Of a stretch of 64,000 nt of DNA, positions 1-64,000 are shown one piece after another (within the stretch, counting starts at the first letter, position 1; every line of letters starts with the position of its first letter). A model generated the notes under the pieces. The model had not been told where the DNA came from and made no database searches. It saw nothing but the letters and a program-made list of their open reading frames with translations. A program made the position numbers and the translations under genes. The stretch is taken from NCBI GenBank assembly GCA_964452575.1, contig CAYVMN010000001.1, positions 3,925 to 67,924 on the forward strand, read 5' to 3'. The stretch comes from an uncultured Desulfobacteraceae bacterium (GTDB lineage Bacteria > Desulfobacterota > DSM-4660 > Desulfatiglandales > Desulfatiglandaceae).

Positions 1-13
1 ACGGTCTGTTCGG

Positions 14-1090
14 ATGAAAAAGACACTTTTTTCGACCTCTACCTTTTTTCCCCTTCTGTACCACAGCTTTCGCTGGCACATGCGTTTTTATCTCAATAGG
101 AAGGGATTTCCCCTGGTCTGCGGTGTTTTCCTGACAAACCGCTGCAACCTAAGATGCAGGATGTGCTCGATCTGGACGGATCCCAATAAACAAACGCTCA
201 GCTTCAAACAACTGCAGAACCTGGTGGAAGCCTTTAGACCGGGACTATGCTACCTTTCTTTTAGCGGTGGAGAACCTCTCATGGTAGACAGAGTGCTGGA
301 TATGATCGCATTTGCCGGCCAGCGCATCCCGTATATCCACCTGGTCAGCAACGGAATTCTGGTTGACAATGCCGCAGTCCGCGAAATGTCTAAGGCAGGT
401 CTGAGCGGAATATCCTTCAGCCTAGACGGCGACAGGCAGTGGCACAACTGGATCAGGAATTCGGCAAAGAGCTTTGATGCCGCCGTTGGCGCCATAGAAG
501 CCGTCAAACGAAATGCCCCACGAATGGATATCGTCGTTAACAGTGTCTTGTTTCCCGAAGCCCTGGAGCAGGTCGAGTGGGCCTTGCGGTTGACTCGACA
601 CCTGGGGGTCAAACACAAACTGCAGCCGGTGAACAAGCATTTTCAAATTGCCGGTATGGGACATCGCCCAGACCACATTAATTTTGGGGCCGCAGACCGT
701 TTGAAGGTCCAGGAGTTTATTCGGCGTCTGACTCGCGAATCCCATCTGATCAACAGCCCCACCTTTCTCAGGATGATACCTGATTATTTCGACAACAGCC
801 TCAAATGCCCCATGATTCGGCCCCGGTGCCTTGTCCCTCACTTTTTTGTAGAGGCCAACGCCTATGGCCGGCTTTCACCTTGCATGTTCGCGACAGGCTG
901 GCAAGGAACGCTTGACATAGGGAACGACCTGGGAAAAAAGGTGAACTCGGAAGAATTCAGCCGGCAGAAGATGCGGCTTGAGGCCTGCCGGGAATGCGAC
1001 CGGACCATGTACATCTGCTATTGGGAACCGATGATCAACTTCCCATTGGGGAATTACCTTAAATACGGCCTACTGAAGAATTCGATATGA
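14..1090 (+). CDS. radical SAM protein with SPASM/twitch-like C-terminal Cys cluster
   Basis: 358-aa ORF. CNLRCRMC (CxxxCxxC) lies near the N-terminus. The C-terminus has a cysteine cluster: CPMIRPRC ... SPC ... CRECDRTMYIC. The stop overlaps the next start (ATGA at 1087-1090). Confidence 0.8.
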   Translation: MKKTLFSTSTFFPLLYHSFRWHMRFYLNRKGFPLVCGVFLTNRCNLRCRMCSIWTDPNKQTLSFKQLQNLVEAFRPGLCYLSFSGGEPLMVDRVLDMIAFAGQRIPYIHLVSNGILVDNAAVREMSKAGLSGISFSLDGDRQWHNWIRNSAKSFDAAVGAIEAVKRNAPRMDIVVNSVLFPEALEQVEWALRLTRHLGVKHKLQPVNKHFQIAGMGHRPDHINFGAADRLKVQEFIRRLTRESHLINSPTFLRMIPDYFDNSLKCPMIRPRCLVPHFFVEANAYGRLSPCMFATGWQGTLDIGNDLGKKVNSEEFSRQKMRLEACRECDRTMYICYWEPMINFPLGNYLKYGLLKNSI

Positions 1091-2592
1091 GTAAATTACA
1101 AGGGCTCGAGGATATTGCTGTGCGGTTGATGTACTTTTTTAACGTCATTGATACGTTTCTCCCCTTCTCCATCCTCTGCCTTCTGGGATGGGTCCAGACG
1201 AATTCCCTATCCTCCTATGGCCTGCCACCTATAACTAGCCCCCTCATTTTTATCTGCAGCGGCTTTGTCTTTCTGTATGTCTGCTGCAAGATTGCGGACT
1301 TCCACGTCCTGTTTTTGACAGCCCTACCCGTTGTCGTACTCCTAACAAAGCGGGCTACTCCTTTCTGGGCAACAGAGGTGTTTACCGCCCTATTATTATT
1401 TTTTGCCTTTACCTCTCTTGTTCAGATTGTATTCATGGGCCTGCCAATGAGTTTGGCCTCTCGCAGTCCGGCTGTCGCCATGAGAATGTATTTAAACTCT
1501 TTTCTCGTTCTGGCCCCCACGACTATCAGTCTGCCCGTGACCGTCGGATATCAACTCATTATGTTTGTTTCGCTGCGAGGAGTTCTGGTTGATCCTTTTT
1601 CTCTGAATACAGCCTATATTTGCATCTCGGTTCTTGGCATTGCTGTATTGACTCGCCTGTTCATGAAACGCACCTTCATTCCACCCACATACCACCCTCC
1701 AATCTCCCAGGATGCCTACAGTCGGGTTATCCTGCTGAACATTGACGGCCTGAGTTACCATGCTTTCAAGAACGCCAAGGCATCCTTCCTGCACCACCTT
1801 GAAAAAGAATTCGCATACGCCCCTGGCGGAGCAAGTACAGTCTACAAGGCGTTTACAAATCCGGCCTTTGCCAGCATACTAAGCGGTTCCGAACCTGCCC
1901 GTCATCGGGTATTTAATAACAATTTCGGTCAAAATATTAAGATTGAAGCCCTTCCCGATATTGTGGATACGCGTCTTTACGGCTCCATGCACATCAAACA
2001 CTTTTCCCGGAAGGAATGGAGCGTCACACTGGTTTCGCTGGTGGAATTGTCTTATGATAAGGCAGATGAAGCACTGATGAGAAAACTGAAAGAGGGCTTG
2101 AAATTCTACTCGCAAGTCAGGCTCTGGGTGGTTGACCTGAGCATGGTTGACTACTGCGGCCATGCCTGGGGCAGCTATTCCCGTCAATACTATGATGCTA
2201 TCGAGAAACTGGATAGCGTGATCAAGGGTTTTTTCAAGTGGTGCCTGGAAGAATTCTTCCTGAATGATACCCTTTTCATCATCTCATCGGACCACGGGCT
2301 GTTCATCGGGGAACACGCATATATTCTCTTTCCTCAGGAAGAATTCGTTCCACTCATGTTTATTGGAAGAGACATCCGCAGCGGGACCTTACCTCAGAAA
2401 ACCTCTATCCTTGATATTGCGGCCAATATTTCATTTTTTCTAGGACAGGCCTACTGCAAAGAGAGTCGCGGCCGGGTTTTCACGCAGATAAATCAATGGC
2501 CTTGTTCGGAAGATTTTGTCTCCCGACTCGGAATCGAAGAGGTCGGGGACCCAGATGGCCCAAAGGGGGATTCCGGTCATGGGCCGTTATGA
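1087..2592 (+). CDS. membrane-anchored alkaline-phosphatase-superfamily enzyme (type I phosphodiesterase/nucleotide pyrophosphatase-like)
   Basis: 501 aa. The N-terminal ~200 aa are hydrophobic with several TM segments. The C-terminal domain carries ILLNIDGLSYHAF, VDYCGHAWG and ISSDHGL, which look like the metal-ligand motifs of this superfamily. Translationally coupled to the upstream radical SAM gene. Confidence 0.7.
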   Translation: MSKLQGLEDIAVRLMYFFNVIDTFLPFSILCLLGWVQTNSLSSYGLPPITSPLIFICSGFVFLYVCCKIADFHVLFLTALPVVVLLTKRATPFWATEVFTALLLFFAFTSLVQIVFMGLPMSLASRSPAVAMRMYLNSFLVLAPTTISLPVTVGYQLIMFVSLRGVLVDPFSLNTAYICISVLGIAVLTRLFMKRTFIPPTYHPPISQDAYSRVILLNIDGLSYHAFKNAKASFLHHLEKEFAYAPGGASTVYKAFTNPAFASILSGSEPARHRVFNNNFGQNIKIEALPDIVDTRLYGSMHIKHFSRKEWSVTLVSLVELSYDKADEALMRKLKEGLKFYSQVRLWVVDLSMVDYCGHAWGSYSRQYYDAIEKLDSVIKGFFKWCLEEFFLNDTLFIISSDHGLFIGEHAYILFPQEEFVPLMFIGRDIRSGTLPQKTSILDIAANISFFLGQAYCKESRGRVFTQINQWPCSEDFVSRLGIEEVGDPDGPKGDSGHGPL

Positions 2593-4171
2593 GAATACGA
2601 TTTTCCTTGGGCTTTACCTGCTTCTGATATTGCTGGCTATCTCCTCACTTTGGTGGCCTATGGGCCGGGACCAGGGAAGCTTCTCCCTGGGGGGAGACAT
2701 AGTCCTCGGCGGTGGCGTGCCCTACCGAGATATGTGGGAACCAAAGGGCCCGGCCGGCCTGTGCACCTATGCCCTGTCCCATTTGATCTTCGGCCGAACC
2801 CTATGGGGCATTCGGCTCTTAGACCTGGTTTGCCTGGCCATCACGGCGACATTTCTCTGGCGGTTTTTGTTCAAGAAGGCCGGGGCCCTGGCCGCCCATA
2901 CTGGCGCCCTTTTCTTTTGTTTCGCCTATCTGGACCTAGGATACTGGCACACCGCTCAGCCTGATGGCTGGGCGGGTATGTCTCTGCTAATCGCCCTCTT
3001 GATCCTACCTACATATGGCCGGGCCGGGTATGCGCGCCTATTTGCTGCCGGCATGCTTGTTGGCCTGGCCACTCAATATAAATTCATATACGCTGTATTC
3101 CTATTTCCATTGATTGTGTACGACGCGGGGGTGCATGCTAAGTCGGTCTATGAGCGGGCCTTACGAAGCGGCACCCTGTTCGCGGGCTTTCTGCTAGTGA
3201 ACGGTCTTTCTCTTCTCTGGCTCGCATCCAACCAGGCTCTGGATGAATATATAAGCATTGTCTTTGACTTTAACCGGCTGGTACACATGAAGATGCACAG
3301 CGCGAATATAAAATTCCTCCATCTCAATCTGGATCTGAGAGCAATTTTTTGTGGATATCTCATCCGCCGCCCTTTGATCATCCCATTCGTAATCACGGGC
3401 CTCCTAGTTTGCTGGCGTAGATTTCGCCCTTTCACTATTAGTGTGACCCTGTTCTGGGTAACAGGATTGGCCCTCGTGGTCGCACAGGGCTGGTACCACG
3501 CGAAGTACCAATGGATACCGACCTATGGTCCAGTAGCTATCTTCCTGGGGTTCGGTATCATTGCACTGCCCCAATATCTGCTTGGAAGGTCTAAGGACGA
3601 CCGGTTTCGAGAACTTGGGAAAAAATTGATTCCCGCTGTGAGCCTGATCATTATCGTTGTGACCGCGTATCCGGGCTGTAAACAGTTCCTATTGACCTCA
3701 TCTTATGCGCTGGGAAAAATCCAGGCAGCAGAATATTACAGCCATTTCGGCCAGTACGGCCGGGGGGATTTTTCTTTCCTGGCCGATCTGCAGGTGGCCG
3801 AATATGTCCGAAAACGGTCCAACAAGAACGACTGCGTGCTGGTGTGGGGTTTTGAACCGGGAATCTACTTTCTCGCCGGAAGGAAGTCAGCGACCCGCTT
3901 TTGCTTCAACTATCCGTTGGTGGCCTCCAAAGGTACGAAATTTTATAACCGCTACCGAAGCGAATTTATGCAAGACGTGATCAGGAACAAACCCCTGTTT
4001 ATCGTTGTCGCCGATATGGACAAAAATCATCTTATCTTGAAGAATTCCAAGGTATTTTTCAAAGAGTTTCCGGAATTCTACTCCTTTGTCCGCCTTGGAT
4101 ATATTCATAAGACTACAATTGAGCACTTTGAAATATTCCGCCGTCGAGATAGTCGGGATACAGAGTTGTGA
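2579..4171 (+). CDS. polytopic membrane glycosyltransferase candidate (GT-C fold, PMT_2/GT39-GT83-like)
   Basis: The ORF track gives 2516..4171. I place the start at ATG 2579 (MGRYEN...), overlapping the upstream stop at 2590-2592. There are many hydrophobic segments. The loop GGVPYRDMWEPKGPAG resembles the PY-D-W-D-x-KPP loop of ArnT/PMT-like enzymes. The C-terminal ~150 aa look soluble. Confidence 0.55.
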   Translation: MGRYENTIFLGLYLLLILLAISSLWWPMGRDQGSFSLGGDIVLGGGVPYRDMWEPKGPAGLCTYALSHLIFGRTLWGIRLLDLVCLAITATFLWRFLFKKAGALAAHTGALFFCFAYLDLGYWHTAQPDGWAGMSLLIALLILPTYGRAGYARLFAAGMLVGLATQYKFIYAVFLFPLIVYDAGVHAKSVYERALRSGTLFAGFLLVNGLSLLWLASNQALDEYISIVFDFNRLVHMKMHSANIKFLHLNLDLRAIFCGYLIRRPLIIPFVITGLLVCWRRFRPFTISVTLFWVTGLALVVAQGWYHAKYQWIPTYGPVAIFLGFGIIALPQYLLGRSKDDRFRELGKKLIPAVSLIIIVVTAYPGCKQFLLTSSYALGKIQAAEYYSHFGQYGRGDFSFLADLQVAEYVRKRSNKNDCVLVWGFEPGIYFLAGRKSATRFCFNYPLVASKGTKFYNRYRSEFMQDVIRNKPLFIVVADMDKNHLILKNSKVFFKEFPEFYSFVRLGYIHKTTIEHFEIFRRRDSRDTEL

Positions 4172-4208
4172 CGACGGGTCCGGGCTGCGGCATGGCACTC
4201 CTCTGACC

Positions 4209-4898
4209 ATGGAAAAAACGACTATCGCACATAGGGCAAAGAAATTTTATGATTCTTCAAAAGTAAGGAAACTGAGGAGGTTTGATCATCCTACTGTAAA
4301 AGCGCATGTTATTGATAAGGTAAACTATATTAAGAAGACTATTAAGTTGATTCCGAAGACAACGGTCTTGGAACTTGGTGCAGGAAATGGTTATTTCTCT
4401 TTTTATTTCAACAGCTCATGTGATTTGCTGGCAACTGACATTAATAGAGAAATCCTTTCGTTGAACCCCGTCAAGAAAAGGATGGTTTGTGATGCCAAAA
4501 AGCTTCCTTTTAAAGACGAGTCATTTGATATTGTTATGTGCTTCGACGTCTTACACCACGTGGATAACCCCGATCATGTAATTAAGGAGGCAAAGAGGGT
4601 ATCACGAAGGCATGTTGTTCTAGTAGAACCGAACGGGGATAATATTATTCAAAAATTGATCTTTCTTCCCGTTCCAAGGGAATGGGGTCTTTATAACTTC
4701 AGCACTAAGTATCTTATAGGGTTGATAAAGGATAATTCTCTTGGCATATTAAGATTTAAACATATTGGAAGATTAATAACTCCGAATATACGCTTAATAG
4801 ATAAGTTTATAAAATTATTTCCTTATTCTGAATCACCACAACTAAATTTTCATAATTTGGTTATATGCAGCAAGGAATTGTCAAATGAGAATTCTTAA
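4209..4898 (+). CDS. class I SAM-dependent methyltransferase
   Basis: The ORF track gives 4086..4898. ATG 4209 (MEKTTIAH...) is the likely start, after the stop of the previous gene. VLELGAGNGYF is the motif I glycine-rich SAM loop, and DIVMCFDVLHHV is post-motif II. The gene is visibly AT-rich compared with its neighbours. Confidence 0.75.
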   Translation: MEKTTIAHRAKKFYDSSKVRKLRRFDHPTVKAHVIDKVNYIKKTIKLIPKTTVLELGAGNGYFSFYFNSSCDLLATDINREILSLNPVKKRMVCDAKKLPFKDESFDIVMCFDVLHHVDNPDHVIKEAKRVSRRHVVLVEPNGDNIIQKLIFLPVPREWGLYNFSTKYLIGLIKDNSLGILRFKHIGRLITPNIRLIDKFIKLFPYSESPQLNFHNLVICSKELSNENS

Positions 4899-5069
4899 AA
4901 ACTCGGACATCCTCAATGGATGTTTACGCTCTGTAAACTCCATAATTAAGATGAGTGCAGATTTTCATATGCTGATCAGGATCAAGTGAAGGAGCGTATC
5001 GTTTATGATACATCCAGGTTCACAAGGGCATCTCTCGATATTGGTTCGTAATTTAGGTGTGCTTCCTTT

Positions 5070-6737
5070 ATGAATATCTCTAGTAGCCTTCGTTTTCCGT
5101 TCCTTTGTGCTGGGGGCATCTATATCTTGTCCACAGCTTTGCTGCTTATCTGGGGACTTGCAGATAACGGGTGGGTTTTTACGTATCCGCTCGATGACAC
5201 CTATATACATATGGCAATGGCAAGAAATTTCGCCTATCACGGAGTGTGGGGAGCCACACAACATCAATTCAGTGCCTCTTCCTCCTCGCTGCTTTGGACG
5301 ATCATGCTGAGTGCTTGTATTAAGTTGATCGGGCTTTGGGAATGGATTCCTCTTATCCTAAATTTCGTATTCAGCTTGTTGATCATCTATTGGGCCGACC
5401 GACTCCTAACGGATTTTGGAATCGGATCTCGTCTCAGGCTGCTAACCTTGCTCTGTTTGGTCCTCATCACACCTCTTCCAGTGCTTACCCTCATTGGTAT
5501 GGAACATTCCGCTCACGCTCTGGCCACAATGTGGTTTTTATGGCTGGCAGTCAAACTAGTGACAACTGAAAGGCAAGGGTCTTCTCAAACGTTACTTGGG
5601 CTCGTGGCATTGAGCGCAGCCCTGGATGTTGCCTTAAGGGTTGAAGGGATCTTCTTGGTTAGTGTCGCGTGCCTGTTTCTGCTCGTTAGAAGGCGTTATC
5701 TCCAAGCCTTCCTTATCGGTGTGTCAGGACTCCTGCCGCTACTACTGTTCGGTTATTATTCAAGCAAGAATGGGAGTTACTGGCTGCCCAATTCGATTCT
5801 TATGAAGGGCAACTTGCCCGATTTCACGAGTTTCTACGGATGGGTAATGACGCTCGGTGGAAGGGCCATACGATTGTTGTTCAATTCCATCAACCTTTCT
5901 ATGACCTGTCTGTTGGTCTCTCTCGCACTATTGATATTCCGACACTATCGGGAAACCAAGAATTTGCTTTCCCGTCCCAACGTTTTGGGAATGATGGTCT
6001 TTTTGATCACCTTGCTCCACCTCCAATATGCAGGCACCGGTTGGCTCTTTCGCTACGAGGCCTATTTGGTAATGAATGGTCTGATCGCCATTGCCTGTCT
6101 GATCTCAGTTGTTTTGCCGACGCCCTCCGCGTCCCTGCGCGAAAAGGCTTTGATTCTGATGCCATCTTCCCGTCCCCTTCGTCCGGCAATTATCTTCTTT
6201 TTCTTGGTCGCACTGACGACTTACGGGGCTCGTATTGGACAATCTGCAACGACTTCTGCCTTGTGGATGAAGGACCGCTTCCAGGAACACATTTTGACGG
6301 CAAGGTTCGTGGAGAACTACTACGACCGTGCAACGCTTGTAATAAACGATCTCGGTGCCATGGCCTATTTTTCGAAAGCCAGGCTCTTGGATATTTTGGG
6401 GTTAGGAAGTATAGAGCCGGTTCGTTGGCGCCTTGCACAGGGTCGAGGCTTTCATAGTTCCGAAATGAAACGCTGGGTACGAGACTCTGGGGCCGAGATC
6501 GCCATATTTCAATCGAATTACACGCAATGGCATCGAGTGTTACCCAAGGGATGGGCCCATGTCTGCGATTGGAGGATTCGACGCAGAAATATATTCAGGG
6601 ACAGAATCGTGAGATTTTATGCCAGCAACCCTCAGAAGGCCAGGGAGCTGGAATTGAATCTCAGGGAATTCTCGGATCGTTTACCAGAAGATATTGTTAT
6701 ATCTTTTTCTCAGCAGTCTGGGACAAAACCACCATAG
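5070..6737 (+). CDS. polytopic membrane protein, possible GT-C-type glycosyltransferase
   Basis: 555 aa with more than 10 hydrophobic segments. YPLDDTYIHMAMARNF (a DDxYI loop) follows TM1, as in several GT-C families (from memory). The C-terminal ~110 aa look soluble. Same strand as the preceding four genes. Confidence 0.5.
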   Translation: MNISSSLRFPFLCAGGIYILSTALLLIWGLADNGWVFTYPLDDTYIHMAMARNFAYHGVWGATQHQFSASSSSLLWTIMLSACIKLIGLWEWIPLILNFVFSLLIIYWADRLLTDFGIGSRLRLLTLLCLVLITPLPVLTLIGMEHSAHALATMWFLWLAVKLVTTERQGSSQTLLGLVALSAALDVALRVEGIFLVSVACLFLLVRRRYLQAFLIGVSGLLPLLLFGYYSSKNGSYWLPNSILMKGNLPDFTSFYGWVMTLGGRAIRLLFNSINLSMTCLLVSLALLIFRHYRETKNLLSRPNVLGMMVFLITLLHLQYAGTGWLFRYEAYLVMNGLIAIACLISVVLPTPSASLREKALILMPSSRPLRPAIIFFFLVALTTYGARIGQSATTSALWMKDRFQEHILTARFVENYYDRATLVINDLGAMAYFSKARLLDILGLGSIEPVRWRLAQGRGFHSSEMKRWVRDSGAEIAIFQSNYTQWHRVLPKGWAHVCDWRIRRRNIFRDRIVRFYASNPQKARELELNLREFSDRLPEDIVISFSQQSGTKPP

Positions 6738-6745
6738 CATGTGGC

Positions 6746-6960
6746 TTAACCTGTACCCCTCTCTTTCAGACGGATGGCATCTTCTAGATCCCACAATTTC
6801 AAATTAATCGCCTCTATGTCGATAAATTCATGGGAATCAAACTTCATCCCAATGCCTTCCGTGGCGTCCTTAATGTGCTAGAGTTCTTTCAGAATATTGT
6901 TCAGTTTTCTTTATTTTGACTTCTTTGGCTTTAATAACAAGTATGATGGACTCATCCACC
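6746..6960 (-). pseudogene. decayed remnant of a small LPS-locus protein (DUF6165-like, from memory)
   Basis: One minus-strand frame reads VDESIILVIKAKEVKIKKTEQ.... A second frame reads KLNNILKEL*HIKDATEGIGMKFDSHEFIDIEAINLKLWDLEDAIRLKERGTG*. The N-x-KLWDxED-x-IR-x-KE tail and the IL-x-IK head resemble that family. Reading them as one protein needs a frameshift plus an in-frame TAG, and the C-terminus is truncated. Confidence 0.3.
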
Positions 6961-6967
6961 AATTAAC

Positions 6968-7843
6968 CTATTCACTTGGACCCCAGAGAATAACCGATGC
7001 ATAGCCATGGTCCCTGGCCTCCTCTACCAGGGCGGCCATCTCTTCCACGGCCCACATCTTGGTGAGCCAGCCGGCGCCGATGCCGAAAATGGTTCTTTTT
7101 TCATTAAGACGGCTTTCTTTCCACCAATGCCGGATTTTTGCGTCCGCCTTCGGATCCCTGGGGAATGGCACGGGCATATGGTGGGGCATGTCCAGTTCAA
7201 GGGCCCGGCCCAGGTATAGACTCCTGACGCTCACATGGCTCAGCTCATCAGGTGGGGACACCCGGCGATTGGTGAAAAGAGGGGCCAGTTCCCTCCCTTC
7301 AAGGGATGCGGGGCTAAACCCTACGCGCACAGGAATGCCGGCCAAGAAAGGGAGTATGGCACTCCGGGTCAGGCCCTGGGGATCGATAGAGATTCCATAG
7401 TGTTCAGAACGGATCCCTCGCACCAACCGCCCGATTCCAAGGGGATTTCTATCTGCTCCCCTCCACACGTGGACCCGATCCAGCTGGGAGAAGCCGTGAA
7501 GGAGGGGGGCAAAGGGTTCGTCCACAACCTACCCCATGTGGGCACCAGGCATCTTTTTGCGCAATGCAAAAAAGAGGGGAAGGGTCAGGGCAATGTCTCC
7601 CCTGCGCAATGAGAGCTTAGGCCTAAAGAAACTCATAAAACATCTGTTGCATAGCAGGATCTTTCTTTTTTCCCCACCCATGGATGCGCTAGGACAGAAT
7701 GCGCAGTGGGCATTGCAATGGTTGGTTGTCTCGATACGCACTACTCTTGGAAATTTTGAACGAGACACCTCCATAATCACGGCAGCGGTCCAAGCTAAAA
7801 AGCGAAAGCCACCCATTGGTTCGATCTTGCTGGCAGCGTCCAC
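6968..7843 (-). pseudogene. disrupted and truncated GT9 heptosyltransferase fused to a radical-SAM N-terminal fragment
   Basis: Two same-frame ORFs (7529..7843 and 6968..7525) are split by an in-frame TAG at 7529-7531. Read through the stop: ...GDIALTLPLFFALRKKMPGAHMG*VVDEPFAPLLHGFSQLDRV...IDPQGLTRSAILPFLAGIPVRVGF...IGAGWLTKMWAVEEMAALV...VILWGPSE. This is the N-terminal half of a GT9 enzyme and ends about 120 aa short of full length. The first ~40 codons instead encode RIETTNHCNAHCAFCP, a radical SAM CxxxCxxC start. Confidence 0.6.
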
Positions 7844-8077
7844 TCATATCCTTTAGGCGTTGCATAACAGGACTGGGGTCGCAATGGACCCCTCAAAACG
7901 CCCACTTTCCCGCTCAACGCCTTTTAATCCCCTGAATTGGAAAATGGAGATTGTATTGCAAATTGAGGTATGACCCGGTACAACATAGCCCTAAAGCGCC
8001 ATTTTTTTCGAAAGGAGTGTAGTCAACCACGGTCTGAGTGTCAAACGGAAAGCCTCGGTGATCAAATGGCTTAGGAG

Positions 8078-9850
8078 ATGCCCGAAAGAGCCATATCAGC
8101 CTTGGGAACCTATCACTCCATGGATATAATCGCTATGCTGAGACAACCCTACGTGGGAAAAACCTTACTGGCCATTTTCTCTCTGGGCCTAGTTGTTTTT
8201 GCACTCGCCACCCAATCAGGCCTTTGGGATCGGGATGAGTCAGTTTTTGCTCGCACCGCCGCTGAGATGCTCCAGAGCGGGGAATGGCTGTTGCCCACCT
8301 TCAACGGAAAGGTCTTCGCCCACAAGCCGCCCCTCTCACTCTGGGCCATGGCGGGCAGCATGGCCCTATTCGGTGTAAACGCCTTGGCGGTACGGTTGCC
8401 GGCTGTTTTTTCGCTGGCAGCCTCAGGATGGCTGGTATTCCTGATGGGCAGGAGGCTCTTTTCGCCCCGGGTGGGCTTCTGGGCAAGTGCCATGTTGATG
8501 AGCTCGGCCATGGCCATGTACCTCGGCAGCGCGGCCATGCTCGATGCTACGCTAATAACTTTTATCTGCCTGGCCATGTGGGCACACGTGGAAGGGATCC
8601 ATCATCCCAAGAGGTGGTGGGCCTATTGGCCGGTCTTGACCTTGGCAATAGGGCTTTCCGAATTGACGAAACACCCGGTGGGGATGGCAGTGTTGGCACC
8701 TGCCACACTTCTCAGCACCTGGATGTTGCGAAAGGAAAAACAGATCCCTAAAAGCTACTGGCTGGGCTTGATGGCGGCCTTTGCCGTGGGCTGTGGTCTG
8801 TATGTGGCCTGGTTTCTGCCTGTTCAGAAGCTTGCCCCTGGGTTTACCCATGAAAGCCATGGGCTCCACATCGTGGGCCGGTTTTTCACTGCCATGGAGG
8901 GACACGGGGCCAACAGCCTGCTAGGGTATCTGGCCCTCTTGCCTATCTATCTTCCCGTTTTGATCGCCGGCTTCGCCCCTTGGACGGCCTTTCTGCCCGC
9001 AGGGGTCTTGGCCTCGATTCATGGTCATGTGGGTGGGCGAAGCGCACAGGTCTTCATCTGGACCTGGGTTCTGCCTATTTTCATTTTCTTCAGCCTGGCA
9101 GCCACCAAGTTGCCTCACTACGTCTTGCCGGTGTTCCCTCCATTGGCCCTGTTGGCGGCGGGCACCTTTGAGGCCTGGCGGGTTGGAATGCTCGGTGAAA
9201 AGGATCGTGCCTGGTTGCGCTCCGGGGCGTGGTTTTTGGCCCCTGTGATATTTGTTGCCGGGCTGACGCTTGGAATGGCAGCCCCTTTGATGGGTCGTGG
9301 CTTGTGGCGCGTTGTAGGGGTGCTGCCAGGGGTGGTGGCTTTGGTCTATGGCTTGTTCGTGGTTCGGTTAATTCTTAAGGAACGGATGATCCAGGTGGCC
9401 CGGATATTCCTATTTGGAATGCCCCTCATCGTGCTGCTTGCGGCGTGTTTGAGTTTGCCTGCCATTGAGCCTTTGATCAAGGTCTCCCCGGTGCTGGCAG
9501 AGACCATTCAGGCGCATCGGTCCTCAAAGGAGCCAGTGGCCGCGTGCGGCTATGTCGAACCCAGTTTCATGTTCTACATGAATTTGCCCGCCCATCAACC
9601 CATCTCTGTAGTGGTGCCACAGCCCGAGGCATTGAGCGCGTGGCTCCACAAACCTGGAGGGGGGTGGCTGGTGGTGTACGATTCCCTCTGGCTAGACATG
9701 ATCGGCCGCTTTGGACCGGTTCAGCGTGGGGAAACCCTCTATAAGATACCAGTGCTCAATACTAATGACAACGCCCGGCGGGATATGGTGCGGGTGGTTC
9801 GGCGCCTCCCGCGTAACAACACCCCATCTGCCCAGGAGTCTTCCCCGTGA
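8078..9850 (+). CDS. ArnT/PMT-family (GT39/GT83) undecaprenyl-phosphate-sugar-dependent glycosyltransferase
   Basis: 590 aa and polytopic. WDRDESVFARTAAEMLQSGEWLLPTFNGKVFAHKPPLSLW matches the canonical first periplasmic loop of ArnT-like enzymes (DE...HKPPL). The start may be an internal Met (MDIIAML). Confidence 0.75.
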   Translation: MPERAISALGTYHSMDIIAMLRQPYVGKTLLAIFSLGLVVFALATQSGLWDRDESVFARTAAEMLQSGEWLLPTFNGKVFAHKPPLSLWAMAGSMALFGVNALAVRLPAVFSLAASGWLVFLMGRRLFSPRVGFWASAMLMSSAMAMYLGSAAMLDATLITFICLAMWAHVEGIHHPKRWWAYWPVLTLAIGLSELTKHPVGMAVLAPATLLSTWMLRKEKQIPKSYWLGLMAAFAVGCGLYVAWFLPVQKLAPGFTHESHGLHIVGRFFTAMEGHGANSLLGYLALLPIYLPVLIAGFAPWTAFLPAGVLASIHGHVGGRSAQVFIWTWVLPIFIFFSLAATKLPHYVLPVFPPLALLAAGTFEAWRVGMLGEKDRAWLRSGAWFLAPVIFVAGLTLGMAAPLMGRGLWRVVGVLPGVVALVYGLFVVRLILKERMIQVARIFLFGMPLIVLLAACLSLPAIEPLIKVSPVLAETIQAHRSSKEPVAACGYVEPSFMFYMNLPAHQPISVVVPQPEALSAWLHKPGGGWLVVYDSLWLDMIGRFGPVQRGETLYKIPVLNTNDNARRDMVRVVRRLPRNNTPSAQESSP

Positions 9851-10623
9851 GCTTTTTTTTCGTAGAAATCGTGGTGCCCTGTTACAATGAGGTGGAGCGT
9901 TTGGACGGCGACCGCTTTCTGGCTTGGTTGTCGAACCATCATCACTATCTTTTTCGGTTTGTGAATGATGGCAGCACCGATGGCACCCTATCCTGTCTGA
10001 AAGCACTGGCTGCAGCCAATCCAGCCCAGGTGCGGGTTCATGATTTGCGGTCCAATGCCGGCAAGGCCGAGGCCGTAAGGCGTGGGCTATTGGCGATTTT
10101 GGCGGCTGGTGCGGCCACGTATATGGGTTATTTTGATGCCGACCAATCGACTCCCCTGACGGAACTCCCGAGGCTGGTCAAGGCCCTGGAAAATAGGCCT
10201 CATTGCCGAATGGCGCTGGGGTCCAGGGTTCTGCTGATGGGACGTGATATCCAGCGAAAAGCAGGCCGTCACTACCTGGGACGTCTCTATGCTACCCTGG
10301 CCTCCCTTGTGCTGGACCTGCCGGTTTATGATACACAGTGCGGCGCCAAAGTGATGCGGGTTTGCCCCGACTGGTGCCAGTTGCTTGCCTCGCCCTTCTC
10401 GACCCGATGGGTCTTCGATGTAGAGTTGATTTCCCGTCTGGTGCGTTTTGACCGTAAGATGCGACCGGATGACAACCCCCGGACTTTGCTAGTGGAAGTT
10501 CCTGTTTATCGCTGGGTGGATATACGCGGCTCCAAGGTCACGGCCCTTGACGGGCTGGTCGCTCTTGCCGATCTGGCCCGCCTTTATTTTGTGCACCGTC
10601 GCCGATGGCGAGCCGGAGCATAG
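9847..10623 (+). CDS. GT2 polyprenyl-phosphate glycosyltransferase (ArnC/DPM1-like)
   Basis: 258 aa with the GT2 motifs VVPCYNE, NDGSTDGT and FDADQSTP. The GTG start overlaps the upstream TGA (GTGA at 9847-9850), which indicates translational coupling to the ArnT-like gene. Confidence 0.8.
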   Translation: MSFFFVEIVVPCYNEVERLDGDRFLAWLSNHHHYLFRFVNDGSTDGTLSCLKALAAANPAQVRVHDLRSNAGKAEAVRRGLLAILAAGAATYMGYFDADQSTPLTELPRLVKALENRPHCRMALGSRVLLMGRDIQRKAGRHYLGRLYATLASLVLDLPVYDTQCGAKVMRVCPDWCQLLASPFSTRWVFDVELISRLVRFDRKMRPDDNPRTLLVEVPVYRWVDIRGSKVTALDGLVALADLARLYFVHRRRWRAGA

Positions 10624-10686
10624 GCCCCTGAAATCATGCTCCCAAGGGATGAAACCAAGACCCCGAAAACGTGTTCAAGCCTCTTC

Positions 10687-12261
10687 TCACATCTTCTCCC
10701 GCAACCCGATTGCCAGAAATGTGGTCGAAAAGGCCACCAGGCTGTAGGCAACCCAAGACAATGGGCCCATCGGATCGGCCCATGTCAGCAGCGTGCAGAG
10801 GGCCATGACCAGGATCGGCATGAGGCATGCCTCGGCAGTTGCCCCCGCCAACCTGGCCGTATCCACCGGATGGACAGACCGCCAAACTTCCATGAGGATA
10901 AAGGCTGAACCGAGGGCCGCCATCATCCATGCTGCTTTCGGGAATCCGCCGGTACAAGCCGCGCCAATGCCGCAGATCGCGGCCCCTGCCCCATAGACCC
11001 CTCTGAGGGTCTCTTGAAGCCCATCTCCTATCGCCGCCTTCAGGAGCCCTGATCCGAGGATGACGAGTTTAAGCCCTACCCAGATTGCGACCGCGATGGT
11101 GAAGGCCCGGACCCCCCACAGATTTCGGGGAAAGGCAATCGCACAAAAGAAAATGATCTCCATCAGCAGGAGCGCGGAAAGTAAGGGTTGGCCCTTTGCC
11201 AGTCTAGGGGCAACCCTCCATCCGGGGTGTAGCTCATGGGCCCAGCGAAGCCATGAGGTCTGGACCAAGGGAATGAGTGCCAGAGACAAGATGGTCTGGA
11301 GGTTGCAGTTCCAATGCCGAAAGAAGAAGACCCGGAGGAGCACCGTTGCGGCGAAGGCGCATAGGGTCAAGACAAACCACAGGTCGAAAAGGCCTGGGTA
11401 ACGTTTGGGGACCTGGCTGTGGTTGTGCGTATTGGCCTGATTTGGGACTTGGCGCGGTGTAAGGGAGAGGGCGAAGGTGAGCAGGCAGGCTGCGGCCAGG
11501 GAGAGAGAACTGGTGACGATGTTCATCCATGGGCGGGCCAGAAAGGCATAGAGATACCCGTTCACTACCAGGCTCAATACCCCTACAACCAAAAAGGCCG
11601 GCATCCAACCAAGGATAACCGCTGCGAGGGGGCTTTGTTCTGCTATCGCGGCCTGCACCTTCGCTGTAAGGAGGATCAATGTTACCAGCAGAACAGATAG
11701 GATCACCGTCTGTTTCACAAGGAGAGGCCATCCGTCAGGAAGCCAGGCAGGGAGAAGGCTGAGCCACGGTCTTAGGGCATTGGAGCCCAGGACCAACAGA
11801 AGGAGAGAGAAAAGGATAAAGGTAGTGGGCGTTGTCCTGCCTGGCTTGCGCGACGGGAACAGCCGGACCAGGATAATCCCCGTTGCGAGCAGGGTCTCAA
11901 TGCCGGCTATTCGGAGGATGATCCCTGAGAGGCTCTCCCCAGCTCGGGGCCACCAGTAGGCAGGGAGCAAACCGGCCTCAATGCACCACACGGCCGCAAC
12001 TGAAGGCCGGCGGAGCAACTGTTTCACTGCCCGAACACTGGGACGCAGGCAAAGGGCGGAAACAATCCAACCAAGGGCCCCTGCCTGCAGAAGCGGAATG
12101 GAGGCATACTGCGCCACGACCTCGAGGCGCAGGTCGATTATCCGCCACACGAGCACAAAAAGAAGTCCGTGCGCAAGAATGTAAGAGGCGGTCAGCAAAA
12201 GCCAAAACCGCACCACAATATCCATGGGCAATCTTGTGAAAGGCAAATGGGCGAACGGCAA
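10687..12261 (-). CDS. polytopic membrane protein of unknown function
   Basis: 524 aa and almost entirely hydrophobic segments (more than 12). Lies 54 nt downstream of the IPTL-CTERM protein gene on the same strand. No motif recognised. Confidence 0.6.
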   Translation of the reverse strand: MPFAHLPFTRLPMDIVVRFWLLLTASYILAHGLLFVLVWRIIDLRLEVVAQYASIPLLQAGALGWIVSALCLRPSVRAVKQLLRRPSVAAVWCIEAGLLPAYWWPRAGESLSGIILRIAGIETLLATGIILVRLFPSRKPGRTTPTTFILFSLLLLVLGSNALRPWLSLLPAWLPDGWPLLVKQTVILSVLLVTLILLTAKVQAAIAEQSPLAAVILGWMPAFLVVGVLSLVVNGYLYAFLARPWMNIVTSSLSLAAACLLTFALSLTPRQVPNQANTHNHSQVPKRYPGLFDLWFVLTLCAFAATVLLRVFFFRHWNCNLQTILSLALIPLVQTSWLRWAHELHPGWRVAPRLAKGQPLLSALLLMEIIFFCAIAFPRNLWGVRAFTIAVAIWVGLKLVILGSGLLKAAIGDGLQETLRGVYGAGAAICGIGAACTGGFPKAAWMMAALGSAFILMEVWRSVHPVDTARLAGATAEACLMPILVMALCTLLTWADPMGPLSWVAYSLVAFSTTFLAIGLREKM

Positions 12262-12315
12262 ACGACCATAAGGCTAGGGGCAACTCATATGCCCTGAGAT
12301 CCCCCTTAGCCCCGT

Positions 12316-13188
12316 TTAGGCCGGTGTAGCGAAACCCCTTTTTCGCAAGTAGTGGAGACCCAGAATCAATAAGATCACGGTGAATGCCGCTAAACCCCAC
12401 TCGGTTAGGGTAGGAATCGGTGGCCCTGATGCCCCTGCAAGGGGGGTCCCCAGGGTCCCTATGAAATCCGTATCCGCGACCCCATCACCATTGATATCCG
12501 GGATCACCGTATTCTTGCCATCCACCTTTCCCATGGGGATCCAGATCTGGGTGTTCTTGTTGGCAGCTCCGCAGGCCTGCATGTCGGTGGCCACAGAGGC
12601 AAGGTTGGCCACACCGATATAGCCGGACTGCTCCACCAGTGAGAGCCTCACATTTACTGGCTGGATGTTTCCATTCACCATCTTTGAGCCCGTGAAGAGC
12701 ACCTGATCATAGTAGTCACTGGTAGGATCGGATTTCTCCAGGATGCCGACGCCGTTGTCGTTGGGCCACCCTAATCCCCCGGTATATGTAGCACCAATGG
12801 GGTGGCCAGCACCATCGAATAGATCGATGACCACGCTGCGGCCCCAATGCTTGAACTGGTCATATTTCCCTGCTGCGGCGTTCATCACAGCCTGAATCAT
12901 AAAGTCGTCATTGCCCCAATGGGCGCAGGGCCTCCATGGGCTCTGCACAAAGATACCAGTGGGATACATGCTGCTGTCCCACATCGGATAGGCCTGTTCC
13001 CCGGTACCAGGACCAGTGCCTTGGGTATCTACTCTCCCTGGCAGGGTGTTTGCGTTCATATTGGGCGGACCAAAGAAAGGGGGTTCAATCTGCTGCACCG
13101 CTGCCACCGCGGGAAAGGCCATGAAGCCAAGGATTACGGTAATCGCCCCTATGAGAGACCAGGATCTTGCCCTTTGAATCATGATCAA
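12316..13188 (-). CDS. secreted protein with IPTL-CTERM (IPTLxxWG) sorting signal
   Basis: 290 aa. N-terminal signal peptide (...LGFMAFPAVAAVQQ). C-terminus is PPIPTLTEWGLAAFTVILLILGLHYLRKRG, that is IPTLxxWG plus a TM helix plus a basic cluster. Contains an internal DINGDGVADTD Ca-binding-like loop. Confidence 0.8.
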   Translation of the reverse strand: MIMIQRARSWSLIGAITVILGFMAFPAVAAVQQIEPPFFGPPNMNANTLPGRVDTQGTGPGTGEQAYPMWDSSMYPTGIFVQSPWRPCAHWGNDDFMIQAVMNAAAGKYDQFKHWGRSVVIDLFDGAGHPIGATYTGGLGWPNDNGVGILEKSDPTSDYYDQVLFTGSKMVNGNIQPVNVRLSLVEQSGYIGVANLASVATDMQACGAANKNTQIWIPMGKVDGKNTVIPDINGDGVADTDFIGTLGTPLAGASGPPIPTLTEWGLAAFTVILLILGLHYLRKRGFATPA

Positions 13189-13382
13189 GACCTCCTTTCA
13201 CATCCGGATCATCCGGGCTTCGGTGTCATTTTATCATTGAGAAACACCAGCATCACTCAGACGGCGCGACTATGACAAAATAGAACTCCGCTGTCAAGAA
13301 AATTAGGTCCACCCAAACAATACCTTTTGGATTTTTTACAGCTGTGGTATCGTGAGCACCGGAGGCGCCTTGGCTGAGACCC

Positions 13383-14822
13383 ATGAACAGGCAAAACGCC
13401 ATGGATGGATCAATGATAAGAAAGATCGCCCTCATCGAACCCACCACCGATATTCCCAACATCTATTCCTTGACCATTTCACCGCGTCTGGGACTGCCTG
13501 CTATCGGTACCATCCTGAAGAGCAGGGGATACGAGGTTGATATTTTTGTCGAAGGGATCAAGGCCCCGGCCATCAAAGAGCTTCTTGAATACGATCTGAT
13601 CGGGGTCTCGGTTTTGTCCAATACCGCCAACCGAGGGTATTCGTATGCGAAGAGGCTCAAGAAATATGGAACCAAGATCGTTCTGGGAGGACCTCACGTA
13701 ACGTTTCTCCCGGAAGATGGCCTAAGACACGCCGATTTTGTCGTTCGTGGCGAAGGTGAGGAGACCCTGCCCGAGTTGATTGATGCCCTAAACAACCACA
13801 GGCCTCTCGATAGCGTTCAGGGTCTTTCCTATCGGGAAAACGGCCTTATCAATCACAACCCGGAGAGAGGGTTCAAATCCTACTATCTGGACGTGACTCC
13901 TGACCTCGGCCTGATCAAAGGTGTCAAGAGATTTTCTCGGGGGCTTTTGTCAAGATACCGATTCATACCGATGGTGTATACCTCAAGAGGATGTCCATTC
14001 CATTGCCGCTACTGCACCATTGCCGGATTTGCCGGGAGGAAGCCCCGTTATCGTTCCTTGAAAAGGTGTCTGGAAGACATCAGACACACCACCGCACTTA
14101 CGCGAAAAGACATCGGTATCGCTGATGATAATTTCACCATGGATATGCAGAGGACAAAGACCTTCCTGAGAAATTTGATTTCTCTGAGACTTCCCAGGCA
14201 ATATACCTTCATGACCCAGATCAAAGTCAATGCCTTTGGGGATGAGGAACTTTTGGCCCTGTTGCGGGATGCCAATTTCGAACTCCTTCATGTGGGCTAT
14301 GAATCCATCAGTGATCATACCCTGCGAGACTGGAAAAAAGAGCAGTCTATGGATGAGATGGTCCGCAGCGTAGAGCAGGCAAGAAAATACCATCTAAAAA
14401 TCAATGGGATGTTTGTGGTGGGCTCCGACCATGACACGGAAGAAACGGTTCAAGAGACAACCGATTTCGCCATTGAAAGCGGTTTGGCCGTCATGCAGAT
14501 GTGGATCCTGACCCCTCTTCCCGGTTCTGACATATTCCGCCAGACGTGGGTTGAAAACAGGATCTTCAACAGACAGTGGCGCCATTATGATTGCCAGCAT
14601 TCCGTGTTTTTTCCCCTTCGAATAAGACCCAGCCGGCTGCAAAGGGCGGTGAGGATGGCCAATAAACGATTTTATGACTTCAGGAGGATGTTTGTCCATG
14701 CGCCCGGAAACAGAATCACCTATGGGATGAATGCGCATCTGATGAATCGGTGGATGGGAAAATACGAAAGGACACTGAAAGGCATTGAGGAGGGCTTCTA
14801 TTCAGAGATCATCATTTGTTGA
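13383..14822 (+). CDS. B12-binding-domain radical SAM protein (class B)
   Basis: 479 aa. The N-terminal Rossmann-like cobalamin-domain pattern is present (IGVSVLS..., VLGGPHVTF, VVRGEGEE), followed by YTSRGCPFHCRYCTI (CxxxCxxC). Confidence 0.85.
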   Translation: MNRQNAMDGSMIRKIALIEPTTDIPNIYSLTISPRLGLPAIGTILKSRGYEVDIFVEGIKAPAIKELLEYDLIGVSVLSNTANRGYSYAKRLKKYGTKIVLGGPHVTFLPEDGLRHADFVVRGEGEETLPELIDALNNHRPLDSVQGLSYRENGLINHNPERGFKSYYLDVTPDLGLIKGVKRFSRGLLSRYRFIPMVYTSRGCPFHCRYCTIAGFAGRKPRYRSLKRCLEDIRHTTALTRKDIGIADDNFTMDMQRTKTFLRNLISLRLPRQYTFMTQIKVNAFGDEELLALLRDANFELLHVGYESISDHTLRDWKKEQSMDEMVRSVEQARKYHLKINGMFVVGSDHDTEETVQETTDFAIESGLAVMQMWILTPLPGSDIFRQTWVENRIFNRQWRHYDCQHSVFFPLRIRPSRLQRAVRMANKRFYDFRRMFVHAPGNRITYGMNAHLMNRWMGKYERTLKGIEEGFYSEIIIC

Positions 14823-14846
14823 GGGAAAAACTTTCCAGTTTGAATC

Positions 14847-16736
14847 ATGGGCACACCACGAGGGCCCTCGCCTAAAGAAATGATCATGAGCTATTTTCGC
14901 AATATCTGTCTGATAGAAGCACCCCATATTTCAAAGGCACCCCACGCACAAGGTTCATCGGACCTGACGCAGATCTGTTACCTGGCCTCGGCCCTTCAAG
15001 GGCAGGCAGAGACTGTTTCCATCCCTCTCGATTACTTCAGCCGGAACCCTTTGAAGGAGCTGGAGACACATCTCAAAGACCATTCTGTGGATCTTGTGGG
15101 CATATCCACAATGACCGGTGCCTTCAACAATGCGTTGAGGCTGGCATGCCTTGCCAAACGCTGCGGAAAATATGTGGTTATGGGTGGATACCACCCTTCT
15201 GCCCTGCCGGCCGAAGTCCTTGAATCCCCTTTTGTTGATGCCGCTGTGATCGGTGAAGGAGAAATGACTTTCAGGGACCTAGTAGCGAATGGGCCGAGCA
15301 GGGATGTAAAAGGCCTTGCCTATAAAGAGGCCGGCAAGATAATTGTCAACGACGCTCGGCCTCTGATCGACGATCTTGATTCCATCCCCCACCCTTTGCG
15401 GCGTTTGCGTCCCCAGCGATTTGGGGAGGACGGTGATGATTATTCCATAGACACTGTCTATACCTCCAGGGGCTGCCCCTGGCATTGCACCTTTTGCGCC
15501 AATCACACGGTCAACAAGAGATGGCGAGCACGCAGCCCCGAGAACGTGCTGGAGGAACTGACGGCCCTTCACCGACCGGGAAGAAAGAAGCTCATCAAGA
15601 TCTGGGATGCCAACCTTCTCACCGACGTCGAAAGGGTAGAGAAGATCTTTGATCTCATGGTCAAACAGCGGCTCAGCAATTTCCATATATGGACCGAAGC
15701 ACGGGTAGACGATATCATTCGGGCCGAATCCATCGTCCCCAGGCTTTATGAAGCAGGCCTGAGGGAGGTCTGCCTGGGCATTGAAAGCCCCAGTGGTGAA
15801 ATCCTTCAATTCATAAGAAAAGGCACCACCAAAGACATGTCCCGCAAGGCCGTCCAAATCCTGAGAAGATCCGGCATCAGGGTACAGGGCTATTTCATCA
15901 TAGGACATCATTCGGAGACGCAGGAGGACATAAAGAAATATCCCGAGTATGCGGTGTCCCTGGGACTCAACTATGCCGTCTTCATGCTCATGACTCCCTA
16001 CCCTGACACCCAGGTCTTTGAGGAATACAAAAGGGAGAACAGAATTCGTTCTTCTCATTGGGACCACTACAATAATTTTACCCCGGTGGTAGATACCAGG
16101 GAGATGGACCTGAAGACCCTCACGCGGATGTATGCTTACTGCTATGGCCGATTCCACAAAAAATACCCACCTCTTGCCCGGGAAGGGTTTGCAGGGATGG
16201 TGGCCTATTTGATCGGACGGCTGTATCTCCTCCAGATTGCAGCCCGCGTGAATACGGCCAACAACAGGGAAGATATCAAGGATTTCATCTTTGATGCCAC
16301 CCTAGTCTCCACAGGCAAGGACCTGGAGGGGACAGCGCCCAGGAGAGCACCTCTACTGGTGAAATGGTTTGGCTCCCTCACCATGCGGGTTCGACATTCG
16401 CCTGGCCGCAACGTGGACTTCACGGTCACACCGCTTGGCGGCACCCGACGGGTATCCATATGTGAGACCACAGACACCGGCCCGGTCAAAGGTCCGTTGC
16501 TTGATTTGGAAGAGATTGCAAGGCTCGGCCAAAGGGTTCCTCTGGAAAGGATGGCTGCACACATCCACAAGGGAGGTATCCTGGAGTTGTCTCCACGCCC
16601 AAGTATGAGGAACCTCCGGTTGTTGACCACGGACCCGATTCTCATCGCAGACGCCCTTGTCCTCATCGGTTTCGGCCTCAGGAAAATAGCGGAAGGCCTG
16701 GCGGCCATCTTCTCTCATCCCTTTCGATCCCACTGA
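14847..16736 (+). CDS. B12-binding-domain radical SAM protein (class B) with ~180-aa C-terminal extension
   Basis: 629 aa with VGISTMTG, VMGGYHPSA, VIGEGEMTF and then YTSRGCPWHCTFCAN. It is a paralogue-like neighbour of the previous gene. No motif was recognised in the C-terminal extension. Confidence 0.85.
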   Translation: MGTPRGPSPKEMIMSYFRNICLIEAPHISKAPHAQGSSDLTQICYLASALQGQAETVSIPLDYFSRNPLKELETHLKDHSVDLVGISTMTGAFNNALRLACLAKRCGKYVVMGGYHPSALPAEVLESPFVDAAVIGEGEMTFRDLVANGPSRDVKGLAYKEAGKIIVNDARPLIDDLDSIPHPLRRLRPQRFGEDGDDYSIDTVYTSRGCPWHCTFCANHTVNKRWRARSPENVLEELTALHRPGRKKLIKIWDANLLTDVERVEKIFDLMVKQRLSNFHIWTEARVDDIIRAESIVPRLYEAGLREVCLGIESPSGEILQFIRKGTTKDMSRKAVQILRRSGIRVQGYFIIGHHSETQEDIKKYPEYAVSLGLNYAVFMLMTPYPDTQVFEEYKRENRIRSSHWDHYNNFTPVVDTREMDLKTLTRMYAYCYGRFHKKYPPLAREGFAGMVAYLIGRLYLLQIAARVNTANNREDIKDFIFDATLVSTGKDLEGTAPRRAPLLVKWFGSLTMRVRHSPGRNVDFTVTPLGGTRRVSICETTDTGPVKGPLLDLEEIARLGQRVPLERMAAHIHKGGILELSPRPSMRNLRLLTTDPILIADALVLIGFGLRKIAEGLAAIFSHPFRSH

Positions 16737-16823
16737 GCACCGTCTGCGCGGCGCTATGAAATGGCCTGGCTTTGCTTCCGGTTCCCAGGAGGATGGCCGT
16801 GAATCAAATTAAAAGGGATGCCG

Positions 16824-18791
16824 TCAGCCCTGCACGGGGTCTCCGTACCGTTTGCAGAGGGAATCGAGCTTTGAACGGATTCCCTCTGACAATTCTCTGT
16901 TTGATTCTTGGAACCTGTTCTTTCTGTAGCCTGAAATACTCTCAAGATAATCCTCAAGCCTTTGCCGAAACCGCTTGGTCATGGGCAGGTCAAGCCATCG
17001 ATAGATGCGTTCGACCTCGCCCATGGGATCGACTTCAAGGTCCTCAAAGCGGATACGGGCAAGGCGCCCTTCCGGAAGTTTTGCTGCATCCCTTTCGAAT
17101 CGGTCTTCCATCTTCACGTAGTTGTCCGGAAACCTAGCCTCATAGGATCTGCCGGATTCGGGGTCTTGGAGCTGAAACAACAGAAATCCTTCCTGGGCCA
17201 TGTGCACATTGGATCGGTACACGTGATAAGGATGCCTGCGGATGTGTATAAATTTGGCGTTGGGATACATTTCTTGGAGTAGTCCTAGCCGCCCCGTATT
17301 TACTGGGTTCTTCAATAGGGGCCGCTTTCGGGAAAAAAGGGTCAACCTTTTGAGAAACCCTTCGTATTGCCGTTTCCAGGATTCTCGCTCGCGCTGCGTG
17401 AAACCCTCAGGATGAAGGTATCGGTCATAGCAATCTCCCTGCCTTGGAAAAACAATCCCCCAGTAAGGCGATAGGTGGGTCTGATTCATTAAAGCGAATT
17501 CTTCTTCACTTGGCGAAAACATGTGGACGGGCATAGGATCCATCGGTCTGCGGGGAGGGCTGAATACAAAAAGGGGTAATAGGAGCCAGCCCGTAAAGAG
17601 AGAACCGATGGGGTTCATCACCTGAATCAGCCTAGGAGTAATTAATCGATCATCAAGGGCAAGAAGGTTATGCAGGTGGGTGGTTCCGCTGCGGTGTACG
17701 CCGACAATGAATATGGGATCGGGCACTTCTTTGGTTCGCAGAAAAAGGGGAACTATCAGTCTTTCCGGCAACGTCAACAGGGTATTGAAAAGAGACATGG
17801 ACAAAACCCAAACAAGCCTCGGCACATAGACAACACCTACAAGAAACCGCGCGTGCCGCAGTCTGCCCAACCAGAGATCCATGGGGGCCAGGATGTTCGG
17901 TTGCGCAAAAGGGTAGACCCGCTTTAAATCCTTTGGTATCATCCCACTCGATTCCGACGCCCTGTGCTCACCCCTTTGCCTGAGCACCATGACATATATG
18001 GCAATAGCCAGCCCCAGAACGGCCCGCAGGGCAACTCCTTGCTCCGGATGCCCTTCGGGTATGGTCCAGCGGATCCATTCCGTTGCATATTTGCCGGTCA
18101 TGCGGATAACCGCGCTCTCGTCTGAGATGCGCAGGGCCATCATCCACCCGCTGAGGACCCCCGTGCCCCAGTAGATGTCTCCATGCACAATGCGCATCAT
18201 GCTTAACAAGGCCATGATCATGAAGTGGCCCGTTGCCATGCGCAGGGAGCCTGGCGACAACAGGGGTAAGGAACTTTGAACAGTCTGGCTCAATGAAAAG
18301 AGCAAACCTGTCACTGAGACTGCCACAACGCTGCCGTACCGATCCTTGAATAATCCCAAAACATAACCGCAAAATATGATCTGAATGACGGGAGAGGCAA
18401 CGAGGCCGTCCATGCCCCGAATGAACCCTTGTAGGAATAGCCCCCTATCTCCTCGCATGGATGTCAGATCGAGCAGGCACAGCACCAGAAAATAGGCGAA
18501 GAGCAATGCGAGGCCGATCAGAAAACCGAGGGACCACGACCGCAGCCATCGTCTTTGCGGGACAAAGCCATAGGCTGAAAGCGGTCTCTGTTCAAGGCCC
18601 ATCATCAGCGCCACCAGTCCCAAACCAAGAAAGGCAAACACGCCCCCGCGTCTTGGATCCCACCCGGCCTCATGGACCCCCAATAGCCTGGCTACGGCCA
18701 TGATGATCCCGATGCTGAGGGTCATGCCTGCTATCCAAATGCCAATCTTGGTGATGGGCGAGAGGTGGCGGAAGCTGTTTTTCAGTGTCAT
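16824..18791 (-). CDS. fusion protein: polytopic membrane domain (degenerate CPBP-like?) plus cytosolic sulfotransferase domain
   Basis: 655 aa. The first ~330 aa contain ~8 hydrophobic segments. The C-terminal ~300 aa contain PIFIVGVHRSGTTHLHNLL, the PAPS 5'-phosphosulfate-binding loop of the sulfotransferase family. Confidence 0.75.
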   Translation of the reverse strand: MTLKNSFRHLSPITKIGIWIAGMTLSIGIIMAVARLLGVHEAGWDPRRGGVFAFLGLGLVALMMGLEQRPLSAYGFVPQRRWLRSWSLGFLIGLALLFAYFLVLCLLDLTSMRGDRGLFLQGFIRGMDGLVASPVIQIIFCGYVLGLFKDRYGSVVAVSVTGLLFSLSQTVQSSLPLLSPGSLRMATGHFMIMALLSMMRIVHGDIYWGTGVLSGWMMALRISDESAVIRMTGKYATEWIRWTIPEGHPEQGVALRAVLGLAIAIYVMVLRQRGEHRASESSGMIPKDLKRVYPFAQPNILAPMDLWLGRLRHARFLVGVVYVPRLVWVLSMSLFNTLLTLPERLIVPLFLRTKEVPDPIFIVGVHRSGTTHLHNLLALDDRLITPRLIQVMNPIGSLFTGWLLLPLFVFSPPRRPMDPMPVHMFSPSEEEFALMNQTHLSPYWGIVFPRQGDCYDRYLHPEGFTQRERESWKRQYEGFLKRLTLFSRKRPLLKNPVNTGRLGLLQEMYPNAKFIHIRRHPYHVYRSNVHMAQEGFLLFQLQDPESGRSYEARFPDNYVKMEDRFERDAAKLPEGRLARIRFEDLEVDPMGEVERIYRWLDLPMTKRFRQRLEDYLESISGYRKNRFQESNRELSEGIRSKLDSLCKRYGDPVQG

Positions 18792-19199
18792 CTGATCAAA
18801 CTGGTAATCTTGTTTGGCACGATCCCCGGGGGGAGCAACGCCGGTGCATGGATGTTCATCTCAAAAACGCGTAACATTACATTGTTCCAGGTTCATTCTG
18901 AGAGAATATCTCTCAACAGGTCTTAGCGTGACGTTATTCTTGTGTTTCATGATCACGTCGTCTCTATGATCTGGGAGCCACCGTATGCTAACGTGTTGCC
19001 AGAACGAAAAAGCTCAAGGTGACAGATCGGGCTCCGGCTTGACAGCCCGGGACGGATCTCATAAGATGGTCTTCCATTGTCCCATGGACATGCCCTGGCC
19101 GGCCGAATAGGATGCTATCTTGTAGCAGGCGCCGTGCATTTTTTCAAGATCGCGACAGGTCATGTCATTCGGAACTCTCAACCCTTCCGGCATCCTAAC

Positions 19200-20441
19200 G
19201 TGAAAAGGATCCTTCTCTCTGGCTATTTGCTGGCGACATCACTGCTTTTCCCCCTGTGCCTGGTGGTTTTGGTCTTGCACACGCTAGGCCGACCCCGTGC
19301 ATTTTGGCCCCATCTTCAAAGACTCTCTCTGGTGATGCCCAAAAGGACGTCAAGACGCGGAAAGAGGGTATGGCTCCACGCCGTGAGCGTGGGAGAAATC
19401 ATTTCTTGTGCCCCTTTGATTCGGCGCCTTCAAGACAGGGGCTACTCTGTCTTTCTTTCCACGACCACTGAATCCGGCTTTGTGACCGCCCAAAGAAGAT
19501 ACGCAGGGGTCGAGCTCTTCTATTTTCCTTTTGATTTTTGGTTCATCTGCAACCGTTTCCTTAAAAGGATAGACCCGAATGTGGTGTTTTTGTGCGAAAT
19601 GGAGATATGGCCCGCCTTTGTCCATGAAGTATACAAAAGGGGAGTTCCCTTATATCTCATCAGCGGGCGGCTGGCAGATAAAGAGTTTCGCAGTTATCGG
19701 GCTTTTGGCTGGTTTTTCAGGCATGTTTTTTCCATGTTCTCCGGTCTGTTTATGCAGACCGAGACATATGCCCGGCGAGTAAAAGAGATCTGTCATCATA
19801 ACAACGTCAAGGTCCTGGGAAGTCTCAAGTTTGATGTGCCCATTGATGCCCATCAGAGCCTGATTGCCGACCTTCTGCCAGACGGCCTTGCCATCTGTGC
19901 GGTCTCAGTCCATCGGGGAGAAGAAGTCCCCATAATAGAGGCATTTCGAACTATTCGCGCCACATTTCCCCGCACAAGCCTGGTGATCGCCCCGCGGCAC
20001 TCCAAGCGCATGCGGGGAATCATTCGAACCTTGCGCCGGCACGATCTACCATACACCTTGCGGTCGGAGAACAGGAAATGCAGGAGCCCGGTTTTTCTTG
20101 TGGACACGGTTGGGGAATTAGCAGGGATCTATCCAAAATGCCATGTAATCATCATGGGCGGGAGTTTCTCCAGGAGAATCGGTGGCCATAATATCATCGA
20201 GCCCGCCTTATACAAAAAGTGCATTTTGTGCGGAAATCACATGGAGAACTTTCGGGATATCTATGAGATGTTCAAAAGCGAAGGCGCGCTGGTCCCTACA
20301 AACAGGGAGTCTTTGCGCCAAGACCTGCAAGATCTCTTACGAGATAAAGTGCGCATTGTGGCCACGGGAGAAAAGGCCTTTGGGCTGGTTCGTGGAAAAA
20401 GAGGCGCCTCCGGGAGAATCTTTGCGGCAGTCTTTGGTTAG
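19200..20441 (+). CDS. waaA: 3-deoxy-D-manno-octulosonic acid (Kdo) transferase, copy 1
   Basis: VWLHAVSVGEIISCAPLIRRL is the WaaA hallmark (IWIHAxSVGE), followed by EMEIWP. The ORF track starts at TTG 19077. I prefer GTG 19200 (VKRILLSGYLL..., an N-terminal TM helix as in WaaA). The start remains uncertain. Confidence 0.8.
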   Translation: MKRILLSGYLLATSLLFPLCLVVLVLHTLGRPRAFWPHLQRLSLVMPKRTSRRGKRVWLHAVSVGEIISCAPLIRRLQDRGYSVFLSTTTESGFVTAQRRYAGVELFYFPFDFWFICNRFLKRIDPNVVFLCEMEIWPAFVHEVYKRGVPLYLISGRLADKEFRSYRAFGWFFRHVFSMFSGLFMQTETYARRVKEICHHNNVKVLGSLKFDVPIDAHQSLIADLLPDGLAICAVSVHRGEEVPIIEAFRTIRATFPRTSLVIAPRHSKRMRGIIRTLRRHDLPYTLRSENRKCRSPVFLVDTVGELAGIYPKCHVIIMGGSFSRRIGGHNIIEPALYKKCILCGNHMENFRDIYEMFKSEGALVPTNRESLRQDLQDLLRDKVRIVATGEKAFGLVRGKRGASGRIFAAVFG

Positions 20442-20501
20442 ATCCATACCGAGAGCAGAGAAGCTGAATGGCAACATGGTCATCCGGCAAGAACTGAATC
20501 T

Positions 20502-21461
20502 TTGAAGAGATCTCTCTTGGGAAAGAAAAAAATCTCGTTTTTAAGACGGGTGGGTTTTGTCTTAGAGGCCTCAATTGTCATCCCACTGGGGAACCTGGCC
20601 TTGCTTCTACCCTGGCGTACAGGTAGGGCCATAGCATCAGTGGCAGGGTTGTTCCTTTTTTGCATCAGCGAAAAGGGAAAAAACCGTGCCCGCGAGAATC
20701 TGGATATCATTTATTGGGAACACCCTCTGTCAGAAAAGGAAAAGACCCAAATCATAAGAAGACTCTTTGTGAACATGGCCACAAGTGCGTTTGAATACCT
20801 CAAGATCCGCAACATAACCGCAGACAACTGCCTGGAATTTGTGCATATAGATGAGGCCCTTTACCGTGCAATTCGTGAAGATAGGGGCTTTATCGTTGTT
20901 AGCGCCCATGTGGGCAACTGGGAATATCTTGGGAGCATTGCCGCCAAACTGGGCAAGAACCTTGGCGCTGTCATTCACAGGCAGTTAAACCCTTATACAG
21001 ACAAATGGCTGAGGGAAATTCGTGAAAAGGATGGGAAGATAAGGTGTTTTTATGATGAGGTCTCTGCCATGCGCCCCATGGTTGCCCACCTGAGGCGGAA
21101 TGGGACCCTGGCCATTCTTGCGGATGAGCGGCACCTGAATAACCCGGTGTTTGTCCCGTTTTTTGGACGGCAGGCCGCAACTCCAGACGGGCCTGCAAGA
21201 TTACATCTGCTCTATGGTACGCCAATCGTATTCTGTTTTTCCATCAAGCAGGAGGATGGAAAATACCTGCTCACCTTTGACGGGCCCTATCATTTTGAAA
21301 AAAGCGGGGACCTGAAGAAAGACTGTGAGGTTATCATGACTTGCATGAACAAGAAATACGAAGAAGTGATCAGAAGACATCCGGATCAGTGGTTTTCTCT
21401 GCTGACGCCTCGATGGGAAAGGGGCAGACCGGAAAATCCTGAAAAGAAAGGCAGGAGATGA
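20502..21461 (+). CDS. lipid A late acyltransferase family protein (LpxL/HtrB-like lysophospholipid acyltransferase)
   Basis: 319 aa with an N-terminal TM helix. VVSAHVGNWEY matches the LpxL-family HxxxxE/D catalytic motif (H-x-G-N-W-E). Directly downstream of waaA. Confidence 0.8.
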   Translation: MKRSLLGKKKISFLRRVGFVLEASIVIPLGNLALLLPWRTGRAIASVAGLFLFCISEKGKNRARENLDIIYWEHPLSEKEKTQIIRRLFVNMATSAFEYLKIRNITADNCLEFVHIDEALYRAIREDRGFIVVSAHVGNWEYLGSIAAKLGKNLGAVIHRQLNPYTDKWLREIREKDGKIRCFYDEVSAMRPMVAHLRRNGTLAILADERHLNNPVFVPFFGRQAATPDGPARLHLLYGTPIVFCFSIKQEDGKYLLTFDGPYHFEKSGDLKKDCEVIMTCMNKKYEEVIRRHPDQWFSLLTPRWERGRPENPEKKGRR

Positions 21462-21561
21462 TTCCCTTGATCATTTTGATCTTTTTTTGTAGAAGGTCAG
21501 GCAGGCTACCGGCCTGGACATAGATTCCGGGGCCTTCGCGTTGGGAAAGAAGGAAATCTAG

Positions 21562-22818
21562 GTGAAAAAGAGACGTGTAGTTGCTACGGGATTGGGCGTG
21601 GTTGCGGCCAACGGGGTTGGCAAAGAGCGCTTCTGGGAAGCGAACACCCGCGGTGTATCTGGCGTCGGAAAAATAACCTGCTTTGACCCATCCCATTATG
21701 CATCGAGAATCGCAGCTGAAGTGAGAGGGTTCGATCCTCTGGAATATATGCCTGATAAAGTTGCCAAACGGGTGGACAGGTTCGTCCATTTCGGTCTGGC
21801 TGCCGCTAAGATGGCGATCGATGACAGTAGTTTGAATTTAGGGGCGGAGGATAGAGACAGAACAGGCGTGATCATTGGTTCCGGTCTGGGTGGCGTGCTC
21901 TTCCATGAAGAGCAGATCATGGCCGCATACGAAAAAGGAACCCACCGGTTTAACCCATTATGTGTTCCGCGGATCACCCCCAACGCCGTTGCCGCCCACA
22001 TAGCGATCCAGCACGGGCTGATGGGGCCCAATCTGGTGATTTCTACGGCCTGCGCCTCAGGGAACCATGCGATTGGTGAGGCCTTTCGAAAGATCCAGAA
22101 CGATGAAGCCGATATAGTCATTTCAGGCGGAGCAGAGGCACCCTTGACGGAGTTTACTTTCGGGGCCTACTGTGCATTGCGGGGTGTCCTATCCAAAAGA
22201 AATGATAACCCCGAGCAGGCCAGCCGTCCCTTTGACAAGGAGAGGGACGGCTTTGTCATGGGAGAAGGGGCCGCGGTCCTGATTCTGGAGGCCCTGGATC
22301 ATGCCCTCGAGAGGGGGGCCCATATCTACGCCGAAATCATCGGTTACGGATTGACCAGTGGTGCCTTTCATATGGCATTGCCACAGCCCGACGGGGAGGA
22401 CGCATCAAAGGCCATCTCCCTGGCGTTGCGAGATGCAGCGCTTGTGCCAGAAGATATCGATTACATCAATGCCCATGGAACCGCCACCGTGGCCAACGAT
22501 ATTGCGGAAACCAAGGCGATCAAGCGGGTTTTCGGCGATTTGGCCCGAAGCGTGCCCATCTCTTCTACAAAATCGATGATCGGGCATGCCATAGGGGCTG
22601 CGGGAGCCATAGAGGCAGTTGTCTCCTGCCTTGCCATCGAGCATCAAGTCATTCCACCGACTGTAAACCTGAGCCACCCTGACCCGGAATGCGATCTGTA
22701 CTATGTGCCCAACGAGGCCAGGGAGGCAGAGATTGATACTATCCTGTCCAATTCCTTTGGTTTCGGCAGTGTGAATGCATGTCTTGTTTTCCGGAAATTC
22801 TTTGAATCGCGAGGGTAA
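21562..22818 (+). CDS. fabF: beta-ketoacyl-ACP synthase II
   Basis: 418 aa with a GTG start. Canonical motifs present: RRVVATGLGVV, STACASGNHAIGEA (active-site Cys), HGTATVAND and GHAIGAAGA. Confidence 0.9.
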   Translation: MKKRRVVATGLGVVAANGVGKERFWEANTRGVSGVGKITCFDPSHYASRIAAEVRGFDPLEYMPDKVAKRVDRFVHFGLAAAKMAIDDSSLNLGAEDRDRTGVIIGSGLGGVLFHEEQIMAAYEKGTHRFNPLCVPRITPNAVAAHIAIQHGLMGPNLVISTACASGNHAIGEAFRKIQNDEADIVISGGAEAPLTEFTFGAYCALRGVLSKRNDNPEQASRPFDKERDGFVMGEGAAVLILEALDHALERGAHIYAEIIGYGLTSGAFHMALPQPDGEDASKAISLALRDAALVPEDIDYINAHGTATVANDIAETKAIKRVFGDLARSVPISSTKSMIGHAIGAAGAIEAVVSCLAIEHQVIPPTVNLSHPDPECDLYYVPNEAREAEIDTILSNSFGFGSVNACLVFRKFFESRG

Positions 22819-22824
22819 GGAACG

Positions 22825-23079
22825 ATGCCCATGGATATCGCAGAGATCGAGAAAAAGGTGCTTGAGGTCTTGGCTGACAAGGCCTCCATGGATCCGGATG
22901 AGATAACCCTTGAATCTTCCCTGGTGGATGATTTGGGCCTGGACTCGCTGGATGCGGTAGAACTCGTCTTTGAATTTGAAGAGGGCTACGGCATAGATAT
23001 TCCCGATGACCGAATAAAGGAGTTCAGGAACGGCCGGGACATCCTTAATTACCTTGCCGAAACGCTGAGTTCACGCTGA
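22825..23079 (+). CDS. acyl carrier protein
   Basis: 84 aa. DDLGLDSLDAVELV contains the DSL phosphopantetheine attachment site. Lies 6 nt downstream of fabF. Confidence 0.9.
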   Translation: MPMDIAEIEKKVLEVLADKASMDPDEITLESSLVDDLGLDSLDAVELVFEFEEGYGIDIPDDRIKEFRNGRDILNYLAETLSSR

Positions 23080-23170
23080 GGGCAGGCGTTCACGGCCCTA
23101 GCGTAACCGTTCTGGGTGTATCATCTCTGAACCCGCAAAGGGTTTCCGTCATGCTGTCCTGATACTGAGC

Positions 23171-24910
23171 TCAGGCCCTGGCATATGTGTAGAGCTTTTG
23201 GTACAGGCCTTCTTCCTTTATTAGGTTTTGATGGGTATCATTCTGGACGATCCGGCCGTTATCAAGGACGAGAATGCGGTCCGCATCCCTGATGGTGGAC
23301 ATTCGGTGGGCAACGATGATCGTGGTTCGGCCGTACCAAAGGGATTTGAGGGAATCGCTGATCAAGTGCTCTGATTCAGGATCAAGTGCTGAGGTTGGTT
23401 CATCCAGAATCAAAAGCCTCGGATTCAGCAGGAAGGCCCTTGCAATGGCGATCCTTTGACGTTGACCAGCAGAAAGCCTGCTTCCATACTGCCCGATTTG
23501 GGTATCATATCCCATGGGAAGCCCCCGCGCAAATTGATCCACGTGAGCTGCTTTGGAAGCGGCTCTGATTTCATCCTTCGTGGCATCCATCCTCACAAAA
23601 GAGAGGTTTTCTCCCAGCGTGGCGTGAAAAAGGACCGGCTCCTGAGGGACAAACCCGATCTGTCGCCGCAGGCTGTCAATTCGGTGCTGGTGAATGTCAA
23701 GCCCATCCAGCAGAATGGTTCCCGAAATGGGATCCAGGAGGCGCAAGACCAGGTTCACGAGGGTTGTCTTTCCAGCGCCGCTGGGTCCGATGATGGCCAA
23801 TGTCTCCCCAGGTTTTATCTCAAGATTGATGTCCACCAGACGAAACCCCTGCGAGCCATAAGAGAAAGAAACGTTTTGAAATAGGATATGGCCTTTTACC
23901 ACCGGAAGTGGTGGCAGATTCTCCGTGTGAATGGATTCTGTGGGCAGATTGAGGACTTCATCAAATCTATCCATCGCTGCAAAGACCTTGCTTATAAATC
24001 CGAAGGAACTCGAGATCCTTGAGATGGGCGTAAATATGAGAAGCAGGCATGTGATAAAGGCCGTCAAGTTTTCGATGGCCAAAGACCCGCGAACGACCAT
24101 CCAGGAACAGATAAAGATCAGAATCCCGATGGTAATGAAGGTCTGGCATGAAACAATGGCCGGGTTCATGGCACGGAGTCGGTCTTGCTGGTTATGGACC
24201 TTCATGGTCGCTTCGTTCAGAAGAGAGAACCTCCCTTTTACAAGTTCCTCTCTACCGTAGCACTTTATTTCTCTCAGTCCCCTGAGTGATTCCTCCACCA
24301 TGTTATTGACCGATGCCAGCCTTTCCTGGGCAAGTCGTGACTTTGATCTGATCCTGCGCACAAAGGAGTCTACGGCCCATGCCATGGGGGAAATCAGGAG
24401 GATCGTGATGATCGTGAGTCCAGGGGAATACCAAAGCATCAGGCTGATCAGGCCCAGCACCATTATGGCATTGGGAATCAGATTGAATATGCCGAAGCGA
24501 ATCCCGTCTCCAAAAACTCGTACGTCATTGGAAAGCCTGGAGATCATATCCCCTGTTCTGTGCTCCGGCATGATTCTCATGGGCACGCTAATGAGCTTTT
24601 GAAACAACAGGGTTCGAACGCTGGCTTCTGCGGCATTGCCCAGGCGAAATTTTCTTGATTCCCTTTCAAATTCAAAGAAAAGGATGCCCAGAAACAGCAG
24701 CAATCCCCACATGAGATACTTGAATAGCAGGAGGAAATCCTTTTTGAGGATGATTTCGTTGATGAGGGTTTTTGTCCAGAAGGGGACGAGCATGATCGCT
24801 GCTGAAGACAAACCGGTGAAGAGAAAAACCAGCAAAAACTCCTTGCGGTTTTTGTCCAGCATGCCCCGAAGGGTTTTCAGGTGTTTAGATTTGAAAACGA
24901 GAAATCGCAT
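23171..24910 (-). CDS. ABC transporter, fused permease/ATPase (MsbA-like lipid exporter family)
   Basis: The ORF track gives 23171..24994. The likely start is ATG 24910 (MRFLVFKS...), 8 nt after the stop of the upstream ketosynthase. It has a six-TM exporter domain, then GPSGAGKTT (Walker A), LSAGQRQRIAIARA (signature) and LILDEPTSALD (Walker B). Confidence 0.85.
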   Translation of the reverse strand: MRFLVFKSKHLKTLRGMLDKNRKEFLLVFLFTGLSSAAIMLVPFWTKTLINEIILKKDFLLLFKYLMWGLLLFLGILFFEFERESRKFRLGNAAEASVRTLLFQKLISVPMRIMPEHRTGDMISRLSNDVRVFGDGIRFGIFNLIPNAIMVLGLISLMLWYSPGLTIITILLISPMAWAVDSFVRRIRSKSRLAQERLASVNNMVEESLRGLREIKCYGREELVKGRFSLLNEATMKVHNQQDRLRAMNPAIVSCQTFITIGILIFICSWMVVRGSLAIENLTAFITCLLLIFTPISRISSSFGFISKVFAAMDRFDEVLNLPTESIHTENLPPLPVVKGHILFQNVSFSYGSQGFRLVDINLEIKPGETLAIIGPSGAGKTTLVNLVLRLLDPISGTILLDGLDIHQHRIDSLRRQIGFVPQEPVLFHATLGENLSFVRMDATKDEIRAASKAAHVDQFARGLPMGYDTQIGQYGSRLSAGQRQRIAIARAFLLNPRLLILDEPTSALDPESEHLISDSLKSLWYGRTTIIVAHRMSTIRDADRILVLDNGRIVQNDTHQNLIKEEGLYQKLYTYARA

Positions 24911-24918
24911 TTCTTGGA

Positions 24919-26205
24919 TCAGACCTCCAGCAAAACAGAGGATGACTGGCCTCCCATCCCGTAAGACAGGGTCAGAAATTGGCTTTGATTGCATGAAAGA
25001 TGGGAGTCCGAGATCCTTAGCTGAGAAAACGGTTCATCCGCCTTATGAAAATTGGGGGTTGCCGGCACGACGCCATCTTCTAGTGCCTTTATCCCTATAA
25101 TGACCTCAGCAATATCGCTCGCGGCGGCGAGATGTCCCGTGTAGGGCTTCAAACCACAGAGAGGGATCTTCGAAACGTGCCTTCCAAGAACAGACTGGAT
25201 GGCGCCGAGTTCAGACCCGTCACCTTTCGGCGTGGCACTTCCATGGGGTATGATGAATGCGAGATCGTGAATGTCTGAACTCCCCTCTTTCAATGCCATC
25301 TCCATACACCTTTTTCCCGCCTCTGGCGGAACCCCCAGACCTCCTTGAGACGAGAATTCCATACAGTTTCCTGTTCCTCTTACCTTGCCATAGATCGGGA
25401 TACCGCGTTTCTCTGCGATCTCGGCAGCCTCCAGGAAGAGGGCCGCTCCGCCTTCTCCGGGGATAAATCCATCCCTCTGTTGATCAAAGGGTCGAAACGA
25501 GTGTATGCCATGCCTGCATCTGGAAAGCCATCCCAGTCCGTCCATTTCGTAGAGCGGGACCTCTGTGATCCAGTTCCCGCAGCCCACGACCAATGCCTGC
25601 TCTACTTCGCGTCGTCGGATGCCCCTACAGGCCAATTCGACGGCATGGAGGCCGCAAGGGGAAAGGCCCGCTAGGCAGGCATTGGGCCCTTTGAGTTCGA
25701 AACGGGCGGACAGAAAGCTGAACAGATTGTTGTGAAGGGATTCCAGCAGGAAAAAAGGATTTACCTCATTCAGGCATGCGGTGTTCAGCAGCCTGGGATG
25801 AATCTCTTTGAATCCTCCATCCGTCCCTTTTTCCATGGCCGGAAACATGAAATCGTATCCGACTCTTGTAAGATCTCCTGTGCCAAGGTAGAGGGCCTTG
25901 CGTTCAGGAGGAATGTCGCTAAGGTTCATCATTGCCTGTGTTGCCGCTTCATGGGCCGCAACAAACCCCAGCAGGGCCCCGCGATTCAGAAATTTCATCT
26001 GATTCAGGAATCCCTGAGGGATATCATCGGGCAATGGAACTTTGGCTATCTTCCCCATATAGCAGAGTCTCTGAGGGTGTTTTTCATGGGGAAAATAACC
26101 GATTCCCGTTTTTTTGGCCCTGACGTTCCGCCAGTTTTCCTCCACACCCTTCCCGAGAGGCGTCAGAAGGCCCATCCCTGTTATAACGATCTCTCCTTCA
26201 TTCAT
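24919..26205 (-). CDS. beta-ketoacyl synthase family protein with non-canonical active-site region
   Basis: 428 aa with IVITGMGLLTPLG, HGSATPKGD and GHLAAASD (both catalytic His motifs). The FabF ..TACASG.. position reads GPNACLAGLSPCGLHAVELA. By-eye alignment puts Ser at the Cys position, with a Cys two residues later. Confidence 0.8.
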   Translation of the reverse strand: MNEGEIVITGMGLLTPLGKGVEENWRNVRAKKTGIGYFPHEKHPQRLCYMGKIAKVPLPDDIPQGFLNQMKFLNRGALLGFVAAHEAATQAMMNLSDIPPERKALYLGTGDLTRVGYDFMFPAMEKGTDGGFKEIHPRLLNTACLNEVNPFFLLESLHNNLFSFLSARFELKGPNACLAGLSPCGLHAVELACRGIRRREVEQALVVGCGNWITEVPLYEMDGLGWLSRCRHGIHSFRPFDQQRDGFIPGEGGAALFLEAAEIAEKRGIPIYGKVRGTGNCMEFSSQGGLGVPPEAGKRCMEMALKEGSSDIHDLAFIIPHGSATPKGDGSELGAIQSVLGRHVSKIPLCGLKPYTGHLAAASDIAEVIIGIKALEDGVVPATPNFHKADEPFSQLRISDSHLSCNQSQFLTLSYGMGGQSSSVLLEV

Positions 26206-26662
26206 CTTTCGAAAAACCTGAATCTCTGGTCAAGATTCGAAAGAGATGCGCCAATTCATGGGCTTCGCCGATCCTTGAAAGCGGTACGATGTCTACTTCG
26301 AATATCGCCGTCACCTTCTTCTTTCCGCCGACATGCCCAGTCCCTTTGTAGGTGTTCACGCCAGATATGGAGACACCCTGGGCCTGGACCTCCAGTAGCA
26401 CCTGATCTCCAGGCAAGGCGAAGCCGTAAAAGGCGGCCTTTGTGATTCTGCGCAGCAATACCCATCTTCTGAAATCCGAGGATTTGGCCTCAAGCCATCC
26501 TGATAACTGAACCAGGGCTTCCAGAAGCAAAGCCCCCGGCATTACAGGGTTTTTGGGGAAATGAAAGGCAAGGAAGTCTTCGCTCATGGTGATATTCTTC
26601 ACCCCCCTGATGAAGCCTCCTGAATGGTAATCGGTCACGTGATCGATCAGCAGGTATCGCAT
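26198..26662 (-). CDS. FabZ-like 3-hydroxyacyl-ACP dehydratase (hotdog)
   Basis: 154 aa. FHFPKNPVMPGALLLEALVQ matches the FabZ HFP..PVMPG...E..Q motif. Overlaps the downstream KS start by 8 nt. Confidence 0.8.
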   Translation of the reverse strand: MRYLLIDHVTDYHSGGFIRGVKNITMSEDFLAFHFPKNPVMPGALLLEALVQLSGWLEAKSSDFRRWVLLRRITKAAFYGFALPGDQVLLEVQAQGVSISGVNTYKGTGHVGGKKKVTAIFEVDIVPLSRIGEAHELAHLFRILTRDSGFSKDE

Positions 26663-26720
26663 AGGGTTTCCTTTTTGAATCTGGAGATCTCAAGAATATC
26701 CACAGCCTGATATATTCGCA

Positions 26721-27473
26721 TTATGAGACGCTGAGCCCCCCGTCAACAGTGATTGCCTCTCCGGTAATATAATCTGCCTTATCGGAGGCAAGGAAGACAA
26801 CGAGGTTTGCCACATCAGAAGGTTCGCCGAATCTTGAGGCGGGAATCTTCTTGAGGATTGCCTCCCCGGCCTTTTTCCTTATCCGATGGCTCATTTCGGT
26901 GATGATCACACCCGGCAAGACAGCGTTCACCTGAATGTTCTTGCCTGCCAATTCGACGGCACATGCCCTGGTAAAGGATACCAGGCCTCCTTTTGCGGCC
27001 GCATAGTTCGTCTGTCCTTTACCGCCCCTGATGGCACTTGTAGAAGCAATATTGATGATCTTTCCCCTATGGTTTGGCAGCATTATTTCCACGGCCATTT
27101 GGGAGGCCAGAAAAGGGCCTTTTAGATCAACATCACATATCTTTTCCCAATCGGATAAGCGCATGCTCAACATAAGGCTATCTCTCGCGATCCCGGCATT
27201 GTTCACGAGGATGTCCAGGCCATGATAATTTTTCCTGACAAAATCAAAAAGGGCCCGGACTTCAACGGGATTTGAAATGTCGGCACGGCAGATATCCGAC
27301 TCAAATCCTTCCCTGCTAAGATCTCTTCGTAATTCCTCGGCCTTTTCCTGAGAACGGCTGAAATTGATCACAACCGTTGCGCCGGCCCGGGCAAGCCCCA
27401 GACTGCATTCCCTCCCGATGCCCCTGGATCCACCAGTCACAAGGGCAATCCTGTTGGTCAGGTCCAATTTCAT
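26721..27473 (-). CDS. fabG: 3-oxoacyl-ACP reductase
   Basis: 250 aa with VTGGSRGIGR, NNAG and S...YAAAKGG (Ser-Tyr-Lys triad), typical of FabG. Confidence 0.9.
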   Translation of the reverse strand: MKLDLTNRIALVTGGSRGIGRECSLGLARAGATVVINFSRSQEKAEELRRDLSREGFESDICRADISNPVEVRALFDFVRKNYHGLDILVNNAGIARDSLMLSMRLSDWEKICDVDLKGPFLASQMAVEIMLPNHRGKIINIASTSAIRGGKGQTNYAAAKGGLVSFTRACAVELAGKNIQVNAVLPGVIITEMSHRIRKKAGEAILKKIPASRFGEPSDVANLVVFLASDKADYITGEAITVDGGLSVS

Positions 27474-27510
27474 GGTCTTCTTATTCCTCCGTCTTCGCGA
27501 GAGGATGATT

Positions 27511-28791
27511 TCAATGGACGTATTTCTTCACGGCAACTGTAGCATTCTGCCCCCCAAAACCGAAGGAATTGGACAGTGCAGCCCGGACCTCTCGGGTGCG
27601 TTTCTTATTGGGAACATAGTCCAGGTCACATTTGGGGTCTGGATTGAAGAGATTGATCGTAGGATGAACCTTATCATCCCTGACGCTTAATACCGTGTAT
27701 ATGAACTCAGGCCCTCCCGATGCCGCCATCAAGTGTCCGATCATAGACTTGCTCGAACTTACAGACAATGTGGTCGCATGCTCTCTAAATACGCTTTTTA
27801 TAGCGATGGTCTCTGACAGGTCATTCTGTCTTGTCCCGGTGCCATGGGCATTGATATAATCGATATCCCAAGGGTTCATGGCTGCATCCTCCAGAGCATT
27901 GCCCATGGACCTTGCGGCACCCCGGCCTTGTGGATCAGGCGCCGCCACCCGAAAAGCGTCCATGGACGAGCCATAACCCACAATTTCAGCATAGATTTTT
28001 GCCGCTCTTTCAAGGGCATGGTTGAGTTCCTCGAGTACCACAAATCCCGCCCCCTCACCGATCACCAGCCCTGAACGCCTTCTGTCAAAGGGCCGGCATG
28101 CGGTCCTAGGATCTCCCGAGTAAACGGAAGCGGCCGTGAGGAGATGGAAAAACGCCACACCTACGGGGTTGATCATGGAATCACTCCCACCGGCAAGCAT
28201 GACCTCTTCGTCCCCTCTGCGGACATTCCGATACCCCAACCCAATGGCCTGCGTCGCCGATGCACACGCCGAAGTAACCGTGCAACAGGGACCGTGCAGT
28301 GAAAACCTTGTTGATATGAGAGCTGCCGGCCTGTTGGCGTTGTTCCTGATAATCGATTCCCGATGCACATTGGCATGTTTCTCACTGAACCCCACGAAAT
28401 CGAATCTCCCATTCTCGTTTATCCATGCTGCGATGTCCTCTAACCTTACGATTCCCAAACCAGCCGCAGAAATGGTGCCGTAACGTTCTCTATTGCCTTC
28501 GACGTCCAGGATTCCCGCATCTTCCAGGGCGGATTTCGCGGCCCACAAGGCAAAAAGCGTCCTTCGTTCCCCTTCGGCCAAAGCATCCTCAGGAAATGAA
28601 TTTCGTATCTTTTCCCAATCGGATTTCCCGATTTCGCCGGCAGCCCGAATGGGGGACGTGGCACTTTGTGGAAGGGATAGTTCTCGAATTCCCGAAACGC
28701 CTGCCAGCAGTTTCTCCCAGTTTTCTTCCACACCAAGCCCCAGTGCGGTTACAAGACCAAGTCCTGTAACCACCACTCTCCTGTTCGACAT
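27511..28791 (-). CDS. beta-ketoacyl-ACP synthase (FabF/FabB-like, canonical triad)
   Basis: 426 aa with RRVVVTGLGLVT, TSACASATQAIG, HGTGTRQND and GHLMAASG. Confidence 0.9.
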   Translation of the reverse strand: MSNRRVVVTGLGLVTALGLGVEENWEKLLAGVSGIRELSLPQSATSPIRAAGEIGKSDWEKIRNSFPEDALAEGERRTLFALWAAKSALEDAGILDVEGNRERYGTISAAGLGIVRLEDIAAWINENGRFDFVGFSEKHANVHRESIIRNNANRPAALISTRFSLHGPCCTVTSACASATQAIGLGYRNVRRGDEEVMLAGGSDSMINPVGVAFFHLLTAASVYSGDPRTACRPFDRRRSGLVIGEGAGFVVLEELNHALERAAKIYAEIVGYGSSMDAFRVAAPDPQGRGAARSMGNALEDAAMNPWDIDYINAHGTGTRQNDLSETIAIKSVFREHATTLSVSSSKSMIGHLMAASGGPEFIYTVLSVRDDKVHPTINLFNPDPKCDLDYVPNKKRTREVRAALSNSFGFGGQNATVAVKKYVH

Positions 28792-28821
28792 GCTTCCCTT
28801 TTCTTTAGAATTAATCGGTTT

Positions 28822-29301
28822 TCAAACAATGACGCTACTCCTGCCGGAGGCATGTGTTTGGGTATTCATATCGTGGCAAAAATACTCAAACTGCCTCAAG
28901 AGTGCTTCCGGATCAGGGCTATCAAAATGGCTGTAAATCATACGATCGGCTTTGGCTATAGGTTCACCGTCAATATGCACCTCGGCCTTTCCAAGTGAAT
29001 CCGTCTCGGTGGTCGAGAGGATTTCTGCTTGAATATGAGCCTTAAAACCGGGACACAGATCGGCCATAACCTTCACATCTTCGACAATGGATAGGATTGG
29101 AAGATATTGAAAATCATGAGAGTAGATAATCAACCATCCAAGAAGTTGGGCCATGGCTTCCACATATACCACACCCGGTATCAAAGGGATTCTTGTGAAG
29201 TGCTCCTGCAAGAATTCCTCGGAGAGGGAAAAGGCCTTTATACCTTCGATGGATCTGCCTTTTTCAATTTGGACGATTCGGTCGAAAAAAAGAAACCGCA
29301 T
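28822..29301 (-). CDS. FabZ-like dehydratase (hotdog), MRFLFFDRI-type
   Basis: 159 aa. EHFTRIPLIPGVVYVEAMAQ retains the His and Glu. The N-terminus MRFLFFDRIV resembles dehydratases of type II PKS-like lipid clusters (from memory). Confidence 0.75.
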   Translation of the reverse strand: MRFLFFDRIVQIEKGRSIEGIKAFSLSEEFLQEHFTRIPLIPGVVYVEAMAQLLGWLIIYSHDFQYLPILSIVEDVKVMADLCPGFKAHIQAEILSTTETDSLGKAEVHIDGEPIAKADRMIYSHFDSPDPEALLRQFEYFCHDMNTQTHASGRSSVIV

Positions 29302-29355
29302 CCTCGATCCCCCCCTTGCGCCTGAAAACAGGCGATGTAATCATTCTTGAGAATC

Positions 29356-30633
29356 TCAATGGCAGGCCTCCATGATCAACGATGCGCATGGGCCTTCGTG
29401 GCTCCGGCTGTTTATCAAGACCCGCCCCACGTTCTTGCTGAACCCCTTGCCCCGAACCACATGGAAACGGATACGGCGCTCCAAGGGGTCGGCGTTCAAC
29501 GTGCCGGGGATCACGCCATGGTGAATCATTTGAACCGCCAAGACGGCGTCCACTGCCGATGAACCTGCCAACAGATGCCCCAGAGCGCCTTTGGAAGAGA
29601 AAACCACCATTTTTTCAAGGCAACTGGAAAAGACACGATGAATGGCCTCGATTTCATTGCCATCCCCTTCAGCGGTTCCGTCTCCATGGGCCATGATAAG
29701 ATCAATATCCCCAGGCTCAATTCCGGCCGTCCTTATGGCTCCATTCATGGCCCTTGCCATGGCCTTTGTCGTGGGGGTGGGCTTTTGCCCTTCCCTTTCA
29801 CATGCCGACCCATAGCCCGACACCTTGGCGACAAATGGCACGCCACGCCGGAGAGCGGAAGCGCGGGATTCCAGGACCAGGGCGCCACATCCTTCTCCCA
29901 GCAATGCCCCTTTTCTGCGCTCTGAAAAAGGCCTGCATGCCATCCTGTGAACCGGCTCATCGGTATTCAGGATTTTGGCCAATTGGCCTCGGGCCAGGCT
30001 CAATGGCGATATCTTTTCACTGACACCCCCCACAAGAACTACATCTGCCTTCTGGTCCTGGATGGTTCTTGCGCCTTCTGCCATGGCCTGGGCGCCGGCA
30101 TCGGCATGTGGGGAGAAGACCCCATTTTCTCCACCAATGCCCAGATCGATGGCCACTTGGCAGAACGAGACATTGTTGAGCATGGAAAACGGCCACAGGG
30201 GATATATTTCTCTGTATCCCTCCTCGAAGAACCTTTCATAATCCACCATTCCGCCAGGATCCCTTGATTTCATGACAGCGGGCAGAAGGTCGGCAATCTC
30301 ATAATCCACCATTCCCATGCCCACGAAAAACCCTATCCCATCCCTGGGAACGGATGCCCGGTTCAGCCCTGATTCCACGAAGGCGTCCTTGCTGCATTTC
30401 ATCAACATACGGGAATGAATGCCCATCATTCGCGCATCCCTGGGATGAATCCTCGAATGGGAAGGGTCAAATGGACATACCTGGGCCCCCACCTGGCAAT
30501 CAAGGCCCTGCGTTTCGAACCCAACAATGGGACGGATGCCCTGCCTTCCCGACAGAAGGGCCTGAAAGGTTTCCTGAGGGGTGGTGCCAAGGGAGCACAC
30601 CAGCCCCGTTCCGGTAATGACGGCGCTTTCCAT
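29356..30633 (-). CDS. ketosynthase-family protein lacking the active-site Cys (chain-length-factor-like partner)
   Basis: The ORF track starts at GTG 30681, which overlaps the upstream TGA. ATG 30633 (MESAVITGTG) has an AAGAAGG upstream. The active-site region reads SPHADAGAQAMAEG, where FabF has STACASGNHAIGEA; by-eye alignment gives Cys->Ala. HGDGTAEGD and GHLLAGSSA are retained. Confidence 0.8.
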   Translation of the reverse strand: MESAVITGTGLVCSLGTTPQETFQALLSGRQGIRPIVGFETQGLDCQVGAQVCPFDPSHSRIHPRDARMMGIHSRMLMKCSKDAFVESGLNRASVPRDGIGFFVGMGMVDYEIADLLPAVMKSRDPGGMVDYERFFEEGYREIYPLWPFSMLNNVSFCQVAIDLGIGGENGVFSPHADAGAQAMAEGARTIQDQKADVVLVGGVSEKISPLSLARGQLAKILNTDEPVHRMACRPFSERRKGALLGEGCGALVLESRASALRRGVPFVAKVSGYGSACEREGQKPTPTTKAMARAMNGAIRTAGIEPGDIDLIMAHGDGTAEGDGNEIEAIHRVFSSCLEKMVVFSSKGALGHLLAGSSAVDAVLAVQMIHHGVIPGTLNADPLERRIRFHVVRGKGFSKNVGRVLINSRSHEGPCASLIMEACH

Positions 30634-30677
30634 GGTGAATATGCCTTCTTTATGGCGTTGGCCCAATCCCCTGGATC

Positions 30678-31970
30678 TCACAGGGGTTTACCAATACAGA
30701 GGCATGTATTTTGTCCTCCGAAGGCAAAGGAATTGGAGATGGCAACCGAATGAGGATGCCGAATGGCCAGGTTGGGTACATACCACAGGTCACATTTGGG
30801 ATCAGGGAATTCTTGATTGACGGTCGGCAAGATAACGGAACGGTTCATCCCCATGAGCGTAAGGATGAGCTCTATGGGACCTGCTGCCGCAATGCTATGG
30901 CCCAGCATGGACTTGTTGGAGCTGATCGGTATTTCATAGGCCCTTGGGCCGAAGACTTCCTTTATGGCCCTGGTTTCGCATAGATCGTTTTTCGGGGTTG
31001 ATGTCCCATGAGCATTGATATAATCAATATCTTCCGTGGAAAGACGCGCATCGGCAATGGCCTTTCCCATGGCCAGCACAGCGCCTTTCCCCTGGGGATG
31101 GGTATCGGTAATGCGATAGGCATCTGCAGAGACGCCATATCCCAGGATCTCTCCTTGTATGGGGGCGTTTCTCCGTTGGGCATGGTGATAGTCCTCCAGA
31201 ATCAAGGCTGCCGCCCCTTCGGACAAGACAAAGCCATTTCTTTTTCGATCGAATGGCCTTGATGCCTTCTGGGGCGTCACATACCGTTCGGCCAAGGCGC
31301 CCAGCAGAAGAAACCCCATAAGACCTGTAAGGGTCAATGTCGCCTCACAGCCTCCGGCGATCATCACGTCATTCTTGCCGTCTTGAATGATCCGGAAGGC
31401 CTCCCCCACGGCCTGGCTGCCGGCGGCACATGCCGATGCAATGGAGAGATTTGATCCCTTGCATTCGAAAAGCATGGAAAGGATGGAAGATGCCATATCC
31501 GGTTTTCTGCGGTAAAAATTGAAGAAGTTGTATCCTCCTTCATTCATGAGCCCCTGAAGATCCCAATTCTCCTTTCCATCGTAAAATCCGTGCAGAAAGG
31601 CGATATCTTCCAAAGAGGGGTTTTCGCCATAAGACCCAAGAGAAACCCCGATTCGATCACGGGCAGAAACCTCATGGAGTCTGGCCTGCAAAACGGCTTC
31701 CTTTGTAGCAATGCTCATCAACCTGAGGCCTCTGGAAGAGAATTTGAGGAGACTTTTTTTGTCTTCGTATGCGATGTCTTCGATCCAATGGTCGTTGATC
31801 TGACCGGCGATCTGGCACGGAAGGCCCTCCACATTAAATGCCTTGATGTAGTCTATTCCGGATTCCCCTTGCTTACAGTGATCAAAGGTCTCTTCGGCAT
31901 TCCTGCCCAAGGGCGTGAGCATGCCGTACCCCGTAATCACCACCCGACGCCTTGAAGCTTTTTTCCACAT
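30678..31970 (-). CDS. beta-ketoacyl synthase (canonical Cys-His-His), partner of the CLF-like gene
   Basis: 430 aa with RRVVITGYGMLTPLG, ASACAAGSQAVGEA, HGTSTPKND and GHSIAAAG. Confidence 0.9.
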   Translation of the reverse strand: MWKKASRRRVVITGYGMLTPLGRNAEETFDHCKQGESGIDYIKAFNVEGLPCQIAGQINDHWIEDIAYEDKKSLLKFSSRGLRLMSIATKEAVLQARLHEVSARDRIGVSLGSYGENPSLEDIAFLHGFYDGKENWDLQGLMNEGGYNFFNFYRRKPDMASSILSMLFECKGSNLSIASACAAGSQAVGEAFRIIQDGKNDVMIAGGCEATLTLTGLMGFLLLGALAERYVTPQKASRPFDRKRNGFVLSEGAAALILEDYHHAQRRNAPIQGEILGYGVSADAYRITDTHPQGKGAVLAMGKAIADARLSTEDIDYINAHGTSTPKNDLCETRAIKEVFGPRAYEIPISSNKSMLGHSIAAAGPIELILTLMGMNRSVILPTVNQEFPDPKCDLWYVPNLAIRHPHSVAISNSFAFGGQNTCLCIGKPL

Positions 31971-31991
31971 CTCTTTTCGGCTTCTTGAATA

Positions 31992-32555
31992 TCAAAATAT
32001 CCTGTTTTCCTCCTGGGCCTGCTTCAACCAGTCCGTGATGAGGTCGTCTCCGTTTTTATATACGGCATTCTTGCCGCAGGAACCACACAGGACATGGGTT
32101 CCGTCATCACTTTTCCATTCGGAACTGCCGCACGCAGGGCATTTTTCCGGCAGGGTGTTGAGAATATCCATGACGGCCTTTGCCATAGACTCCACAGTGA
32201 TGATATTCACCACCTCATCCATGTCCATTCCAGGCCTTAAGTCCGGCTGATTCCCTCCAAAACGCAAGGTCAGCAGCGCCACGGCCTTATCCGTCAACCG
32301 GCCATATTCGTCAATGGAAGCCCCTTCGCCAAACATCTCCTCTGCATGTTCCAGGACAAAGTGGCGGGCCATCTTGAAACCAAAGGTCTGTTCCAAATTA
32401 TAGCTAATATCGAGGAAATCCAGGGATTCCGCATTGAGATCCCGTGTCAATACACTCTCAGGCCGAATGGAGGCCTCATCAACCCCAAGGGCCTTTGAAA
32501 CAGCGCTCTTCACCTCAGAAAATACCTTTTCCTTTCTAATAATGCCTTCCCCCAT
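31992..32555 (-). CDS. acyl-carrier-protein-like domain fused to a C-terminal CxxC...CxxC zinc-ribbon
   Basis: 187 aa. The N-terminal ~80 aa read ...ALGVDEASIRPESVLTRDLNAESLDFLDISYNLEQTFG, an ACP helix II pattern with ESL in place of DSL. The C-terminus is CPACGSSEWKSDDGTHVLCGSCGKN. Confidence 0.7.
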   Translation of the reverse strand: MGEGIIRKEKVFSEVKSAVSKALGVDEASIRPESVLTRDLNAESLDFLDISYNLEQTFGFKMARHFVLEHAEEMFGEGASIDEYGRLTDKAVALLTLRFGGNQPDLRPGMDMDEVVNIITVESMAKAVMDILNTLPEKCPACGSSEWKSDDGTHVLCGSCGKNAVYKNGDDLITDWLKQAQEENRIF

Positions 32556-32578
32556 ACATCCTCCAAATGTAATAACCC

Positions 32579-33379
32579 TTATTCAGCAATCGAACAAAAC
32601 AGGCTGTTGCTCAGGCCTCTATCCGCCACCAGAGTCTGGCCACAAACCCCTCTACTGCCAGGTCCGCACAAAAACATGACCACATCTGCGATCTCATCGG
32701 GATCCATAAACAGGTGCTCCGGCAGGTGTTCAATGCCTTCCCAGTATAGTCTCATGGTCTTGAAAGAGTCGGTTTTCACCAGACCCCCGCAGACGCCATT
32801 TACCGCAATCCCTTTTTCTCTCAGGCCCTGAGAACAGTCACGAACCACGGATTCCATGGCCGCCTTCATGCTTCCCAATGGATAAGAGGGGTTGTAGAAT
32901 CGGCTGCCAAGACTGGAAATGAAGACAATCTTCCCCTCGGTTTTCTCCAGCAACGGTAGCGCATACTGAATACAAAAAATATTCCCCAAATAATTTGTGT
33001 TCACCAGTTCTCGCAGTTCCCGTTCAAAAAGCCTTTCAATGGGTTTGAATGGGGCCCTGGCGGCATTCAGTATGAGGAAATCGAGACGTCCGAAATGCCT
33101 TTCAGCCTCTGCCATCATTTGGACCACGGAGCTTTTCATGGAGATATCGCATTGGACCAAAACAGCCTGGCTCCCCCCCTGTCGGATCTCCTCACACAGC
33201 TCTTCTCCTTGGGCCTGAGACGATCCGCCCACCTTTCTGTGGGTGATGATCACATGGGCCCCCAAAAGGGCAAATTTCCGCGCAATCGAACGGCCGATCC
33301 CTCGGGAACTGCCTGTGATCAGGGCCACTCTGTTTTCGAAAGGGCGATCTTCCATTCCCTTTTCCACCGAAAATCCCAC
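32579..33379 (-). CDS. SDR-family reductase, FabL-like (candidate enoyl-ACP reductase)
   Basis: 266 aa with ITGSSRGIGRSIA. SSLGSRFYNPSYPLGSMKAAMESV resembles B. subtilis FabL [25 protein letters not shown] (recalled from memory). It is the first gene of the minus-strand operon. Confidence 0.65.
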   Translation of the reverse strand: MGFSVEKGMEDRPFENRVALITGSSRGIGRSIARKFALLGAHVIITHRKVGGSSQAQGEELCEEIRQGGSQAVLVQCDISMKSSVVQMMAEAERHFGRLDFLILNAARAPFKPIERLFERELRELVNTNYLGNIFCIQYALPLLEKTEGKIVFISSLGSRFYNPSYPLGSMKAAMESVVRDCSQGLREKGIAVNGVCGGLVKTDSFKTMRLYWEGIEHLPEHLFMDPDEIADVVMFLCGPGSRGVCGQTLVADRGLSNSLFCSIAE

Positions 33380-33400
33380 TCCAGCATCGATTTTATTGGG

Positions 33401-33802
33401 CTAATTAATTAGATTATTTTGGGTGATAATTCTATCGGAATCGGAAATCCAACTCAAAATTATAAAGCCATGGTGCTGTGGGGTCAATCCCTTCTTTATG
33501 GAGTTTTTCAGGGAGATTTTATCCTTTATGCTGTGAACTCCGCGTTCGATGTTCATGGGGCTGTGCACCATGTCATAGTGCGGGGAGTGGAGGGCCTGGA
33601 GAGGGCTTCTTCAGATGAAAGTGGGAATGGTGGTGTCGTCTTTGAGGGCCTGAGACATTCCGTCAATAAGCATGTCGGTTATTCCACTCAGGGCCGAGAC
33701 CACCACGATATGTCCTCGGCCCCGTTCAGCGACCAGGTCAATAATCTCCCTGATGTTCCTCTTCCCCTTCAGAGAACCGCCGCCAATTTTGATAACCTTC
33801 AT
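33401..33802 (-). pseudogene. aspartate kinase / amino-acid-kinase-family N-terminal fragment
   Basis: The 63-aa ORF MKVIKIGGGSLKGKRNIREIIDLVAERGRGHIVVVSALSGITDMLIDG... shows the aspartokinase N-terminal pattern (K-x-GG-x-S ... VVSA-x-x-G-x-TD-x-L). An in-frame TGA at 33611-33613 is followed by ~70 further in-frame codons and then TAG at 33401. The total is about one third of a normal aspartokinase. Confidence 0.45.
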
Positions 33803-34194
33803 CTTTTTGCCTCCTTATTGGGAAATTTGGCGTCATTATGCCAGAACCCTGAACAATTTGCAAGGCCTTGGGCTTTAAACCTTCTGCAAATCAGGCCATT
33901 CAGCCATCTGATAGCTTAATTGCACCGTGCCATACTCCACAATTAGGCCCCGAGATCTGAAAGTCCAAGGAGATGTCTATCCTCCGGCCAGCGCTTGAAG
34001 GGATACCCTCACAGGGAACCAGAAGGACGTTGTTGAGATTCTTATCATTGGATTCTTGGCGCATGAAGTTATGCTATTGATCGCATCAGAAGTATCGTCT
34101 ATATTGTCGACTCGCATGCAAGATAGTTCCATGGGGAAAGGGAAAAGACCAAGGGCCGAAAAAAGGCCGCTGAGATAAAGGAGGAAAATAAGGC

Positions 34195-35475
34195 ATGTTC
34201 AAGGCAATGGCTGAGCAATTGAAACTGCCAAAGATGAGAATGGTGGAACAGATTTATGATGTGCCGCCCCCGGTTGACGTGACGGCCGAGGTGGATCGCG
34301 AGTGGGGCCTCGTTAAGGACAACCTGAATCTGCCTTCAGGATCCAGCGTTGCTGTGGGCGTGGGTAGCCGTGGGATCTCGAACCTGGCCGAGACGGTCCG
34401 GGCCGTGGTGGGAAAGCTAAGAGAGGCCGGGTATGAACCGTTTATTACGCCGGCCATGGGTTCCCATGGCGGGGCAACGGCTGAAGGTCAAATCAGTGTT
34501 CTCAGCCATCGTGGGGTGACCGAGAAGTCTGTCGGGGCACCCATAAGGGCGACCATGGACGTTGTCTCCCTGGGAGAAGTGGACGGCATCCCGCTCTTCA
34601 TAGATCGCCTGGCCTGGGAGGCAGACGGGATCGTACCCATCAATCGCATCAAGCCCCACACCAACTTTGTTGGACCTTGGGAAAGCGGCGTCCTCAAGAT
34701 GATGGCCATAGGCCTAGGCAATCAGGTGGGCGCCGAACACTACCATCGTCTTGCACTGATTAAGGATCAGTACACCATTATCATATCGGCAGGCCGTGAA
34801 CTGCTCAAGCGCTGCAAGGTCCTCTTTGGCGTAGGAATGGTGGAAAATCAGGAACATCAGACAGTCGCTGTCAGGATGGCAAGGTCTAAAGAGTGGGAAT
34901 CACTGGAGACCGAGTTGCTGAAATGGGCCCGCGCACTGGTTCCCACACTGCCTTTGAACGAGATCGACCTGTTGATTATTGATGAGATGGGCAAGGAGAT
35001 CAGCGGTGAGGGGATCGATCCAAATGTGGTGGGTCGTGACTGCCTTTCCTACGGGGCCAAGAGGGAATTGCCCAAGGTCACCCGAATCTTCGTTCGCGAC
35101 CTGACCGAGGCAACCGATGGGAGTGCCGTGGGCATCGGCCAGGCCGACTTTACTACCAAGCGGCTCGTAGATAAGATTGACTTTGTAGCCACAGCCATCA
35201 ACTGTCTCACCGCCTGTGGGCCGGAGGGCGCCTTTTTGCCCATGACATTTGAGACCGACAAGGAGGCCCTTGCTGTGGCCATGATGACTCTCAGGCCCTG
35301 CACCCTGGAGGACGTGCGCATAGTCCATATCCGGAACACCCTGGATCCCAAGCGGCTGCTAATCTCTGAAGGGTGCCTTCCTTTTCTGAAGGATCCCAAG
35401 AACTTGAAAGTAGGTGGGGAAGACCTGTACCTGGAATTCGATAAAGCAGGGAACATAATTTCTCGTTTGATGTAA
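34195..35475 (+). CDS. LarA-N-terminal-like (DUF2088-type) protein, function uncertain
   Basis: 426 aa with a strong RBS (AAGGAGGAAAATAAGGC ATG). VAVGVGSRGISNLAETVRAVVGKLREAGYEPFITPAMGSHGGATAEGQ matches, from memory, the conserved core of lactate-racemase-domain proteins. Confidence 0.55.
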   Translation: MFKAMAEQLKLPKMRMVEQIYDVPPPVDVTAEVDREWGLVKDNLNLPSGSSVAVGVGSRGISNLAETVRAVVGKLREAGYEPFITPAMGSHGGATAEGQISVLSHRGVTEKSVGAPIRATMDVVSLGEVDGIPLFIDRLAWEADGIVPINRIKPHTNFVGPWESGVLKMMAIGLGNQVGAEHYHRLALIKDQYTIIISAGRELLKRCKVLFGVGMVENQEHQTVAVRMARSKEWESLETELLKWARALVPTLPLNEIDLLIIDEMGKEISGEGIDPNVVGRDCLSYGAKRELPKVTRIFVRDLTEATDGSAVGIGQADFTTKRLVDKIDFVATAINCLTACGPEGAFLPMTFETDKEALAVAMMTLRPCTLEDVRIVHIRNTLDPKRLLISEGCLPFLKDPKNLKVGGEDLYLEFDKAGNIISRLM

Positions 35476-35600
35476 GCTCGACCTCATATCCGATGAGGGA
35501 ATTTGTCGTTATCTTGGGTCGGGAACTACCCATTGGATACCAGTCTCAGATTCCGATATGATGAATGAAGGAATTTAAATAATGAACCCTTATTAGGTGA

Positions 35601-36632
35601 ATGGTAAAACGACCCATGAGCACAGAAGTAATTATTCTGATATTTGAGGCAATGGTTGTGTATTTTCTGGTCCTTGGGGCTCACTCCTTGCGCCACCGCT
35701 TCGGGCCTGTGCATTTTTATGCATTGATCGGAGGAATCACGGCTATTATGTCATGGGTAACCGATGCAGGAGTAACAATTGAGTTTGCTGGAATTACTTT
35801 TGTCGTCGGTTCAACCGTATTTTATACTTCTCTGTTGTTGGGGGTATTTGTCATATATGTATTTGACGGCCCAAAAGCCACGAGAATCGCAATCTCAACC
35901 GTAGTCGGTGTTTCAGTCATGGTCCCGATTATAGCCGTGGCCTTACACTTTCAGGCGGAAATAATTGGAAACGTCAATGTTGCTTATGTCCCTGTGCCCA
36001 GTCTTCGAATCAATACAGCATCGGTAGCTACAACCCTTATTGACCTGGTCTTTCTGGCTATTGCCTGGGAGTATCTTGGAAAACCGAACCTAAATTTACA
36101 GCTTTGGCTCCGAGCATTTTTGACCCTGTTAGGAGTGATGTGGCTGGATGTGATTCTTTTCGCAACCGGCGCCTTTGCAGGAACCCCCGCTTACCTAAGC
36201 ATTATGAAAGGCACTCTTATCAGCCGCTTTATAATCTCAGTTTTCGCCCTACCCTTTTTGTTTGGTTATCTGCACTGGCAAAGCAACAAGAAAGGAATTG
36301 AAATTGAGAATCGCCCTGTTTTGGCAATCTTGAGGCAGGTAGCCAAAATCGAGCTCGAACTTTCGCATGCACAACGGGAGATAGAGAGACGCGAGGAGGC
36401 AGAAAAGGAGCGCGACAAGCTTATTCAACAACTAAAGAAAACCCTCTCGGAGATCAAAACATTACGGGGTTTTTTGCCCATATGTGCCAGCTGTAAAAAG
36501 ATTCGTGACGACAGCGGATATTGGACCCAAATTGAGTCCTACATTCGAGATCATTCAGATGCGGAATTCAGCCACAGTATTTGTCCTGAATGTGCTAAAA
36601 GGCTTTACCCGGACCTTAATATCCCTAAATGA
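35601..36632 (+). CDS. membrane sensor-like protein: ~7 TM segments, coiled coil, C-terminal Cys4 (CxxC-x29-CxxC) module
   Basis: 343 aa. Residues 1-245 are hydrophobic. They are followed by the charged helix ELSHAQREIERREEAEKERDKLIQQLKK, then LPICASCKKIRDDSGYWTQIESYIRDHSDAEFSHSICPECAKRLYPD. Confidence 0.7.
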   Translation: MVKRPMSTEVIILIFEAMVVYFLVLGAHSLRHRFGPVHFYALIGGITAIMSWVTDAGVTIEFAGITFVVGSTVFYTSLLLGVFVIYVFDGPKATRIAISTVVGVSVMVPIIAVALHFQAEIIGNVNVAYVPVPSLRINTASVATTLIDLVFLAIAWEYLGKPNLNLQLWLRAFLTLLGVMWLDVILFATGAFAGTPAYLSIMKGTLISRFIISVFALPFLFGYLHWQSNKKGIEIENRPVLAILRQVAKIELELSHAQREIERREEAEKERDKLIQQLKKTLSEIKTLRGFLPICASCKKIRDDSGYWTQIESYIRDHSDAEFSHSICPECAKRLYPDLNIPK

Positions 36633-36716
36633 CCAATCCGGCTATCCATGCGCACCAAACTGCCGAGGCATGCTTCACGTGAGCCGGGGATATATTGCCC
36701 TATAGCTATGTAGTGA

Positions 36717-36923
36717 AGAAGAGCGGATTCGCTTGATGAAACCTGCCCGGCCGTGAGCATGGTGCGTGACCACGACAATTTTTTAGACCCAGGTGAAAAC
36801 ATCACATGTACGGCCACATATGCGGTTCAAGCGCCAGATGTAGCAGCGGCGTTTTTCACGAACACGGCTCCTGCCACGGCAGGAGGGGTCACCTCAAACA
36901 CAGATAGTAAGACCGTAAGTTGA
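36717..36923 (+). pseudogene. orphan fragment of a surface-protein repeat domain (DUF11/DUF7507-like, from memory)
   Basis: A short open frame, below the ORF-track cutoff, reads ...VRDHDNFLDPGENITCTATYAVQAPDVAAAFFTNTAPATAGGVTSNTDSKTVS*. The pattern L-x-PGE-x-I-T-C-T-A-x-Y-x-V-x-Q-x-D-V ... N-T-A-x-A is typical of those repeats. There is no signal peptide and no upstream remainder. Confidence 0.3.
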
Positions 36924-36932
36924 CAGGCCGAT

Positions 36933-38378
36933 CTATGAATCACGAAGTCGAGCAATCCTGTTGGCCTCCTTTTGGCGGAGCTTTTCCTGCCTTCTTGGAG
37001 GAAAGCACCAGAGATAATAGACGAAAAACGGCAATAAGATTACAGCGACTTTAAGGAGGCCCTTATGGGGGGCCAATTTAAGAGTTTCAAAAAGGACAAC
37101 GATACCGGTAAGAACTGCCAATGCGGCCAGGATGCCCATGAGGCCAACGAGTAATTTCTCAGACCAGCCCAACCCCGGTCTTGTTCCCACCAGAGAGAGC
37201 CAAATAAAGACCTGGAAATCTGTCATGGTGCTAATGACCTGTTCGGGATCGTAGGATAAGAGCGGTGAGCCAGAAATCCGGGTGGTCAAGAATGGAATGA
37301 TAATATTACGTGCCAACCATCCCGCCCCCAGCGCCACCGCAACACCAACCAGACCGCTTGTTACAAGAAGACGTAAGAATCTTCCATAAGAGATCGTTTT
37401 TTGTTTAGAACACCTTGAATATGCGACCAAGGCGAAGAGGGCTATTGTTAGTAATATCTGGCCGTAAGAGTTGTAGACGAAGTTCACTTCCTTTGGCTGG
37501 AATCCCATGGTAATGGATATCAAAAGAACCCGAATTAGATGATACCCGTAAAAGAATGGGACAAACCCGACAAGAATTATCACCCCGCGCTTCCACCAGT
37601 TGGTGGGCCAGGCAAATACTATGGCCACAAAAACCACCACCATGGGGCTGGAAAGGCAGCCTTCAATAAGTCTGATATGTTGAAATGAGAATAGGGCTAG
37701 ATGGTTCCGTGAAAAGGCATCATTCAAGGCAGACATTATCCAGAGGCTATGGCTTTCGATGAGCCCTTTAACTAAAAGGCCAAATGAACTGTCCAGAAAT
37801 ATTTGATAAAGCCAATACCCCCAGAGATAACCGATGCAGAATAGAGTAAGGGCCCGTAAGAGTGCCCGGTTGCTCTTAAGAAGCGAGAGCTGGTGGTCTT
37901 GTTGACTGTTCTTGGCCCACCAAAGAAAAATTGCCAGCATCCCGACAATAACGATGATTTGACCGATAATGATGTGAAAAGTCCATAAAGAATGGGGAAA
38001 TCGGGATGCCACCAGGATAATCAGGGACGTTCTAAACAAGTTTATGCACAAGAGGGTTACGAGGCCCAAGAGCAGCCCAAAAAGACGCCACTTCCATGTG
38101 GCGGGAAAAGGCAGTATCGCGGCAGCGTACATCATAAACACAAAGCCTCCTGTGCATGATTCTGCAATTTCAAAGCGCCCTGAAGCAATATTTACCACCC
38201 TGCCCACCACTTCAGCATGAAGACCCAAAAGAGATAATACCCATATGGTGACATTGGCGCTTAGCCGGGAAAGTCTCCTTAGAACAATCTCCTGGAACCA
38301 CTCACTCTGGTCGAGCCAGTAAAAGGCTCCGATCAGCGCACAGAATAATATAATCCACCGGAAGCTTTGCTTATTCAT
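36933..38378 (-). CDS. exosortase/archaeosortase-family membrane protein with an internally duplicated sortase-like domain
   Basis: 481 aa. Domain 1 reads ...GRFEIAESC(75)TGGFVF...ATWKWR...CIN(113)LFR(116)...FH(135)IIIGQ, the Cys/Asn-x-x-Arg/His-x3-G pattern of exosortases. Residues ~230-310 repeat it as IRLIEGC(241)LSSPMV...TNWWKR...YH(280)LIR(283)...VY(302)NSYGQ. The C-terminal ~150 aa add further TM segments. Confidence 0.7.
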   Translation of the reverse strand: MNKQSFRWIILFCALIGAFYWLDQSEWFQEIVLRRLSRLSANVTIWVLSLLGLHAEVVGRVVNIASGRFEIAESCTGGFVFMMYAAAILPFPATWKWRLFGLLLGLVTLLCINLFRTSLIILVASRFPHSLWTFHIIIGQIIVIVGMLAIFLWWAKNSQQDHQLSLLKSNRALLRALTLFCIGYLWGYWLYQIFLDSSFGLLVKGLIESHSLWIMSALNDAFSRNHLALFSFQHIRLIEGCLSSPMVVVFVAIVFAWPTNWWKRGVIILVGFVPFFYGYHLIRVLLISITMGFQPKEVNFVYNSYGQILLTIALFALVAYSRCSKQKTISYGRFLRLLVTSGLVGVAVALGAGWLARNIIIPFLTTRISGSPLLSYDPEQVISTMTDFQVFIWLSLVGTRPGLGWSEKLLVGLMGILAALAVLTGIVVLFETLKLAPHKGLLKVAVILLPFFVYYLWCFPPRRQEKLRQKEANRIARLRDS

Positions 38379-38783
38379 AGTCCCTTTTTCATATAATTTG
38401 ACAGTCTAAATAATAGTAGTGTTTCCCCAATATTGTAAATCCTTGCTGAACTTTGAAATACTTTACCCTATCAAGAGAACATTTCAAAAGGAAACAACCC
38501 CCTTATATTAACATCGGAACTCTTGATTTATCTATTGCAAAGGTGGAATAGACTTGGCGCATTTCACATATCTACCTCATGAACGCCCCAAAAGGCCGTG
38601 CTCGGCCCCCTGTCTGCCTTTCAGCAACTGGGGCTGCTCTATGTCGTCGTTGCAGCCGGTGCCATCCCACCATAAAGCCCAAGCGAGCGGCTGGATTGAT
38701 CATTTGGCATTTTACGAAAATTGAGTTAGGATGCATTTTGGTTTTGAGCGACAGCTTTTGGATGTATTTTGAAGGAGGGGCCT

Positions 38784-39602
38784 ATGCAGACATTTAGCGA
38801 ACAATTGGTGTTTTTTATTACAACCTATGGTCTCAACATTATAGGCGCAATAATAATTCTGGTCCTCGGTCGAATTGCCGCTGGGATTGGGAGGAAGATT
38901 ATCAGGAGTGTTCTTGAAAAATCGAAGGTAGATACTTCAATTATCTCCTTTGTCGGCAGTCTAACCTATATCCTCACACTGACCTTTGCTGTCCTTGCTG
39001 CATTAGCGAAGTTTGGCATCCAGACCGCGTCCTTTGTAGCAATTCTTGGGGCCTCAGGTTTCGCTATCGGTTTTGCCCTGCAGGGGTCTTTGGCCCATTT
39101 CGCAGCAGGCGTGTTGATCCTTGTCCTTAGGCCATTTAAAGTGGGCGATTACATCATGGGCGCGGGTGAAGCCGGTACTGTAAAAGAGATCACTTTGTTC
39201 ACAACAGTGCTTGCTACGCCGGACAATGTCAAGATTATGGTCCCTAACGGCAAGCTATTCGGAGATGTCATCAGAAATGTTTCAGCCTATGATACGAGGC
39301 GGGTAGATCTTACGGTCGGTATAGGTTACAGCTCTGACATTCAAAAGGCGCATGATGTCATCGCAGCCTTGATCAAAGAAGATGGTCGCGTACTCTCTGA
39401 GCCTCTCCCACAGATTGCGGTTTCCGAACTGGCGGATTCCAGTGTAAACCTTGTTGTCCGTTCATGGGTAAACGGGTCAGACTTCTGGCAGGTAAAATTT
39501 GACCTGACGCGCAAGATAAAGGAGGCCTTTGATACAAACGGCATCGAGATTCCTTTCCCACAGCGTGTTGTTCACATGATTTCGGGGCGTGCAGCTATCT
39601 GA
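38784..39602 (+). CDS. mscS: small-conductance mechanosensitive channel (MscS family)
   Basis: The ORF track starts at TTG 38769. ATG 38784 is preceded by GAAGGAGG. The protein has three N-terminal TM helices, a pore-helix region GFAIGFALQGSLAHFAAGVLILVLRPFKVGD and a beta domain, typical of MscS. Confidence 0.85.
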   Translation: MQTFSEQLVFFITTYGLNIIGAIIILVLGRIAAGIGRKIIRSVLEKSKVDTSIISFVGSLTYILTLTFAVLAALAKFGIQTASFVAILGASGFAIGFALQGSLAHFAAGVLILVLRPFKVGDYIMGAGEAGTVKEITLFTTVLATPDNVKIMVPNGKLFGDVIRNVSAYDTRRVDLTVGIGYSSDIQKAHDVIAALIKEDGRVLSEPLPQIAVSELADSSVNLVVRSWVNGSDFWQVKFDLTRKIKEAFDTNGIEIPFPQRVVHMISGRAAI

Positions 39603-39701
39603 GAAAGGAAGAGTAATGGTGGTCAAGGAGATAATAGATTGGGGTTGGAGACTTGGAATTGCCCCTTAGGTTTTTGGATTGAATTGAAAGGAGGTGAATA
39701 A

Positions 39702-40229
39702 ATGCCATTAAGAGCGAGAGTGGACGGACCGGTGATGGATATTGATAAACTGGAACTGGGCAAAGAACTGCCTGAAATGAAAGTTGCTTATGACGAAAAT
39801 ATGCAGGGGAGGTTCCTGGTGGCCCTCAAGGAGGAGAACCCTTGGTACTACAGTGAGTCTCCTTGGGGGGTCCCCATTACCTATCACCCTCTCCTGGACG
39901 ACGCCCCTATGGAGGCGGCCATGCATTGCTATCAGTACCCCTTCAGTTTTGTTCATGCAAAGCAGGAGACAGAATTCCTAAACCCACTTCCCCTCGGCAA
40001 GCCCGCTCGCATTTTCACAAAGATCGTGGATAAATATGTGAAGCGAGACAAGGGTTACATCGTTATCGAGTCTCTAATCGTAGATGAGGATGGCGTGCAG
40101 ATCATGCGTACTAAGAATCATGCCATGATCGACGATGAGCGCGTTAGAGAAGCTGCCAAATATGGGCTTCTCCACGTCCCGCCCTCAAGGGCTACCCACA
40201 AAAGCAACAAAAAGGAGACCAAATCATGA
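39702..40229 (+). CDS. hotdog-fold protein (MaoC-N-terminal/FAS1-dehydratase-like)
   Basis: 175 aa with RBS AAAGGAGG. FVHAKQETEFLNPLPLGKPARIFTKIVDKYVKRDKGYIVIE fits the hotdog central helix/sheet pattern. The stop overlaps the next start (ATGA at 40226-40229). Confidence 0.55.
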   Translation: MPLRARVDGPVMDIDKLELGKELPEMKVAYDENMQGRFLVALKEENPWYYSESPWGVPITYHPLLDDAPMEAAMHCYQYPFSFVHAKQETEFLNPLPLGKPARIFTKIVDKYVKRDKGYIVIESLIVDEDGVQIMRTKNHAMIDDERVREAAKYGLLHVPPSRATHKSNKKETKS

Positions 40230-40639
40230 TGATAGCCAGGAAAACCATGGAGGTGGGGCAACTTTTACCTCCAGTAAAAAAAGAGGTTACTTTCGAGAAC
40301 ATTCGCCTTTTCAGTATGTGGAGTAACAGAAACATCCACACGGATTGGGAGGTAGCCATGAAGGGGGGGCTGCCAGCACCCATCGCGCAGGGTCTTATGT
40401 CCCATGCCTATCTTTGTGAGATGCTGACCAGGTTTTTCGGTAAGAATTGGCTCCAAGGCGGAAAGATCGAGGTGAAGTTCATTCGATACACCTTGCCCGG
40501 GGATGTGGTTACTGCCATGGGTGTTGTAAAGGAAAAAATCGAAGAGGGCGCAGCGGTCAGATTTAATTGTGAAGTCTGGTGCGAAAGCCTCAGCGGTGAG
40601 AAGACGGTGGTAGGCACAGCCAGCGCCCTAGTGGATTAG
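40226..40639 (+). CDS. MaoC-like (R)-specific enoyl hydratase/dehydratase hotdog subunit
   Basis: 137 aa. SNRNIHTDWEVAMKGGLPAPIAQGLM matches the MaoC motif D-x-N-x-IHTD...A...G-x-x-x-x-IAQG. Confidence 0.75.
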   Translation: MMIARKTMEVGQLLPPVKKEVTFENIRLFSMWSNRNIHTDWEVAMKGGLPAPIAQGLMSHAYLCEMLTRFFGKNWLQGGKIEVKFIRYTLPGDVVTAMGVVKEKIEEGAAVRFNCEVWCESLSGEKTVVGTASALVD

Positions 40640-40697
40640 CTCGGCCCATTCTTCTGTCAGGCAGGGGCCTGGACGTCCTATCAGGGGAGCCTCATTC

Positions 40698-41648
40698 CTA
40701 GTCAAGCACATTAGTCCTGAAATAATTGATGGTCCTTCGGAGCCCTTCTTCCAGGCCTAAGGTGGGCCCCCAGCCGAGCCTCCTCTTGGCCAGACCGATG
40801 TCGGGCTGACGTTGGATGGGATCGTCCTGGGGGAGGGGTTCAAATACAATATTGGATCTGCTCCCGGTCAACTTGACCGTCAGCTTTGCCAGATCCAAGA
40901 TAGTAAATTCCCCCGGGTTCCCCAGGTTTACAGGACCGATAAACTCATCCGGCCCATTCATCATCCGGATCATCCCTTCTATCATGTCATCCACATAACA
41001 GAAGGACCGGGTCTGTGATCCGTCCCCATAGACGGTGATGTCCTGTCCTGTCAAGGCCTGCACAATGAAATTGCTCACTACTCGGCCGTCATTCGGATCC
41101 ATCCTCGGGCCGTAGGTATTGAAAATACGCACCACCCTTATGTTTACCCTGTTCTGTCGGTAATAGTCAAAAAACAGGGTCTCCGCGCACCTCTTGCCCT
41201 CATCATAACATGATCTGGGCCCTATGGTATTCACATTGCCCCAGTAGTCCTCCCCTTGTGGGTGGACCGTCGGGTTACCATAGACCTCGCTGGTGGAGGC
41301 CTGCAGGATCTTGGCCTTCACCCTCTTGGCAAGACCGAGCATGTTGATAGCCCCCATGACGCTCGTCTTGACGGTCTTGACCGGGTTGTACTGGTAATGG
41401 ATGGGGGAGGCGGGACAGGCAAGGTTGTATATTTCATCCACCTCCAGAAAAATGGGTTGGACCAAATCGTGGCGGACCAGTTCGAAATTTGCCTTTCCAA
41501 GGAGATGGATGATGTTTTTTTTGCTCCCGGTAAAGAAATTGTCTAGGCACAGGACATCATGGCCTTCTGCGACCAGGCGGTCACAGAGATGGGAACCAAG
41601 GAAGCCTGCGCCTCCTGTAACGAGGATACGCCTCTGTCTGTGGATCAT
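40698..41648 (-). CDS. UDP-glucuronate decarboxylase (UDP-xylose synthase-type SDR)
   Basis: 316 aa with [33 protein letters not shown] and the YDEGKR catalytic Tyr/Lys context typical of UXS. Confidence 0.9.
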
Positions 41649-41722
41649 TTTTAAAGCCCTTTGCTCGTTGCTGGTTGCTCGTTACTCGTGATTCGTGGCC
41701 TGTTTCGAGTTTCTAATATCGG

Positions 41723-43099
41723 TCAAAAATGCGTCAACGCCGGTTTTCCGATTGGAAAGACATTGAAACCGATCTCATACAGGCCCTTGTGGTCAAGGAT
41801 ATTCCTGCCGTCAAAGACAAAAGCGGGCTTCGCCATTAAACGGAATATCCTTTCATAGTCAAGCCCTGCGTAAAGGTCCCACTCGGTCATAACCGCAATG
41901 GCGTCAGAGCCGCAGGCAGCCTCATAAGGGTCTTCAACAAAGGAGACCTTTCCGCCCAGGCCCTCAAGGTCTTTCCTGGCATTATCCAAGGCCTTTGGGT
42001 CGGTTATTACCAACTCGGCCCTCTCTTCCAGGAGCCTCTCTGCCACGAATTTGGCAGGGCTCTCTCTCGTATCCCCCGTGTTTGCCTTAAAGGCAAACCC
42101 CAAAAGGCAGACCTTTTTCCCTGCAAGGGTGTTAAACATTGCGTTTAGCATCTTCAACACAAATCGTTCTTTCTGGTATTCATTGATCCTTATGACACCC
42201 TCCCAGTATCTGGCCACATCTTCAAGATCATAGTAGCGGCAAAGATAGACCAGGTTCAAGATATCCTTTTTAAAGCATGAGCCTCCAAAGCCAATGCTGG
42301 CATTCAGGAATTTATCGCCTATCCGGTTATCCATACCGACGGCCAGCGCAACCTCCGTAATCTCCGCATCGGTCTTTTCGCAAAAGGCCGAGATAGAATT
42401 AATAGACGAGATCCTCTGGGCCAGGAAGGCGTTGGCCACAAGTTTTGAGAGTTCACTGCTCCATATACCCGAGGTTATTATGCGCTCCCTGGGTACCCAG
42501 TTGGCGTAGATCTCTACCAGTTGATCCCTGGCCTTTAGGCCACTTGGCGTCTCTCTTGAGCCGATCAGGACCCTGTCAGGGTCTTCCAGGTCTCTTATGG
42601 CCGTGCCTTCTGCCAAGAACTCGGGATTGGAGAGTACGTCAAACTGGACCCCATCATCATTTGCGGTAAGGATCCTTTCCATGGCCAGGGCGGTCTTGAC
42701 GGGAAGGGTGCTCTTTTCCACGATTATCTTGTTAGAAGCAGAAGACTCCCTTATCTGCCGGGCAGTCCTCTCCCAATACTGGAGATCGGCGGCCATCCCG
42801 GCCCCCGCGCCAAAGGTCTTGGTGGGTGTATTGACGCTTACAAAGATGATCTCGGACTCCCGGATGGCCTCGTTGATCTCTGTGCTGAAAAAGAGATTCT
42901 TGCCCCGTGACGCCTTTACAACATCTTCCAGGCCCGGTTCGTAGATGGGGAGCCTCTCTGAATTCCACTGCGAGATGCGCTCTTTGTTAATATCCACAAC
43001 GGTCACCTTATATTGGGGGCACTTATAGGCAATCATCGCCATGGTAGGTCCGCCCACATAACCGGCTCCAATACACAGGATCTTCTTCTCAAAATCCAT
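41723..43099 (-). CDS. ugd: UDP-glucose 6-dehydrogenase
   Basis: The ORF track starts at 43153. The likely start is ATG 43099 (MDFEKKILCIGAGYVGGPT), preceded by GGGAAGGGA. The motif GFGGSCFKKD contains the catalytic Cys. Confidence 0.9.
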   Translation of the reverse strand: MDFEKKILCIGAGYVGGPTMAMIAYKCPQYKVTVVDINKERISQWNSERLPIYEPGLEDVVKASRGKNLFFSTEINEAIRESEIIFVSVNTPTKTFGAGAGMAADLQYWERTARQIRESSASNKIIVEKSTLPVKTALAMERILTANDDGVQFDVLSNPEFLAEGTAIRDLEDPDRVLIGSRETPSGLKARDQLVEIYANWVPRERIITSGIWSSELSKLVANAFLAQRISSINSISAFCEKTDAEITEVALAVGMDNRIGDKFLNASIGFGGSCFKKDILNLVYLCRYYDLEDVARYWEGVIRINEYQKERFVLKMLNAMFNTLAGKKVCLLGFAFKANTGDTRESPAKFVAERLLEERAELVITDPKALDNARKDLEGLGGKVSFVEDPYEAACGSDAIAVMTEWDLYAGLDYERIFRLMAKPAFVFDGRNILDHKGLYEIGFNVFPIGKPALTHF

Positions 43100-43327
43100 T
43101 TCCCTTCCCGCTCCTGGCTGACTGAGCCATTGGTAATGCCGATACTTCCACATACCAGTACGTGGACAATATCAAATGCCCTTCCAAGAGTCACTCAAAA
43201 AGTTCCGGGATATGACAACCTATCAAACCCCTCAGAGGCTTAGACCTTGACACCTTGGCCGTGTCCCCATATCTTATTTCCGGTTTATCGCCGATTCCCA
43301 TGAGAGACTCCCTGGTATCACTGTGCC

Positions 43328-44674
43328 ATGATCAGCACCGAAGAGATAATATCCAAGAGACCTAGCATCACCTATGGGGCCTATGCCCTGATGGGAGGCA
43401 CCTTGATAGTGCCTTCCTTTTATGCCTTTTTGGCCTATACCCGCATCACAGGCCGGTACGGAAATCACCTAAAAGAGCGCCTGGGATTCTTCCCCCACAG
43501 GGCTGTTCAGCGTCTTTCAGGCTCGCCAAGGATTTGGATCCATGCCGTATCTCTTGGTGAGGTAATGGTAGCCGGGTCCCTTGTAAAGGCCCTGAGGGAG
43601 ATGATCCCTTCCCCATCCTTCCTTCTATCAACCACTACTCCCCACGGTCGCAGGTCGGCACAGGAGACACTCAATGAGGAGGTCCCTGTGGTATATGCAC
43701 CCATTGACTTTGTGGGTTCAGTACGAAAGGCCCTCTCAACGGTTCGCCCTGATGTCATGGTCTTCCTTGAGACCGAAATCTGGCCCTCATGGCTCCTCGA
43801 GGCGCGCCGCATGGGAATCAAAACCTCCCTCATCAATGGCCGAATATCTCCCCGATCCATTGAAGGATATCTCAGGCTGAGGCCTTTCTTCCGCAAGGTC
43901 CTTCAGGGCTTCGATGCCTTCAGCATGATCACGGAACAAGACGCAGGGCGCATAAAGGCAATGGGGGCCCCACCTGAAAAGATCGAAATAAATGGCAATG
44001 CAAAGTATGATCTCCTGGCAGGCTCTGCAGACCCTTTAGTGGAACCAGAAATCCGGCGCATATACAGCCTCCCTCTCGAGCAACAGGTCTTTGTTGCTGG
44101 GAGTACCCGCCAGGGTGAGGAGGAAATGGTCTTGGGGGTGTACCACAGGATCCTTCGGGAGTTCCCAGATACCATCCTGATCATTGCGCCCAGGCATGTG
44201 GAAAGGAGCCGCGAGATTGGCTCTCTGGTAAAAAGGCATGGGCTTGATTACCAGCTCCGCTCCCAGTTCGGCAGTGGTGGGGCAGGGCGTACCTCAAGGG
44301 TTGTGATTATCGACACCTTTGGAGAGCTTTTCAAGGTATACAGTACCGCAACCATTGTATTCTGTGGGGCCAGCCTGGTGCCCCTCGGGGGACAAAATCC
44401 CCTTGAACCGGCGGTCTGGGGAAAGGTGGTATTTTACGGCCCTTCAATGGAGGATTTCTTGGATGCGAGGGCCCTGCTGGACGCTGAAAAGGCAGGCATT
44501 CTGGTTACGGATGCCAGGGCCATGGCAGAAAAGGCGATCTGGTTTCTGTCCCACCCCGAGGAATCAAATGCATATGGTCAAAGGGCCAGGAAGGCAGTCC
44601 TCAAGAACCAAAAGGCCGCCCAAAAACATGCGATGGTGATAAAACGGCTCATAGACAACAGGAAAGGGGCTTAA
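43328..44674 (+). CDS. waaA: Kdo transferase, copy 2
   Basis: 448 aa with an N-terminal TM helix. IWIHAVSLGEVMVAGSLVKAL and ETEIWPSW are the full-length WaaA pattern. Clearly diverged from copy 1. Confidence 0.85.
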   Translation: MISTEEIISKRPSITYGAYALMGGTLIVPSFYAFLAYTRITGRYGNHLKERLGFFPHRAVQRLSGSPRIWIHAVSLGEVMVAGSLVKALREMIPSPSFLLSTTTPHGRRSAQETLNEEVPVVYAPIDFVGSVRKALSTVRPDVMVFLETEIWPSWLLEARRMGIKTSLINGRISPRSIEGYLRLRPFFRKVLQGFDAFSMITEQDAGRIKAMGAPPEKIEINGNAKYDLLAGSADPLVEPEIRRIYSLPLEQQVFVAGSTRQGEEEMVLGVYHRILREFPDTILIIAPRHVERSREIGSLVKRHGLDYQLRSQFGSGGAGRTSRVVIIDTFGELFKVYSTATIVFCGASLVPLGGQNPLEPAVWGKVVFYGPSMEDFLDARALLDAEKAGILVTDARAMAEKAIWFLSHPEESNAYGQRARKAVLKNQKAAQKHAMVIKRLIDNRKGA

Positions 44675-44676
44675 GA

Positions 44677-45885
44677 ATGGCAATTGATCGCGGTGCAATC
44701 AAAGAGATGAAAGAGGCCCTGCCAGCAAGGGTAAAGACCAGATTGAACCGGGTCATAAGAGCGGTCGTCGAGACAAAGGAGAAGGGAGGCAAGGTGGTGG
44801 CGGTGGTAGGGAGCGGCCCAAACGTCCATGAAGGTGTCACTACCCTTATCTCCGAACTGATCCACAAGGGAATCATCGACGGTGTGTCCACCAGTTCTGC
44901 GGTTATAAACCACGAGATGGCCGGCACCCTTGAGAAGGTAAAGCGGTTTGACGGGGCGGCACTCGGATTAAGCCCTGAGAAGCTGCCATGCGACGGCCGG
45001 TTCGAGGTCAGCCTGATCTCAAAGGCGCGCCTGGAAGAGTATCAGAGGGAAATCCCTATCGATATGGCCCTTTACCGAAAGATGCGTCGGGCCAAGGGCA
45101 ATACCGTCATAAAGGTGGCCGGAAACATGGCATATCCCACCGGGCTCCGAACAGAGAGACTGGCCCGCGAGGTCCTTGCCCTAGCAAGGCGTTCGGGTGT
45201 CCCCTTTGAACAGATGGTTGGTTACGGGGCCGATCCCTATACCATGATAGGTGCTGGGGCCGAGCGCGGTGTTCCGGTACTCGTCACCGTGCCTCAGTTG
45301 GTGGGCGGCGGGGAGGTGGGCCTTGCCATTGGGGATTCAATTTCCATCTCCGAGCGATGCCAGCGGATCGCCAGGCTTATGGCCGGGGCAGATGTGATTA
45401 TTGAGTCCGCCCTCGCCCTTTCCCAGGAAGTCCACGACGGTCCATTTGAGCTCTTCACGGGCCATGGCATCTGGTCCGACTGGGAGGGAGGTTGGACCTA
45501 TTCCCTTGCAGACAAGAGGATCGTGCGCATTGACCTGGACCCCAACCTGGAAAAGGCCTGGGGTTGGGAGAGAAGGGGCAGCATGGTCTCGGATGCTGTC
45601 CACAAGGGTCTTCCCAAGACAAAGTTCATGCAGATACCTTTCCGTATGGAGATGTCTGGTTTTGCCAGGGTCCCCGGAAGCCTCCCTATTTCAGGAGATA
45701 TTGGTGAGATATGGCCGATCCTGGCAACTGCTGTGGCGGATGCCCTCAGGATTAAGCTTGATTTTATGAGTTACAAGCAATCCATACCGGCAGGTGAAAG
45801 GATGAGGGAATGGATAGTGAGGCGAGTTAGCCCGGTTGATAGGGGACGCATGTTTGCTGCCAGCCAGCGTCTTACCCTTGACTGA
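44677..45885 (+). CDS. conserved hypothetical protein (weak resemblance to deoxyhypusine-synthase-like fold)
   Basis: 402 aa. Starts 3 nt after the waaA copy 2 stop. VVGSGPNVHEGVTTLISELIHKGIIDGVSTSSAVINHEMAG only loosely recalls the DHS-family TT-x-G-x-x-E-x-D segment. The assignment is not reliable. Confidence 0.5.
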   Translation: MAIDRGAIKEMKEALPARVKTRLNRVIRAVVETKEKGGKVVAVVGSGPNVHEGVTTLISELIHKGIIDGVSTSSAVINHEMAGTLEKVKRFDGAALGLSPEKLPCDGRFEVSLISKARLEEYQREIPIDMALYRKMRRAKGNTVIKVAGNMAYPTGLRTERLAREVLALARRSGVPFEQMVGYGADPYTMIGAGAERGVPVLVTVPQLVGGGEVGLAIGDSISISERCQRIARLMAGADVIIESALALSQEVHDGPFELFTGHGIWSDWEGGWTYSLADKRIVRIDLDPNLEKAWGWERRGSMVSDAVHKGLPKTKFMQIPFRMEMSGFARVPGSLPISGDIGEIWPILATAVADALRIKLDFMSYKQSIPAGERMREWIVRRVSPVDRGRMFAASQRLTLD

Positions 45886-45906
45886 GGCTAGCCAGGAGAT
45901 CTCTTA

Positions 45907-46191
45907 TCACCGGTGATGTTTCAGGTAAACCATTGTTGCCCCCCAGCTTGAAGGGCCGGAATCCAGGTGAAAGTCAAGGACCTTTGGGTCCTTCTCAAGG
46001 AGGCTGTGTACCGTCTCGCGAAGGACCCCCTTCCCTTTCCCGTGAATAATCCTTACCTGGTAAATCCCCCTCTCATCACATGCCCTCAGGTATTCCTTGA
46101 CAACCGAGGAGACATCTCCGGGCCAAAATGTGTGGAGATCCAGGGTTCCATCAATGGGGAGCTCTATTGGTTCAGGTCCTTCCTCGGTCAT
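45907..46191 (-). CDS. Smr-domain protein
   Basis: 94 aa. LDLHTFWPGDVSSVVKEYL...VRIIHGKGKGVLRETVHSLL matches the Smr pattern LDLHG...IIHGKG-x-G-x-LR. Confidence 0.8.
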   Translation of the reverse strand: MTEEGPEPIELPIDGTLDLHTFWPGDVSSVVKEYLRACDERGIYQVRIIHGKGKGVLRETVHSLLEKDPKVLDFHLDSGPSSWGATMVYLKHHR

Positions 46192-46526
46192 ATCTTCTCC
46201 AGGTTTACCTGATCTCCAAAATGAAAGGCGAGGTCCCTTTCAAGGACTTCATAATCCTCCTCTTTTTCCACCTCAACCACCAGTTCCCTTTCATCCAGGA
46301 CCTTCAGGCATCCCCTTCTTTGGACGATATCTATTACCCTATTCACGTCAACGGTCACCCATCCCTTCATCCGCTGGACCAGCTCATCACCCTTGAAGGC
46401 CCTTTCAATGGTGAGGTCCACCACCCTGTTTTTGGCCTCCCACCCTATCAATGCAGGCCTCACTACAACAGGGGTGACCGGATCATGCATGGCAGCGCAT
46501 CGAAACCAGAGCCTTGCCCGAATCAT
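46188..46526 (-). CDS. hypothetical protein
   Basis: 112 aa. The stop overlaps the Smr start by 4 nt (46188-46191). No motif recognised. Confidence 0.45.
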   Translation of the reverse strand: MIRARLWFRCAAMHDPVTPVVVRPALIGWEAKNRVVDLTIERAFKGDELVQRMKGWVTVDVNRVIDIVQRRGCLKVLDERELVVEVEKEEDYEVLERDLAFHFGDQVNLEKI

Positions 46527-46550
46527 AACTGCCTCTCCCCTGCTGCCCCC

Positions 46551-47132
46551 TCAAAACTTCACCTTGGGGGCCTCCTGGCGTTCTTTGGGAACCGAGAAGA
46601 AGGCTGCCTTCTCAAATCCAAACATCCCTGCTATTATATTGGCGGGAAAGGTCCGTATCTTGGTATTGTAGACCCTCACTGCCTCATTAAAACGGCGACG
46701 CTCTACGGCTATGCGGTTTTCAGTCCCGGCCAACTCATCCTGCAAACGGATGAAGTTGGCGTTTGCCTTCAGGTCCGGATATCTCTCCACCACGACCAGG
46801 AGGCGGGCGAGGGCCGAGGACAACTGGTTATTTGCCTCGATCTTTTCCTCTATACCTCTGGCGCCCCCCACCCTGGAACGTGCCTCAGTGACCTTCAGGA
46901 GGACCTCTTTTTCATGCGCCGCATACCCCTTGACCGTCTCCACGTAGTTGGGAATCAGGTCATAACGTCGCTGAAGCTGGTTTTCAACCTGTGCCCATGC
47001 GGCCTTGACGCCCTCATCCATGGTCACAAGGGTGTTATAGGTCCCCCTGAAATAGGAAAAGCCAATGAGAATGACGAGTATAAATATGCCGACAACAATC
47101 AGAAAGCCCTTGACTCCCTTATTCATCTCCAC
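46551..47132 (-). CDS. lemA: LemA family protein
   Basis: 193 aa with an N-terminal TM helix. YNTLVTMDEGVKAAWAQVENQLQRRYDLIPNYVETVKGYAAHE is the canonical LemA core. Confidence 0.9.
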   Translation of the reverse strand: MEMNKGVKGFLIVVGIFILVILIGFSYFRGTYNTLVTMDEGVKAAWAQVENQLQRRYDLIPNYVETVKGYAAHEKEVLLKVTEARSRVGGARGIEEKIEANNQLSSALARLLVVVERYPDLKANANFIRLQDELAGTENRIAVERRRFNEAVRVYNTKIRTFPANIIAGMFGFEKAAFFSVPKERQEAPKVKF

Positions 47133-47859
47133 CCCCTAAGGCATCAACCAGGCCTGAAAGCCTCCTCATTTCCCTCAGATATCCCTTGAAAAATTCCCTC
47201 ATTTCCCTTTCTTCTAACTTGACCTCTTCTGCCTGTATTTCAACCAGACCTTCAAGGACACCCCTCTCAACATCAAAGGCCTCTGCCACAGACCTGATGA
47301 CCTCTCTCCTTTCTGTGGGTATCTCTTTCCCCTTGATGTACAATAAGGCCTCGAAGATGGCGATCAAGGCAGGAATGGAGTTCGCAACCAATTCCTTCAG
47401 TGCCTTCCCCCTCCCCGAGGTCTCAAGGAAGGCCTGTCGGAGCAAGAGCAGCTTCCCCTTTATCTCCCGCTCACATTGTAACCTCACCAATTCCATGTCA
47501 AAGGTCAGGCCCTCCAGGACGTCTTTCCCATAGATCAGGACATGATTCCTCTTAAAGGAAAGGTACTCTACGGGGAAGACGTCAAGAGAGGTCTTGATAT
47601 AACCCTCTGTCAAAAAGAGGGGGATGGCGACATGGCGCTTGCGCCACCTCTTCACCATATCAAAGGCCCGATCAAGCTGCTCGATCCCTTCCCCTGTAAG
47701 CACAATCATGAAATTGATGTCCGACCTGCCGGGCCGGTATTCCTTGCCTGCGGCGCTGCCGTAAAGAATAATGCTTACAAGGTCAGCACCGAAAAGGCCC
47801 TTGTAATCGGAGATGATCTCCGGAAATATCTCCCTTGGATTTCTTGGACCCATAGTCAT
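47119..47859 (-). CDS. nucleotidyltransferase-domain protein (Pol-beta superfamily, KNTase-like two-domain architecture)
   Basis: 246 aa. IILYGSAAGKEYRPGRSDINFMIV is the G-S ... D-x-D NTase motif. The C-terminal half is helical. Overlaps the lemA start by 14 nt. Confidence 0.6.
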   Translation of the reverse strand: MTMGPRNPREIFPEIISDYKGLFGADLVSIILYGSAAGKEYRPGRSDINFMIVLTGEGIEQLDRAFDMVKRWRKRHVAIPLFLTEGYIKTSLDVFPVEYLSFKRNHVLIYGKDVLEGLTFDMELVRLQCEREIKGKLLLLRQAFLETSGRGKALKELVANSIPALIAIFEALLYIKGKEIPTERREVIRSVAEAFDVERGVLEGLVEIQAEEVKLEEREMREFFKGYLREMRRLSGLVDALGGGDE

Positions 47860-47871
47860 GACCGCTCCCTG

Positions 47872-48669
47872 TCAAAAGCCTCCGCCAGCACCTCCGCCGC
47901 CGCTCATGCCTCCGCCAAATCCGCCAAATCCGCCTCCGAATCCACCAAAGCTCCCGCCAAACCCCCTGCTGTTGTATCCCGAACCATGGCCCGATGTGCC
48001 GCCGAGACCAAAGAGGAGGGGCAGGAAAAACAGCCATGATCCGCCACGTCTCCTCGATATCAGCAAGAATACGATAAGGATAAATACGATCGGCAGGAGA
48101 GAGAGACCGGATGATTTCTTTTCCGGTTCCTCGCTCGGCACCTCGCCTTTCAGGCTGACACCTTCACTCTTGGCAATGACCTGAGCCACGGCGAGGGTCC
48201 CCTTGAACAATCCCTCACCAAATCTATTTTCCCTTAGATAGGGAAGCATATATCGATCGCGTATCTCCCCTACAAGACCGTCAGGCAAAATGCCTTCGAC
48301 CCCGTATCCGGTCTCAATCCTCATCTTTCTCTCTTTGATTGTGACAAATATCAGGACTCCTTTATCTTGGCCTTTCTTGCCTATGCCCCAGTTACTGTAA
48401 AGGCGATTTGCATAATCGTTGTACTCCGCCCCCCCGATATCCGGCATGGTAACAACCACAACGGGAACCCCGGTCTTTTTCAGCAACTCACCGGTTAGCG
48501 CGGTAAGCCTTTGCTCATACGGCGCTGGAATCACATTGGCGAAATCATTTACAAGACCCGTAGGTCTAGGAAAAGGCCGTTCCGCATTTGCCAGAGCCCC
48601 CCCCGACCAGAGGAAAAAAAACAGACCCAGGATCTGGGTCATATGTCTGGGGATCAAGGTCCTCCGCAT
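47872..48669 (-). CDS. TPM-domain protein (YgcG-like) with TM helix and Gly-rich tail
   Basis: 265 aa with a signal/TM segment. GLVNDFANVIPAPYEQRLTALTGELLKKTGVPVVVVTMPDIGG is the TPM domain. The C-terminus reads GGSFGGFGGGFGGFGGGMSGGGGAGGGF. Confidence 0.85.
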   Translation of the reverse strand: MRRTLIPRHMTQILGLFFFLWSGGALANAERPFPRPTGLVNDFANVIPAPYEQRLTALTGELLKKTGVPVVVVTMPDIGGAEYNDYANRLYSNWGIGKKGQDKGVLIFVTIKERKMRIETGYGVEGILPDGLVGEIRDRYMLPYLRENRFGEGLFKGTLAVAQVIAKSEGVSLKGEVPSEEPEKKSSGLSLLPIVFILIVFLLISRRRGGSWLFFLPLLFGLGGTSGHGSGYNSRGFGGSFGGFGGGFGGFGGGMSGGGGAGGGF

Positions 48670-48687
48670 AGACTGCCTTATCTCTCT

Positions 48688-49896
48688 CTAATCCTTTTTG
48701 AGGAGGGAAAATAGCCTTACCGGTTCTTCTATCCCCTTCAGCTGGGCCATCCCTTTATCATATATGGGCCAGAGCCCTAGGATCAATTTCTTGGTCTCCC
48801 ACCCTATCAATATGTCGCCTCCTGTTGCATACGAGGCGAGACGTGCGGCAATGTTGGTTACTGGTCCTGTGGCCGTATAGGTCATTCTCGTATCCAATGA
48901 GCCCCGAAAGCGGGTCATACCGACCAGGGCCTTGCCGGAGTTGATCCCCATATTCACGTTGATCGGCTCAATCCGTTCTCTCAGCTCCCTGTTGATATCC
49001 AGGTTTCTCTCGTAGATGTCAAATGCGGCCTTTACAGAGTTAATGGCGTTTGTCTTGGCATCATCATCTTTGAAAAGAATCATCAGCCCATCGCCGGCCG
49101 TCTCATTTATATCCCCCCGGGACCGATGGATGGGGTCAACAAAACTGGAAAACATCTTTTCCACGATCTCGTTGATCTCACTCTCCGGCCGGCTCGCACT
49201 TAGCCTGGTATATCCCTCAAGATCCAGAAAAAGCACGCTCACATCCTTCCTCTCCTTTTCCTGTGTCAGGAGCTCTGGGTTCTTTTCCACTATATTCCGA
49301 ACCGACTGGGGGACAAATCGTGAGAGATGGGCCAGCATCTGGCCTATCTTTATCTTCTCCTGGGTCATTTCCCAGTGCTGCTTGGCATTCAAGAGGATAT
49401 TACTGAGGGTCTCAGAAAAATCCCTTATCATGTAGAAATCCTTTCGCCGAAACCGGGTCCCTGGCCTTGAGACCACGCTGACTACCGCCAGTATCTTATC
49501 ATCCACTAAGATGGGCATAGCGGCCTCTGGACCGATCTGGATCTCTGACCCATCATGCCTCACAACCGGATCGCTCCTGGAGACCACCACCCCCTTTCTC
49601 TCAGTTATCGCCTTCTGAATCGCCGGCCTGCTCCTCTTGCAGGCAAGGCAATTGACTGGCCTGTCATAAAGGGCACACTGGAGAGGCCGGGTATATCTCT
49701 TCGCATCCGGGTCCAGGAGCAGGATACAGGACTCCATGGCCGAGGGGATTGCCATCCTTATCTCCTCCCTCATGGCCTCAAGGATGTCATTTACTTCCAT
49801 GAACCTGGCGATCTTTCTTGCCACCCGCCTCTGGACCTCAAACCTTTCCCTGTGGTACTTTTCCATCTTCGCAGACCAAATATTGTCGGTCCTCAA
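48688..49896 (-). CDS. GAF-domain class III adenylate/guanylate cyclase
   Basis: 402 aa. The N-terminal region is GAF-like. It is followed by VSVLFLDLEGYTRLS ... ETAGDGLMILF ... GINSG ... GPVTNIAARL, the cyclase homology domain. Confidence 0.8.
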   Translation of the reverse strand: MRTDNIWSAKMEKYHRERFEVQRRVARKIARFMEVNDILEAMREEIRMAIPSAMESCILLLDPDAKRYTRPLQCALYDRPVNCLACKRSRPAIQKAITERKGVVVSRSDPVVRHDGSEIQIGPEAAMPILVDDKILAVVSVVSRPGTRFRRKDFYMIRDFSETLSNILLNAKQHWEMTQEKIKIGQMLAHLSRFVPQSVRNIVEKNPELLTQEKERKDVSVLFLDLEGYTRLSASRPESEINEIVEKMFSSFVDPIHRSRGDINETAGDGLMILFKDDDAKTNAINSVKAAFDIYERNLDINRELRERIEPINVNMGINSGKALVGMTRFRGSLDTRMTYTATGPVTNIAARLASYATGGDILIGWETKKLILGLWPIYDKGMAQLKGIEEPVRLFSLLKKD

Positions 49897-49977
49897 TAGT
49901 CAATCTTCAATGCTATGGATACTACCGGACCTCGATTTCAAATGCAACCTCCACGGCCGGCTAGCCGGCGGCGCAAG

Positions 49978-50022
49978 AAAAAAAGGGCCTCCCCACCTAA
50001 CCTTAGATTTGCGGGGAGGCCC
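49978..50022 (-). terminator. rho-independent terminator downstream of acsE
   Basis: On the minus strand, GGGCCTCCCC (complement of 50013-50022), an 18-nt loop and GGGGAGGCCC (complement of 49985-49994) are followed by TTTTTTT (49978-49984). The structure lies 34 nt after the acsE stop. Confidence 0.7.
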
Positions 50023-50055
50023 GCGAATAATAAATCAGGGCAACGCTAGGCCATA

Positions 50056-50940
50056 CTATAGCTCAAGCCAGGAATCTGAATAGAGAGAATGGCCCAGTAT
50101 GACCCTGGCCGTCTTCACATAGTCTTGCATCTCCTTTGACAAGGAGCCCATATCAATGGCCTCACCATCCATTACCTTGTGGATCATCTCCACAATATCA
50201 GGCCTCTCTCCCCTGGCAATTGCAATCAGGGTGTCATCGTAGGCATCGGCAATACAGGAATACATCCCCTTCCTTTCCAACATTACCATGTAGGTCTGAT
50301 TCAGTATGGGTCTCAGGTGATCCGGTGGACCATTTGAGATATTTGATAGACCGCATGTGGATCTGACACCGGGAAACATATCCTGGAGCATCTCCTGAAA
50401 GGCCAGGAAGCTCATTAGCTGGGGCTGCTGGATATTGACCGGGGTCACAATCCCGTCCACAAATATATCTTCATTGGGGATCCCTGCCTCATTGGCCGCA
50501 TATATGAGTTCAGCGGCCAGTGCCCCCCTCTCGTTCTCATCCCTTGGCAGTCCTTCAGGACCCCACATGAGGGCAATCATGTTGGCATTGTATTTGACCG
50601 CCAGCGGTATCATCTTCTCATAGCGTTCCGGCCTGCACATGATCGAATTGATGATGGCCTTCCCCTTGTGGGCGGCAAGGCCTGCCTCCATGGCCTCGAT
50701 GTTAGAGGTATCCAGGCAGAGGGGCGGGGTATCACCGATGGCCTCCTGGACCGTCTTTACAACAAATTCCATCAATTCAGGTCCCCCCTTTCTGGCCGGG
50801 CCCAAGTTGATATCGATCCAGTCCATCCCTTTTTCCTTCTGGTGTTTGGCCTCCTCGGCAATTGGACTCGGGTCCTTCTCCTTGAAGGCCTTTCCTATAG
50901 CCCTGTTGATCACATTCAAATTCTCACCGATCAATAACAT
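50056..50940 (-). CDS. acsE: methyltetrahydrofolate:corrinoid/iron-sulfur protein methyltransferase
   Basis: 294 aa. MLLIGENLN..., CLDTSNIEAMEAGL, INSI and GLSNISNG are collinear with Moorella AcsE as I recall it (MLIIGERIN..., CLDSTNIKAIEAGL, GLSNVSQN). Confidence 0.85.
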   Translation of the reverse strand: MLLIGENLNVINRAIGKAFKEKDPSPIAEEAKHQKEKGMDWIDINLGPARKGGPELMEFVVKTVQEAIGDTPPLCLDTSNIEAMEAGLAAHKGKAIINSIMCRPERYEKMIPLAVKYNANMIALMWGPEGLPRDENERGALAAELIYAANEAGIPNEDIFVDGIVTPVNIQQPQLMSFLAFQEMLQDMFPGVRSTCGLSNISNGPPDHLRPILNQTYMVMLERKGMYSCIADAYDDTLIAIARGERPDIVEMIHKVMDGEAIDMGSLSKEMQDYVKTARVILGHSLYSDSWLEL

Positions 50941-51037
50941 GGATAGACCCCCTTATCTTTATGTTTATCGTTTACACCAAGTTCACCGGCAATATGGGGT
51001 TTGCCGCATTGAACTATTATAGCCAGGGATAACCGCG

Positions 51038-52384
51038 CTATTTGACTAGCTCCTTCAGGAACTTGGGTATCAAGGAGGCATCCCTGGGGCCGATTATAAC
51101 CTCCCAGCCCGGCAGATCCTCCTCCATTTCCCCGCTTATGGAGGCTGCATAACCCGGAATTATGATTCTCTTGTGGGCAACCTTTTCGGAGATGCCGCAC
51201 TTCTTTACAAAGGCAGCCACCGCATCCCCTGCGAACTTGCCAGCAGCCCATGCGGTCATGACCGAGAGGCCTTCTGTATCCATAATCAGGAGCCAACTGG
51301 GCACCCTGCTTCCCTCGATTTCTCCACTCACAATGAAGTAGGTCAAAGAAAAATTCGTTGTAATAAGTATCGGCGAATTCTCATCCGGCCCGCCGAACTC
51401 GTATATGCCCTGCGTTACTGTCATGGGTCGCTGTGGATCGGTGAATATGTTAAGCCTCTCAAGCAGCAAAGGGAAAAGGCTCTCCCCTTTGAACTCTGAG
51501 AGGACCACAATCCCTGCATATTTGGCGATCAGCATCGCGGCGATAACTGTCTCCATATCCAGGTTGGCCGCCATCTCACAGGGAAAGGCAATGGTCGGAA
51601 AACCCAGGGAGCGATTACCCGCCTTTAGGGGCGCCCGCCGGATAACCACCTGGTCTTCAAAGACCTTTTTCATTTCCCGTGAGCCCGGGTCCAGCACCAG
51701 ATCCTTGAGCCCCATTCCTGTTAATTTATCAGTCAGGGGGATCAGATCCCCCACACTTTGCGCCTTTACTGTCAAGGGCAGGCCCTTGTCTTTGGCGATC
51801 TGTCCCATCTCCTCGAGGTTGTCGGCGGTGGCTGCATAGAGAAGGGGCCTTTTGAAGGCAGTTGCATCCGCGGCCTCCCTTATCGCCTCAACCTTCTCGC
51901 TCATAAGAATCAGGCCAAATTCGCCCTCCCTGGCAATTTTTTTTGCTACGGCGGCGAATGTGGATGGATTCCCATTTGCATCTTTGAGGGCAATTAGCTC
52001 AGGCCTTAGGTTCAGGCCCACCCTTTCGTACTGGAAGGCGTTCCACTCCCTCAGTTTCCTGTCTAACGCCTCGCTATCCATATCCGAGGCGATCATGGCG
52101 GCGAGCCCCGTGGGGTTATAAAAGGTCTTCTCATGCCTGAACATAACCGTTTCTCCCCCCGTCTTGAAGGCCCTGACCCCGGCCCCGATTGCGACCGGCC
52201 GAATCGGTGGGGCAGAGGCCTCTGCCAGTTGTTCCCTCGCCTCATCAGAGACATAGGGACACGAATCCAATTCCGCCTTTCCAGCGGCAAGGTTCATGGC
52301 AAAGGCCAGGCAGGTAGGGACACCGCACTCCCCGCAGTTTGTCTTAGGCAATAACTTAAAAATCTGAATTCCAGTTAGTCCCAT
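51038..52384 (-). CDS. acsC: corrinoid iron-sulfur protein large subunit
   Basis: 448 aa. The N-terminus LPKTNCGECGVPTCLAFAMNLAAGKAELDSCPY is the 4Fe-4S motif of AcsC/CdhE. The size matches (~446 aa). Confidence 0.9.
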   Translation of the reverse strand: MGLTGIQIFKLLPKTNCGECGVPTCLAFAMNLAAGKAELDSCPYVSDEAREQLAEASAPPIRPVAIGAGVRAFKTGGETVMFRHEKTFYNPTGLAAMIASDMDSEALDRKLREWNAFQYERVGLNLRPELIALKDANGNPSTFAAVAKKIAREGEFGLILMSEKVEAIREAADATAFKRPLLYAATADNLEEMGQIAKDKGLPLTVKAQSVGDLIPLTDKLTGMGLKDLVLDPGSREMKKVFEDQVVIRRAPLKAGNRSLGFPTIAFPCEMAANLDMETVIAAMLIAKYAGIVVLSEFKGESLFPLLLERLNIFTDPQRPMTVTQGIYEFGGPDENSPILITTNFSLTYFIVSGEIEGSRVPSWLLIMDTEGLSVMTAWAAGKFAGDAVAAFVKKCGISEKVAHKRIIIPGYAASISGEMEEDLPGWEVIIGPRDASLIPKFLKELVK

Positions 52385-52446
52385 GATATACTCCTGATTT
52401 GAGATTTTGTAATTTTATCACTAATTGAACTACACGCCCTTGAACC

Positions 52447-54663
52447 CTACCCCACGATAGGATCCATCTTCAGGGCAGGATGATCCTTTTCCTGAAGGAA
52501 CGGAAGGATCTCTTCTTCGGTTGTCCCGACGGTCTCATCGGCAATCCGGTCGATCAAATCCGGTACACCCAGTTCTTTTCCCCGTCTGATGAGGCGCTCC
52601 CTTATTTCTTCCTTTAAGGACTTTGGCATCCACACCATCCGAAGAAGGCCGCCATCACCGACAAGGAACTTGCGCTGAGTGATGTTGTACTTGGAGTGGC
52701 CCACAAAACCGGGGGAAGATTGCCCTCCTCCCATCACGCCAGCTAGTGTGGTGAACTTCATACCTGAGGGAGTTTCTCCGGTATAGTCGCGGTGGACTGT
52801 CATAATCCCGTTACAGGACGGCAGCACCGCCGCAATACACTCGCAGCAACCGCAGGTGGTCATGGGATCTGTTACCAGGCTGTAGAAGTTGTAGTGGTCT
52901 ATTGTCTGACGGGAGGCCTTATAGACAAAGTCATTGACCCCCTTCCACTGCCCCAGCTTGGGATCCAGGCACTCGCCTTTTTCGACAGGTTGGTTGGGGC
53001 CGGTGGGGTTAATTTCGAAAGAGGCCTTGCAGTCCATCCAGTTGTAGGCCCCGCAAAGCCCTGTCCTTTCAGGGCTGACCATGCATACGTGACTCGGGGC
53101 AAAGGACTGGCACAGGGTGCAGGAATAATATGTCTCAACGCTCTCATCGGTCATCTTTTCCACGCGGTCATCCCTGGCGTTGTATTCGCCCTTGGCCCTT
53201 TTTGTCAGCTCGTCCACATCCTCCTTCTTCGTATAAAGGGTGACCTCCACCTTATCCAGAATGGAAGCAAAATCCTGATGAAACTTGGCATGTAGAATCA
53301 CGCCGATATCCTTCAGGGAAAAGCCTTTCTGAACGGCAGGCTCGCCCAGCCTGATCCAGGCAATGTCCCTCTGTCCGATGTGCATGACACCCTGGGCATA
53401 GTTTATGAGGTGATGGATCTGCCTCTCAAGGATCGGTTCAAAGTCGGGCTGCATCTGCCTGCCGGCCACCTGTACGTAAATACCCAAGGGTGTACGATCC
53501 CCCTTTTTGAGATCCTTTACGTCAGGACCGACCAACACCACCTTGCCGTCCTCAATCTCGTTCATCTCTGCCATCTTGCAGAGCTCTGTGCACTGCGTCT
53601 TACCGCCACCCATCTCAAGGTAGAGATCATCCTTGCGAATGCGCTCACCCTCAAAGGCAGGACCATATGCCAAGGGGATGTCGATCTCGGTGATCGTCAC
53701 CTTCAGACCCCTAATCTCGATAGATTTGGAGGGCATTTCATCGTGGGAAACATTGGCCACCACATGTTCGTAGGTGCAGACCCCGGTGGGCAGAATCTCC
53801 GGGATATCCGTATCGGCAATGGTAGGAAATCCCCAGTTAACGCACCCGGCGGCGTTGGCCGCCCACTCGGCGTTTACATCGCCCAAGGCGTTTACAAAGG
53901 CGAAGATCCTGTCTTTTTGGTACTTGAGCATTCTTTTATAATCGCCGGGCTCAATCCCACCAAAGGCCATACCTGCCCGATTTGCAAAACCCAAGGCAAA
54001 GACGGCAGCCGAGATATCCGGGCCAAAAGGGACAAGACGTGTGTTCCACCCGATTTGGACATCTTCCTCGATGAGCTGCTCTGCAAATGTCGTCCCGTTC
54101 TGATTGGCTGCCATGAAGACGTAGATGGTCTTCAGCTGATATTCTTCGGCTATCTTCTTGGCTGTGGCCGAATCCGGCGCAGAGCCCACAATCGCAGCGA
54201 AGCCAGGGGCGGTTCCATCCACAAACTCGACCCCTCGCTTTCTCATGATGGCATCATCTGCGGCCCCGAGCCAGATCTTTCCATTTTCAATGTCAGGATC
54301 TTCTACCTCGGGCTGGTAAAAATCGGGGTCTTCCACATAACGAATTGCCTCCACAATCTCTTCAGCGAAAAGGCTGGCCATACCTGCGTCCAAAAGCGGC
54401 CCGAGATAGGGTAGATAGCAATCATTTTTTACGTGCGGGGGCAAGAGCTTTCGTGCAAATTCAAGGGGTTTTTTAGCAGAATCCAGATCCGTTACTCTTA
54501 TCCCTGTCAGTGAGTATATGATTGGCAGATAGTAGGCGGTATTGGGGAACTCCAGCTTCTGACTACCGCCATAAGTCTCCAAGGCCTTCTTATACTTCCC
54601 CTCCGCCTTGGAGACGATGTTATATCCACCTTGAATGGCTGCAAACGCGACTAACTTCGACAT
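52447..54663 (-). CDS. acsB: acetyl-CoA synthase (A-cluster subunit)
   Basis: 738 aa. CTLCQSFAPSHVCMVSPERTGLCGAYNWMDCKA and TTCGCCECI are the A-cluster ligand motifs. The N-terminus is typical of bacterial AcsB. Confidence 0.95.
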   Translation of the reverse strand: MSKLVAFAAIQGGYNIVSKAEGKYKKALETYGGSQKLEFPNTAYYLPIIYSLTGIRVTDLDSAKKPLEFARKLLPPHVKNDCYLPYLGPLLDAGMASLFAEEIVEAIRYVEDPDFYQPEVEDPDIENGKIWLGAADDAIMRKRGVEFVDGTAPGFAAIVGSAPDSATAKKIAEEYQLKTIYVFMAANQNGTTFAEQLIEEDVQIGWNTRLVPFGPDISAAVFALGFANRAGMAFGGIEPGDYKRMLKYQKDRIFAFVNALGDVNAEWAANAAGCVNWGFPTIADTDIPEILPTGVCTYEHVVANVSHDEMPSKSIEIRGLKVTITEIDIPLAYGPAFEGERIRKDDLYLEMGGGKTQCTELCKMAEMNEIEDGKVVLVGPDVKDLKKGDRTPLGIYVQVAGRQMQPDFEPILERQIHHLINYAQGVMHIGQRDIAWIRLGEPAVQKGFSLKDIGVILHAKFHQDFASILDKVEVTLYTKKEDVDELTKRAKGEYNARDDRVEKMTDESVETYYSCTLCQSFAPSHVCMVSPERTGLCGAYNWMDCKASFEINPTGPNQPVEKGECLDPKLGQWKGVNDFVYKASRQTIDHYNFYSLVTDPMTTCGCCECIAAVLPSCNGIMTVHRDYTGETPSGMKFTTLAGVMGGGQSSPGFVGHSKYNITQRKFLVGDGGLLRMVWMPKSLKEEIRERLIRRGKELGVPDLIDRIADETVGTTEEEILPFLQEKDHPALKMDPIVG

Positions 54664-54715
54664 ATCCTATTTTCCTCCCTTCCTAAGAGGTATGTTCTGA
54701 AAACCTGAGGGCTAT

Positions 54716-56764
54716 CTAGGCCGCTTCCAGCTTCTGCCTGTCGGCCATATCCATTAGTACCCTCTCACGGGCCTTATCAATGCCGAGGGCCTTCCGCCTC
54801 TTATCTATATGCGCGATCATCTTATGGGCATGTTTGATGGGATCTGCCTCCATATCCCACATGCCGCCGTATATGCCCTCCAGTTTCTTATATAAATAAT
54901 CTTCAAAAACCGGTGCACCGCTGACCGGCAGGGTTACACCAAAGACCGTATACACGCCTGAGGCAACAAAGTAGTGGCCGATACTGATGGCCTTCTCGCT
55001 CATCCACTCGGGCGCAGAACCGGCTGCCGGGAGCTCACTGATGTCATTTCCCAGTCCGCCAGCCTTTACCACCTCTGTGGCTGCCATCAGGATCCGGCTG
55101 TTGTCAACACAGGAACCCATGTGGAGCACCGGTGGGATGCCCACGGCCTCGCAGACCTCTGCCAGGCCAGGACCGCAATACACCTTGGCCGACTCTGGCG
55201 TGAGAAGACCTGCTTTGGCGCATGTAATGGCGTTACACCCCGTGGTCAGTACAATGACGTCATGTTTGAGCAGTTCCTTGACAATTGTAAGATGGGCCTC
55301 ATCATGAACCGTACGGGCGTTGTTACACCCTACCACACCGGCAACGCCCCTGATACGGCCGTTGATGATGTTGTCGTTCAGCGGGACATAAGAACCCCTG
55401 AAGGTCCCCCCCAGATGATAATTAATGGCCTCATAGCTAAAGCCAGCTATAAGACTTGAGGCGTTGTCTGGAATCACTACCTCCTTCTCTCTGTTTGGGA
55501 AGTTTTCAATTGCTATCCTTACGATCTTCTTGGCGTCTTCAAAGGCAGTATGTTCGTCAAACTCGATGTGGGTTGTCTTACCGGACGCGATCTTTGCCCG
55601 TGGGTTTGTTGTTATGATCTTAGTGTGAAAACACTGGGCCACATTGGCAACATTCTCCATAATGCACTGCACATCCACCACCATGGCATCCACGGCCCCC
55701 GTCACGATCGCCAACTCCTGCTGGAGAAAGTTCCCGGCCAGAGGCACACCGTGACGCATTAGTATCTCATTGGCCGTACAGCAAATGCCTCCCAGCTGGA
55801 TCCCCTTGGCCCCTTTTTCTTTGGCATACGCGATCATCTCCGGAAGCTCCGAGGCCTGAACGATCATCTCACTCAAAAGGGGCTCATGGCCATGAATGAT
55901 GATGTTCACGTGATCTTTCTTGAGGACGCCCAGGTTCGCCGAACTCCTCAAGGGGTAAGGACAACCGAAGAGCACATCCTGTAGATCTGTCGCTATCATG
56001 GAACCGCCCCACCCATCGCCCAGGGCCGCCCGTGTGCATTGCTCTACCAGGTTCTCATAATCCTGATCCACACCCATATGAGTCCTGTGCATGATTTCAA
56101 CTATTTCCCTGTCTATACCTCGAGGGATAACACCGAGCTTTTTCCAAAGCTCATAACGGGGGGCGGGGGCCCGCTTCACGGTGCAAATCTCTCCGGTCTG
56201 TTGACCCCATTGGGACAGGGCCTTTTCCCCTGCCTCGACGGCGATCTCATCCATATCCCGATCAAGGATCTCCCCGTTCTCCCCCTCCACAGTGATGTCA
56301 ACGCCGTAGTCGGGGGCAATCTCAAGCAGCTTTTTGGTATCTTTGATCTTGTAATCATTCGTCTCCTTCCTGGCTGCCGCTAAGAATGTCTCTGCAACCC
56401 CTCTCCCGTGATCGGAGTGCGCAGCGGCACCGGCCGCCACCATCCTGGCAAAATTTCGCGATGCAATGGTGTCAGGAGTTGCTCCGCAAAGCCCCTTTCT
56501 CGCGTCCTTTCCCTCGATTCCAGACTTGGGTAATGGGAGTCTGCAGGGCCCCTGTGCACAATTCTTACAACAGGTCCCCTGAATCCCGATGTTACATGGC
56601 TTCATGGTCTGGGCCCGGTCGAAGATGGTCTCGACCTCTAACTCCCTGGACCTCTTGAGCATTTTCACGGTTGCTGGATCAATACTCAGATCCTCCAGCT
56701 TGGGCGTTGTCTTTGCCTTTGCCTTGGTCTCAGCGACCTTAACGTTGGCTTCTTCTGATGCCAT
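54716..56764 (-). CDS. acsA: anaerobic carbon monoxide dehydrogenase catalytic subunit
   Basis: The ORF track starts at 56815. ATG 56764 (MASEEANV...) follows GAAGGAGGAACTTCAG. CNIGIQGTCCKNCAQGPCRL are the B/D-cluster Cys motifs and CGATPD is also present. Typical CooS/AcsA. Confidence 0.95.
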   Translation of the reverse strand: MASEEANVKVAETKAKAKTTPKLEDLSIDPATVKMLKRSRELEVETIFDRAQTMKPCNIGIQGTCCKNCAQGPCRLPLPKSGIEGKDARKGLCGATPDTIASRNFARMVAAGAAAHSDHGRGVAETFLAAARKETNDYKIKDTKKLLEIAPDYGVDITVEGENGEILDRDMDEIAVEAGEKALSQWGQQTGEICTVKRAPAPRYELWKKLGVIPRGIDREIVEIMHRTHMGVDQDYENLVEQCTRAALGDGWGGSMIATDLQDVLFGCPYPLRSSANLGVLKKDHVNIIIHGHEPLLSEMIVQASELPEMIAYAKEKGAKGIQLGGICCTANEILMRHGVPLAGNFLQQELAIVTGAVDAMVVDVQCIMENVANVAQCFHTKIITTNPRAKIASGKTTHIEFDEHTAFEDAKKIVRIAIENFPNREKEVVIPDNASSLIAGFSYEAINYHLGGTFRGSYVPLNDNIINGRIRGVAGVVGCNNARTVHDEAHLTIVKELLKHDVIVLTTGCNAITCAKAGLLTPESAKVYCGPGLAEVCEAVGIPPVLHMGSCVDNSRILMAATEVVKAGGLGNDISELPAAGSAPEWMSEKAISIGHYFVASGVYTVFGVTLPVSGAPVFEDYLYKKLEGIYGGMWDMEADPIKHAHKMIAHIDKRRKALGIDKARERVLMDMADRQKLEAA

Positions 56765-56789
56765 CTGAAGTTCCTCCTTCTCTTTAACT

Positions 56790-58358
56790 TTAGGAACGCC
56801 TGTGAGTGCGATCAATATTTTCGATCAACTTTTCTACAAGGGTCTTCTGTCGGGACGCAGCCGTCTTGGGCACTCCCGCGCCTTCCATTGCCTCTCTTTC
56901 GGTCTCGGCCTTTTCCCTCTCCAATGCCCTTTGATACCTGAGGGCCTGTAAATCTTCTTTCCTCTTGACCTTGGCCTCTTCTTCGGCCTTTTTCCTGGCC
57001 TCCAATTCAGCTGTCTTCCTGGCCTCTTCCTCAGCCTTCTTCCTGGCATCCTCTTCGGCCTTCCTCTTGGCCTCTTCCTGGGCCTTGGCTTTTGCCTCTG
57101 CCTCGGCCTTTGCCTTGGCTTCAGCTTCGGCCTTTGCCCTAGCCTCGTCTTCCGCCCTCCTCTTTGCCTCTGCCTCGGCCTCCTCCGCCTTCGCCTCTTT
57201 CTTAGGCTCCTTCACCGGCTTAGGAGGAGCTGCAACCTTCTCTGCCTTCTTAGCAGGTTTGGCCGCTGGTTTCTTCTCGGGCTTGGCAGGCTTCTCTTTG
57301 GGCGGTGCCGCCTCACCAAAATCAAGGTTGGGTTCAGGGGACAGGGAAATCAGGTCTGCCTCCCCGAGCGCCAAACTCTTCAAGATTTCCTTTACATCGC
57401 CCGCCATACCCCCATTAATCATCTTATCAGTGAACGAACGGGTGAGACGAACGCTTTCCGGATGCCTTAATATAACGAGGTTTGATCCACTCAGCAGATA
57501 ACAGACAGCACTAACGGCCTCCATCAATATGGCGCGCCTCTCTGGATCCCCAAGGGCTGGGGCCTCTTCAACAGGCTGTCCGGCTTCTTTGGATCTCCAG
57601 ACCTCGTTTCCGATGTTGTTGATCATGGGGACCTGAAGTTTATTATCCTCCTGGGTCAGGGCGGCCATCATAATCCGTTCCATAACTGAATAGCTGTACT
57701 CCAGGCCATAACCCAGCCCCCCAGTAGTAGGATCCACCAAGACCTTGTTGCTCTTCACCCCCAGGTTCCCCAGCAAAATGTTGAGCTGCTTCGCCAGGTT
57801 CACGTCAATGGGTGATGAAGCCACGATAGTATGGCCATAACCCAGGGCACTTGCCCCTACTCCCTTGTGGTTCCCTTCCACCACAGGTGCCAAGGAAAAA
57901 TTTTTCCCCTCGCCCGACTCCGAGATCTTTTTAAGGACCTCTTCATCCTTCTGGTTATTGGCTGTTCCCCAAAGGACAAGTGGTACTTCAATGGCTCCTG
58001 CCACCTTCTTGGCTACCTCAACTGCCTCTTCCGCAGACCTGTCCATTCCGTTTGGATCAGTGCTCTTGAGTTGCAGGACAATTACGTCCGCCCCATATTC
58101 CTCAACACATTTCTTTGCCCAGGCTTCAGGCGAAGAAATCACGTCCTTAAACGGCTCAACTGCGGCGGCCGGCCATTCCTTAGAGGGATCGTAGTCCCAA
58201 ACCTCCATTGCAATCTTTGGGGGATTGGGCATACTCCCCTCAAAGAGGTAAAAGGGGTAACAGTCCTCCCCCCCCAGCTCCACGGCAGCAGCCCCCGTTC
58301 CAATGCTAGTCTTCCCTATCTTTCCGGAATAGGGCTGTTTGGGAATCTGAAATGTCAA
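56790..58358 (-). CDS. acsD: corrinoid iron-sulfur protein small subunit with ~180-aa P/K/A/E-rich C-terminal extension
   Basis: 522 aa. The TTG start is 8 nt after AGGAGG. Residues 1-~340 are AcsD/CdhD-like (IPKQPYSGKIGKTSIGTG..., VDPTTGGLGYGLEYSYSVMER). Residues ~349-490 are low-complexity. Confidence 0.85.
   Translation of the reverse strand: MTFQIPKQPYSGKIGKTSIGTGAAAVELGGEDCYPFYLFEGSMPNPPKIAMEVWDYDPSKEWPAAAVEPFKDVISSPEAWAKKCVEEYGADVIVLQLKSTDPNGMDRSAEEAVEVAKKVAGAIEVPLVLWGTANNQKDEEVLKKISESGEGKNFSLAPVVEGNHKGVGASALGYGHTIVASSPIDVNLAKQLNILLGNLGVKSNKVLVDPTTGGLGYGLEYSYSVMERIMMAALTQEDNKLQVPMINNIGNEVWRSKEAGQPVEEAPALGDPERRAILMEAVSAVCYLLSGSNLVILRHPESVRLTRSFTDKMINGGMAGDVKEILKSLALGEADLISLSPEPNLDFGEAAPPKEKPAKPEKKPAAKPAKKAEKVAAPPKPVKEPKKEAKAEEAEAEAKRRAEDEARAKAEAEAKAKAEAEAKAKAQEEAKRKAEEDARKKAEEEARKTAELEARKKAEEEAKVKRKEDLQALRYQRALEREKAETEREAMEGAGVPKTAASRQKTLVEKLIENIDRTHRRS
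56889..57314 (-). repeat. low-complexity coding repeat (PKxA linker followed by an E/A/K/R-rich helix-like tract)
   Basis: Encodes APPKEKPAKPEKKPAAKPAKKAEKVAAPPKPVKEPKKEAKAEEAEAEAKRRAEDEARAKAEAEAKAKAEAEAKAKAQEEAKRKAEEDARKKAEEEARKTAELEARKKAEEEAKVKRKE.... The DNA shows periodic GCC/TTC/CTC repeats. Confidence 0.9.
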
Positions 58359-58391
58359 TGTATTTACCTCCTTCCTGGATTTCTACCATAT

Positions 58392-58409
58392 TTGTGAAAT
58401 ATATAACAA
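58392..58409. promoter_or_regulatory. Rex-like operator candidate in the acsD leader
   Basis: TTGTGAAATATATAACAA versus the recalled Rex consensus TTGTGAA-N4-TTCACAA. The left half matches 7/7 and the right half 5/7. Lies 34-51 nt upstream of the acsD start. Confidence 0.25.
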
Positions 58410-58425
58410 GGAAGGCCAAAAAATT

Positions 58426-58447
58426 ACCTCTTATCACCACAAGAGGT
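58426..58447. promoter_or_regulatory. perfect 7-bp inverted repeat just downstream of the putative -10
   Basis: ACCTCTT-atcaccac-AAGAGGT (58426-58432 and 58441-58447). It could be an operator or a 5'-leader hairpin. Confidence 0.3.
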
Positions 58448-58458
58448 AGGCCCGAAAT

Positions 58459-58487
58459 AAAATAGATAAACCTCTACTTGTTGTCAA
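58459..58487 (-). promoter_or_regulatory. sigma70-like promoter candidate for acsD-acsE
   Basis: The minus strand reads TTGACA (58482-58487), a 17-nt spacer and TATTTT (58459-58464). It lies inside the 220-bp AT-rich spacer between cooC and acsD. Confidence 0.35.
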
Positions 58488-58579
58488 GAAATTTTTCTAG
58501 TAATTTAAAATACTTCTCATATAGAAAAAATATACAATATGTTGTATTAAGGTATTATGCTATATAATATATATTGAAG

Positions 58580-59323
58580 TCAAAAAAGTCTATCAAAAAT
58601 CCCGTATGAGGCCCGGAGGGCCACGCTATCTTCCCCTATCTCAATGGTTGGCCTACCTCTAAGGTCAAATTCCTGAACCTCTGGATCCTCCGGAACTATT
58701 CCAACGAGTTCCATCCCATATCTGTTAACACTCTCCTCTATCACCCCCTTCTGCTCTTCACGTGCGCGATTAACGATGAGGAATCTACTGTCGATATTGA
58801 GTTTCAGTTCATTTACCAAATCGAAGATCCTGTTGGCCGCTTGGATACCCCTCCGGGTCGGGTCCGATACTACAATTAGGCTGTCAATATTATTGGTAGT
58901 TAGGCGGCTTATGTGCTCCATCCCGGCCTCATTATCAATGACAACATATTGGTAGTTATCGATGAGCCTATCTAAATATTGTGTCAACAGCGTATTTGCT
59001 GCACAGTAACATCCTGCGCCTTCGGGTCTTCCCATAACCACCAAATCAAATCCGCTCGCCTCAACAACCGCTTCCTGGAGCTTCATCTCCATGTAGACAT
59101 CCTTGGTCATGCCGGTTGAAACCCCTCTTTTCATCTCCTCCCTGGCTTCACCCAAGGTCTCCCCCACCTCAAGCCCCAACACCTCATTAAGATTGGCATT
59201 TGGGTCTGCATCAACGGCCAGAACAGGCCTTTTTCCTTTTTCAACAAGATATTTGACGAGAAGACCTGCCATCGTCGTCTTCCCGGTCCCCCCCTTACCA
59301 GCCAAGGCAATTGAAACTGTCAT
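58580..59323 (-). CDS. cooC: CODH/ACS nickel-insertion accessory ATPase
   Basis: 247 aa with IALAGKGGTGKTT (deviant Walker A) and GAGCYCAAN (CxC metal site), typical of CooC/AcsF. Confidence 0.9.
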   Translation of the reverse strand: MTVSIALAGKGGTGKTTMAGLLVKYLVEKGKRPVLAVDADPNANLNEVLGLEVGETLGEAREEMKRGVSTGMTKDVYMEMKLQEAVVEASGFDLVVMGRPEGAGCYCAANTLLTQYLDRLIDNYQYVVIDNEAGMEHISRLTTNNIDSLIVVSDPTRRGIQAANRIFDLVNELKLNIDSRFLIVNRAREEQKGVIEESVNRYGMELVGIVPEDPEVQEFDLRGRPTIEIGEDSVALRASYGIFDRLF

Positions 59324-59425
59324 TACACCTCTCCTCTGTGCATAAATTGAAGTTGAAATTTTGAAAAAATTTTTTTAGAATCCAATTATCTTACCAAATA
59401 CTTTGAGTCTCTTTAAGTGCTTATT

Positions 59426-60751
59426 ATGTCAAATAAAAAGGATCTGTGGGCCAGAGTAACAAGAGATCTAGAATCAAGCCTGTCCGCATCAGAATTCCAT
59501 ACCTGGTTCGCCAATACAACCCTCAAGAATCTAGACCGAGAAAAGGCCATAATCGAAGTCCCAAATAGGTTTGTAGCTGCGTGGCTACGCGATAATTACC
59601 TCATTAAGATCCAAGAATCCTTCAAGAGCAATCTTGAGATCACCCCCGAAATCCACTTTACCCATGAAGGCGAACAGGCAACAAGCTACCCACGGAAGTA
59701 CACGCCGACCAAGAATTCAGGGGTTGGCACGACCCACAATCTCAATCCCCTCTTGACATTCAATAGATTCATCACAGGCAAAGGTAACCGTCTCGCATAC
59801 TCCTCAGCCCTCAGTGTAGCAAGGCAATCTGCAGCTAATTATAATCCGTTGTATATATTTAGCGAGCTCAGTCTGGGTAAGACCCATCTCTTGAATGCAA
59901 TAGGCAACGAGATCCTAAGCAACAATCGGGCCGCCAGTGTGAGGTATCTACCGGCAAATCTGTTCTCTTCAGATTTAACGAGCGCCCTAAGAGATGGAAG
60001 ACTCAGAAACTTTAGGAGAGAATACAGAAATCTCGACTTATTGTTACTGGATGACATCCAGCTCTTGGCCGACTCTGAAATATCACAATTAGAGCTAATT
60101 TCCCTCTTTAACAGGTTTTATGAATCAAATAGGCAGATGGTTATTGCAGGATCTCACCCTGCGGCCCAGATCCAAAACCTTATTCCAAAGCTCACATCAC
60201 GCCTAGAGTGGGGCCTCTTATGCGAGATCAGTATCCCTGAGCAAAAGACTAAGTCAAGAATTGTGAGGCAAAAGGCAAAGGACCTCAACTTAGACCTTCC
60301 AGAAGATGTGGTCTTTTTCCTGGCCAACAGGTCAAATAACCTAAAGACCCTCCATGAACTTCTCTCTGAGCTCCAAACCCGTTCCTCCCTTTATCAGGGT
60401 CAAATCGACATGTCTACAGTCAATTCACTCATAAGCAAAAGAGAGGCCCAGAAGGTAATACGGATAAATGATATACAAAAAGTAATAGCCACACAATTCA
60501 ATATATCTGTAACTCAGCTCCTATCGGCTCAAAAGAAACGGAAATTTTCATACCCACGACAACTAGGGATGTATCTCTCTAGGCAGCTGACCGATCTCTC
60601 TCTCAAGGAGATAGGTGGTGCATTTGGCAAGAAGGACCATTCAACCGTAATTTACGCGATAAGACGTATCGAAAAATCTGTAAAGGAAGGAAAAACCGAG
60701 GTCCTAGACGATATGAACGAGCTCTTGAAGCTTATAGAAGGACAATTATAA
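59426..60751 (+). CDS. dnaA: chromosomal replication initiator protein DnaA
   Basis: The ORF track starts at GTG 59417. ATG 59426 gives MSNKKDLWARV.... The AAA+ core has LGKTHLLNAIGNE, LLLLDDIQ and SRLEWGL. Domain IV has RKFSYPRQLGMYLSRQLTDLSLKEIGGAFGKKDHSTVIYAIRRIE. Confidence 0.95.
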   Translation: MSNKKDLWARVTRDLESSLSASEFHTWFANTTLKNLDREKAIIEVPNRFVAAWLRDNYLIKIQESFKSNLEITPEIHFTHEGEQATSYPRKYTPTKNSGVGTTHNLNPLLTFNRFITGKGNRLAYSSALSVARQSAANYNPLYIFSELSLGKTHLLNAIGNEILSNNRAASVRYLPANLFSSDLTSALRDGRLRNFRREYRNLDLLLLDDIQLLADSEISQLELISLFNRFYESNRQMVIAGSHPAAQIQNLIPKLTSRLEWGLLCEISIPEQKTKSRIVRQKAKDLNLDLPEDVVFFLANRSNNLKTLHELLSELQTRSSLYQGQIDMSTVNSLISKREAQKVIRINDIQKVIATQFNISVTQLLSAQKKRKFSYPRQLGMYLSRQLTDLSLKEIGGAFGKKDHSTVIYAIRRIEKSVKEGKTEVLDDMNELLKLIEGQL

Positions 60752-61089
60752 GAGAAGTGAACTGAATTTTTATTTTAGAGGTATTAATATCTAAATATAG
60801 TGGATAATTCTTTGACAAATCCCATTATCTTGTGGTAGATTAACCTAATATTGAGTAAGGGAAGCCGATTATGTATCCAAAACTTGTCAATAACTTACCC
60901 CAAAGGAGATTAGCTATTAAACCTTCTTAAAACTTGTTAAAACTATAAAGGAAATTTGTTTTTAAATTCAATTGGTTATGTAGGTATCTAACAATTTGAC
61001 AATGAAGTATATGATAAAAGAACTTTATATATATAGATTTATAATCACTCTGCACCAAACGCCAAGATCTTCTTATTTGGAGGACAAAA
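60752..61089. other. candidate oriC / AT-rich dnaA-dnaN intergenic region
   Basis: 338-bp AT-rich spacer. AGTGGATAA at 60799-60807 matches the DnaA box TGTGGATAA at 8/9 positions. GTATCCAAA at 60873-60881 matches TTATCCACA at 7/9. A TATATATATAGATTTATAAT tract lies near 61025-61045. Gene strand bias switches around dnaA. Confidence 0.4.
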
Positions 61090-62205
61090 ATGGAAACAAG
61101 GATTAATCGTGACGAGCTCCTTAGGTGTGTATCAAGGGTCCAGAGCATAATTGAAAAGAGGACTAACATGCCCATTCTGTCCACTGTCCTCTTGAATGCA
61201 AGCGGGTCTGATTTAATGATCTCCGCAACGGATCTTGAACTAGGGCTTCGACAAGTAATGTCCGCAGAGGTGATACAGGAAGGAAGTATGACCATATCTG
61301 GCAGGAAGCTCTTTGAGATTTTGAAGGAAAGCAGGGGGCCTACCTTCCACATCAAAGAAAAAGAGAACAACTGGGTCTTCATCACCGATTATGTAGCTCG
61401 CTTCGATCTGGCATGCCAGCCGGCCGACGAATTCCCTGCGTTTATAGAGCCCGAGGGTGTCAAAATGGTGCCCATAGATGGTGAGACCCTGAGTGATATG
61501 ATCAACAAGACGATCTATGCCGTTACCATGGAAGAGACTGGGTTTAAGCTTTCAGGAATTCTTACGGAGAAGGTTAGGAAAGATGGTGCCCTGTTTTTTA
61601 GGATGGTATCGACTGATGGCCATAGGCTGAGTCTTGTCGACAAGCCTCTAGCGAGTCTGGAATCTCTGCAGCTGACAAAGGGGGTCATGGTCCCCAAAAA
61701 GGGTATGTCCGAGCTGAACAAACTTGCAGCCGAAGGGGGAGTTGTGGAGATAGGATTTGAAGAAAAGAACTGCGTTGCGAGGAAAGAAGGTGCTGTTATG
61801 GTTGTTCGCCTCCTTCAGACAAAGTTCCCTGACTACCATGCGGTAATTCCGGCGGGTGAAAAATCCAGAATTTCTGTTAACAGGGTCTTGTTGATGGAGG
61901 CTATGAGAAAGATGCTTATCTTAAGCAATGAGAGGTATAGAGCGGTAAAGATTGCCATTGAGAGTGGTAACATGGAGCTTGTCTCAACTAACCCTGATCT
62001 GGGTGAGGCCCAAGAGAGCATCAAGGTGGAATATAAGGGTGAACGTATGGAAATGGGATTTAACCCTAGGTATTTTGTAGATACCCTTCAGTCCATGGCA
62101 AGTGAGACTGTTGTATTGAGTTTTGTTGATAGCCTGAAGCCCTGCATGCTCCACGGAGAGGCTGACGAAGGTTTTTTGGGTCTTATTATGCCTATGAGGG
62201 TTTAA
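61090..62205 (+). CDS. dnaN: DNA polymerase III beta sliding clamp
   Basis: 371 aa. The pattern METRINRDELLRCVSRVQSIIEKRTNMPILSTVLL...LIMPMRV is typical DnaN, and the position after dnaA fits. Confidence 0.95.
   Translation: METRINRDELLRCVSRVQSIIEKRTNMPILSTVLLNASGSDLMISATDLELGLRQVMSAEVIQEGSMTISGRKLFEILKESRGPTFHIKEKENNWVFITDYVARFDLACQPADEFPAFIEPEGVKMVPIDGETLSDMINKTIYAVTMEETGFKLSGILTEKVRKDGALFFRMVSTDGHRLSLVDKPLASLESLQLTKGVMVPKKGMSELNKLAAEGGVVEIGFEEKNCVARKEGAVMVVRLLQTKFPDYHAVIPAGEKSRISVNRVLLMEAMRKMLILSNERYRAVKIAIESGNMELVSTNPDLGEAQESIKVEYKGERMEMGFNPRYFVDTLQSMASETVVLSFVDSLKPCMLHGEADEGFLGLIMPMRV

Positions 62206-64000
<1,795 letters not shown>

Follow-up and report, generated by a model that had tools for sequence, protein, structure and literature searches.

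Genes at the locus

The window analyzed here is a 64,000-nucleotide stretch of DNA from an uncultured Desulfobacteraceae bacterium. It carries two adjacent genes for B12-binding radical SAM (rSAM) enzymes, here called rSAM-A and rSAM-B, followed on the opposite strand by a gene in which a membrane domain is fused to a sulfotransferase. The features discussed below are as follows:

12316-13188: IPTL-CTERM protein gene
13383-14822, plus strand: rSAM-A open reading frame, 479 aa; the database gene call begins at M11 (469 aa), and M11, position 13413, is the probable start
14847-16736, plus strand: rSAM-B open reading frame, 629 aa
16164-16733, plus strand: rSAM-B C-terminal domain, residues 440-629
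16730-19117, no strand: 2.39-kb segment with the fusion gene and flanking DNA
16824-18791, minus strand: fusion gene, 655 aa, with a dead CPBP-fold membrane domain, a juxtamembrane segment and a Sulfotransfer_3 domain
16827-17924, minus strand: juxtamembrane segment (residues ~290-350) and PAPS sulfotransferase domain (Pfam match at residues 359-605)
17967-18791, minus strand: CPBP-fold domain of the fusion, residues 1 to ~275, eight helices
19077-20441, plus strand: KdtA-like (Glycos_transf_N) gene
36933-38378: exosortase gene

The original prediction for this locus described two rSAM genes converging on a 655-aa gene, and the open reading frames were found in exactly that arrangement, with a gap of 87 bp between the rSAM pair and the fusion gene; the strings that it quoted (YTSRGCPFHCRYC, YTSRGCPWHCTFC, VGVHRSGTTHLHNLL, PVIQIIFCGY and LLFSLSQT) are all present in the translations. 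Its description of the surroundings, glycolipid genes on one side and a lipid A/FAS-like locus on the other, also matches what is found: ArnT-like, GT2 and GT9 genes lie on one flank and a KdtA-LpxL-FabF-MsbA-FAS-like block on the other. The KdtA-like gene is an extra paralogue, ~33% identical to the genome's other two KdtA copies. The genome encodes an APS kinase for sulfate donor supply. A promoter and terminator scan of positions 13000-19300 gave results no better than shuffled sequences.

The two radical SAM enzymes belong to different families

Both rSAM proteins are predicted from their sequences to be class B enzymes, since PF02310 and PF04055 exceed their cut-offs in each and CxxxCxxC is present: rSAM-A has B12-binding (6.6e-16, residues 33-132) and Radical_SAM (1.4e-18, residues 199-363) matches and the cluster motif CPFHCRYC, and rSAM-B has the same two domains (9.8e-16, residues 43-145, and 4.1e-22, residues 205-364) and CPWHCTFC. 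They had been called an adjacent, paralogue-like pair; adjacency and domain content hold, but "paralogue-like" is generous for proteins of different families that are 30% identical.

HpnJ, HpnR, BchE, the MCR Gln C-methyltransferase and the TIGR04072 "ladderane-type" lipid rSAM combine a B12-binding domain with a radical SAM core and CxxxCxxC, as do the window's enzymes, which nevertheless score only 72-168 bits against these five models (cut-offs 360-650). The best NCBIfam scores are 133.6 bits for rSAM-A (HpnJ, cut-off 577.6) and 167.9 bits for rSAM-B (BchE, cut-off 481.35), and neither protein reaches a cut-off of any kind (equivalog, subfamily or domain) among the 25 best-scoring models judged for each, of 32 and 35 matched. 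Because no equivalog cut-off is reached, and both proteins fall below those of HpnJ, HpnR and BchE, the analogy to hopanoid enzymes (HpnP/HpnR) that had been drawn is without sequence support. The closest solved chain, 9ccb_A, matches at only 7.4e-15 and 1.8e-18.

The closest relatives of rSAM-A are 79-80% identical (JGI contigs), followed by proteins of 52-58% identity in Eremiobacterota MAGs. MAGs named as Scalindua, Chlorobiaceae and "Deltaproteobacteria" hold full-length relatives of rSAM-B with 42-55% identity; there are also relatives at 76-82%, and a metagenome scan gave a single close one, L097. When the top three candidates per genome were scored, rSAM-B orthologues were found in 1 of 401 genomes of the window's own phylum (itself) and in 0 of 401 sampled Planctomycetota. 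The family is present in 72 of 401 sampled genomes of another phylum, presumably green sulfur bacteria, where it adjoins Hcp and HAD-hydrolase genes without a sulfotransferase or KdtA. A literature search on bchE paralogues found nothing on this family.

Unlike the known class B families compared, rSAM-B has a C-terminal domain of its own (~190 aa, family-specific) without a known fold. Its alpha/beta model (pLDDT 89.5) ends in a long hydrophobic helix, and the domain has no Pfam match at E ≤ 10, a best VIA Z of 4.9 and no usable match in the ESM Atlas. An SCP2-like lipid-binding domain was considered here and dropped (Foldseek SCP2 probability ~0.06-0.11, no Pfam match, VIA ≤ 4.9).

The membrane half of the fusion protein has the CPBP fold

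The AF2 model of fusion residues 1-292 (pLDDT 86.4, pTM 0.85) has the eight-helix CPBP membrane fold when compared with SpdC and Rce1. Foldseek matched it to SpdC (6u0o_A) with probability 1.00 and to Rce1 (4cad) with 0.96, all other chains being at or below 0.25, and a VIA comparison with 48,161 chains gave SpdC at Z 16.1 (238 of 248 residues aligned, rmsd 3.9), Rce1 at Z 13.9 and the next chain at Z 5.9. By sequence, the window's protein scores 15.0 bits (whole fusion) or 16.3 bits (N-domain alone) against the Rce1-like model PF02517, under the gathering cut-off of 22.4; many relatives carry precomputed PF02517. An N-domain profile has 3510 matches at E ≤ 1e-3, which include full-length stand-alone proteins of 280-310 aa, and stand-alone proteins of ~300 aa are matched at E values of 1e-22 to 1e-12; against PDB sequences the profile has 0 matches at E ≤ 10. 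In an alignment of 25 proteins (19 stand-alone proteins, 2 reference CPBPs and 4 fusion N-domains; alignment A5), 23 match PF02517, and hhalign of the N-domain with three bona fide CPBPs gives E 4.9e-4 and a probability of 32%, with the motifs in register. The original suggestion that this half is CPBP-like is thus backed by its relatives' PF02517 matches, the profile link to stand-alone CPBPs and the structural match to SpdC and Rce1; the membrane half of the fusion descends from active ~300-aa CPBP proteases.

Are the catalytic residues of these proteases retained? The stand-alone relatives in alignment A5 retain EExxFRG, FAxxH and GxHxG. In the window's fusion protein the two glutamates of motif 1 (EExxxR) are I136-Q137 and the arginine is C141; F165 of motif 2 (FxxxH) is retained and its histidine is Q169; the motif-3 histidine is L213. 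Two of these changes had been read by eye (PVIQIIFCGY for EExxFRG and LLFSLSQT for FxxxH), both of which the alignment places correctly, and the third, at motif 3, had been missed. Among 120 family proteins the first glutamate position is Q in 88 and E in 7, the second is Q in 100 and E in 6, and no protein has both glutamates; the arginine position is S in 87 and R in 5, and the motif-2 histidine is retained in 9 and the motif-3 histidine in none (L in 109). Properly aligned, then, the motifs are not intact: a complete catalytic set is found in 0 of the 120 members, and the loss of all CPBP catalytic residues holds across the family and not for this gene alone.

Other positions are highly constrained. 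All 120 proteins have G142 and R200, the latter standing where stand-alone CPBPs have Tyr, and F140, F165, G211, L213 and G215 are near-invariant and cluster at the former active-site helices.

The C-terminal half is a PAPS-type sulfotransferase

Sulfotransfer_3 (PF13469) matches residues 359-605 at 4.6e-33 (115.7 bits, cut-off 27), so that of the two domains sought in the window's protein this one is found and PF02517 falls short. RSGTT, the 5'-phosphosulfate loop, and R519...S527, the 3'-phosphate motif, are present and align with STF1, and all 120 family members have R367, G369, T370, K494, R519 and S527 unchanged, which bears out the assignment of this half as a PAPS-type sulfotransferase. 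The nearest solved sequences are 2zq5_A (1.6e-10), 2z6v_A (2.1e-6) and CurM ST (4gbm, 1e-3). 2zq5 is identified as Mycobacterium tuberculosis STF1, whose fold is related to that of a hydroxy-fatty-acid sulfotransferase, and the STF1 substrate is given as unknown (PMC13449962). One JGI relative is automatically named after Stf3, a menaquinone sulfotransferase; this is a label and not a test.

The juxtamembrane segment (~290-350) is common to the fusion and to stand-alone sulfotransferase relatives. Mean column identity is 45% in the N-domain versus 60% in the sulfotransferase domain. The CPBP-fold domain is physically linked to the sulfotransferase by covalent fusion; when the two were modeled as separate chains, the predicted complex scored 0.00 in two runs, which counts neither for nor against a defined docking of the domains.

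The fusion gene has no conserved link to the radical SAM genes

In the metagenomic relative L097, the rSAM-B gene (81% identity) is followed directly by the KdtA-like gene, with a 55-bp spacer in place of the 2.39-kb segment, which in these two sequences means an insertion here or a deletion there. No B12-rSAM gene lies within 10 kb of a full-length fusion gene in the fetched flanks of 22 loci, so a conserved rSAM-fusion linkage is not seen. Neighbors of the fusion gene are heterogeneous across annotated loci, and no conserved candidate substrate gene stands beside it in 20 of these.

rSAM-A, rSAM-B and the fusion gene also differ in taxonomic distribution. Among 41 genomes the fusion was found in the window's own genome and in none of its 40 relatives; it is present in 2 of 301 sampled Planctomycetota, and the genome collection's full-length fusions are labelled as Planctomycetota (Planctomycetales, Pirellulales, Phycisphaerales and the like), with the exception of one Alcaligenaceae-labelled MAG. 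The closest fusion relatives are 69-71% identical. With a GC of 0.533 and a GC3 of 0.614, not different from its neighbors, the gene's composition shows no sign of recent transfer.

A functional tie between a sulfotransferase and a B12-rSAM, in lipid or polyketide pathways, does exist elsewhere and is conceivable here, as indicated by four Desulfobacca-type loci (L038, L044, L046 and L047) in which a stand-alone sulfotransferase relative shares an operon with genes for a B12-rSAM, an APS kinase and a PKS. Those rSAMs carry DUF4070 and match the window's rSAMs with only 52-97 bits (28-32% identity in the two genomes searched). The two class B rSAMs of the window are best read as separate enzymes and are not in a conserved module with the sulfotransferase; the only recurrent local partner of rSAM-B is the KdtA-like gene.

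Discussion

We favor, with moderate confidence, the explanation that the 655-aa gene encodes a horizontally acquired, self-contained inner-membrane sulfotransferase whose dead CPBP domain is an anchor and probably a holder of the lipid acceptor. The C-terminal PAPS-dependent Sulfotransfer_3 domain would sit in the cytoplasm, tethered to an eight-helix CPBP-fold domain that would have been kept as a non-catalytic module. By analogy with SpdC and the hydrolase SagB, the pseudo-protease may anchor the enzyme; because SpdC-SagB chemistry is extracellular and that of the fusion would necessarily be cytoplasmic, the analogy extends no further than architecture. A vestigial lipid-facing cavity in the cytoplasmic leaflet could keep an acceptor embedded in the membrane beneath the active site of the sulfotransferase; this acceptor might be a polyprenyl-linked glycan, a lipid A precursor, a hydroxy-acyl lipid or a prenylquinone. 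The gene would have been acquired horizontally, as one unit, and its putative landing site, between rSAM-B and the KdtA-like gene, lies in a variable envelope-biosynthesis region. The lipidic or envelope-bound acceptor put forward in the original prediction remains a reasonable proposal, because a presumably cytoplasmic PAPS enzyme, with STF1 as its nearest solved relative, is joined to a membrane fold that, in its solved members, binds prenyl lipids according to the SpdC preprint.

Do the rSAM enzymes and the sulfotransferase instead tailor one product, as was originally proposed? All three would then act on an envelope lipid of the flanking genes and give a C-methylated and sulfated lipid. 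The position of the genes between the ArnT-like/GT2/GT9 genes and the KdtA-to-FAS-like block fits this, as do the Desulfobacca-type operons, but the fusion gene is absent from the L097 junction, is transcribed from the other strand, has an upstream region of its own, and has no B12-rSAM neighbor at any of the 22 loci; the rSAM-B family occurs in another phylum without a sulfotransferase or KdtA, the distributions of the genes are unlike, and the Desulfobacca-type rSAMs resemble those of the window only weakly. We therefore regard this model as improbable. The acceptor could also be a protein or peptide, the CPBP-derived domain binding a C-terminal membrane tail and the sulfotransferase sulfating a nearby residue. 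Rce1 and the Mrt sorting proteases, which are CPBP enzymes, recognize C-terminal tails; there is a faint NCBIfam MrtS match (E 0.067), the window has an IPTL-CTERM protein and an exosortase, and the fusion is adjoined by M14 carboxypeptidase genes at 3 and by a DUF4953 met-zincin gene at 2 of 20 annotated planctomycete loci. The MrtS match, however, is 13.4 bits against a cut-off of 130, no candidate substrate gene is conserved beside the fusion, and the solved proteins closest to the sulfotransferase domain are STF-type enzymes of mycobacteria and CurM ST and not protein tyrosine sulfotransferases, so a protein acceptor seems very improbable.

It is also conceivable, though we think it rather unlikely, that the dead CPBP domain is a mere polytopic anchor, perhaps an oligomerization module, with no part in choosing or presenting the acceptor. 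Every catalytic residue has been lost, the lower conservation of the N-domain would fit a plain anchor as well, and stand-alone sulfotransferase relatives manage with the short juxtamembrane segment only. Against this, the intact eight-helix fold at high model confidence, the invariant and near-invariant residues at the former active-site helices, and the fixed replacement of Tyr by R200 amount to more constraint than a simple anchor needs. The acceptor-holding sulfotransferase that we favor can be extended to a new class of pseudo-protease-guided sulfotransferases, in which a CPBP cavity formerly occupied by prenylated substrates would capture, on the cytoplasmic leaflet, a lipid-linked envelope precursor by its polyprenyl or acyl tail and the PAPS enzyme would sulfate its head group before it is flipped. 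We offer this as a speculation of low probability; if true, sulfated LPS or glycan could be made by way of a single portable gene that spreads horizontally.

CPBP (CAAX-protease-like) proteins abound in bacteria, and most of them are unexplained. The fusion family is a natural experiment in this respect, in that a known PAPS chemistry is joined to a CPBP domain that has lost catalysis and kept its fold and a new invariant arginine. Identification of the acceptor would show what bacterial CPBP cavities bind, and a sulfated molecule of the membrane or envelope would thereby come to light both in Planctomycetota and in this anaerobe. The analysis also does away with the tempting but unsupported coupling of the sulfotransferase to the two B12 radical SAM genes, and flags the rSAM-B family as a conserved enzyme whose C-terminal domain lacks a Pfam or fold match.

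Comparison with known systems

Our literature searches found no description of a CPBP or CAAX protease fused to a sulfotransferase, and for Planctomycetes sulfotransferases only polysaccharide and sulfatase topics surfaced. The best structural match of the fusion N-domain, Staphylococcus aureus SpdC (6u0o), has the same eight-helix CPBP fold and is the non-catalytic partner of an envelope enzyme, the glucosaminidase SagB; sequence identity is ~11%. The preprint describes SpdC as the first bacterial CPBP member with structural and biochemical analysis, as a non-catalytic scaffold of SagB that may bind the prenyl carrier of the substrate, and raises the possibility that other CAAX-protease homologues scaffold envelope enzymes (SpdC preprint). 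SpdC is a separate polypeptide complexed with a hydrolase that acts outside the membrane, whereas here the CPBP-fold domain is covalently fused to a sulfotransferase predicted to be cytoplasmic. With Rce1 and the CPBP intramembrane glutamic proteases (PF02517, 4cad) the fusion shares the fold (Z 13.9), the profile link and the motif register, but the EExxxR glutamates and arginine and both histidines of those enzymes are all replaced in the window's protein. The fusion's RxGTT 5'-phosphosulfate loop and its KNP and R...S motifs recur in STF1 (2zq5), 2z6v and CurM ST (4gbm), which, unlike the fusion, are soluble or PKS-embedded proteins without a CPBP module.

Organization and domains of the three genes

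The three open reading frames and the five peptide strings quoted in the original prediction are all present in the window, arranged as follows:

13383-14822, + strand: rSAM-A, class B (B12-binding) radical SAM gene, 479 aa ORF (the database gene call starts at M11)
14847-16736, + strand: rSAM-B, class B radical SAM gene, 629 aa ORF, 24 bp downstream of rSAM-A
16824-18791, - strand: fusion gene, 655 aa ORF, convergent with rSAM-B across an 87-bp gap

Pfam finds B12-binding and Radical_SAM domains in both rSAM-A and rSAM-B, which are 30% identical to each other. Neither is assigned to any curated NCBIfam family: rSAM-A scores highest against HpnJ (133.6 bits, cut-off 577.6) and rSAM-B against BchE (167.9 bits, cut-off 481.35). 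Residues 359-605 of the fusion protein are a Sulfotransfer_3 domain (Pfam, 4.6e-33), and its Rce1-like match is sub-threshold (15 bits, or 16.3 bits for the N-terminal domain alone; Pfam cut-off 22.4).

The membrane half is a catalytically dead CPBP domain

Four lines of evidence concur that the membrane half of the fusion is a CPBP domain without catalytic function, and the prediction to that effect was borne out as follows: A large family includes the fusion, with 234 of the scored candidates matching at E<=1e-3; relatives there are 38-45% identical over the full length, and many of them have a precomputed PF02517 match. Fusion relatives at 69-71% identity lie on contigs of 57,740 and 8,897 bp. 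A profile built from 17 aligned N-terminal domains and searched against 1.84 billion representatives gave 3510 hits with E<=1e-3, some of them complete stand-alone proteins 280-310 aa long (E 1e-22 to 1e-12). In an alignment of 25 sequences (19 stand-alone proteins, 4 fusion N-domains and 2 reference CPBPs), 23 match PF02517, and the stand-alone ~300-aa proteins retain EExxFRG, FAxxH and GxHxG. Comparison of the same N-domain profile by hhalign with three bona fide CPBPs of the window's genome and related genomes gave E 4.9e-4 and a probability of 32%, with the motifs in register. Finally, the AF2 model of residues 1-292 (pLDDT 86.4, pTM 0.85) matched SpdC (6u0o_A, probability 1.00) and Rce1 (4cad, 0.96) in Foldseek, where all other chains scored <=0.25, and VIA comparison against 48,161 chains gave Z values of 16.1 for SpdC (238/248 residues, rmsd 3.9), 13.9 for Rce1 and 5.9 for the next chain.

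Residues at the former CPBP catalytic positions in the window's fusion protein and in 120 family proteins

Two glutamates: I136 and Q137; first position Q in 88 and E in 7, second position Q in 100 and E in 6, both Glu in 0/120
Arginine: C141; S in 87, R in 5
Motif-2 histidine: Q169, with F165 retained; His in 9/120
Motif-3 histidine: L213, a position absent from the substitutions listed in the original prediction; His in 0/120, L in 109

By these counts the catalytic loss is a trait of the family and not decay of the window's gene alone. G142 and R200 are invariant in all 120 proteins, R200 standing where stand-alone CPBPs have Tyr, as are sulfotransferase residues R367, G369, T370, K494, R519 and S527.

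The sulfotransferase half and its predicted orientation

An APS kinase is encoded in the window's genome, which makes PAPS synthesis possible. The nearest solved sequences to the sulfotransferase half are 2zq5_A (1.6e-10), 2z6v_A (2.1e-6) and the CurM ST (1e-3). According to one report, 2ZQ5 is M. tuberculosis STF1, whose substrate is unknown, and a hydroxy-fatty-acid-sulfonating enzyme from gut bacteria has STF1 as its structural match (PMC13449962). Alignments with stand-alone sulfotransferase relatives, which come from many phyla, begin at about residue 280-307 of the fusion; the conserved juxtamembrane segment is therefore part of the sulfotransferase lineage, the CPBP domain having been added in front of it.

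The helix boundaries of the AF2 model, together with where Arg and Lys fall along the chain, predict a cytoplasmic location for the N-terminus, the 68-81 loop and the basic segment that follows helix 8. The former active-site positions (136-142, 165-169, 200 and 213) would then face the cytoplasmic leaflet and share a side with the PAPS enzyme.

In most planctomycete fusion proteins a variable tail is followed by a final Ala-Ala (for example RRAA, RKAA or QRAA). Of 16 locus-encoded copies, 12 have this ending; that of the window's protein is PVQG. The conserved terminal AA is reminiscent of an ssrA-type ClpXP degron.

Evidence against one unit of the fusion and the radical SAM genes

Do the two radical SAM genes and the sulfotransferase form one unit, as was originally proposed? 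The evidence speaks against it: the segment with the fusion gene is missing from the locus of a close rSAM-B relative, and none of 22 full-length fusion loci has a B12-rSAM gene. The metagenome contig L097 encodes an intact rSAM-B that is 81% identical to the window's. Its positions 934-3127 match window 14534-16729 at 82% and its positions 3183-3380 match window 19118-19315 at 72%, and only 55 bp replace window 16730-19117, which contains the fusion gene. Thus, in L097 rSAM-B directly precedes the KdtA-like gene (Glycos_transf_N; window 19077-20441, + strand). Only a 3' remnant of rSAM-A (residues 385-475) is present in L097; the sequence upstream of this remnant (within 1-1273) is unrelated to the window.

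Among 41 genomes of relatives the fusion was found only in the window's own, and it was found in 2 of 301 sampled Planctomycetota, including the centre genome of that sample. At least 581 relatives were confirmed in the genome collection, and the best 80 of these, which were kept, include 22 full-length fusions; their sources are Planctomycetota MAGs, Aeoliella (with a copy in the cultured planctomycete A. straminimaris) and a single MAG that bears the label Alcaligenaceae. When all ORFs of these loci were searched with the window's proteins, a B12-rSAM was found in none of the 22 full-length ones. Pfam assignment of the two nearest genes on each side in 20 of them revealed no conserved neighbour; the recurring ones were M14 peptidase (3), DUF4953 (2) and hexapeptide transferase (2).

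The radical SAM pair is ordinary in kind. JGI contigs hold relatives of rSAM-A at 79-80% identity and of rSAM-B at 76-82%. Other rSAM-A relatives, at 52-58%, come from Eremiobacterota MAGs, and full-length rSAM-B relatives with 42-55% identity bear the names of Scalindua, Chlorobiaceae, "Deltaproteobacteria" and Planctomycetes MAGs. Contigs with rSAM relatives include ones of 7,195, 11,824 and 16,355 bp. One rSAM-A relative and one rSAM-B relative each lie on a single JGI contig of 7,195 bp, and since the lengths are the same the pair is probably adjacent there. Searches of 40 relatives (best 33% identity) and of 400 further genomes from the window's phylum found no rSAM-B orthologue. In the phylum of genome G432, 72 of 401 sampled genomes (1.8-3.3 Mb each) have an rSAM-B match with E<=1e-60, and in 71 of these the identity is 42-46%; from the names of the rSAM-B relatives found by search, these carriers are presumably green sulfur bacteria. 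Their proteins are ~610 aa long with a C-terminal domain of their own, and some genomes have tandem pairs. In 14 loci of that phylum rSAM-B adjoins Rrf2, ferredoxin, TPR, hybrid-cluster-protein and HAD-hydrolase genes, and neither KdtA nor a sulfotransferase lies beside it in those 14. Across loci L126-L151 of the same phylum rSAM-B is often located between a preceding hybrid-cluster-protein operon and a HAD hydrolase that follows.

A broader connection of this sulfotransferase lineage with B12-rSAM or lipid chemistry is favoured by four Desulfobacca-type loci (L038, L044, L046 and L047) in which stand-alone sulfotransferase relatives lie near a B12-rSAM; these rSAMs are only distantly similar to those of the window. 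A PKS is found downstream in each of the three loci that reach that far. L044 (6626-20690) and L046 (6314-21019) encode, in this order, a B12-rSAM (DUF4070), a 378-aa protein, an APS kinase, a stand-alone Sulfotransfer_3 protein, a PKS (2650 aa, iterative, ER-KS-AT-KR-DH), a PPTase and an NAD-dependent reductase, and L038 and L047 have the same rSAM and sulfotransferase arrangement. The L044/L046-type operon is a candidate to produce a sulfated polyketide or lipid in Desulfobacca and Thermodesulfobacteriota MAGs.

Genomic setting

Window 1-20000 has no DNA match in G001, a same-genus genome that is 85% complete; 20001-40000 has only scraps there, and 44001-64000 matches at 91-93% identity. By coordinate arithmetic the G001 contig ends near window 41.5 kb, at this boundary. 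This places both radical SAM genes, the fusion gene and the lipid A/FAS-like block in a variable envelope-biosynthesis region of ~40 kb, or else opposite a gap in the G001 assembly. Nothing in the GC3 of the fusion gene points to recent transfer. For the KdtA-like gene at 19077, identity is ~33% both to KdtAs of relatives and to its two paralogues in the same genome.

Several other features of this region were observed. The three KdtA (Kdo transferase family) paralogues of the genome (19077-20441, 43328-44674 and one on contig C129) are 32-33% identical to one another, and two of them are inside the window. The gene at 12316-13188 (- strand) codes for a secreted protein of 290 aa that has a signal peptide and ends in an IPTL-CTERM sorting signal (PIPTLTEWG, a hydrophobic helix and RKRG; Pfam E 3.9e-4); it is likely a client of the exosortase at 36933-38378. 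The class I SAM methyltransferase gene at 4086-4898 (+ strand) has a GC of 0.373, far below that of its neighbours (~0.48-0.59), and a GC3 of 0.391, a composition that suggests a separate, recent acquisition. The GAF-adenylate/guanylate cyclase gene at 48688-49896 (- strand) lies in a gap (query 4699-5830) of the 91-93% match to G001, which is otherwise continuous.

A probable membrane sulfotransferase with a pseudo-protease domain

The best-supported reading of these results is that a single, horizontally mobile gene encodes a membrane sulfotransferase that has kept a non-catalytic CPBP domain. What might that domain do? By analogy with SpdC and its hydrolase, we propose that its cavity could serve the sulfotransferase as a lipid-tail holder: the cavity would hold the tail of a lipid while the cytoplasmic sulfotransferase modified the head group. 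It is also possible that the CPBP domain is a plain anchor, and the acceptor may possibly be a protein.

A search of full-text literature, the coverage of which leaves out most subscription journals, found no description of a sulfotransferase fused to a CPBP or CAAX-protease domain. The SpdC preprint describes SpdC as non-catalytic and as orienting its hydrolase. It adds that the prenyl carrier may be bound by SpdC in a cavity that faces the membrane, and that further CAAX-protease homologues may act as scaffolds for enzymes of the envelope. SpdC and its hydrolase SagB in S. aureus, a pseudo-protease scaffold plus an enzyme, are the closest precedent for the fusion, and we class the latter as an SpdC-type pseudo-protease scaffold in a new form, in which the scaffold is joined in one polypeptide to a PAPS enzyme.

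Follow-up and report, generated by a model that had tools for sequence, protein, structure and literature searches.

Nine adjacent genes on the minus strand of the window, i.e., the whole 64,000-nucleotide stretch of DNA analyzed here, are best read as an auxiliary type II FAS-like module, self-contained and feeding the late acylation of lipid A, an interpretation that we hold with moderate confidence. Judging from their place next to lipid A genes, here and in dozens of uncultured anaerobes, these genes probably make a special acyl chain for outer-membrane lipid A. The set is conserved across genomes and almost universally linked to genes for LpxL-family or other lipid A enzymes. An earlier note made from this DNA had anticipated an auxiliary set with a lipid A linkage, which still stands; the polyketide style that it proposed found no support, and the in-operon exporter is uncommon among relatives.

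Gene content and layout of the locus

Domain and HMM profiles, together with coordinates, confirmed all 14 genes previously listed for this locus, with families, order, and spacing as then described. Four of these genes form a plus-strand operon, waaA-lpxL-fabF-ACP. Its first gene, waaA1 (19077..20441; start uncertain, at 19077 or 19134), is by its profile matches a Kdo transferase paralogue (PF04413, 177 bits; best NCBIfam WaaA model 259 bits, below the cut-off of 438). It precedes a type A LpxL-family late acyltransferase (20502..21461; PF03279, 138 bits), the sole LpxL-family member in the window, which scored below the cut-offs of all NCBIfam LpxL/LpxM models and in whose sequence an AHVGNWE (HX4E) motif is visible. 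FabF (21562..22818) is a beta-ketoacyl-ACP synthase II whose Cys-His-His triad is intact in the active-site alignment columns; it scored 569 bits on TIGR03150, above the cut-off of 494. Starting 6 nt past fabF, ACP1 (22825..23079; PF00550, 52 bits, DSLD motif) is a small, divergent acyl carrier protein, 33% identical to E. coli AcpP. A second waaA gene (43328..44674), 32% identical to waaA1, was absent from the previous gene list.

The convergent minus-strand operon is compact: from the SDR to the ABC exporter, gaps are 23, 21, −4 (or 44), 54, 30, 37, 58, −8, and 8 nt, the third being 44 nt if the Cys-less partner gene takes its shorter start and −4 nt otherwise. Just 5′ of the SDR lies a promoter-like site on the same strand (33459..33487; TTGACC-17-TATAAT) matching the consensus at 11 of 12 positions, the best site within 18.6–34.3 kb by consensus scoring only. 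The short gaps and this single strong site would both be consistent with one transcript. As previously noted, the window lacks FabD, FabH, and Acc, none of whose domains was detected in any ORF of ≥150 aa; neither lpxA nor lpxD was found within the window.

The last gene of this operon encodes an ABC half-transporter of the ABCB/MsbA-like exporter type (23171..24910, minus strand; ABC_membrane and ABC_tran domains). Correcting the earlier reading, its start is most likely the ATG at 24910, which lies 8 nt past the KSs stop and is preceded by GGAGG. The best NCBIfam matches stayed below threshold, with 427 bits for MsbA_rel (cut-off 780) and 413 bits for MsbA_lipidA (cut-off 602), and the protein resembles MsbA no more than other ABCB exporters. 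Genes 76–78% identical to it occupy the corresponding position in two relatives (L043 and L102). Beyond it lies a minus-strand sulfotransferase gene (16824..18791; Sulfotransfer_3 and Sulfotransfer_1 domains), whose orthologue in L102 (69% identity) shares 14 nt with the end of the ABC gene there and is thus co-operonic with it; a 37% identical homologue occurs near the cluster in L028. These are weak hints that the sulfotransferase possibly belongs to the system.

Ketosynthase-family proteins

Four ketosynthase (KS)-type proteins are encoded in the minus-strand operon. KS1 (30678..31970) and KS2 (27511..28791) are FabF-like and retain intact Cys-His-His triads in the active-site columns, with TIGR03150 scores (411 and 438 bits, respectively) below the FabF cut-off of 494. 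The KS1 gene lies directly upstream of that for a Cys-less partner (29356..30633; the ORF could run to 30681, but homologues begin at the Met at 30633). For this partner, 531 homologue clusters were found. At the Cys position, homologues carry Ala (62 sequences), Gly (11), or Ser (8), none having Cys; 73 of 81 retain the first His, while the second His position has His in 54 sequences and Asn in another 21. A role as polyketide CLF was rejected, since the closest solved structures are FabF and not PKS CLFs. Judged from structure matches and active-site residues, the partner derives from FabF and carries Ala, Gly, or Ser in its active site, and the KS/CLF-like, polyketide-style device suggested in the earlier note is not borne out.

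The fourth protein, KSs (24919..26205; KS N- and C-terminal domains), is likewise FabF-like, with FabF as its closest solved structures; its catalytic Cys is replaced by Ser, while both His are kept. It had been described as a KS with a shifted Cys. The KS itself is present, but the conserved feature is the Ser at the Cys position: Ser-Pro is invariant in 44/44 homologues, as are both His save for a gap in one sequence, whereas the shifted Cys occurs in only 28 of the 44. A KS phylogeny, one of the checks proposed with the original reading, resolved KS1, KS2, the Cys-less partner, and KSs into four monophyletic families. KS1 is sister to KS2 and the partner pairs with KSs, a topology that fits an old duplicated KS/partner set.

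Carrier protein, reductases, and dehydratases

The carrier protein ACPZ (31992..32555, minus strand; PF00550, 24 bits over residues 14–70) has 187 aa and comprises ACP helices I–II with Ser44, followed by a conserved extension with a four-Cys zinc ribbon (CxxC…CxxC) at its C-terminal end. Among its 378 homologue clusters, nearly all are 187 aa long, and C139, C142, C157, and C160 are invariant in a 35-sequence alignment. With a confident AF2 model (pLDDT 90.3, pTM 0.84), Foldseek returned only ACPs and one designed scaffold, whose chain is also labeled as a specialized ACP; of the real proteins, RPA2022, a specialized carrier of lipid A VLCFA, gave the longest alignments.

The remaining minus-strand genes encode reductases and dehydratases (DHs). 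The SDR (32579..33355; the ORF could run to 33379), first gene of the operon, is a candidate enoyl-ACP reductase. This assignment relies on a modest FabL preference: FabL is the best NCBIfam model (176 bits, below the cut-off of 328), and among PDB entries, B. subtilis FabL (3oic) scored highest, at 115 bits vs 101 bits for FabG. Its Y-P-L-G-S/T-M-K motif is invariant in 39/39 sequences, Leu occupying the position of the classical SDR Tyr. The FabG-like ketoreductase (KR; 26721..27473) fell short of TIGR01830 (268.5 bits, cut-off 297.75) and exceeded the FabG subfamily model NF009466 (242 bits, cut-off 222). DH1 (28822..29301; PF07977, 51 bits) and DH2 (26198..26662; PF07977, 71 bits) both have FabZ as best PDB matches and sub-cut-off scores to FabZ models (72–73 and 78–85 bits, respectively), with His and Glu motifs present in DH1 and HF…P.MPG and LEA..Q motifs in DH2.

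Conservation and genomic neighborhood

The nine-gene unit SDR-ACPZ-KS1-partner-DH1-KS2-FabG-DH2-KSs recurs in ~80 other genomes, mostly Nitrospirota/Thermodesulfovibrionia MAGs, which places the arrangement far beyond chance; in dozens of genomes, this order usually comes with an added PPTase. Its occurrence across phyla is patchy and includes Gammaproteobacteria (L071, L075, and L082), which are expected to have a standard FAS II.

Downstream neighbors were counted for 42 non-duplicate loci with >1 kb of sequence after KSs: the next same-strand gene encodes an LpxL-family protein in 39 and an ABC exporter in one. Neighbors in some relatives also include LpxB, LpxA, LpxD, WaaA, or an ABC exporter; LpxB follows in L006, L008, L017, L019, and L065, with WaaA after it in L017 and L065. 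The linkage to waaA/lpxL/msbA-type genes is thus not confined to the window, and the in-operon MsbA-like exporter, although present there, is the exception among relatives. The cluster-adjacent LpxL of most relatives (type B) is 24–28% identical to type A, whose gene in the window sits outside the module's operon. Neither type reaches the curated LpxL cut-offs, and PF03279 acyltransferases also use non-lipid A acceptors, e.g., PIM and lysophospholipids.

The waaA-lpxL-fabF-ACP operon is itself a conserved unit, adjoining the nine-gene set in four other contigs and lying ≤10 kb from the module in the window, L092/L043, and L093; the L096 unit is without lpxL, and L102 has fabF-ACP only. Identities to the corresponding genes are 53–63% for waaA1 (L092, L093, L094, and L096), 62–66% for type A LpxL (L092, L093, and L094), and 71–79% for FabF and 65–74% for ACP1 (both in L092, L093, L094, L096, and L102). 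Both neighborhoods are therefore conserved in related genomes, a point on which the earlier note had asked for a check.

The lipid A linkage is also seen in the closest genome relative, L043, which carries on one strand lpxL, LpxB-like, LpxB, LpxD, LpxA, the nine genes, and an ABC exporter 78% identical to that of the window. A different role within lipid A synthesis could be read from this locus as well: LpxB-LpxD-LpxA abuts the module, fabZ is missing between lpxD and lpxA, and the gene immediately 5′ of the SDR is LpxA in L037, L043, and L059, which also fits a supply of primary chains. A fab gene within lipid A operons is established, its usual form being fabZ in lpxD-fabZ-lpxA. The module could then be an expanded version of that fabZ, supplying primary (R)-3-hydroxyacyl chains with acyl-ACPZ as donor for LpxA/LpxD and not for a late acyltransferase. 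We regard this as unlikely, given that LpxA is adjacent in only 3 of 80 loci vs 39 of 42 for an immediate LpxL-family neighbor, that the window is without lpxA or lpxD, and that a conserved SDR resembling enoyl reductases, together with four KS-family proteins and two DHs, exceeds what a 3-hydroxyacyl chain needs.

Comparison with known systems

In rhizobia and Agrobacterium, a dedicated ACP, a DH, and two KSs feed an LpxL-family enzyme (PMC11901934). The earlier comparison with the rhizobial acpXL cluster holds as an analogy, but the window set is not orthologous to AcpXL/LpxXL. Aryl polyene (APE) clusters combine a KS and its partner, a further KS, two DHs, a KR, an ACP, and an LPLAT-type acyltransferase (PMC8253772), and the window set is alike in overall architecture.

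This resemblance would suit another outer-membrane lipid as product, pigment-like or specialized and LPLAT-anchored, or a second Kdo-glycolipid made via WaaA1. Given two WaaA paralogues in the window, the waaA1 operon could indeed serve a different glycolipid; in six relatives, what comes after LpxL type B is a lipoprotein gene, a gene for a condensation-like protein, and a PEMT/ICMT-like set, not lipid A genes, and the sulfotransferase of L102 is co-operonic. Yet direct comparison with the E. coli CFT073 Ape proteins revealed no specific affinity and rules out an aryl polyene system: KS1 and KS2 are 32% identical to ApeR vs 40–41% to the window FabF, the Cys-less partner did not match ApeC, the DHs matched neither ApeI nor ApeP, and LpxL types A and B did not match ApeD. 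No equivalents of ApeH, ApeK, ApeB, ApeG, ApeL, ApeM, or ApeN occur in the window or among conserved neighbors, the FabL-like SDR invariant in the module argues against a polyene, and the recurrent neighbors are Raetz-pathway genes, all of which makes a product of this kind improbable.

That the module is the organism's housekeeping FAS, or part of it, merely placed in an LPS gene island seems very unlikely: the set covers all elongation activities, the window FabF exceeds the equivalog cut-off, and close FabF homologues examined also lie outside canonical fabD-fabG-acpP-fabF contexts, but equivalog cut-offs are not reached by KS1, KS2, the DHs, or the carrier proteins, ACP1 is divergent from AcpP and ACPZ is a zinc-ribbon protein of 187 aa, the catalytic Cys is missing from two of the four KS proteins in the cluster, FabD and FabH are absent from the window, and neither the patchy occurrence, Gammaproteobacteria included, nor the LpxL-family linkage would be expected of a housekeeping FAS. 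The original view of the set as auxiliary is supported by these sub-threshold scores and by a distribution like that of an accessory module.

A putative route to late lipid A acylation

For a module feeding late lipid A acylation, we propose that KS1 and KS2 would be the two active FabF-like ketosynthases, while the Cys-less partner and KSs, inactive or altered, would probably serve as partners in heterodimers or as primers that decarboxylate malonyl-ACP. With the two FabZ-like dehydratases, the FabG-like ketoreductase, and the putative FabL-like enoyl reductase completing the module, a reduced acyl chain would be built on the zinc-ribbon ACPZ, probably unusually long or otherwise non-standard. 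An LpxL-family late acyltransferase would then move this chain from ACPZ onto a Kdo-lipid A-type acceptor. The window's candidate for this step is the enzyme of the convergent waaA1-lpxL-fabF-ACP1 operon, and that of most relatives is the paralogue encoded right after the last KS. WaaA1 may provide the Kdo-bearing acceptor, a second donor chain may be supplied or else extended by FabF and ACP1, and the co-transcribed MsbA-like ABC exporter may flip the acylated lipid. Taken together, this suggests a FAS-like module uncharacterized so far, which would represent a variant of the AcpXL principle.

Gene content of the two convergent operons

An ORF listing combined with Pfam and NCBIfam scans confirmed every gene family, as well as the gene order, reported in an earlier note on this DNA. 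The plus-strand unit consists of waaA1, encoding a Kdo transferase (19077–20441), an LpxL-family acyltransferase gene (20502–21461; PF03279, 138 bits), fabF (21562–22818; curated equivalog score of 569 bits against a cut-off of 494), and the gene for a small ACP, ACP1, which starts 6 nt past fabF (22825–23079). Convergent with it, a minus-strand run of ten genes encodes, in order, a FabL-like SDR, ACPZ (187 aa, with a C-terminal CxxC...CxxC), KS1, a Cys-less partner, DH1, KS2, a FabG-like KR, DH2, KSs (Ser at the Cys position), and an ABCB-type exporter; the first nine of these genes are referred to below as the module. A strong promoter-like site (33487–33459, minus strand) lies ahead of the run, the gaps of −8 to 58 nt reported earlier were recovered for all ten genes, and the start of the ABC gene was corrected to the most likely position, an ATG at 24910, i.e., 8 nt past the KSs stop. 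Some 1.7 kb separate the end of the LpxL gene, in the convergent operon, from the stop of the exporter gene, the last of the minus-strand operon. Neither an intrinsic terminator nor an unusual structure was detected at the convergent junction (23080–23170; fold z-score 0.01), and an Rfam search of the window returned no match. The reported absence of FabD, FabH, and Acc also held, as no such domain was found in the sizeable ORFs of the 64-kb window. In exact database look-ups, ACPZ was the sole protein with an identical entry (P0241); the Cys-less partner and KS1 returned no match because start codons differ.

A module conserved across uncultured bacteria

Homologues of the Cys-less partner fell into 531 clusters, named mostly after Nitrospirota MAGs. 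A genome scan yielded 80 loci with labels that were mostly Nitrospirota or Thermodesulfovibrionia (the magnetotactic Ca. Magnetobacterium and Ca. Magnetominusculus among them), alongside a minority labeled Desulfobacteraceae or delta proteobacterium, NC10, Binatia, Chloroflexota, Sedimenticolaceae, and Chromatiales. Synteny, judged by tblastn and ORF clustering, revealed a canonical one-strand order: SDR, ACPZ, KS1, partner, DH1, KS2, FabG, PPTase, DH2, KSs, and an LpxL-family gene, in which the PPTase was identified as ACPS and the acyltransferase as PF03279. In a neighbor-joining KS phylogeny, an analysis proposed in the earlier note, KS1, KS2, the partner, and KSs were each monophyletic across module genomes. 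KS1 was sister to KS2 and the partner was sister to KSs, the latter pairing possibly due to long-branch attraction; these sister pairs would fit an old duplication of one KS/partner pair.

The window departs from this common form, its module having neither a PPTase nor an in-operon LpxL gene, and an ABC exporter follows KSs in the window and in the homologous loci L043 and L102. The sole LpxL-family gene in the 64 kb is that of the convergent waaA1 operon, and a search of the window for the PPTase, LpxA, LpxB, LpxD, FabK-like gene, and lipoprotein/condensation-like/PEMT set of its relatives found no homologue. The last of these sets follows the relatives’ LpxL-family gene at 16807–20899 of locus L003 (also in L004, L041, L048, L055, and L080) and comprises two copies of a lipoprotein with a GHSQGG motif (no Pfam match), encoded on either side of a condensation-domain-like protein, and, last, a PEMT/ICMT-like membrane methyltransferase. 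In four other loci (L046, L049, L054, and L057), the gene directly upstream of the SDR gene belongs to the NMO family; its product has a weak likeness to FabK (104 bits vs a cut-off of 453) and might be an additional or alternative enoyl reductase.

Linkage of the module to lipid A genes

The earlier note held that its proposal would fail if the module were never linked to waaA, lpxL, or msbA-type genes in relatives; such linkage is clearly present. Across the 42 non-duplicate loci with >1 kb of sequence past KSs, the next same-strand gene was of the LpxL family in 39, an ABC exporter in one, and neither in two. Dedicated FAS genes and an LpxL-family acyltransferase are thus encoded together in 39 of 42 relatives and, by way of the convergent operon, in the window. 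The acyltransferase adjoining the module in most relatives (LpxL type B) is only 24–28% identical to that of the window (type A). LpxB is encoded next after LpxL type B in five loci, in two of which WaaA then follows, and LpxA immediately ahead of the SDR in three.

Both halves of the arrangement described in the earlier note proved to be conserved units in related genomes, and their association recurrent, as judged from the layouts of four loci. L043 (GCA_964409475.1), the closest genome relative (78% identity for the ABC exporter, 73% for the SDR, 70% for KS1), carries on a single strand lpxL (46% identical to that of the window), an LpxB-like gene, lpxB, lpxD, lpxA, the nine module genes, and the ABC exporter; on the same contig, a waaA-lpxL-fabF-ACP unit, 60–79% identical to that of the window, lies ~9 kb off in convergent orientation. 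In L093, [waaA]-lpxL-fabF-ACP is directly convergent with the module, and in L096, where the contig ends within KSs, the remaining KSs fragment faces waaA-fabF-ACP and then an ABC exporter in convergent orientation. L102 presents fabF-ACP convergent with DH1-KS2-DH2-KSs-ABC-sulfotransferase.

Properties of the encoded proteins

In a five-way KS alignment, the Cys-His-His triad was intact in FabF, KS1, and KS2, and Cys was replaced by Ala in the partner and by Ser in KSs. For the partner, 81 homologues displayed Ala, Gly, or Ser at the Cys position, never Cys or Gln, with the His residues partly conserved, and its best solved relatives scored 175 bits (FabF) vs 122 bits (actinorhodin KS). The lack of Gln at this position and the nearest structures being FabF rather than polyketide CLFs speak against the polyketide-style KS/CLF chain-length device proposed earlier. 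KSs retains both His residues and an invariant Ser-Pro; the “shifted Cys” previously assigned to it is conserved in just 28 of 44 homologues, while its Ser is invariant (44/44). Since replacement of the KS Cys raises malonyl decarboxylase activity, the Cys-less partner and KSs could prime the pathway without FabH; they might otherwise act as non-catalytic heterodimer partners.

Both DH1 and DH2 keep the FabZ His and Glu motifs. For the SDR, the best model and the best solved relative were both FabL, a Bacillus enoyl-ACP reductase, and an invariant Y-P-L-G-S/T-M-K motif places Leu at the classical SDR Tyr position, a pattern that favors an assignment as enoyl reductase.

The carrier ACPZ belongs to a family of 378 clusters, nearly all of 187 aa, with four Cys invariant in a 35-sequence alignment. 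Its AlphaFold model is a single compact fold (pLDDT 90.3). All Foldseek matches of this model were acyl carrier proteins except for one designed scaffold, and the chain of that scaffold, too, bears the label of a specialized ACP. Among real proteins, RPA2022, a specialized carrier for the very-long-chain acid of lipid A, gave the longest alignments (123 columns), with weak scores. The sequence profile of ACPZ matches ACPs over helices I–II alone. ACP1 is 33% identical to E. coli AcpP.

LpxL type A (PF03279, 138 bits) carries AHVGNWE, which agrees with the HX4D/E motif, and type B from L003 (PF03279, 168 bits) carries PHIGNWE. Neither reaches curated LpxL/LpxM/LpxP equivalog scores, with at best 119.7 vs 248 for type A and 147 vs 273 for type B. 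The description of the exporter as MsbA-like stands at the family level, yet MsbA equivalog cut-offs were missed (413 bits vs 602 for TIGR02203, 427 vs 780 for TIGR02204), and Sav1866 and TM288 outscore solved MsbA structures in sequence comparisons. It is encoded with lipid A genes, convergent with waaA1-lpxL in the window and, in L043, at the end of the operon that begins lpxL-lpxB-lpxD-lpxA; this latter position is our argument for a lipid A-related role.

Genomic surroundings in the window

Positions 1–45 kb of the window constitute an LPS/glycan island. Genes of the LPS or lipid A modification type at 1–10623 and 40698–43153 encode two PMT/ArnT-like transferases, a phosphodiesterase/sulfatase-like protein, a methyltransferase, a GT2, a UDP-glucose dehydrogenase, and an NAD-dependent epimerase/dehydratase, and a GT9 heptosyltransferase fragment of 185 aa (6968–7525) appears truncated. 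A second Kdo transferase (WaaA; 43328–44674, plus strand) shares 32% identity with waaA1 and, of the two, is the nearer to the WaaA encoded past LpxL type B and LpxB in Nitrospirota-type loci; two ORFs without Pfam match follow it (44677–45885 and 46128–47189).

A 655-aa sulfotransferase (16824–18791, minus strand) combines a Sulfotransfer_3/1 domain with a preceding N-terminal half of ~350 aa without Pfam match. Its orthologue in L102 (13290–15071) is 69% identical, and there the genes of the orthologue and the ABC exporter share 14 nt and are accordingly taken as co-operonic; a more distant homologue (37% identical) lies near the cluster in locus L028. The module product may be sulfated. Just upstream, two adjacent B12-binding radical SAM proteins (13383–14822 and 14847–16736, plus strand) reach no NCBIfam cut-off; a further radical SAM gene is located at 14–1090, and locus L020 carries one inside the FAS-like module, between DH1 and KS2, whose product is 26% identical to the protein encoded at 13383–14822.

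An exosortase-family protein (36933–38378, minus strand) and a 290-aa protein with a borderline IPTL-CTERM sorting-signal match (12316–13188, minus strand) may indicate an exosortase system beside the LPS island. With dnaA and dnaN at 59417–62205 (plus strand) and a cumulative GC skew minimum at ~58–60 kb, the window probably spans the chromosomal replication origin. A Wood-Ljungdahl cluster (50056–58358, minus strand) encoding the CODH/ACS subunits CdhC and CdhD, a Prismane/CO dehydrogenase, a pterin-binding methyltransferase, and a CooC-like ATPase points to an anaerobic host using the acetyl-CoA pathway.

Comparison with known systems

The rhizobial and Agrobacterium cluster acpXL-fabZXL-fabF2XL-fabF1XL-adhA2XL-lpxXL is co-directional and serves the very-long-chain fatty acid of lipid A, a special chain that its LpxL-family enzyme puts on lipid A (PMC11901934). 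The hallmark of this system is a cluster-dependent (omega-1)-hydroxy C26–C34 acyl chain. The analogy drawn in the earlier note holds in principle: in both cases, co-directional, operonic genes encode an LpxL-family acyltransferase along with a dedicated ACP, a dehydratase, and two FabF-like enzymes. It does not extend to gene content or to orthology. On NF005079, which we take to be the model for AcpXL-type ACPs, ACP1 (43.7 bits) and ACPZ (35.2 bits) both stayed below the cut-off of 83. The ACPZ profile matched RPA2022, an AcpXL-type carrier, over helices I–II only (44.6 bits, no better than a generic ACP); a weak resemblance exists at the fold level, and the KS proteins of the module are nearer generic FabF than any special model. 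The module is also larger: of its four KS-family proteins, two lack the catalytic Cys, and it further includes two DHs, a KR and an ER-like SDR of its own, and usually its own PPTase; it lacks an adhA2XL-type dehydrogenase, and its 187-aa carrier with a zinc ribbon is unlike that of rhizobia. The module occurs in Nitrospirota and Desulfobacterota-like anaerobes, the rhizobial system in Alphaproteobacteria, and in the window the acyltransferase is displaced to a separate convergent operon and an ABC exporter closes that of the module.

A search of metagenomes with the LpxL protein yielded only nine loci; two were close (49% identity) and sat on short contigs. It brought to light a compact relative of the module, known from its genes and hence not a reference system: L090, on the marine Tara Oceans contig CETR01135729.1. 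There, positions 5240–10816 encode a FabL-like SDR, a 137-aa extended ACP, a 292-aa double-hotdog DH, a KS, a Cys-less KS, and an LpxL. Likenesses to the module include the SDR, the same post-helix-II extension of the ACP, a His-Ala at the Ala-Cys position of the Cys-less KS, as in the partner of the window, and the LpxL-family gene coming last (AHVGNWEY). Unlike the module, with its two KS/partner pairs and two separate DHs, L090 has a single such pair, a single DH (a fused double hotdog), no KR, and an ACP without zinc ribbon. The existence of this locus suggests that LpxL-linked dedicated FAS modules form a broader group.

In the canonical late steps of the Raetz pathway, WaaA acts before LpxL/LpxM and then MsbA, with acyl donors supplied by housekeeping FAS II. 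The waaA-lpxL gene order, the HX4E acyltransferase, and the adjoining ABCB-type exporter all resemble this established order. By contrast, fabF-ACP1 and the nine-gene module, which would furnish the acyl donors, are here encoded among lipid A genes, a second WaaA paralogue is present in the window, and WaaA, LpxL, and the exporter all score below curated equivalog cut-offs.

The module could instead represent the housekeeping FAS. Among curated FabF, FabZ, FabG, and AcpP equivalogs, a passing score was obtained for the plus-strand FabF alone. For the same FabF model (cut-off 494), KS1 scored 411, KS2 438, the Cys-less partner 258, and KSs 198; the DHs reached 73–78 bits vs 155, ACP1 70.0 vs 70.45, and ACPZ 40. 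Judged from the 64-kb window and the related loci, a housekeeping role is unlikely: besides these sub-threshold scores, the set includes inactive KS proteins and odd carriers, is patchily distributed, and is linked to LpxL genes. Homologues 65–66% identical to the FabF of the window were found in non-canonical contexts rather than in canonical fab operons: in L100 (6001–7960), FabF and then a 98-aa ACP are encoded beside an aminotransferase, glycosyltransferases, and MacB/TolC-like export genes, and in L101 (5001–6650), FabF is encoded beside an acyl-ACP thioesterase. The clade of this FabF may often be specialized.

Aryl polyene (APE) clusters, as exemplified by c1186–c1204 of E. coli CFT073, are type II PKS-like and, besides their core genes, encode an aryl starter ligase (ApeH), a thioesterase (ApeK), a methyltransferase (ApeB), and an export set (ApeG/L/M/N), with no enoyl reductase (PMC8253772). 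The likeness to the module lies in its architecture: each is a dissociated FAS-like system with a KS and a CLF-like partner, a further KS, two DHs, one KR, its own ACP, and an LPLAT/LpxL-like acyltransferase, and the product, by analogy in the case of the module, would be bound to the outer membrane. However, BLASTP against the CFT073 proteins, following the earlier note’s suggestion of a comparison with Ape proteins, detected no specific affinity to them: KS1 and KS2 are 32% identical to ApeR but 40–41% to the FabF of the window, the partner had no match to ApeC, DH1 and DH2 none to ApeI or ApeP, and LpxL types A and B none to ApeD. No domains of the ApeH, ApeK, ApeB, or ApeG/L/M/N type occur in the cluster or its conserved neighbors, the LolA/MMPL/DUF3261 export set is missing, an invariant FabL-like, enoyl-reductase-like SDR is present, and the neighbors are lipid A genes. 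Without Ape affinity or accessory genes, and with the ER-like SDR, the module is, by its gene content, not an APE cluster. A ladderane link was rejected as well, the DHs matching anammox FabZ structures (8ay*, 7qv0) no better than ordinary FabZ and the two B12 radical SAM proteins scoring 72–90 bits on TIGR04072 (rSAM_ladder_B12, a lipid-biosynthesis B12/radical SAM model; cut-off 360).

Discussion

Taken together, the core proposal of the earlier note survived the tests run here: we regard it as probable, if by no means assured, that the module is an auxiliary FAS-like system functionally coupled to the late acylation of lipid A. By analogy, it would be best described as a much-expanded variant of the AcpXL principle in environmental anaerobes. 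The chain might be a secondary or a primary substituent, and its acceptor either the main lipid A of the organism or a second Kdo-glycolipid. Far more tentatively, and with more doubt than confidence, we propose that many uncultured Nitrospirota (Thermodesulfovibrionia, including magnetotactic members) and Desulfobacterota-like bacteria, as well as some NC10 and Gammaproteobacteria, possess an unrecognized lipid A acyl-chain synthase, in which two KS/inactive-partner heterodimers, one partner with an invariant Ser for Cys, would act on a zinc-ribbon ACP to yield a new lipid A substituent, very long or functionalized and perhaps sulfated. In the lineage of the window, paralogous WaaA, LpxL, FabF, and ACP along with a dedicated ABC flippase would then represent a second, specialized Raetz branch. 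To our knowledge, no lipid A structures have been published for Nitrospirota; our literature searches found none for this phylum or for most Desulfobacterota-like anaerobes, and nothing specific on this cluster type or on the lipid A of Nitrospirota or Thermodesulfovibrio.

The biochemical novelties of the module include an ACP fused to a zinc ribbon and, as predicted from sequence, a FabF-like protein with an invariant Ser nucleophile and two KS/partner pairs in a fully reducing system. For genome miners, a caution follows: from gene content, automated tools are expected to class such clusters as aryl polyene or ladderane; the genomic evidence presented here links the cluster with lipid A. 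An acyl-chain factory that is conserved, self-contained, and tied to a late acyltransferase predicts a non-standard lipid A chain in abundant environmental bacteria. Rhizobia, for their part, decorate lipid A with a C28 acid. If the prediction is true, the non-standard chain would influence the rigidity of the outer membrane and resistance to stress, and possibly also lipid biomarkers in sediments.
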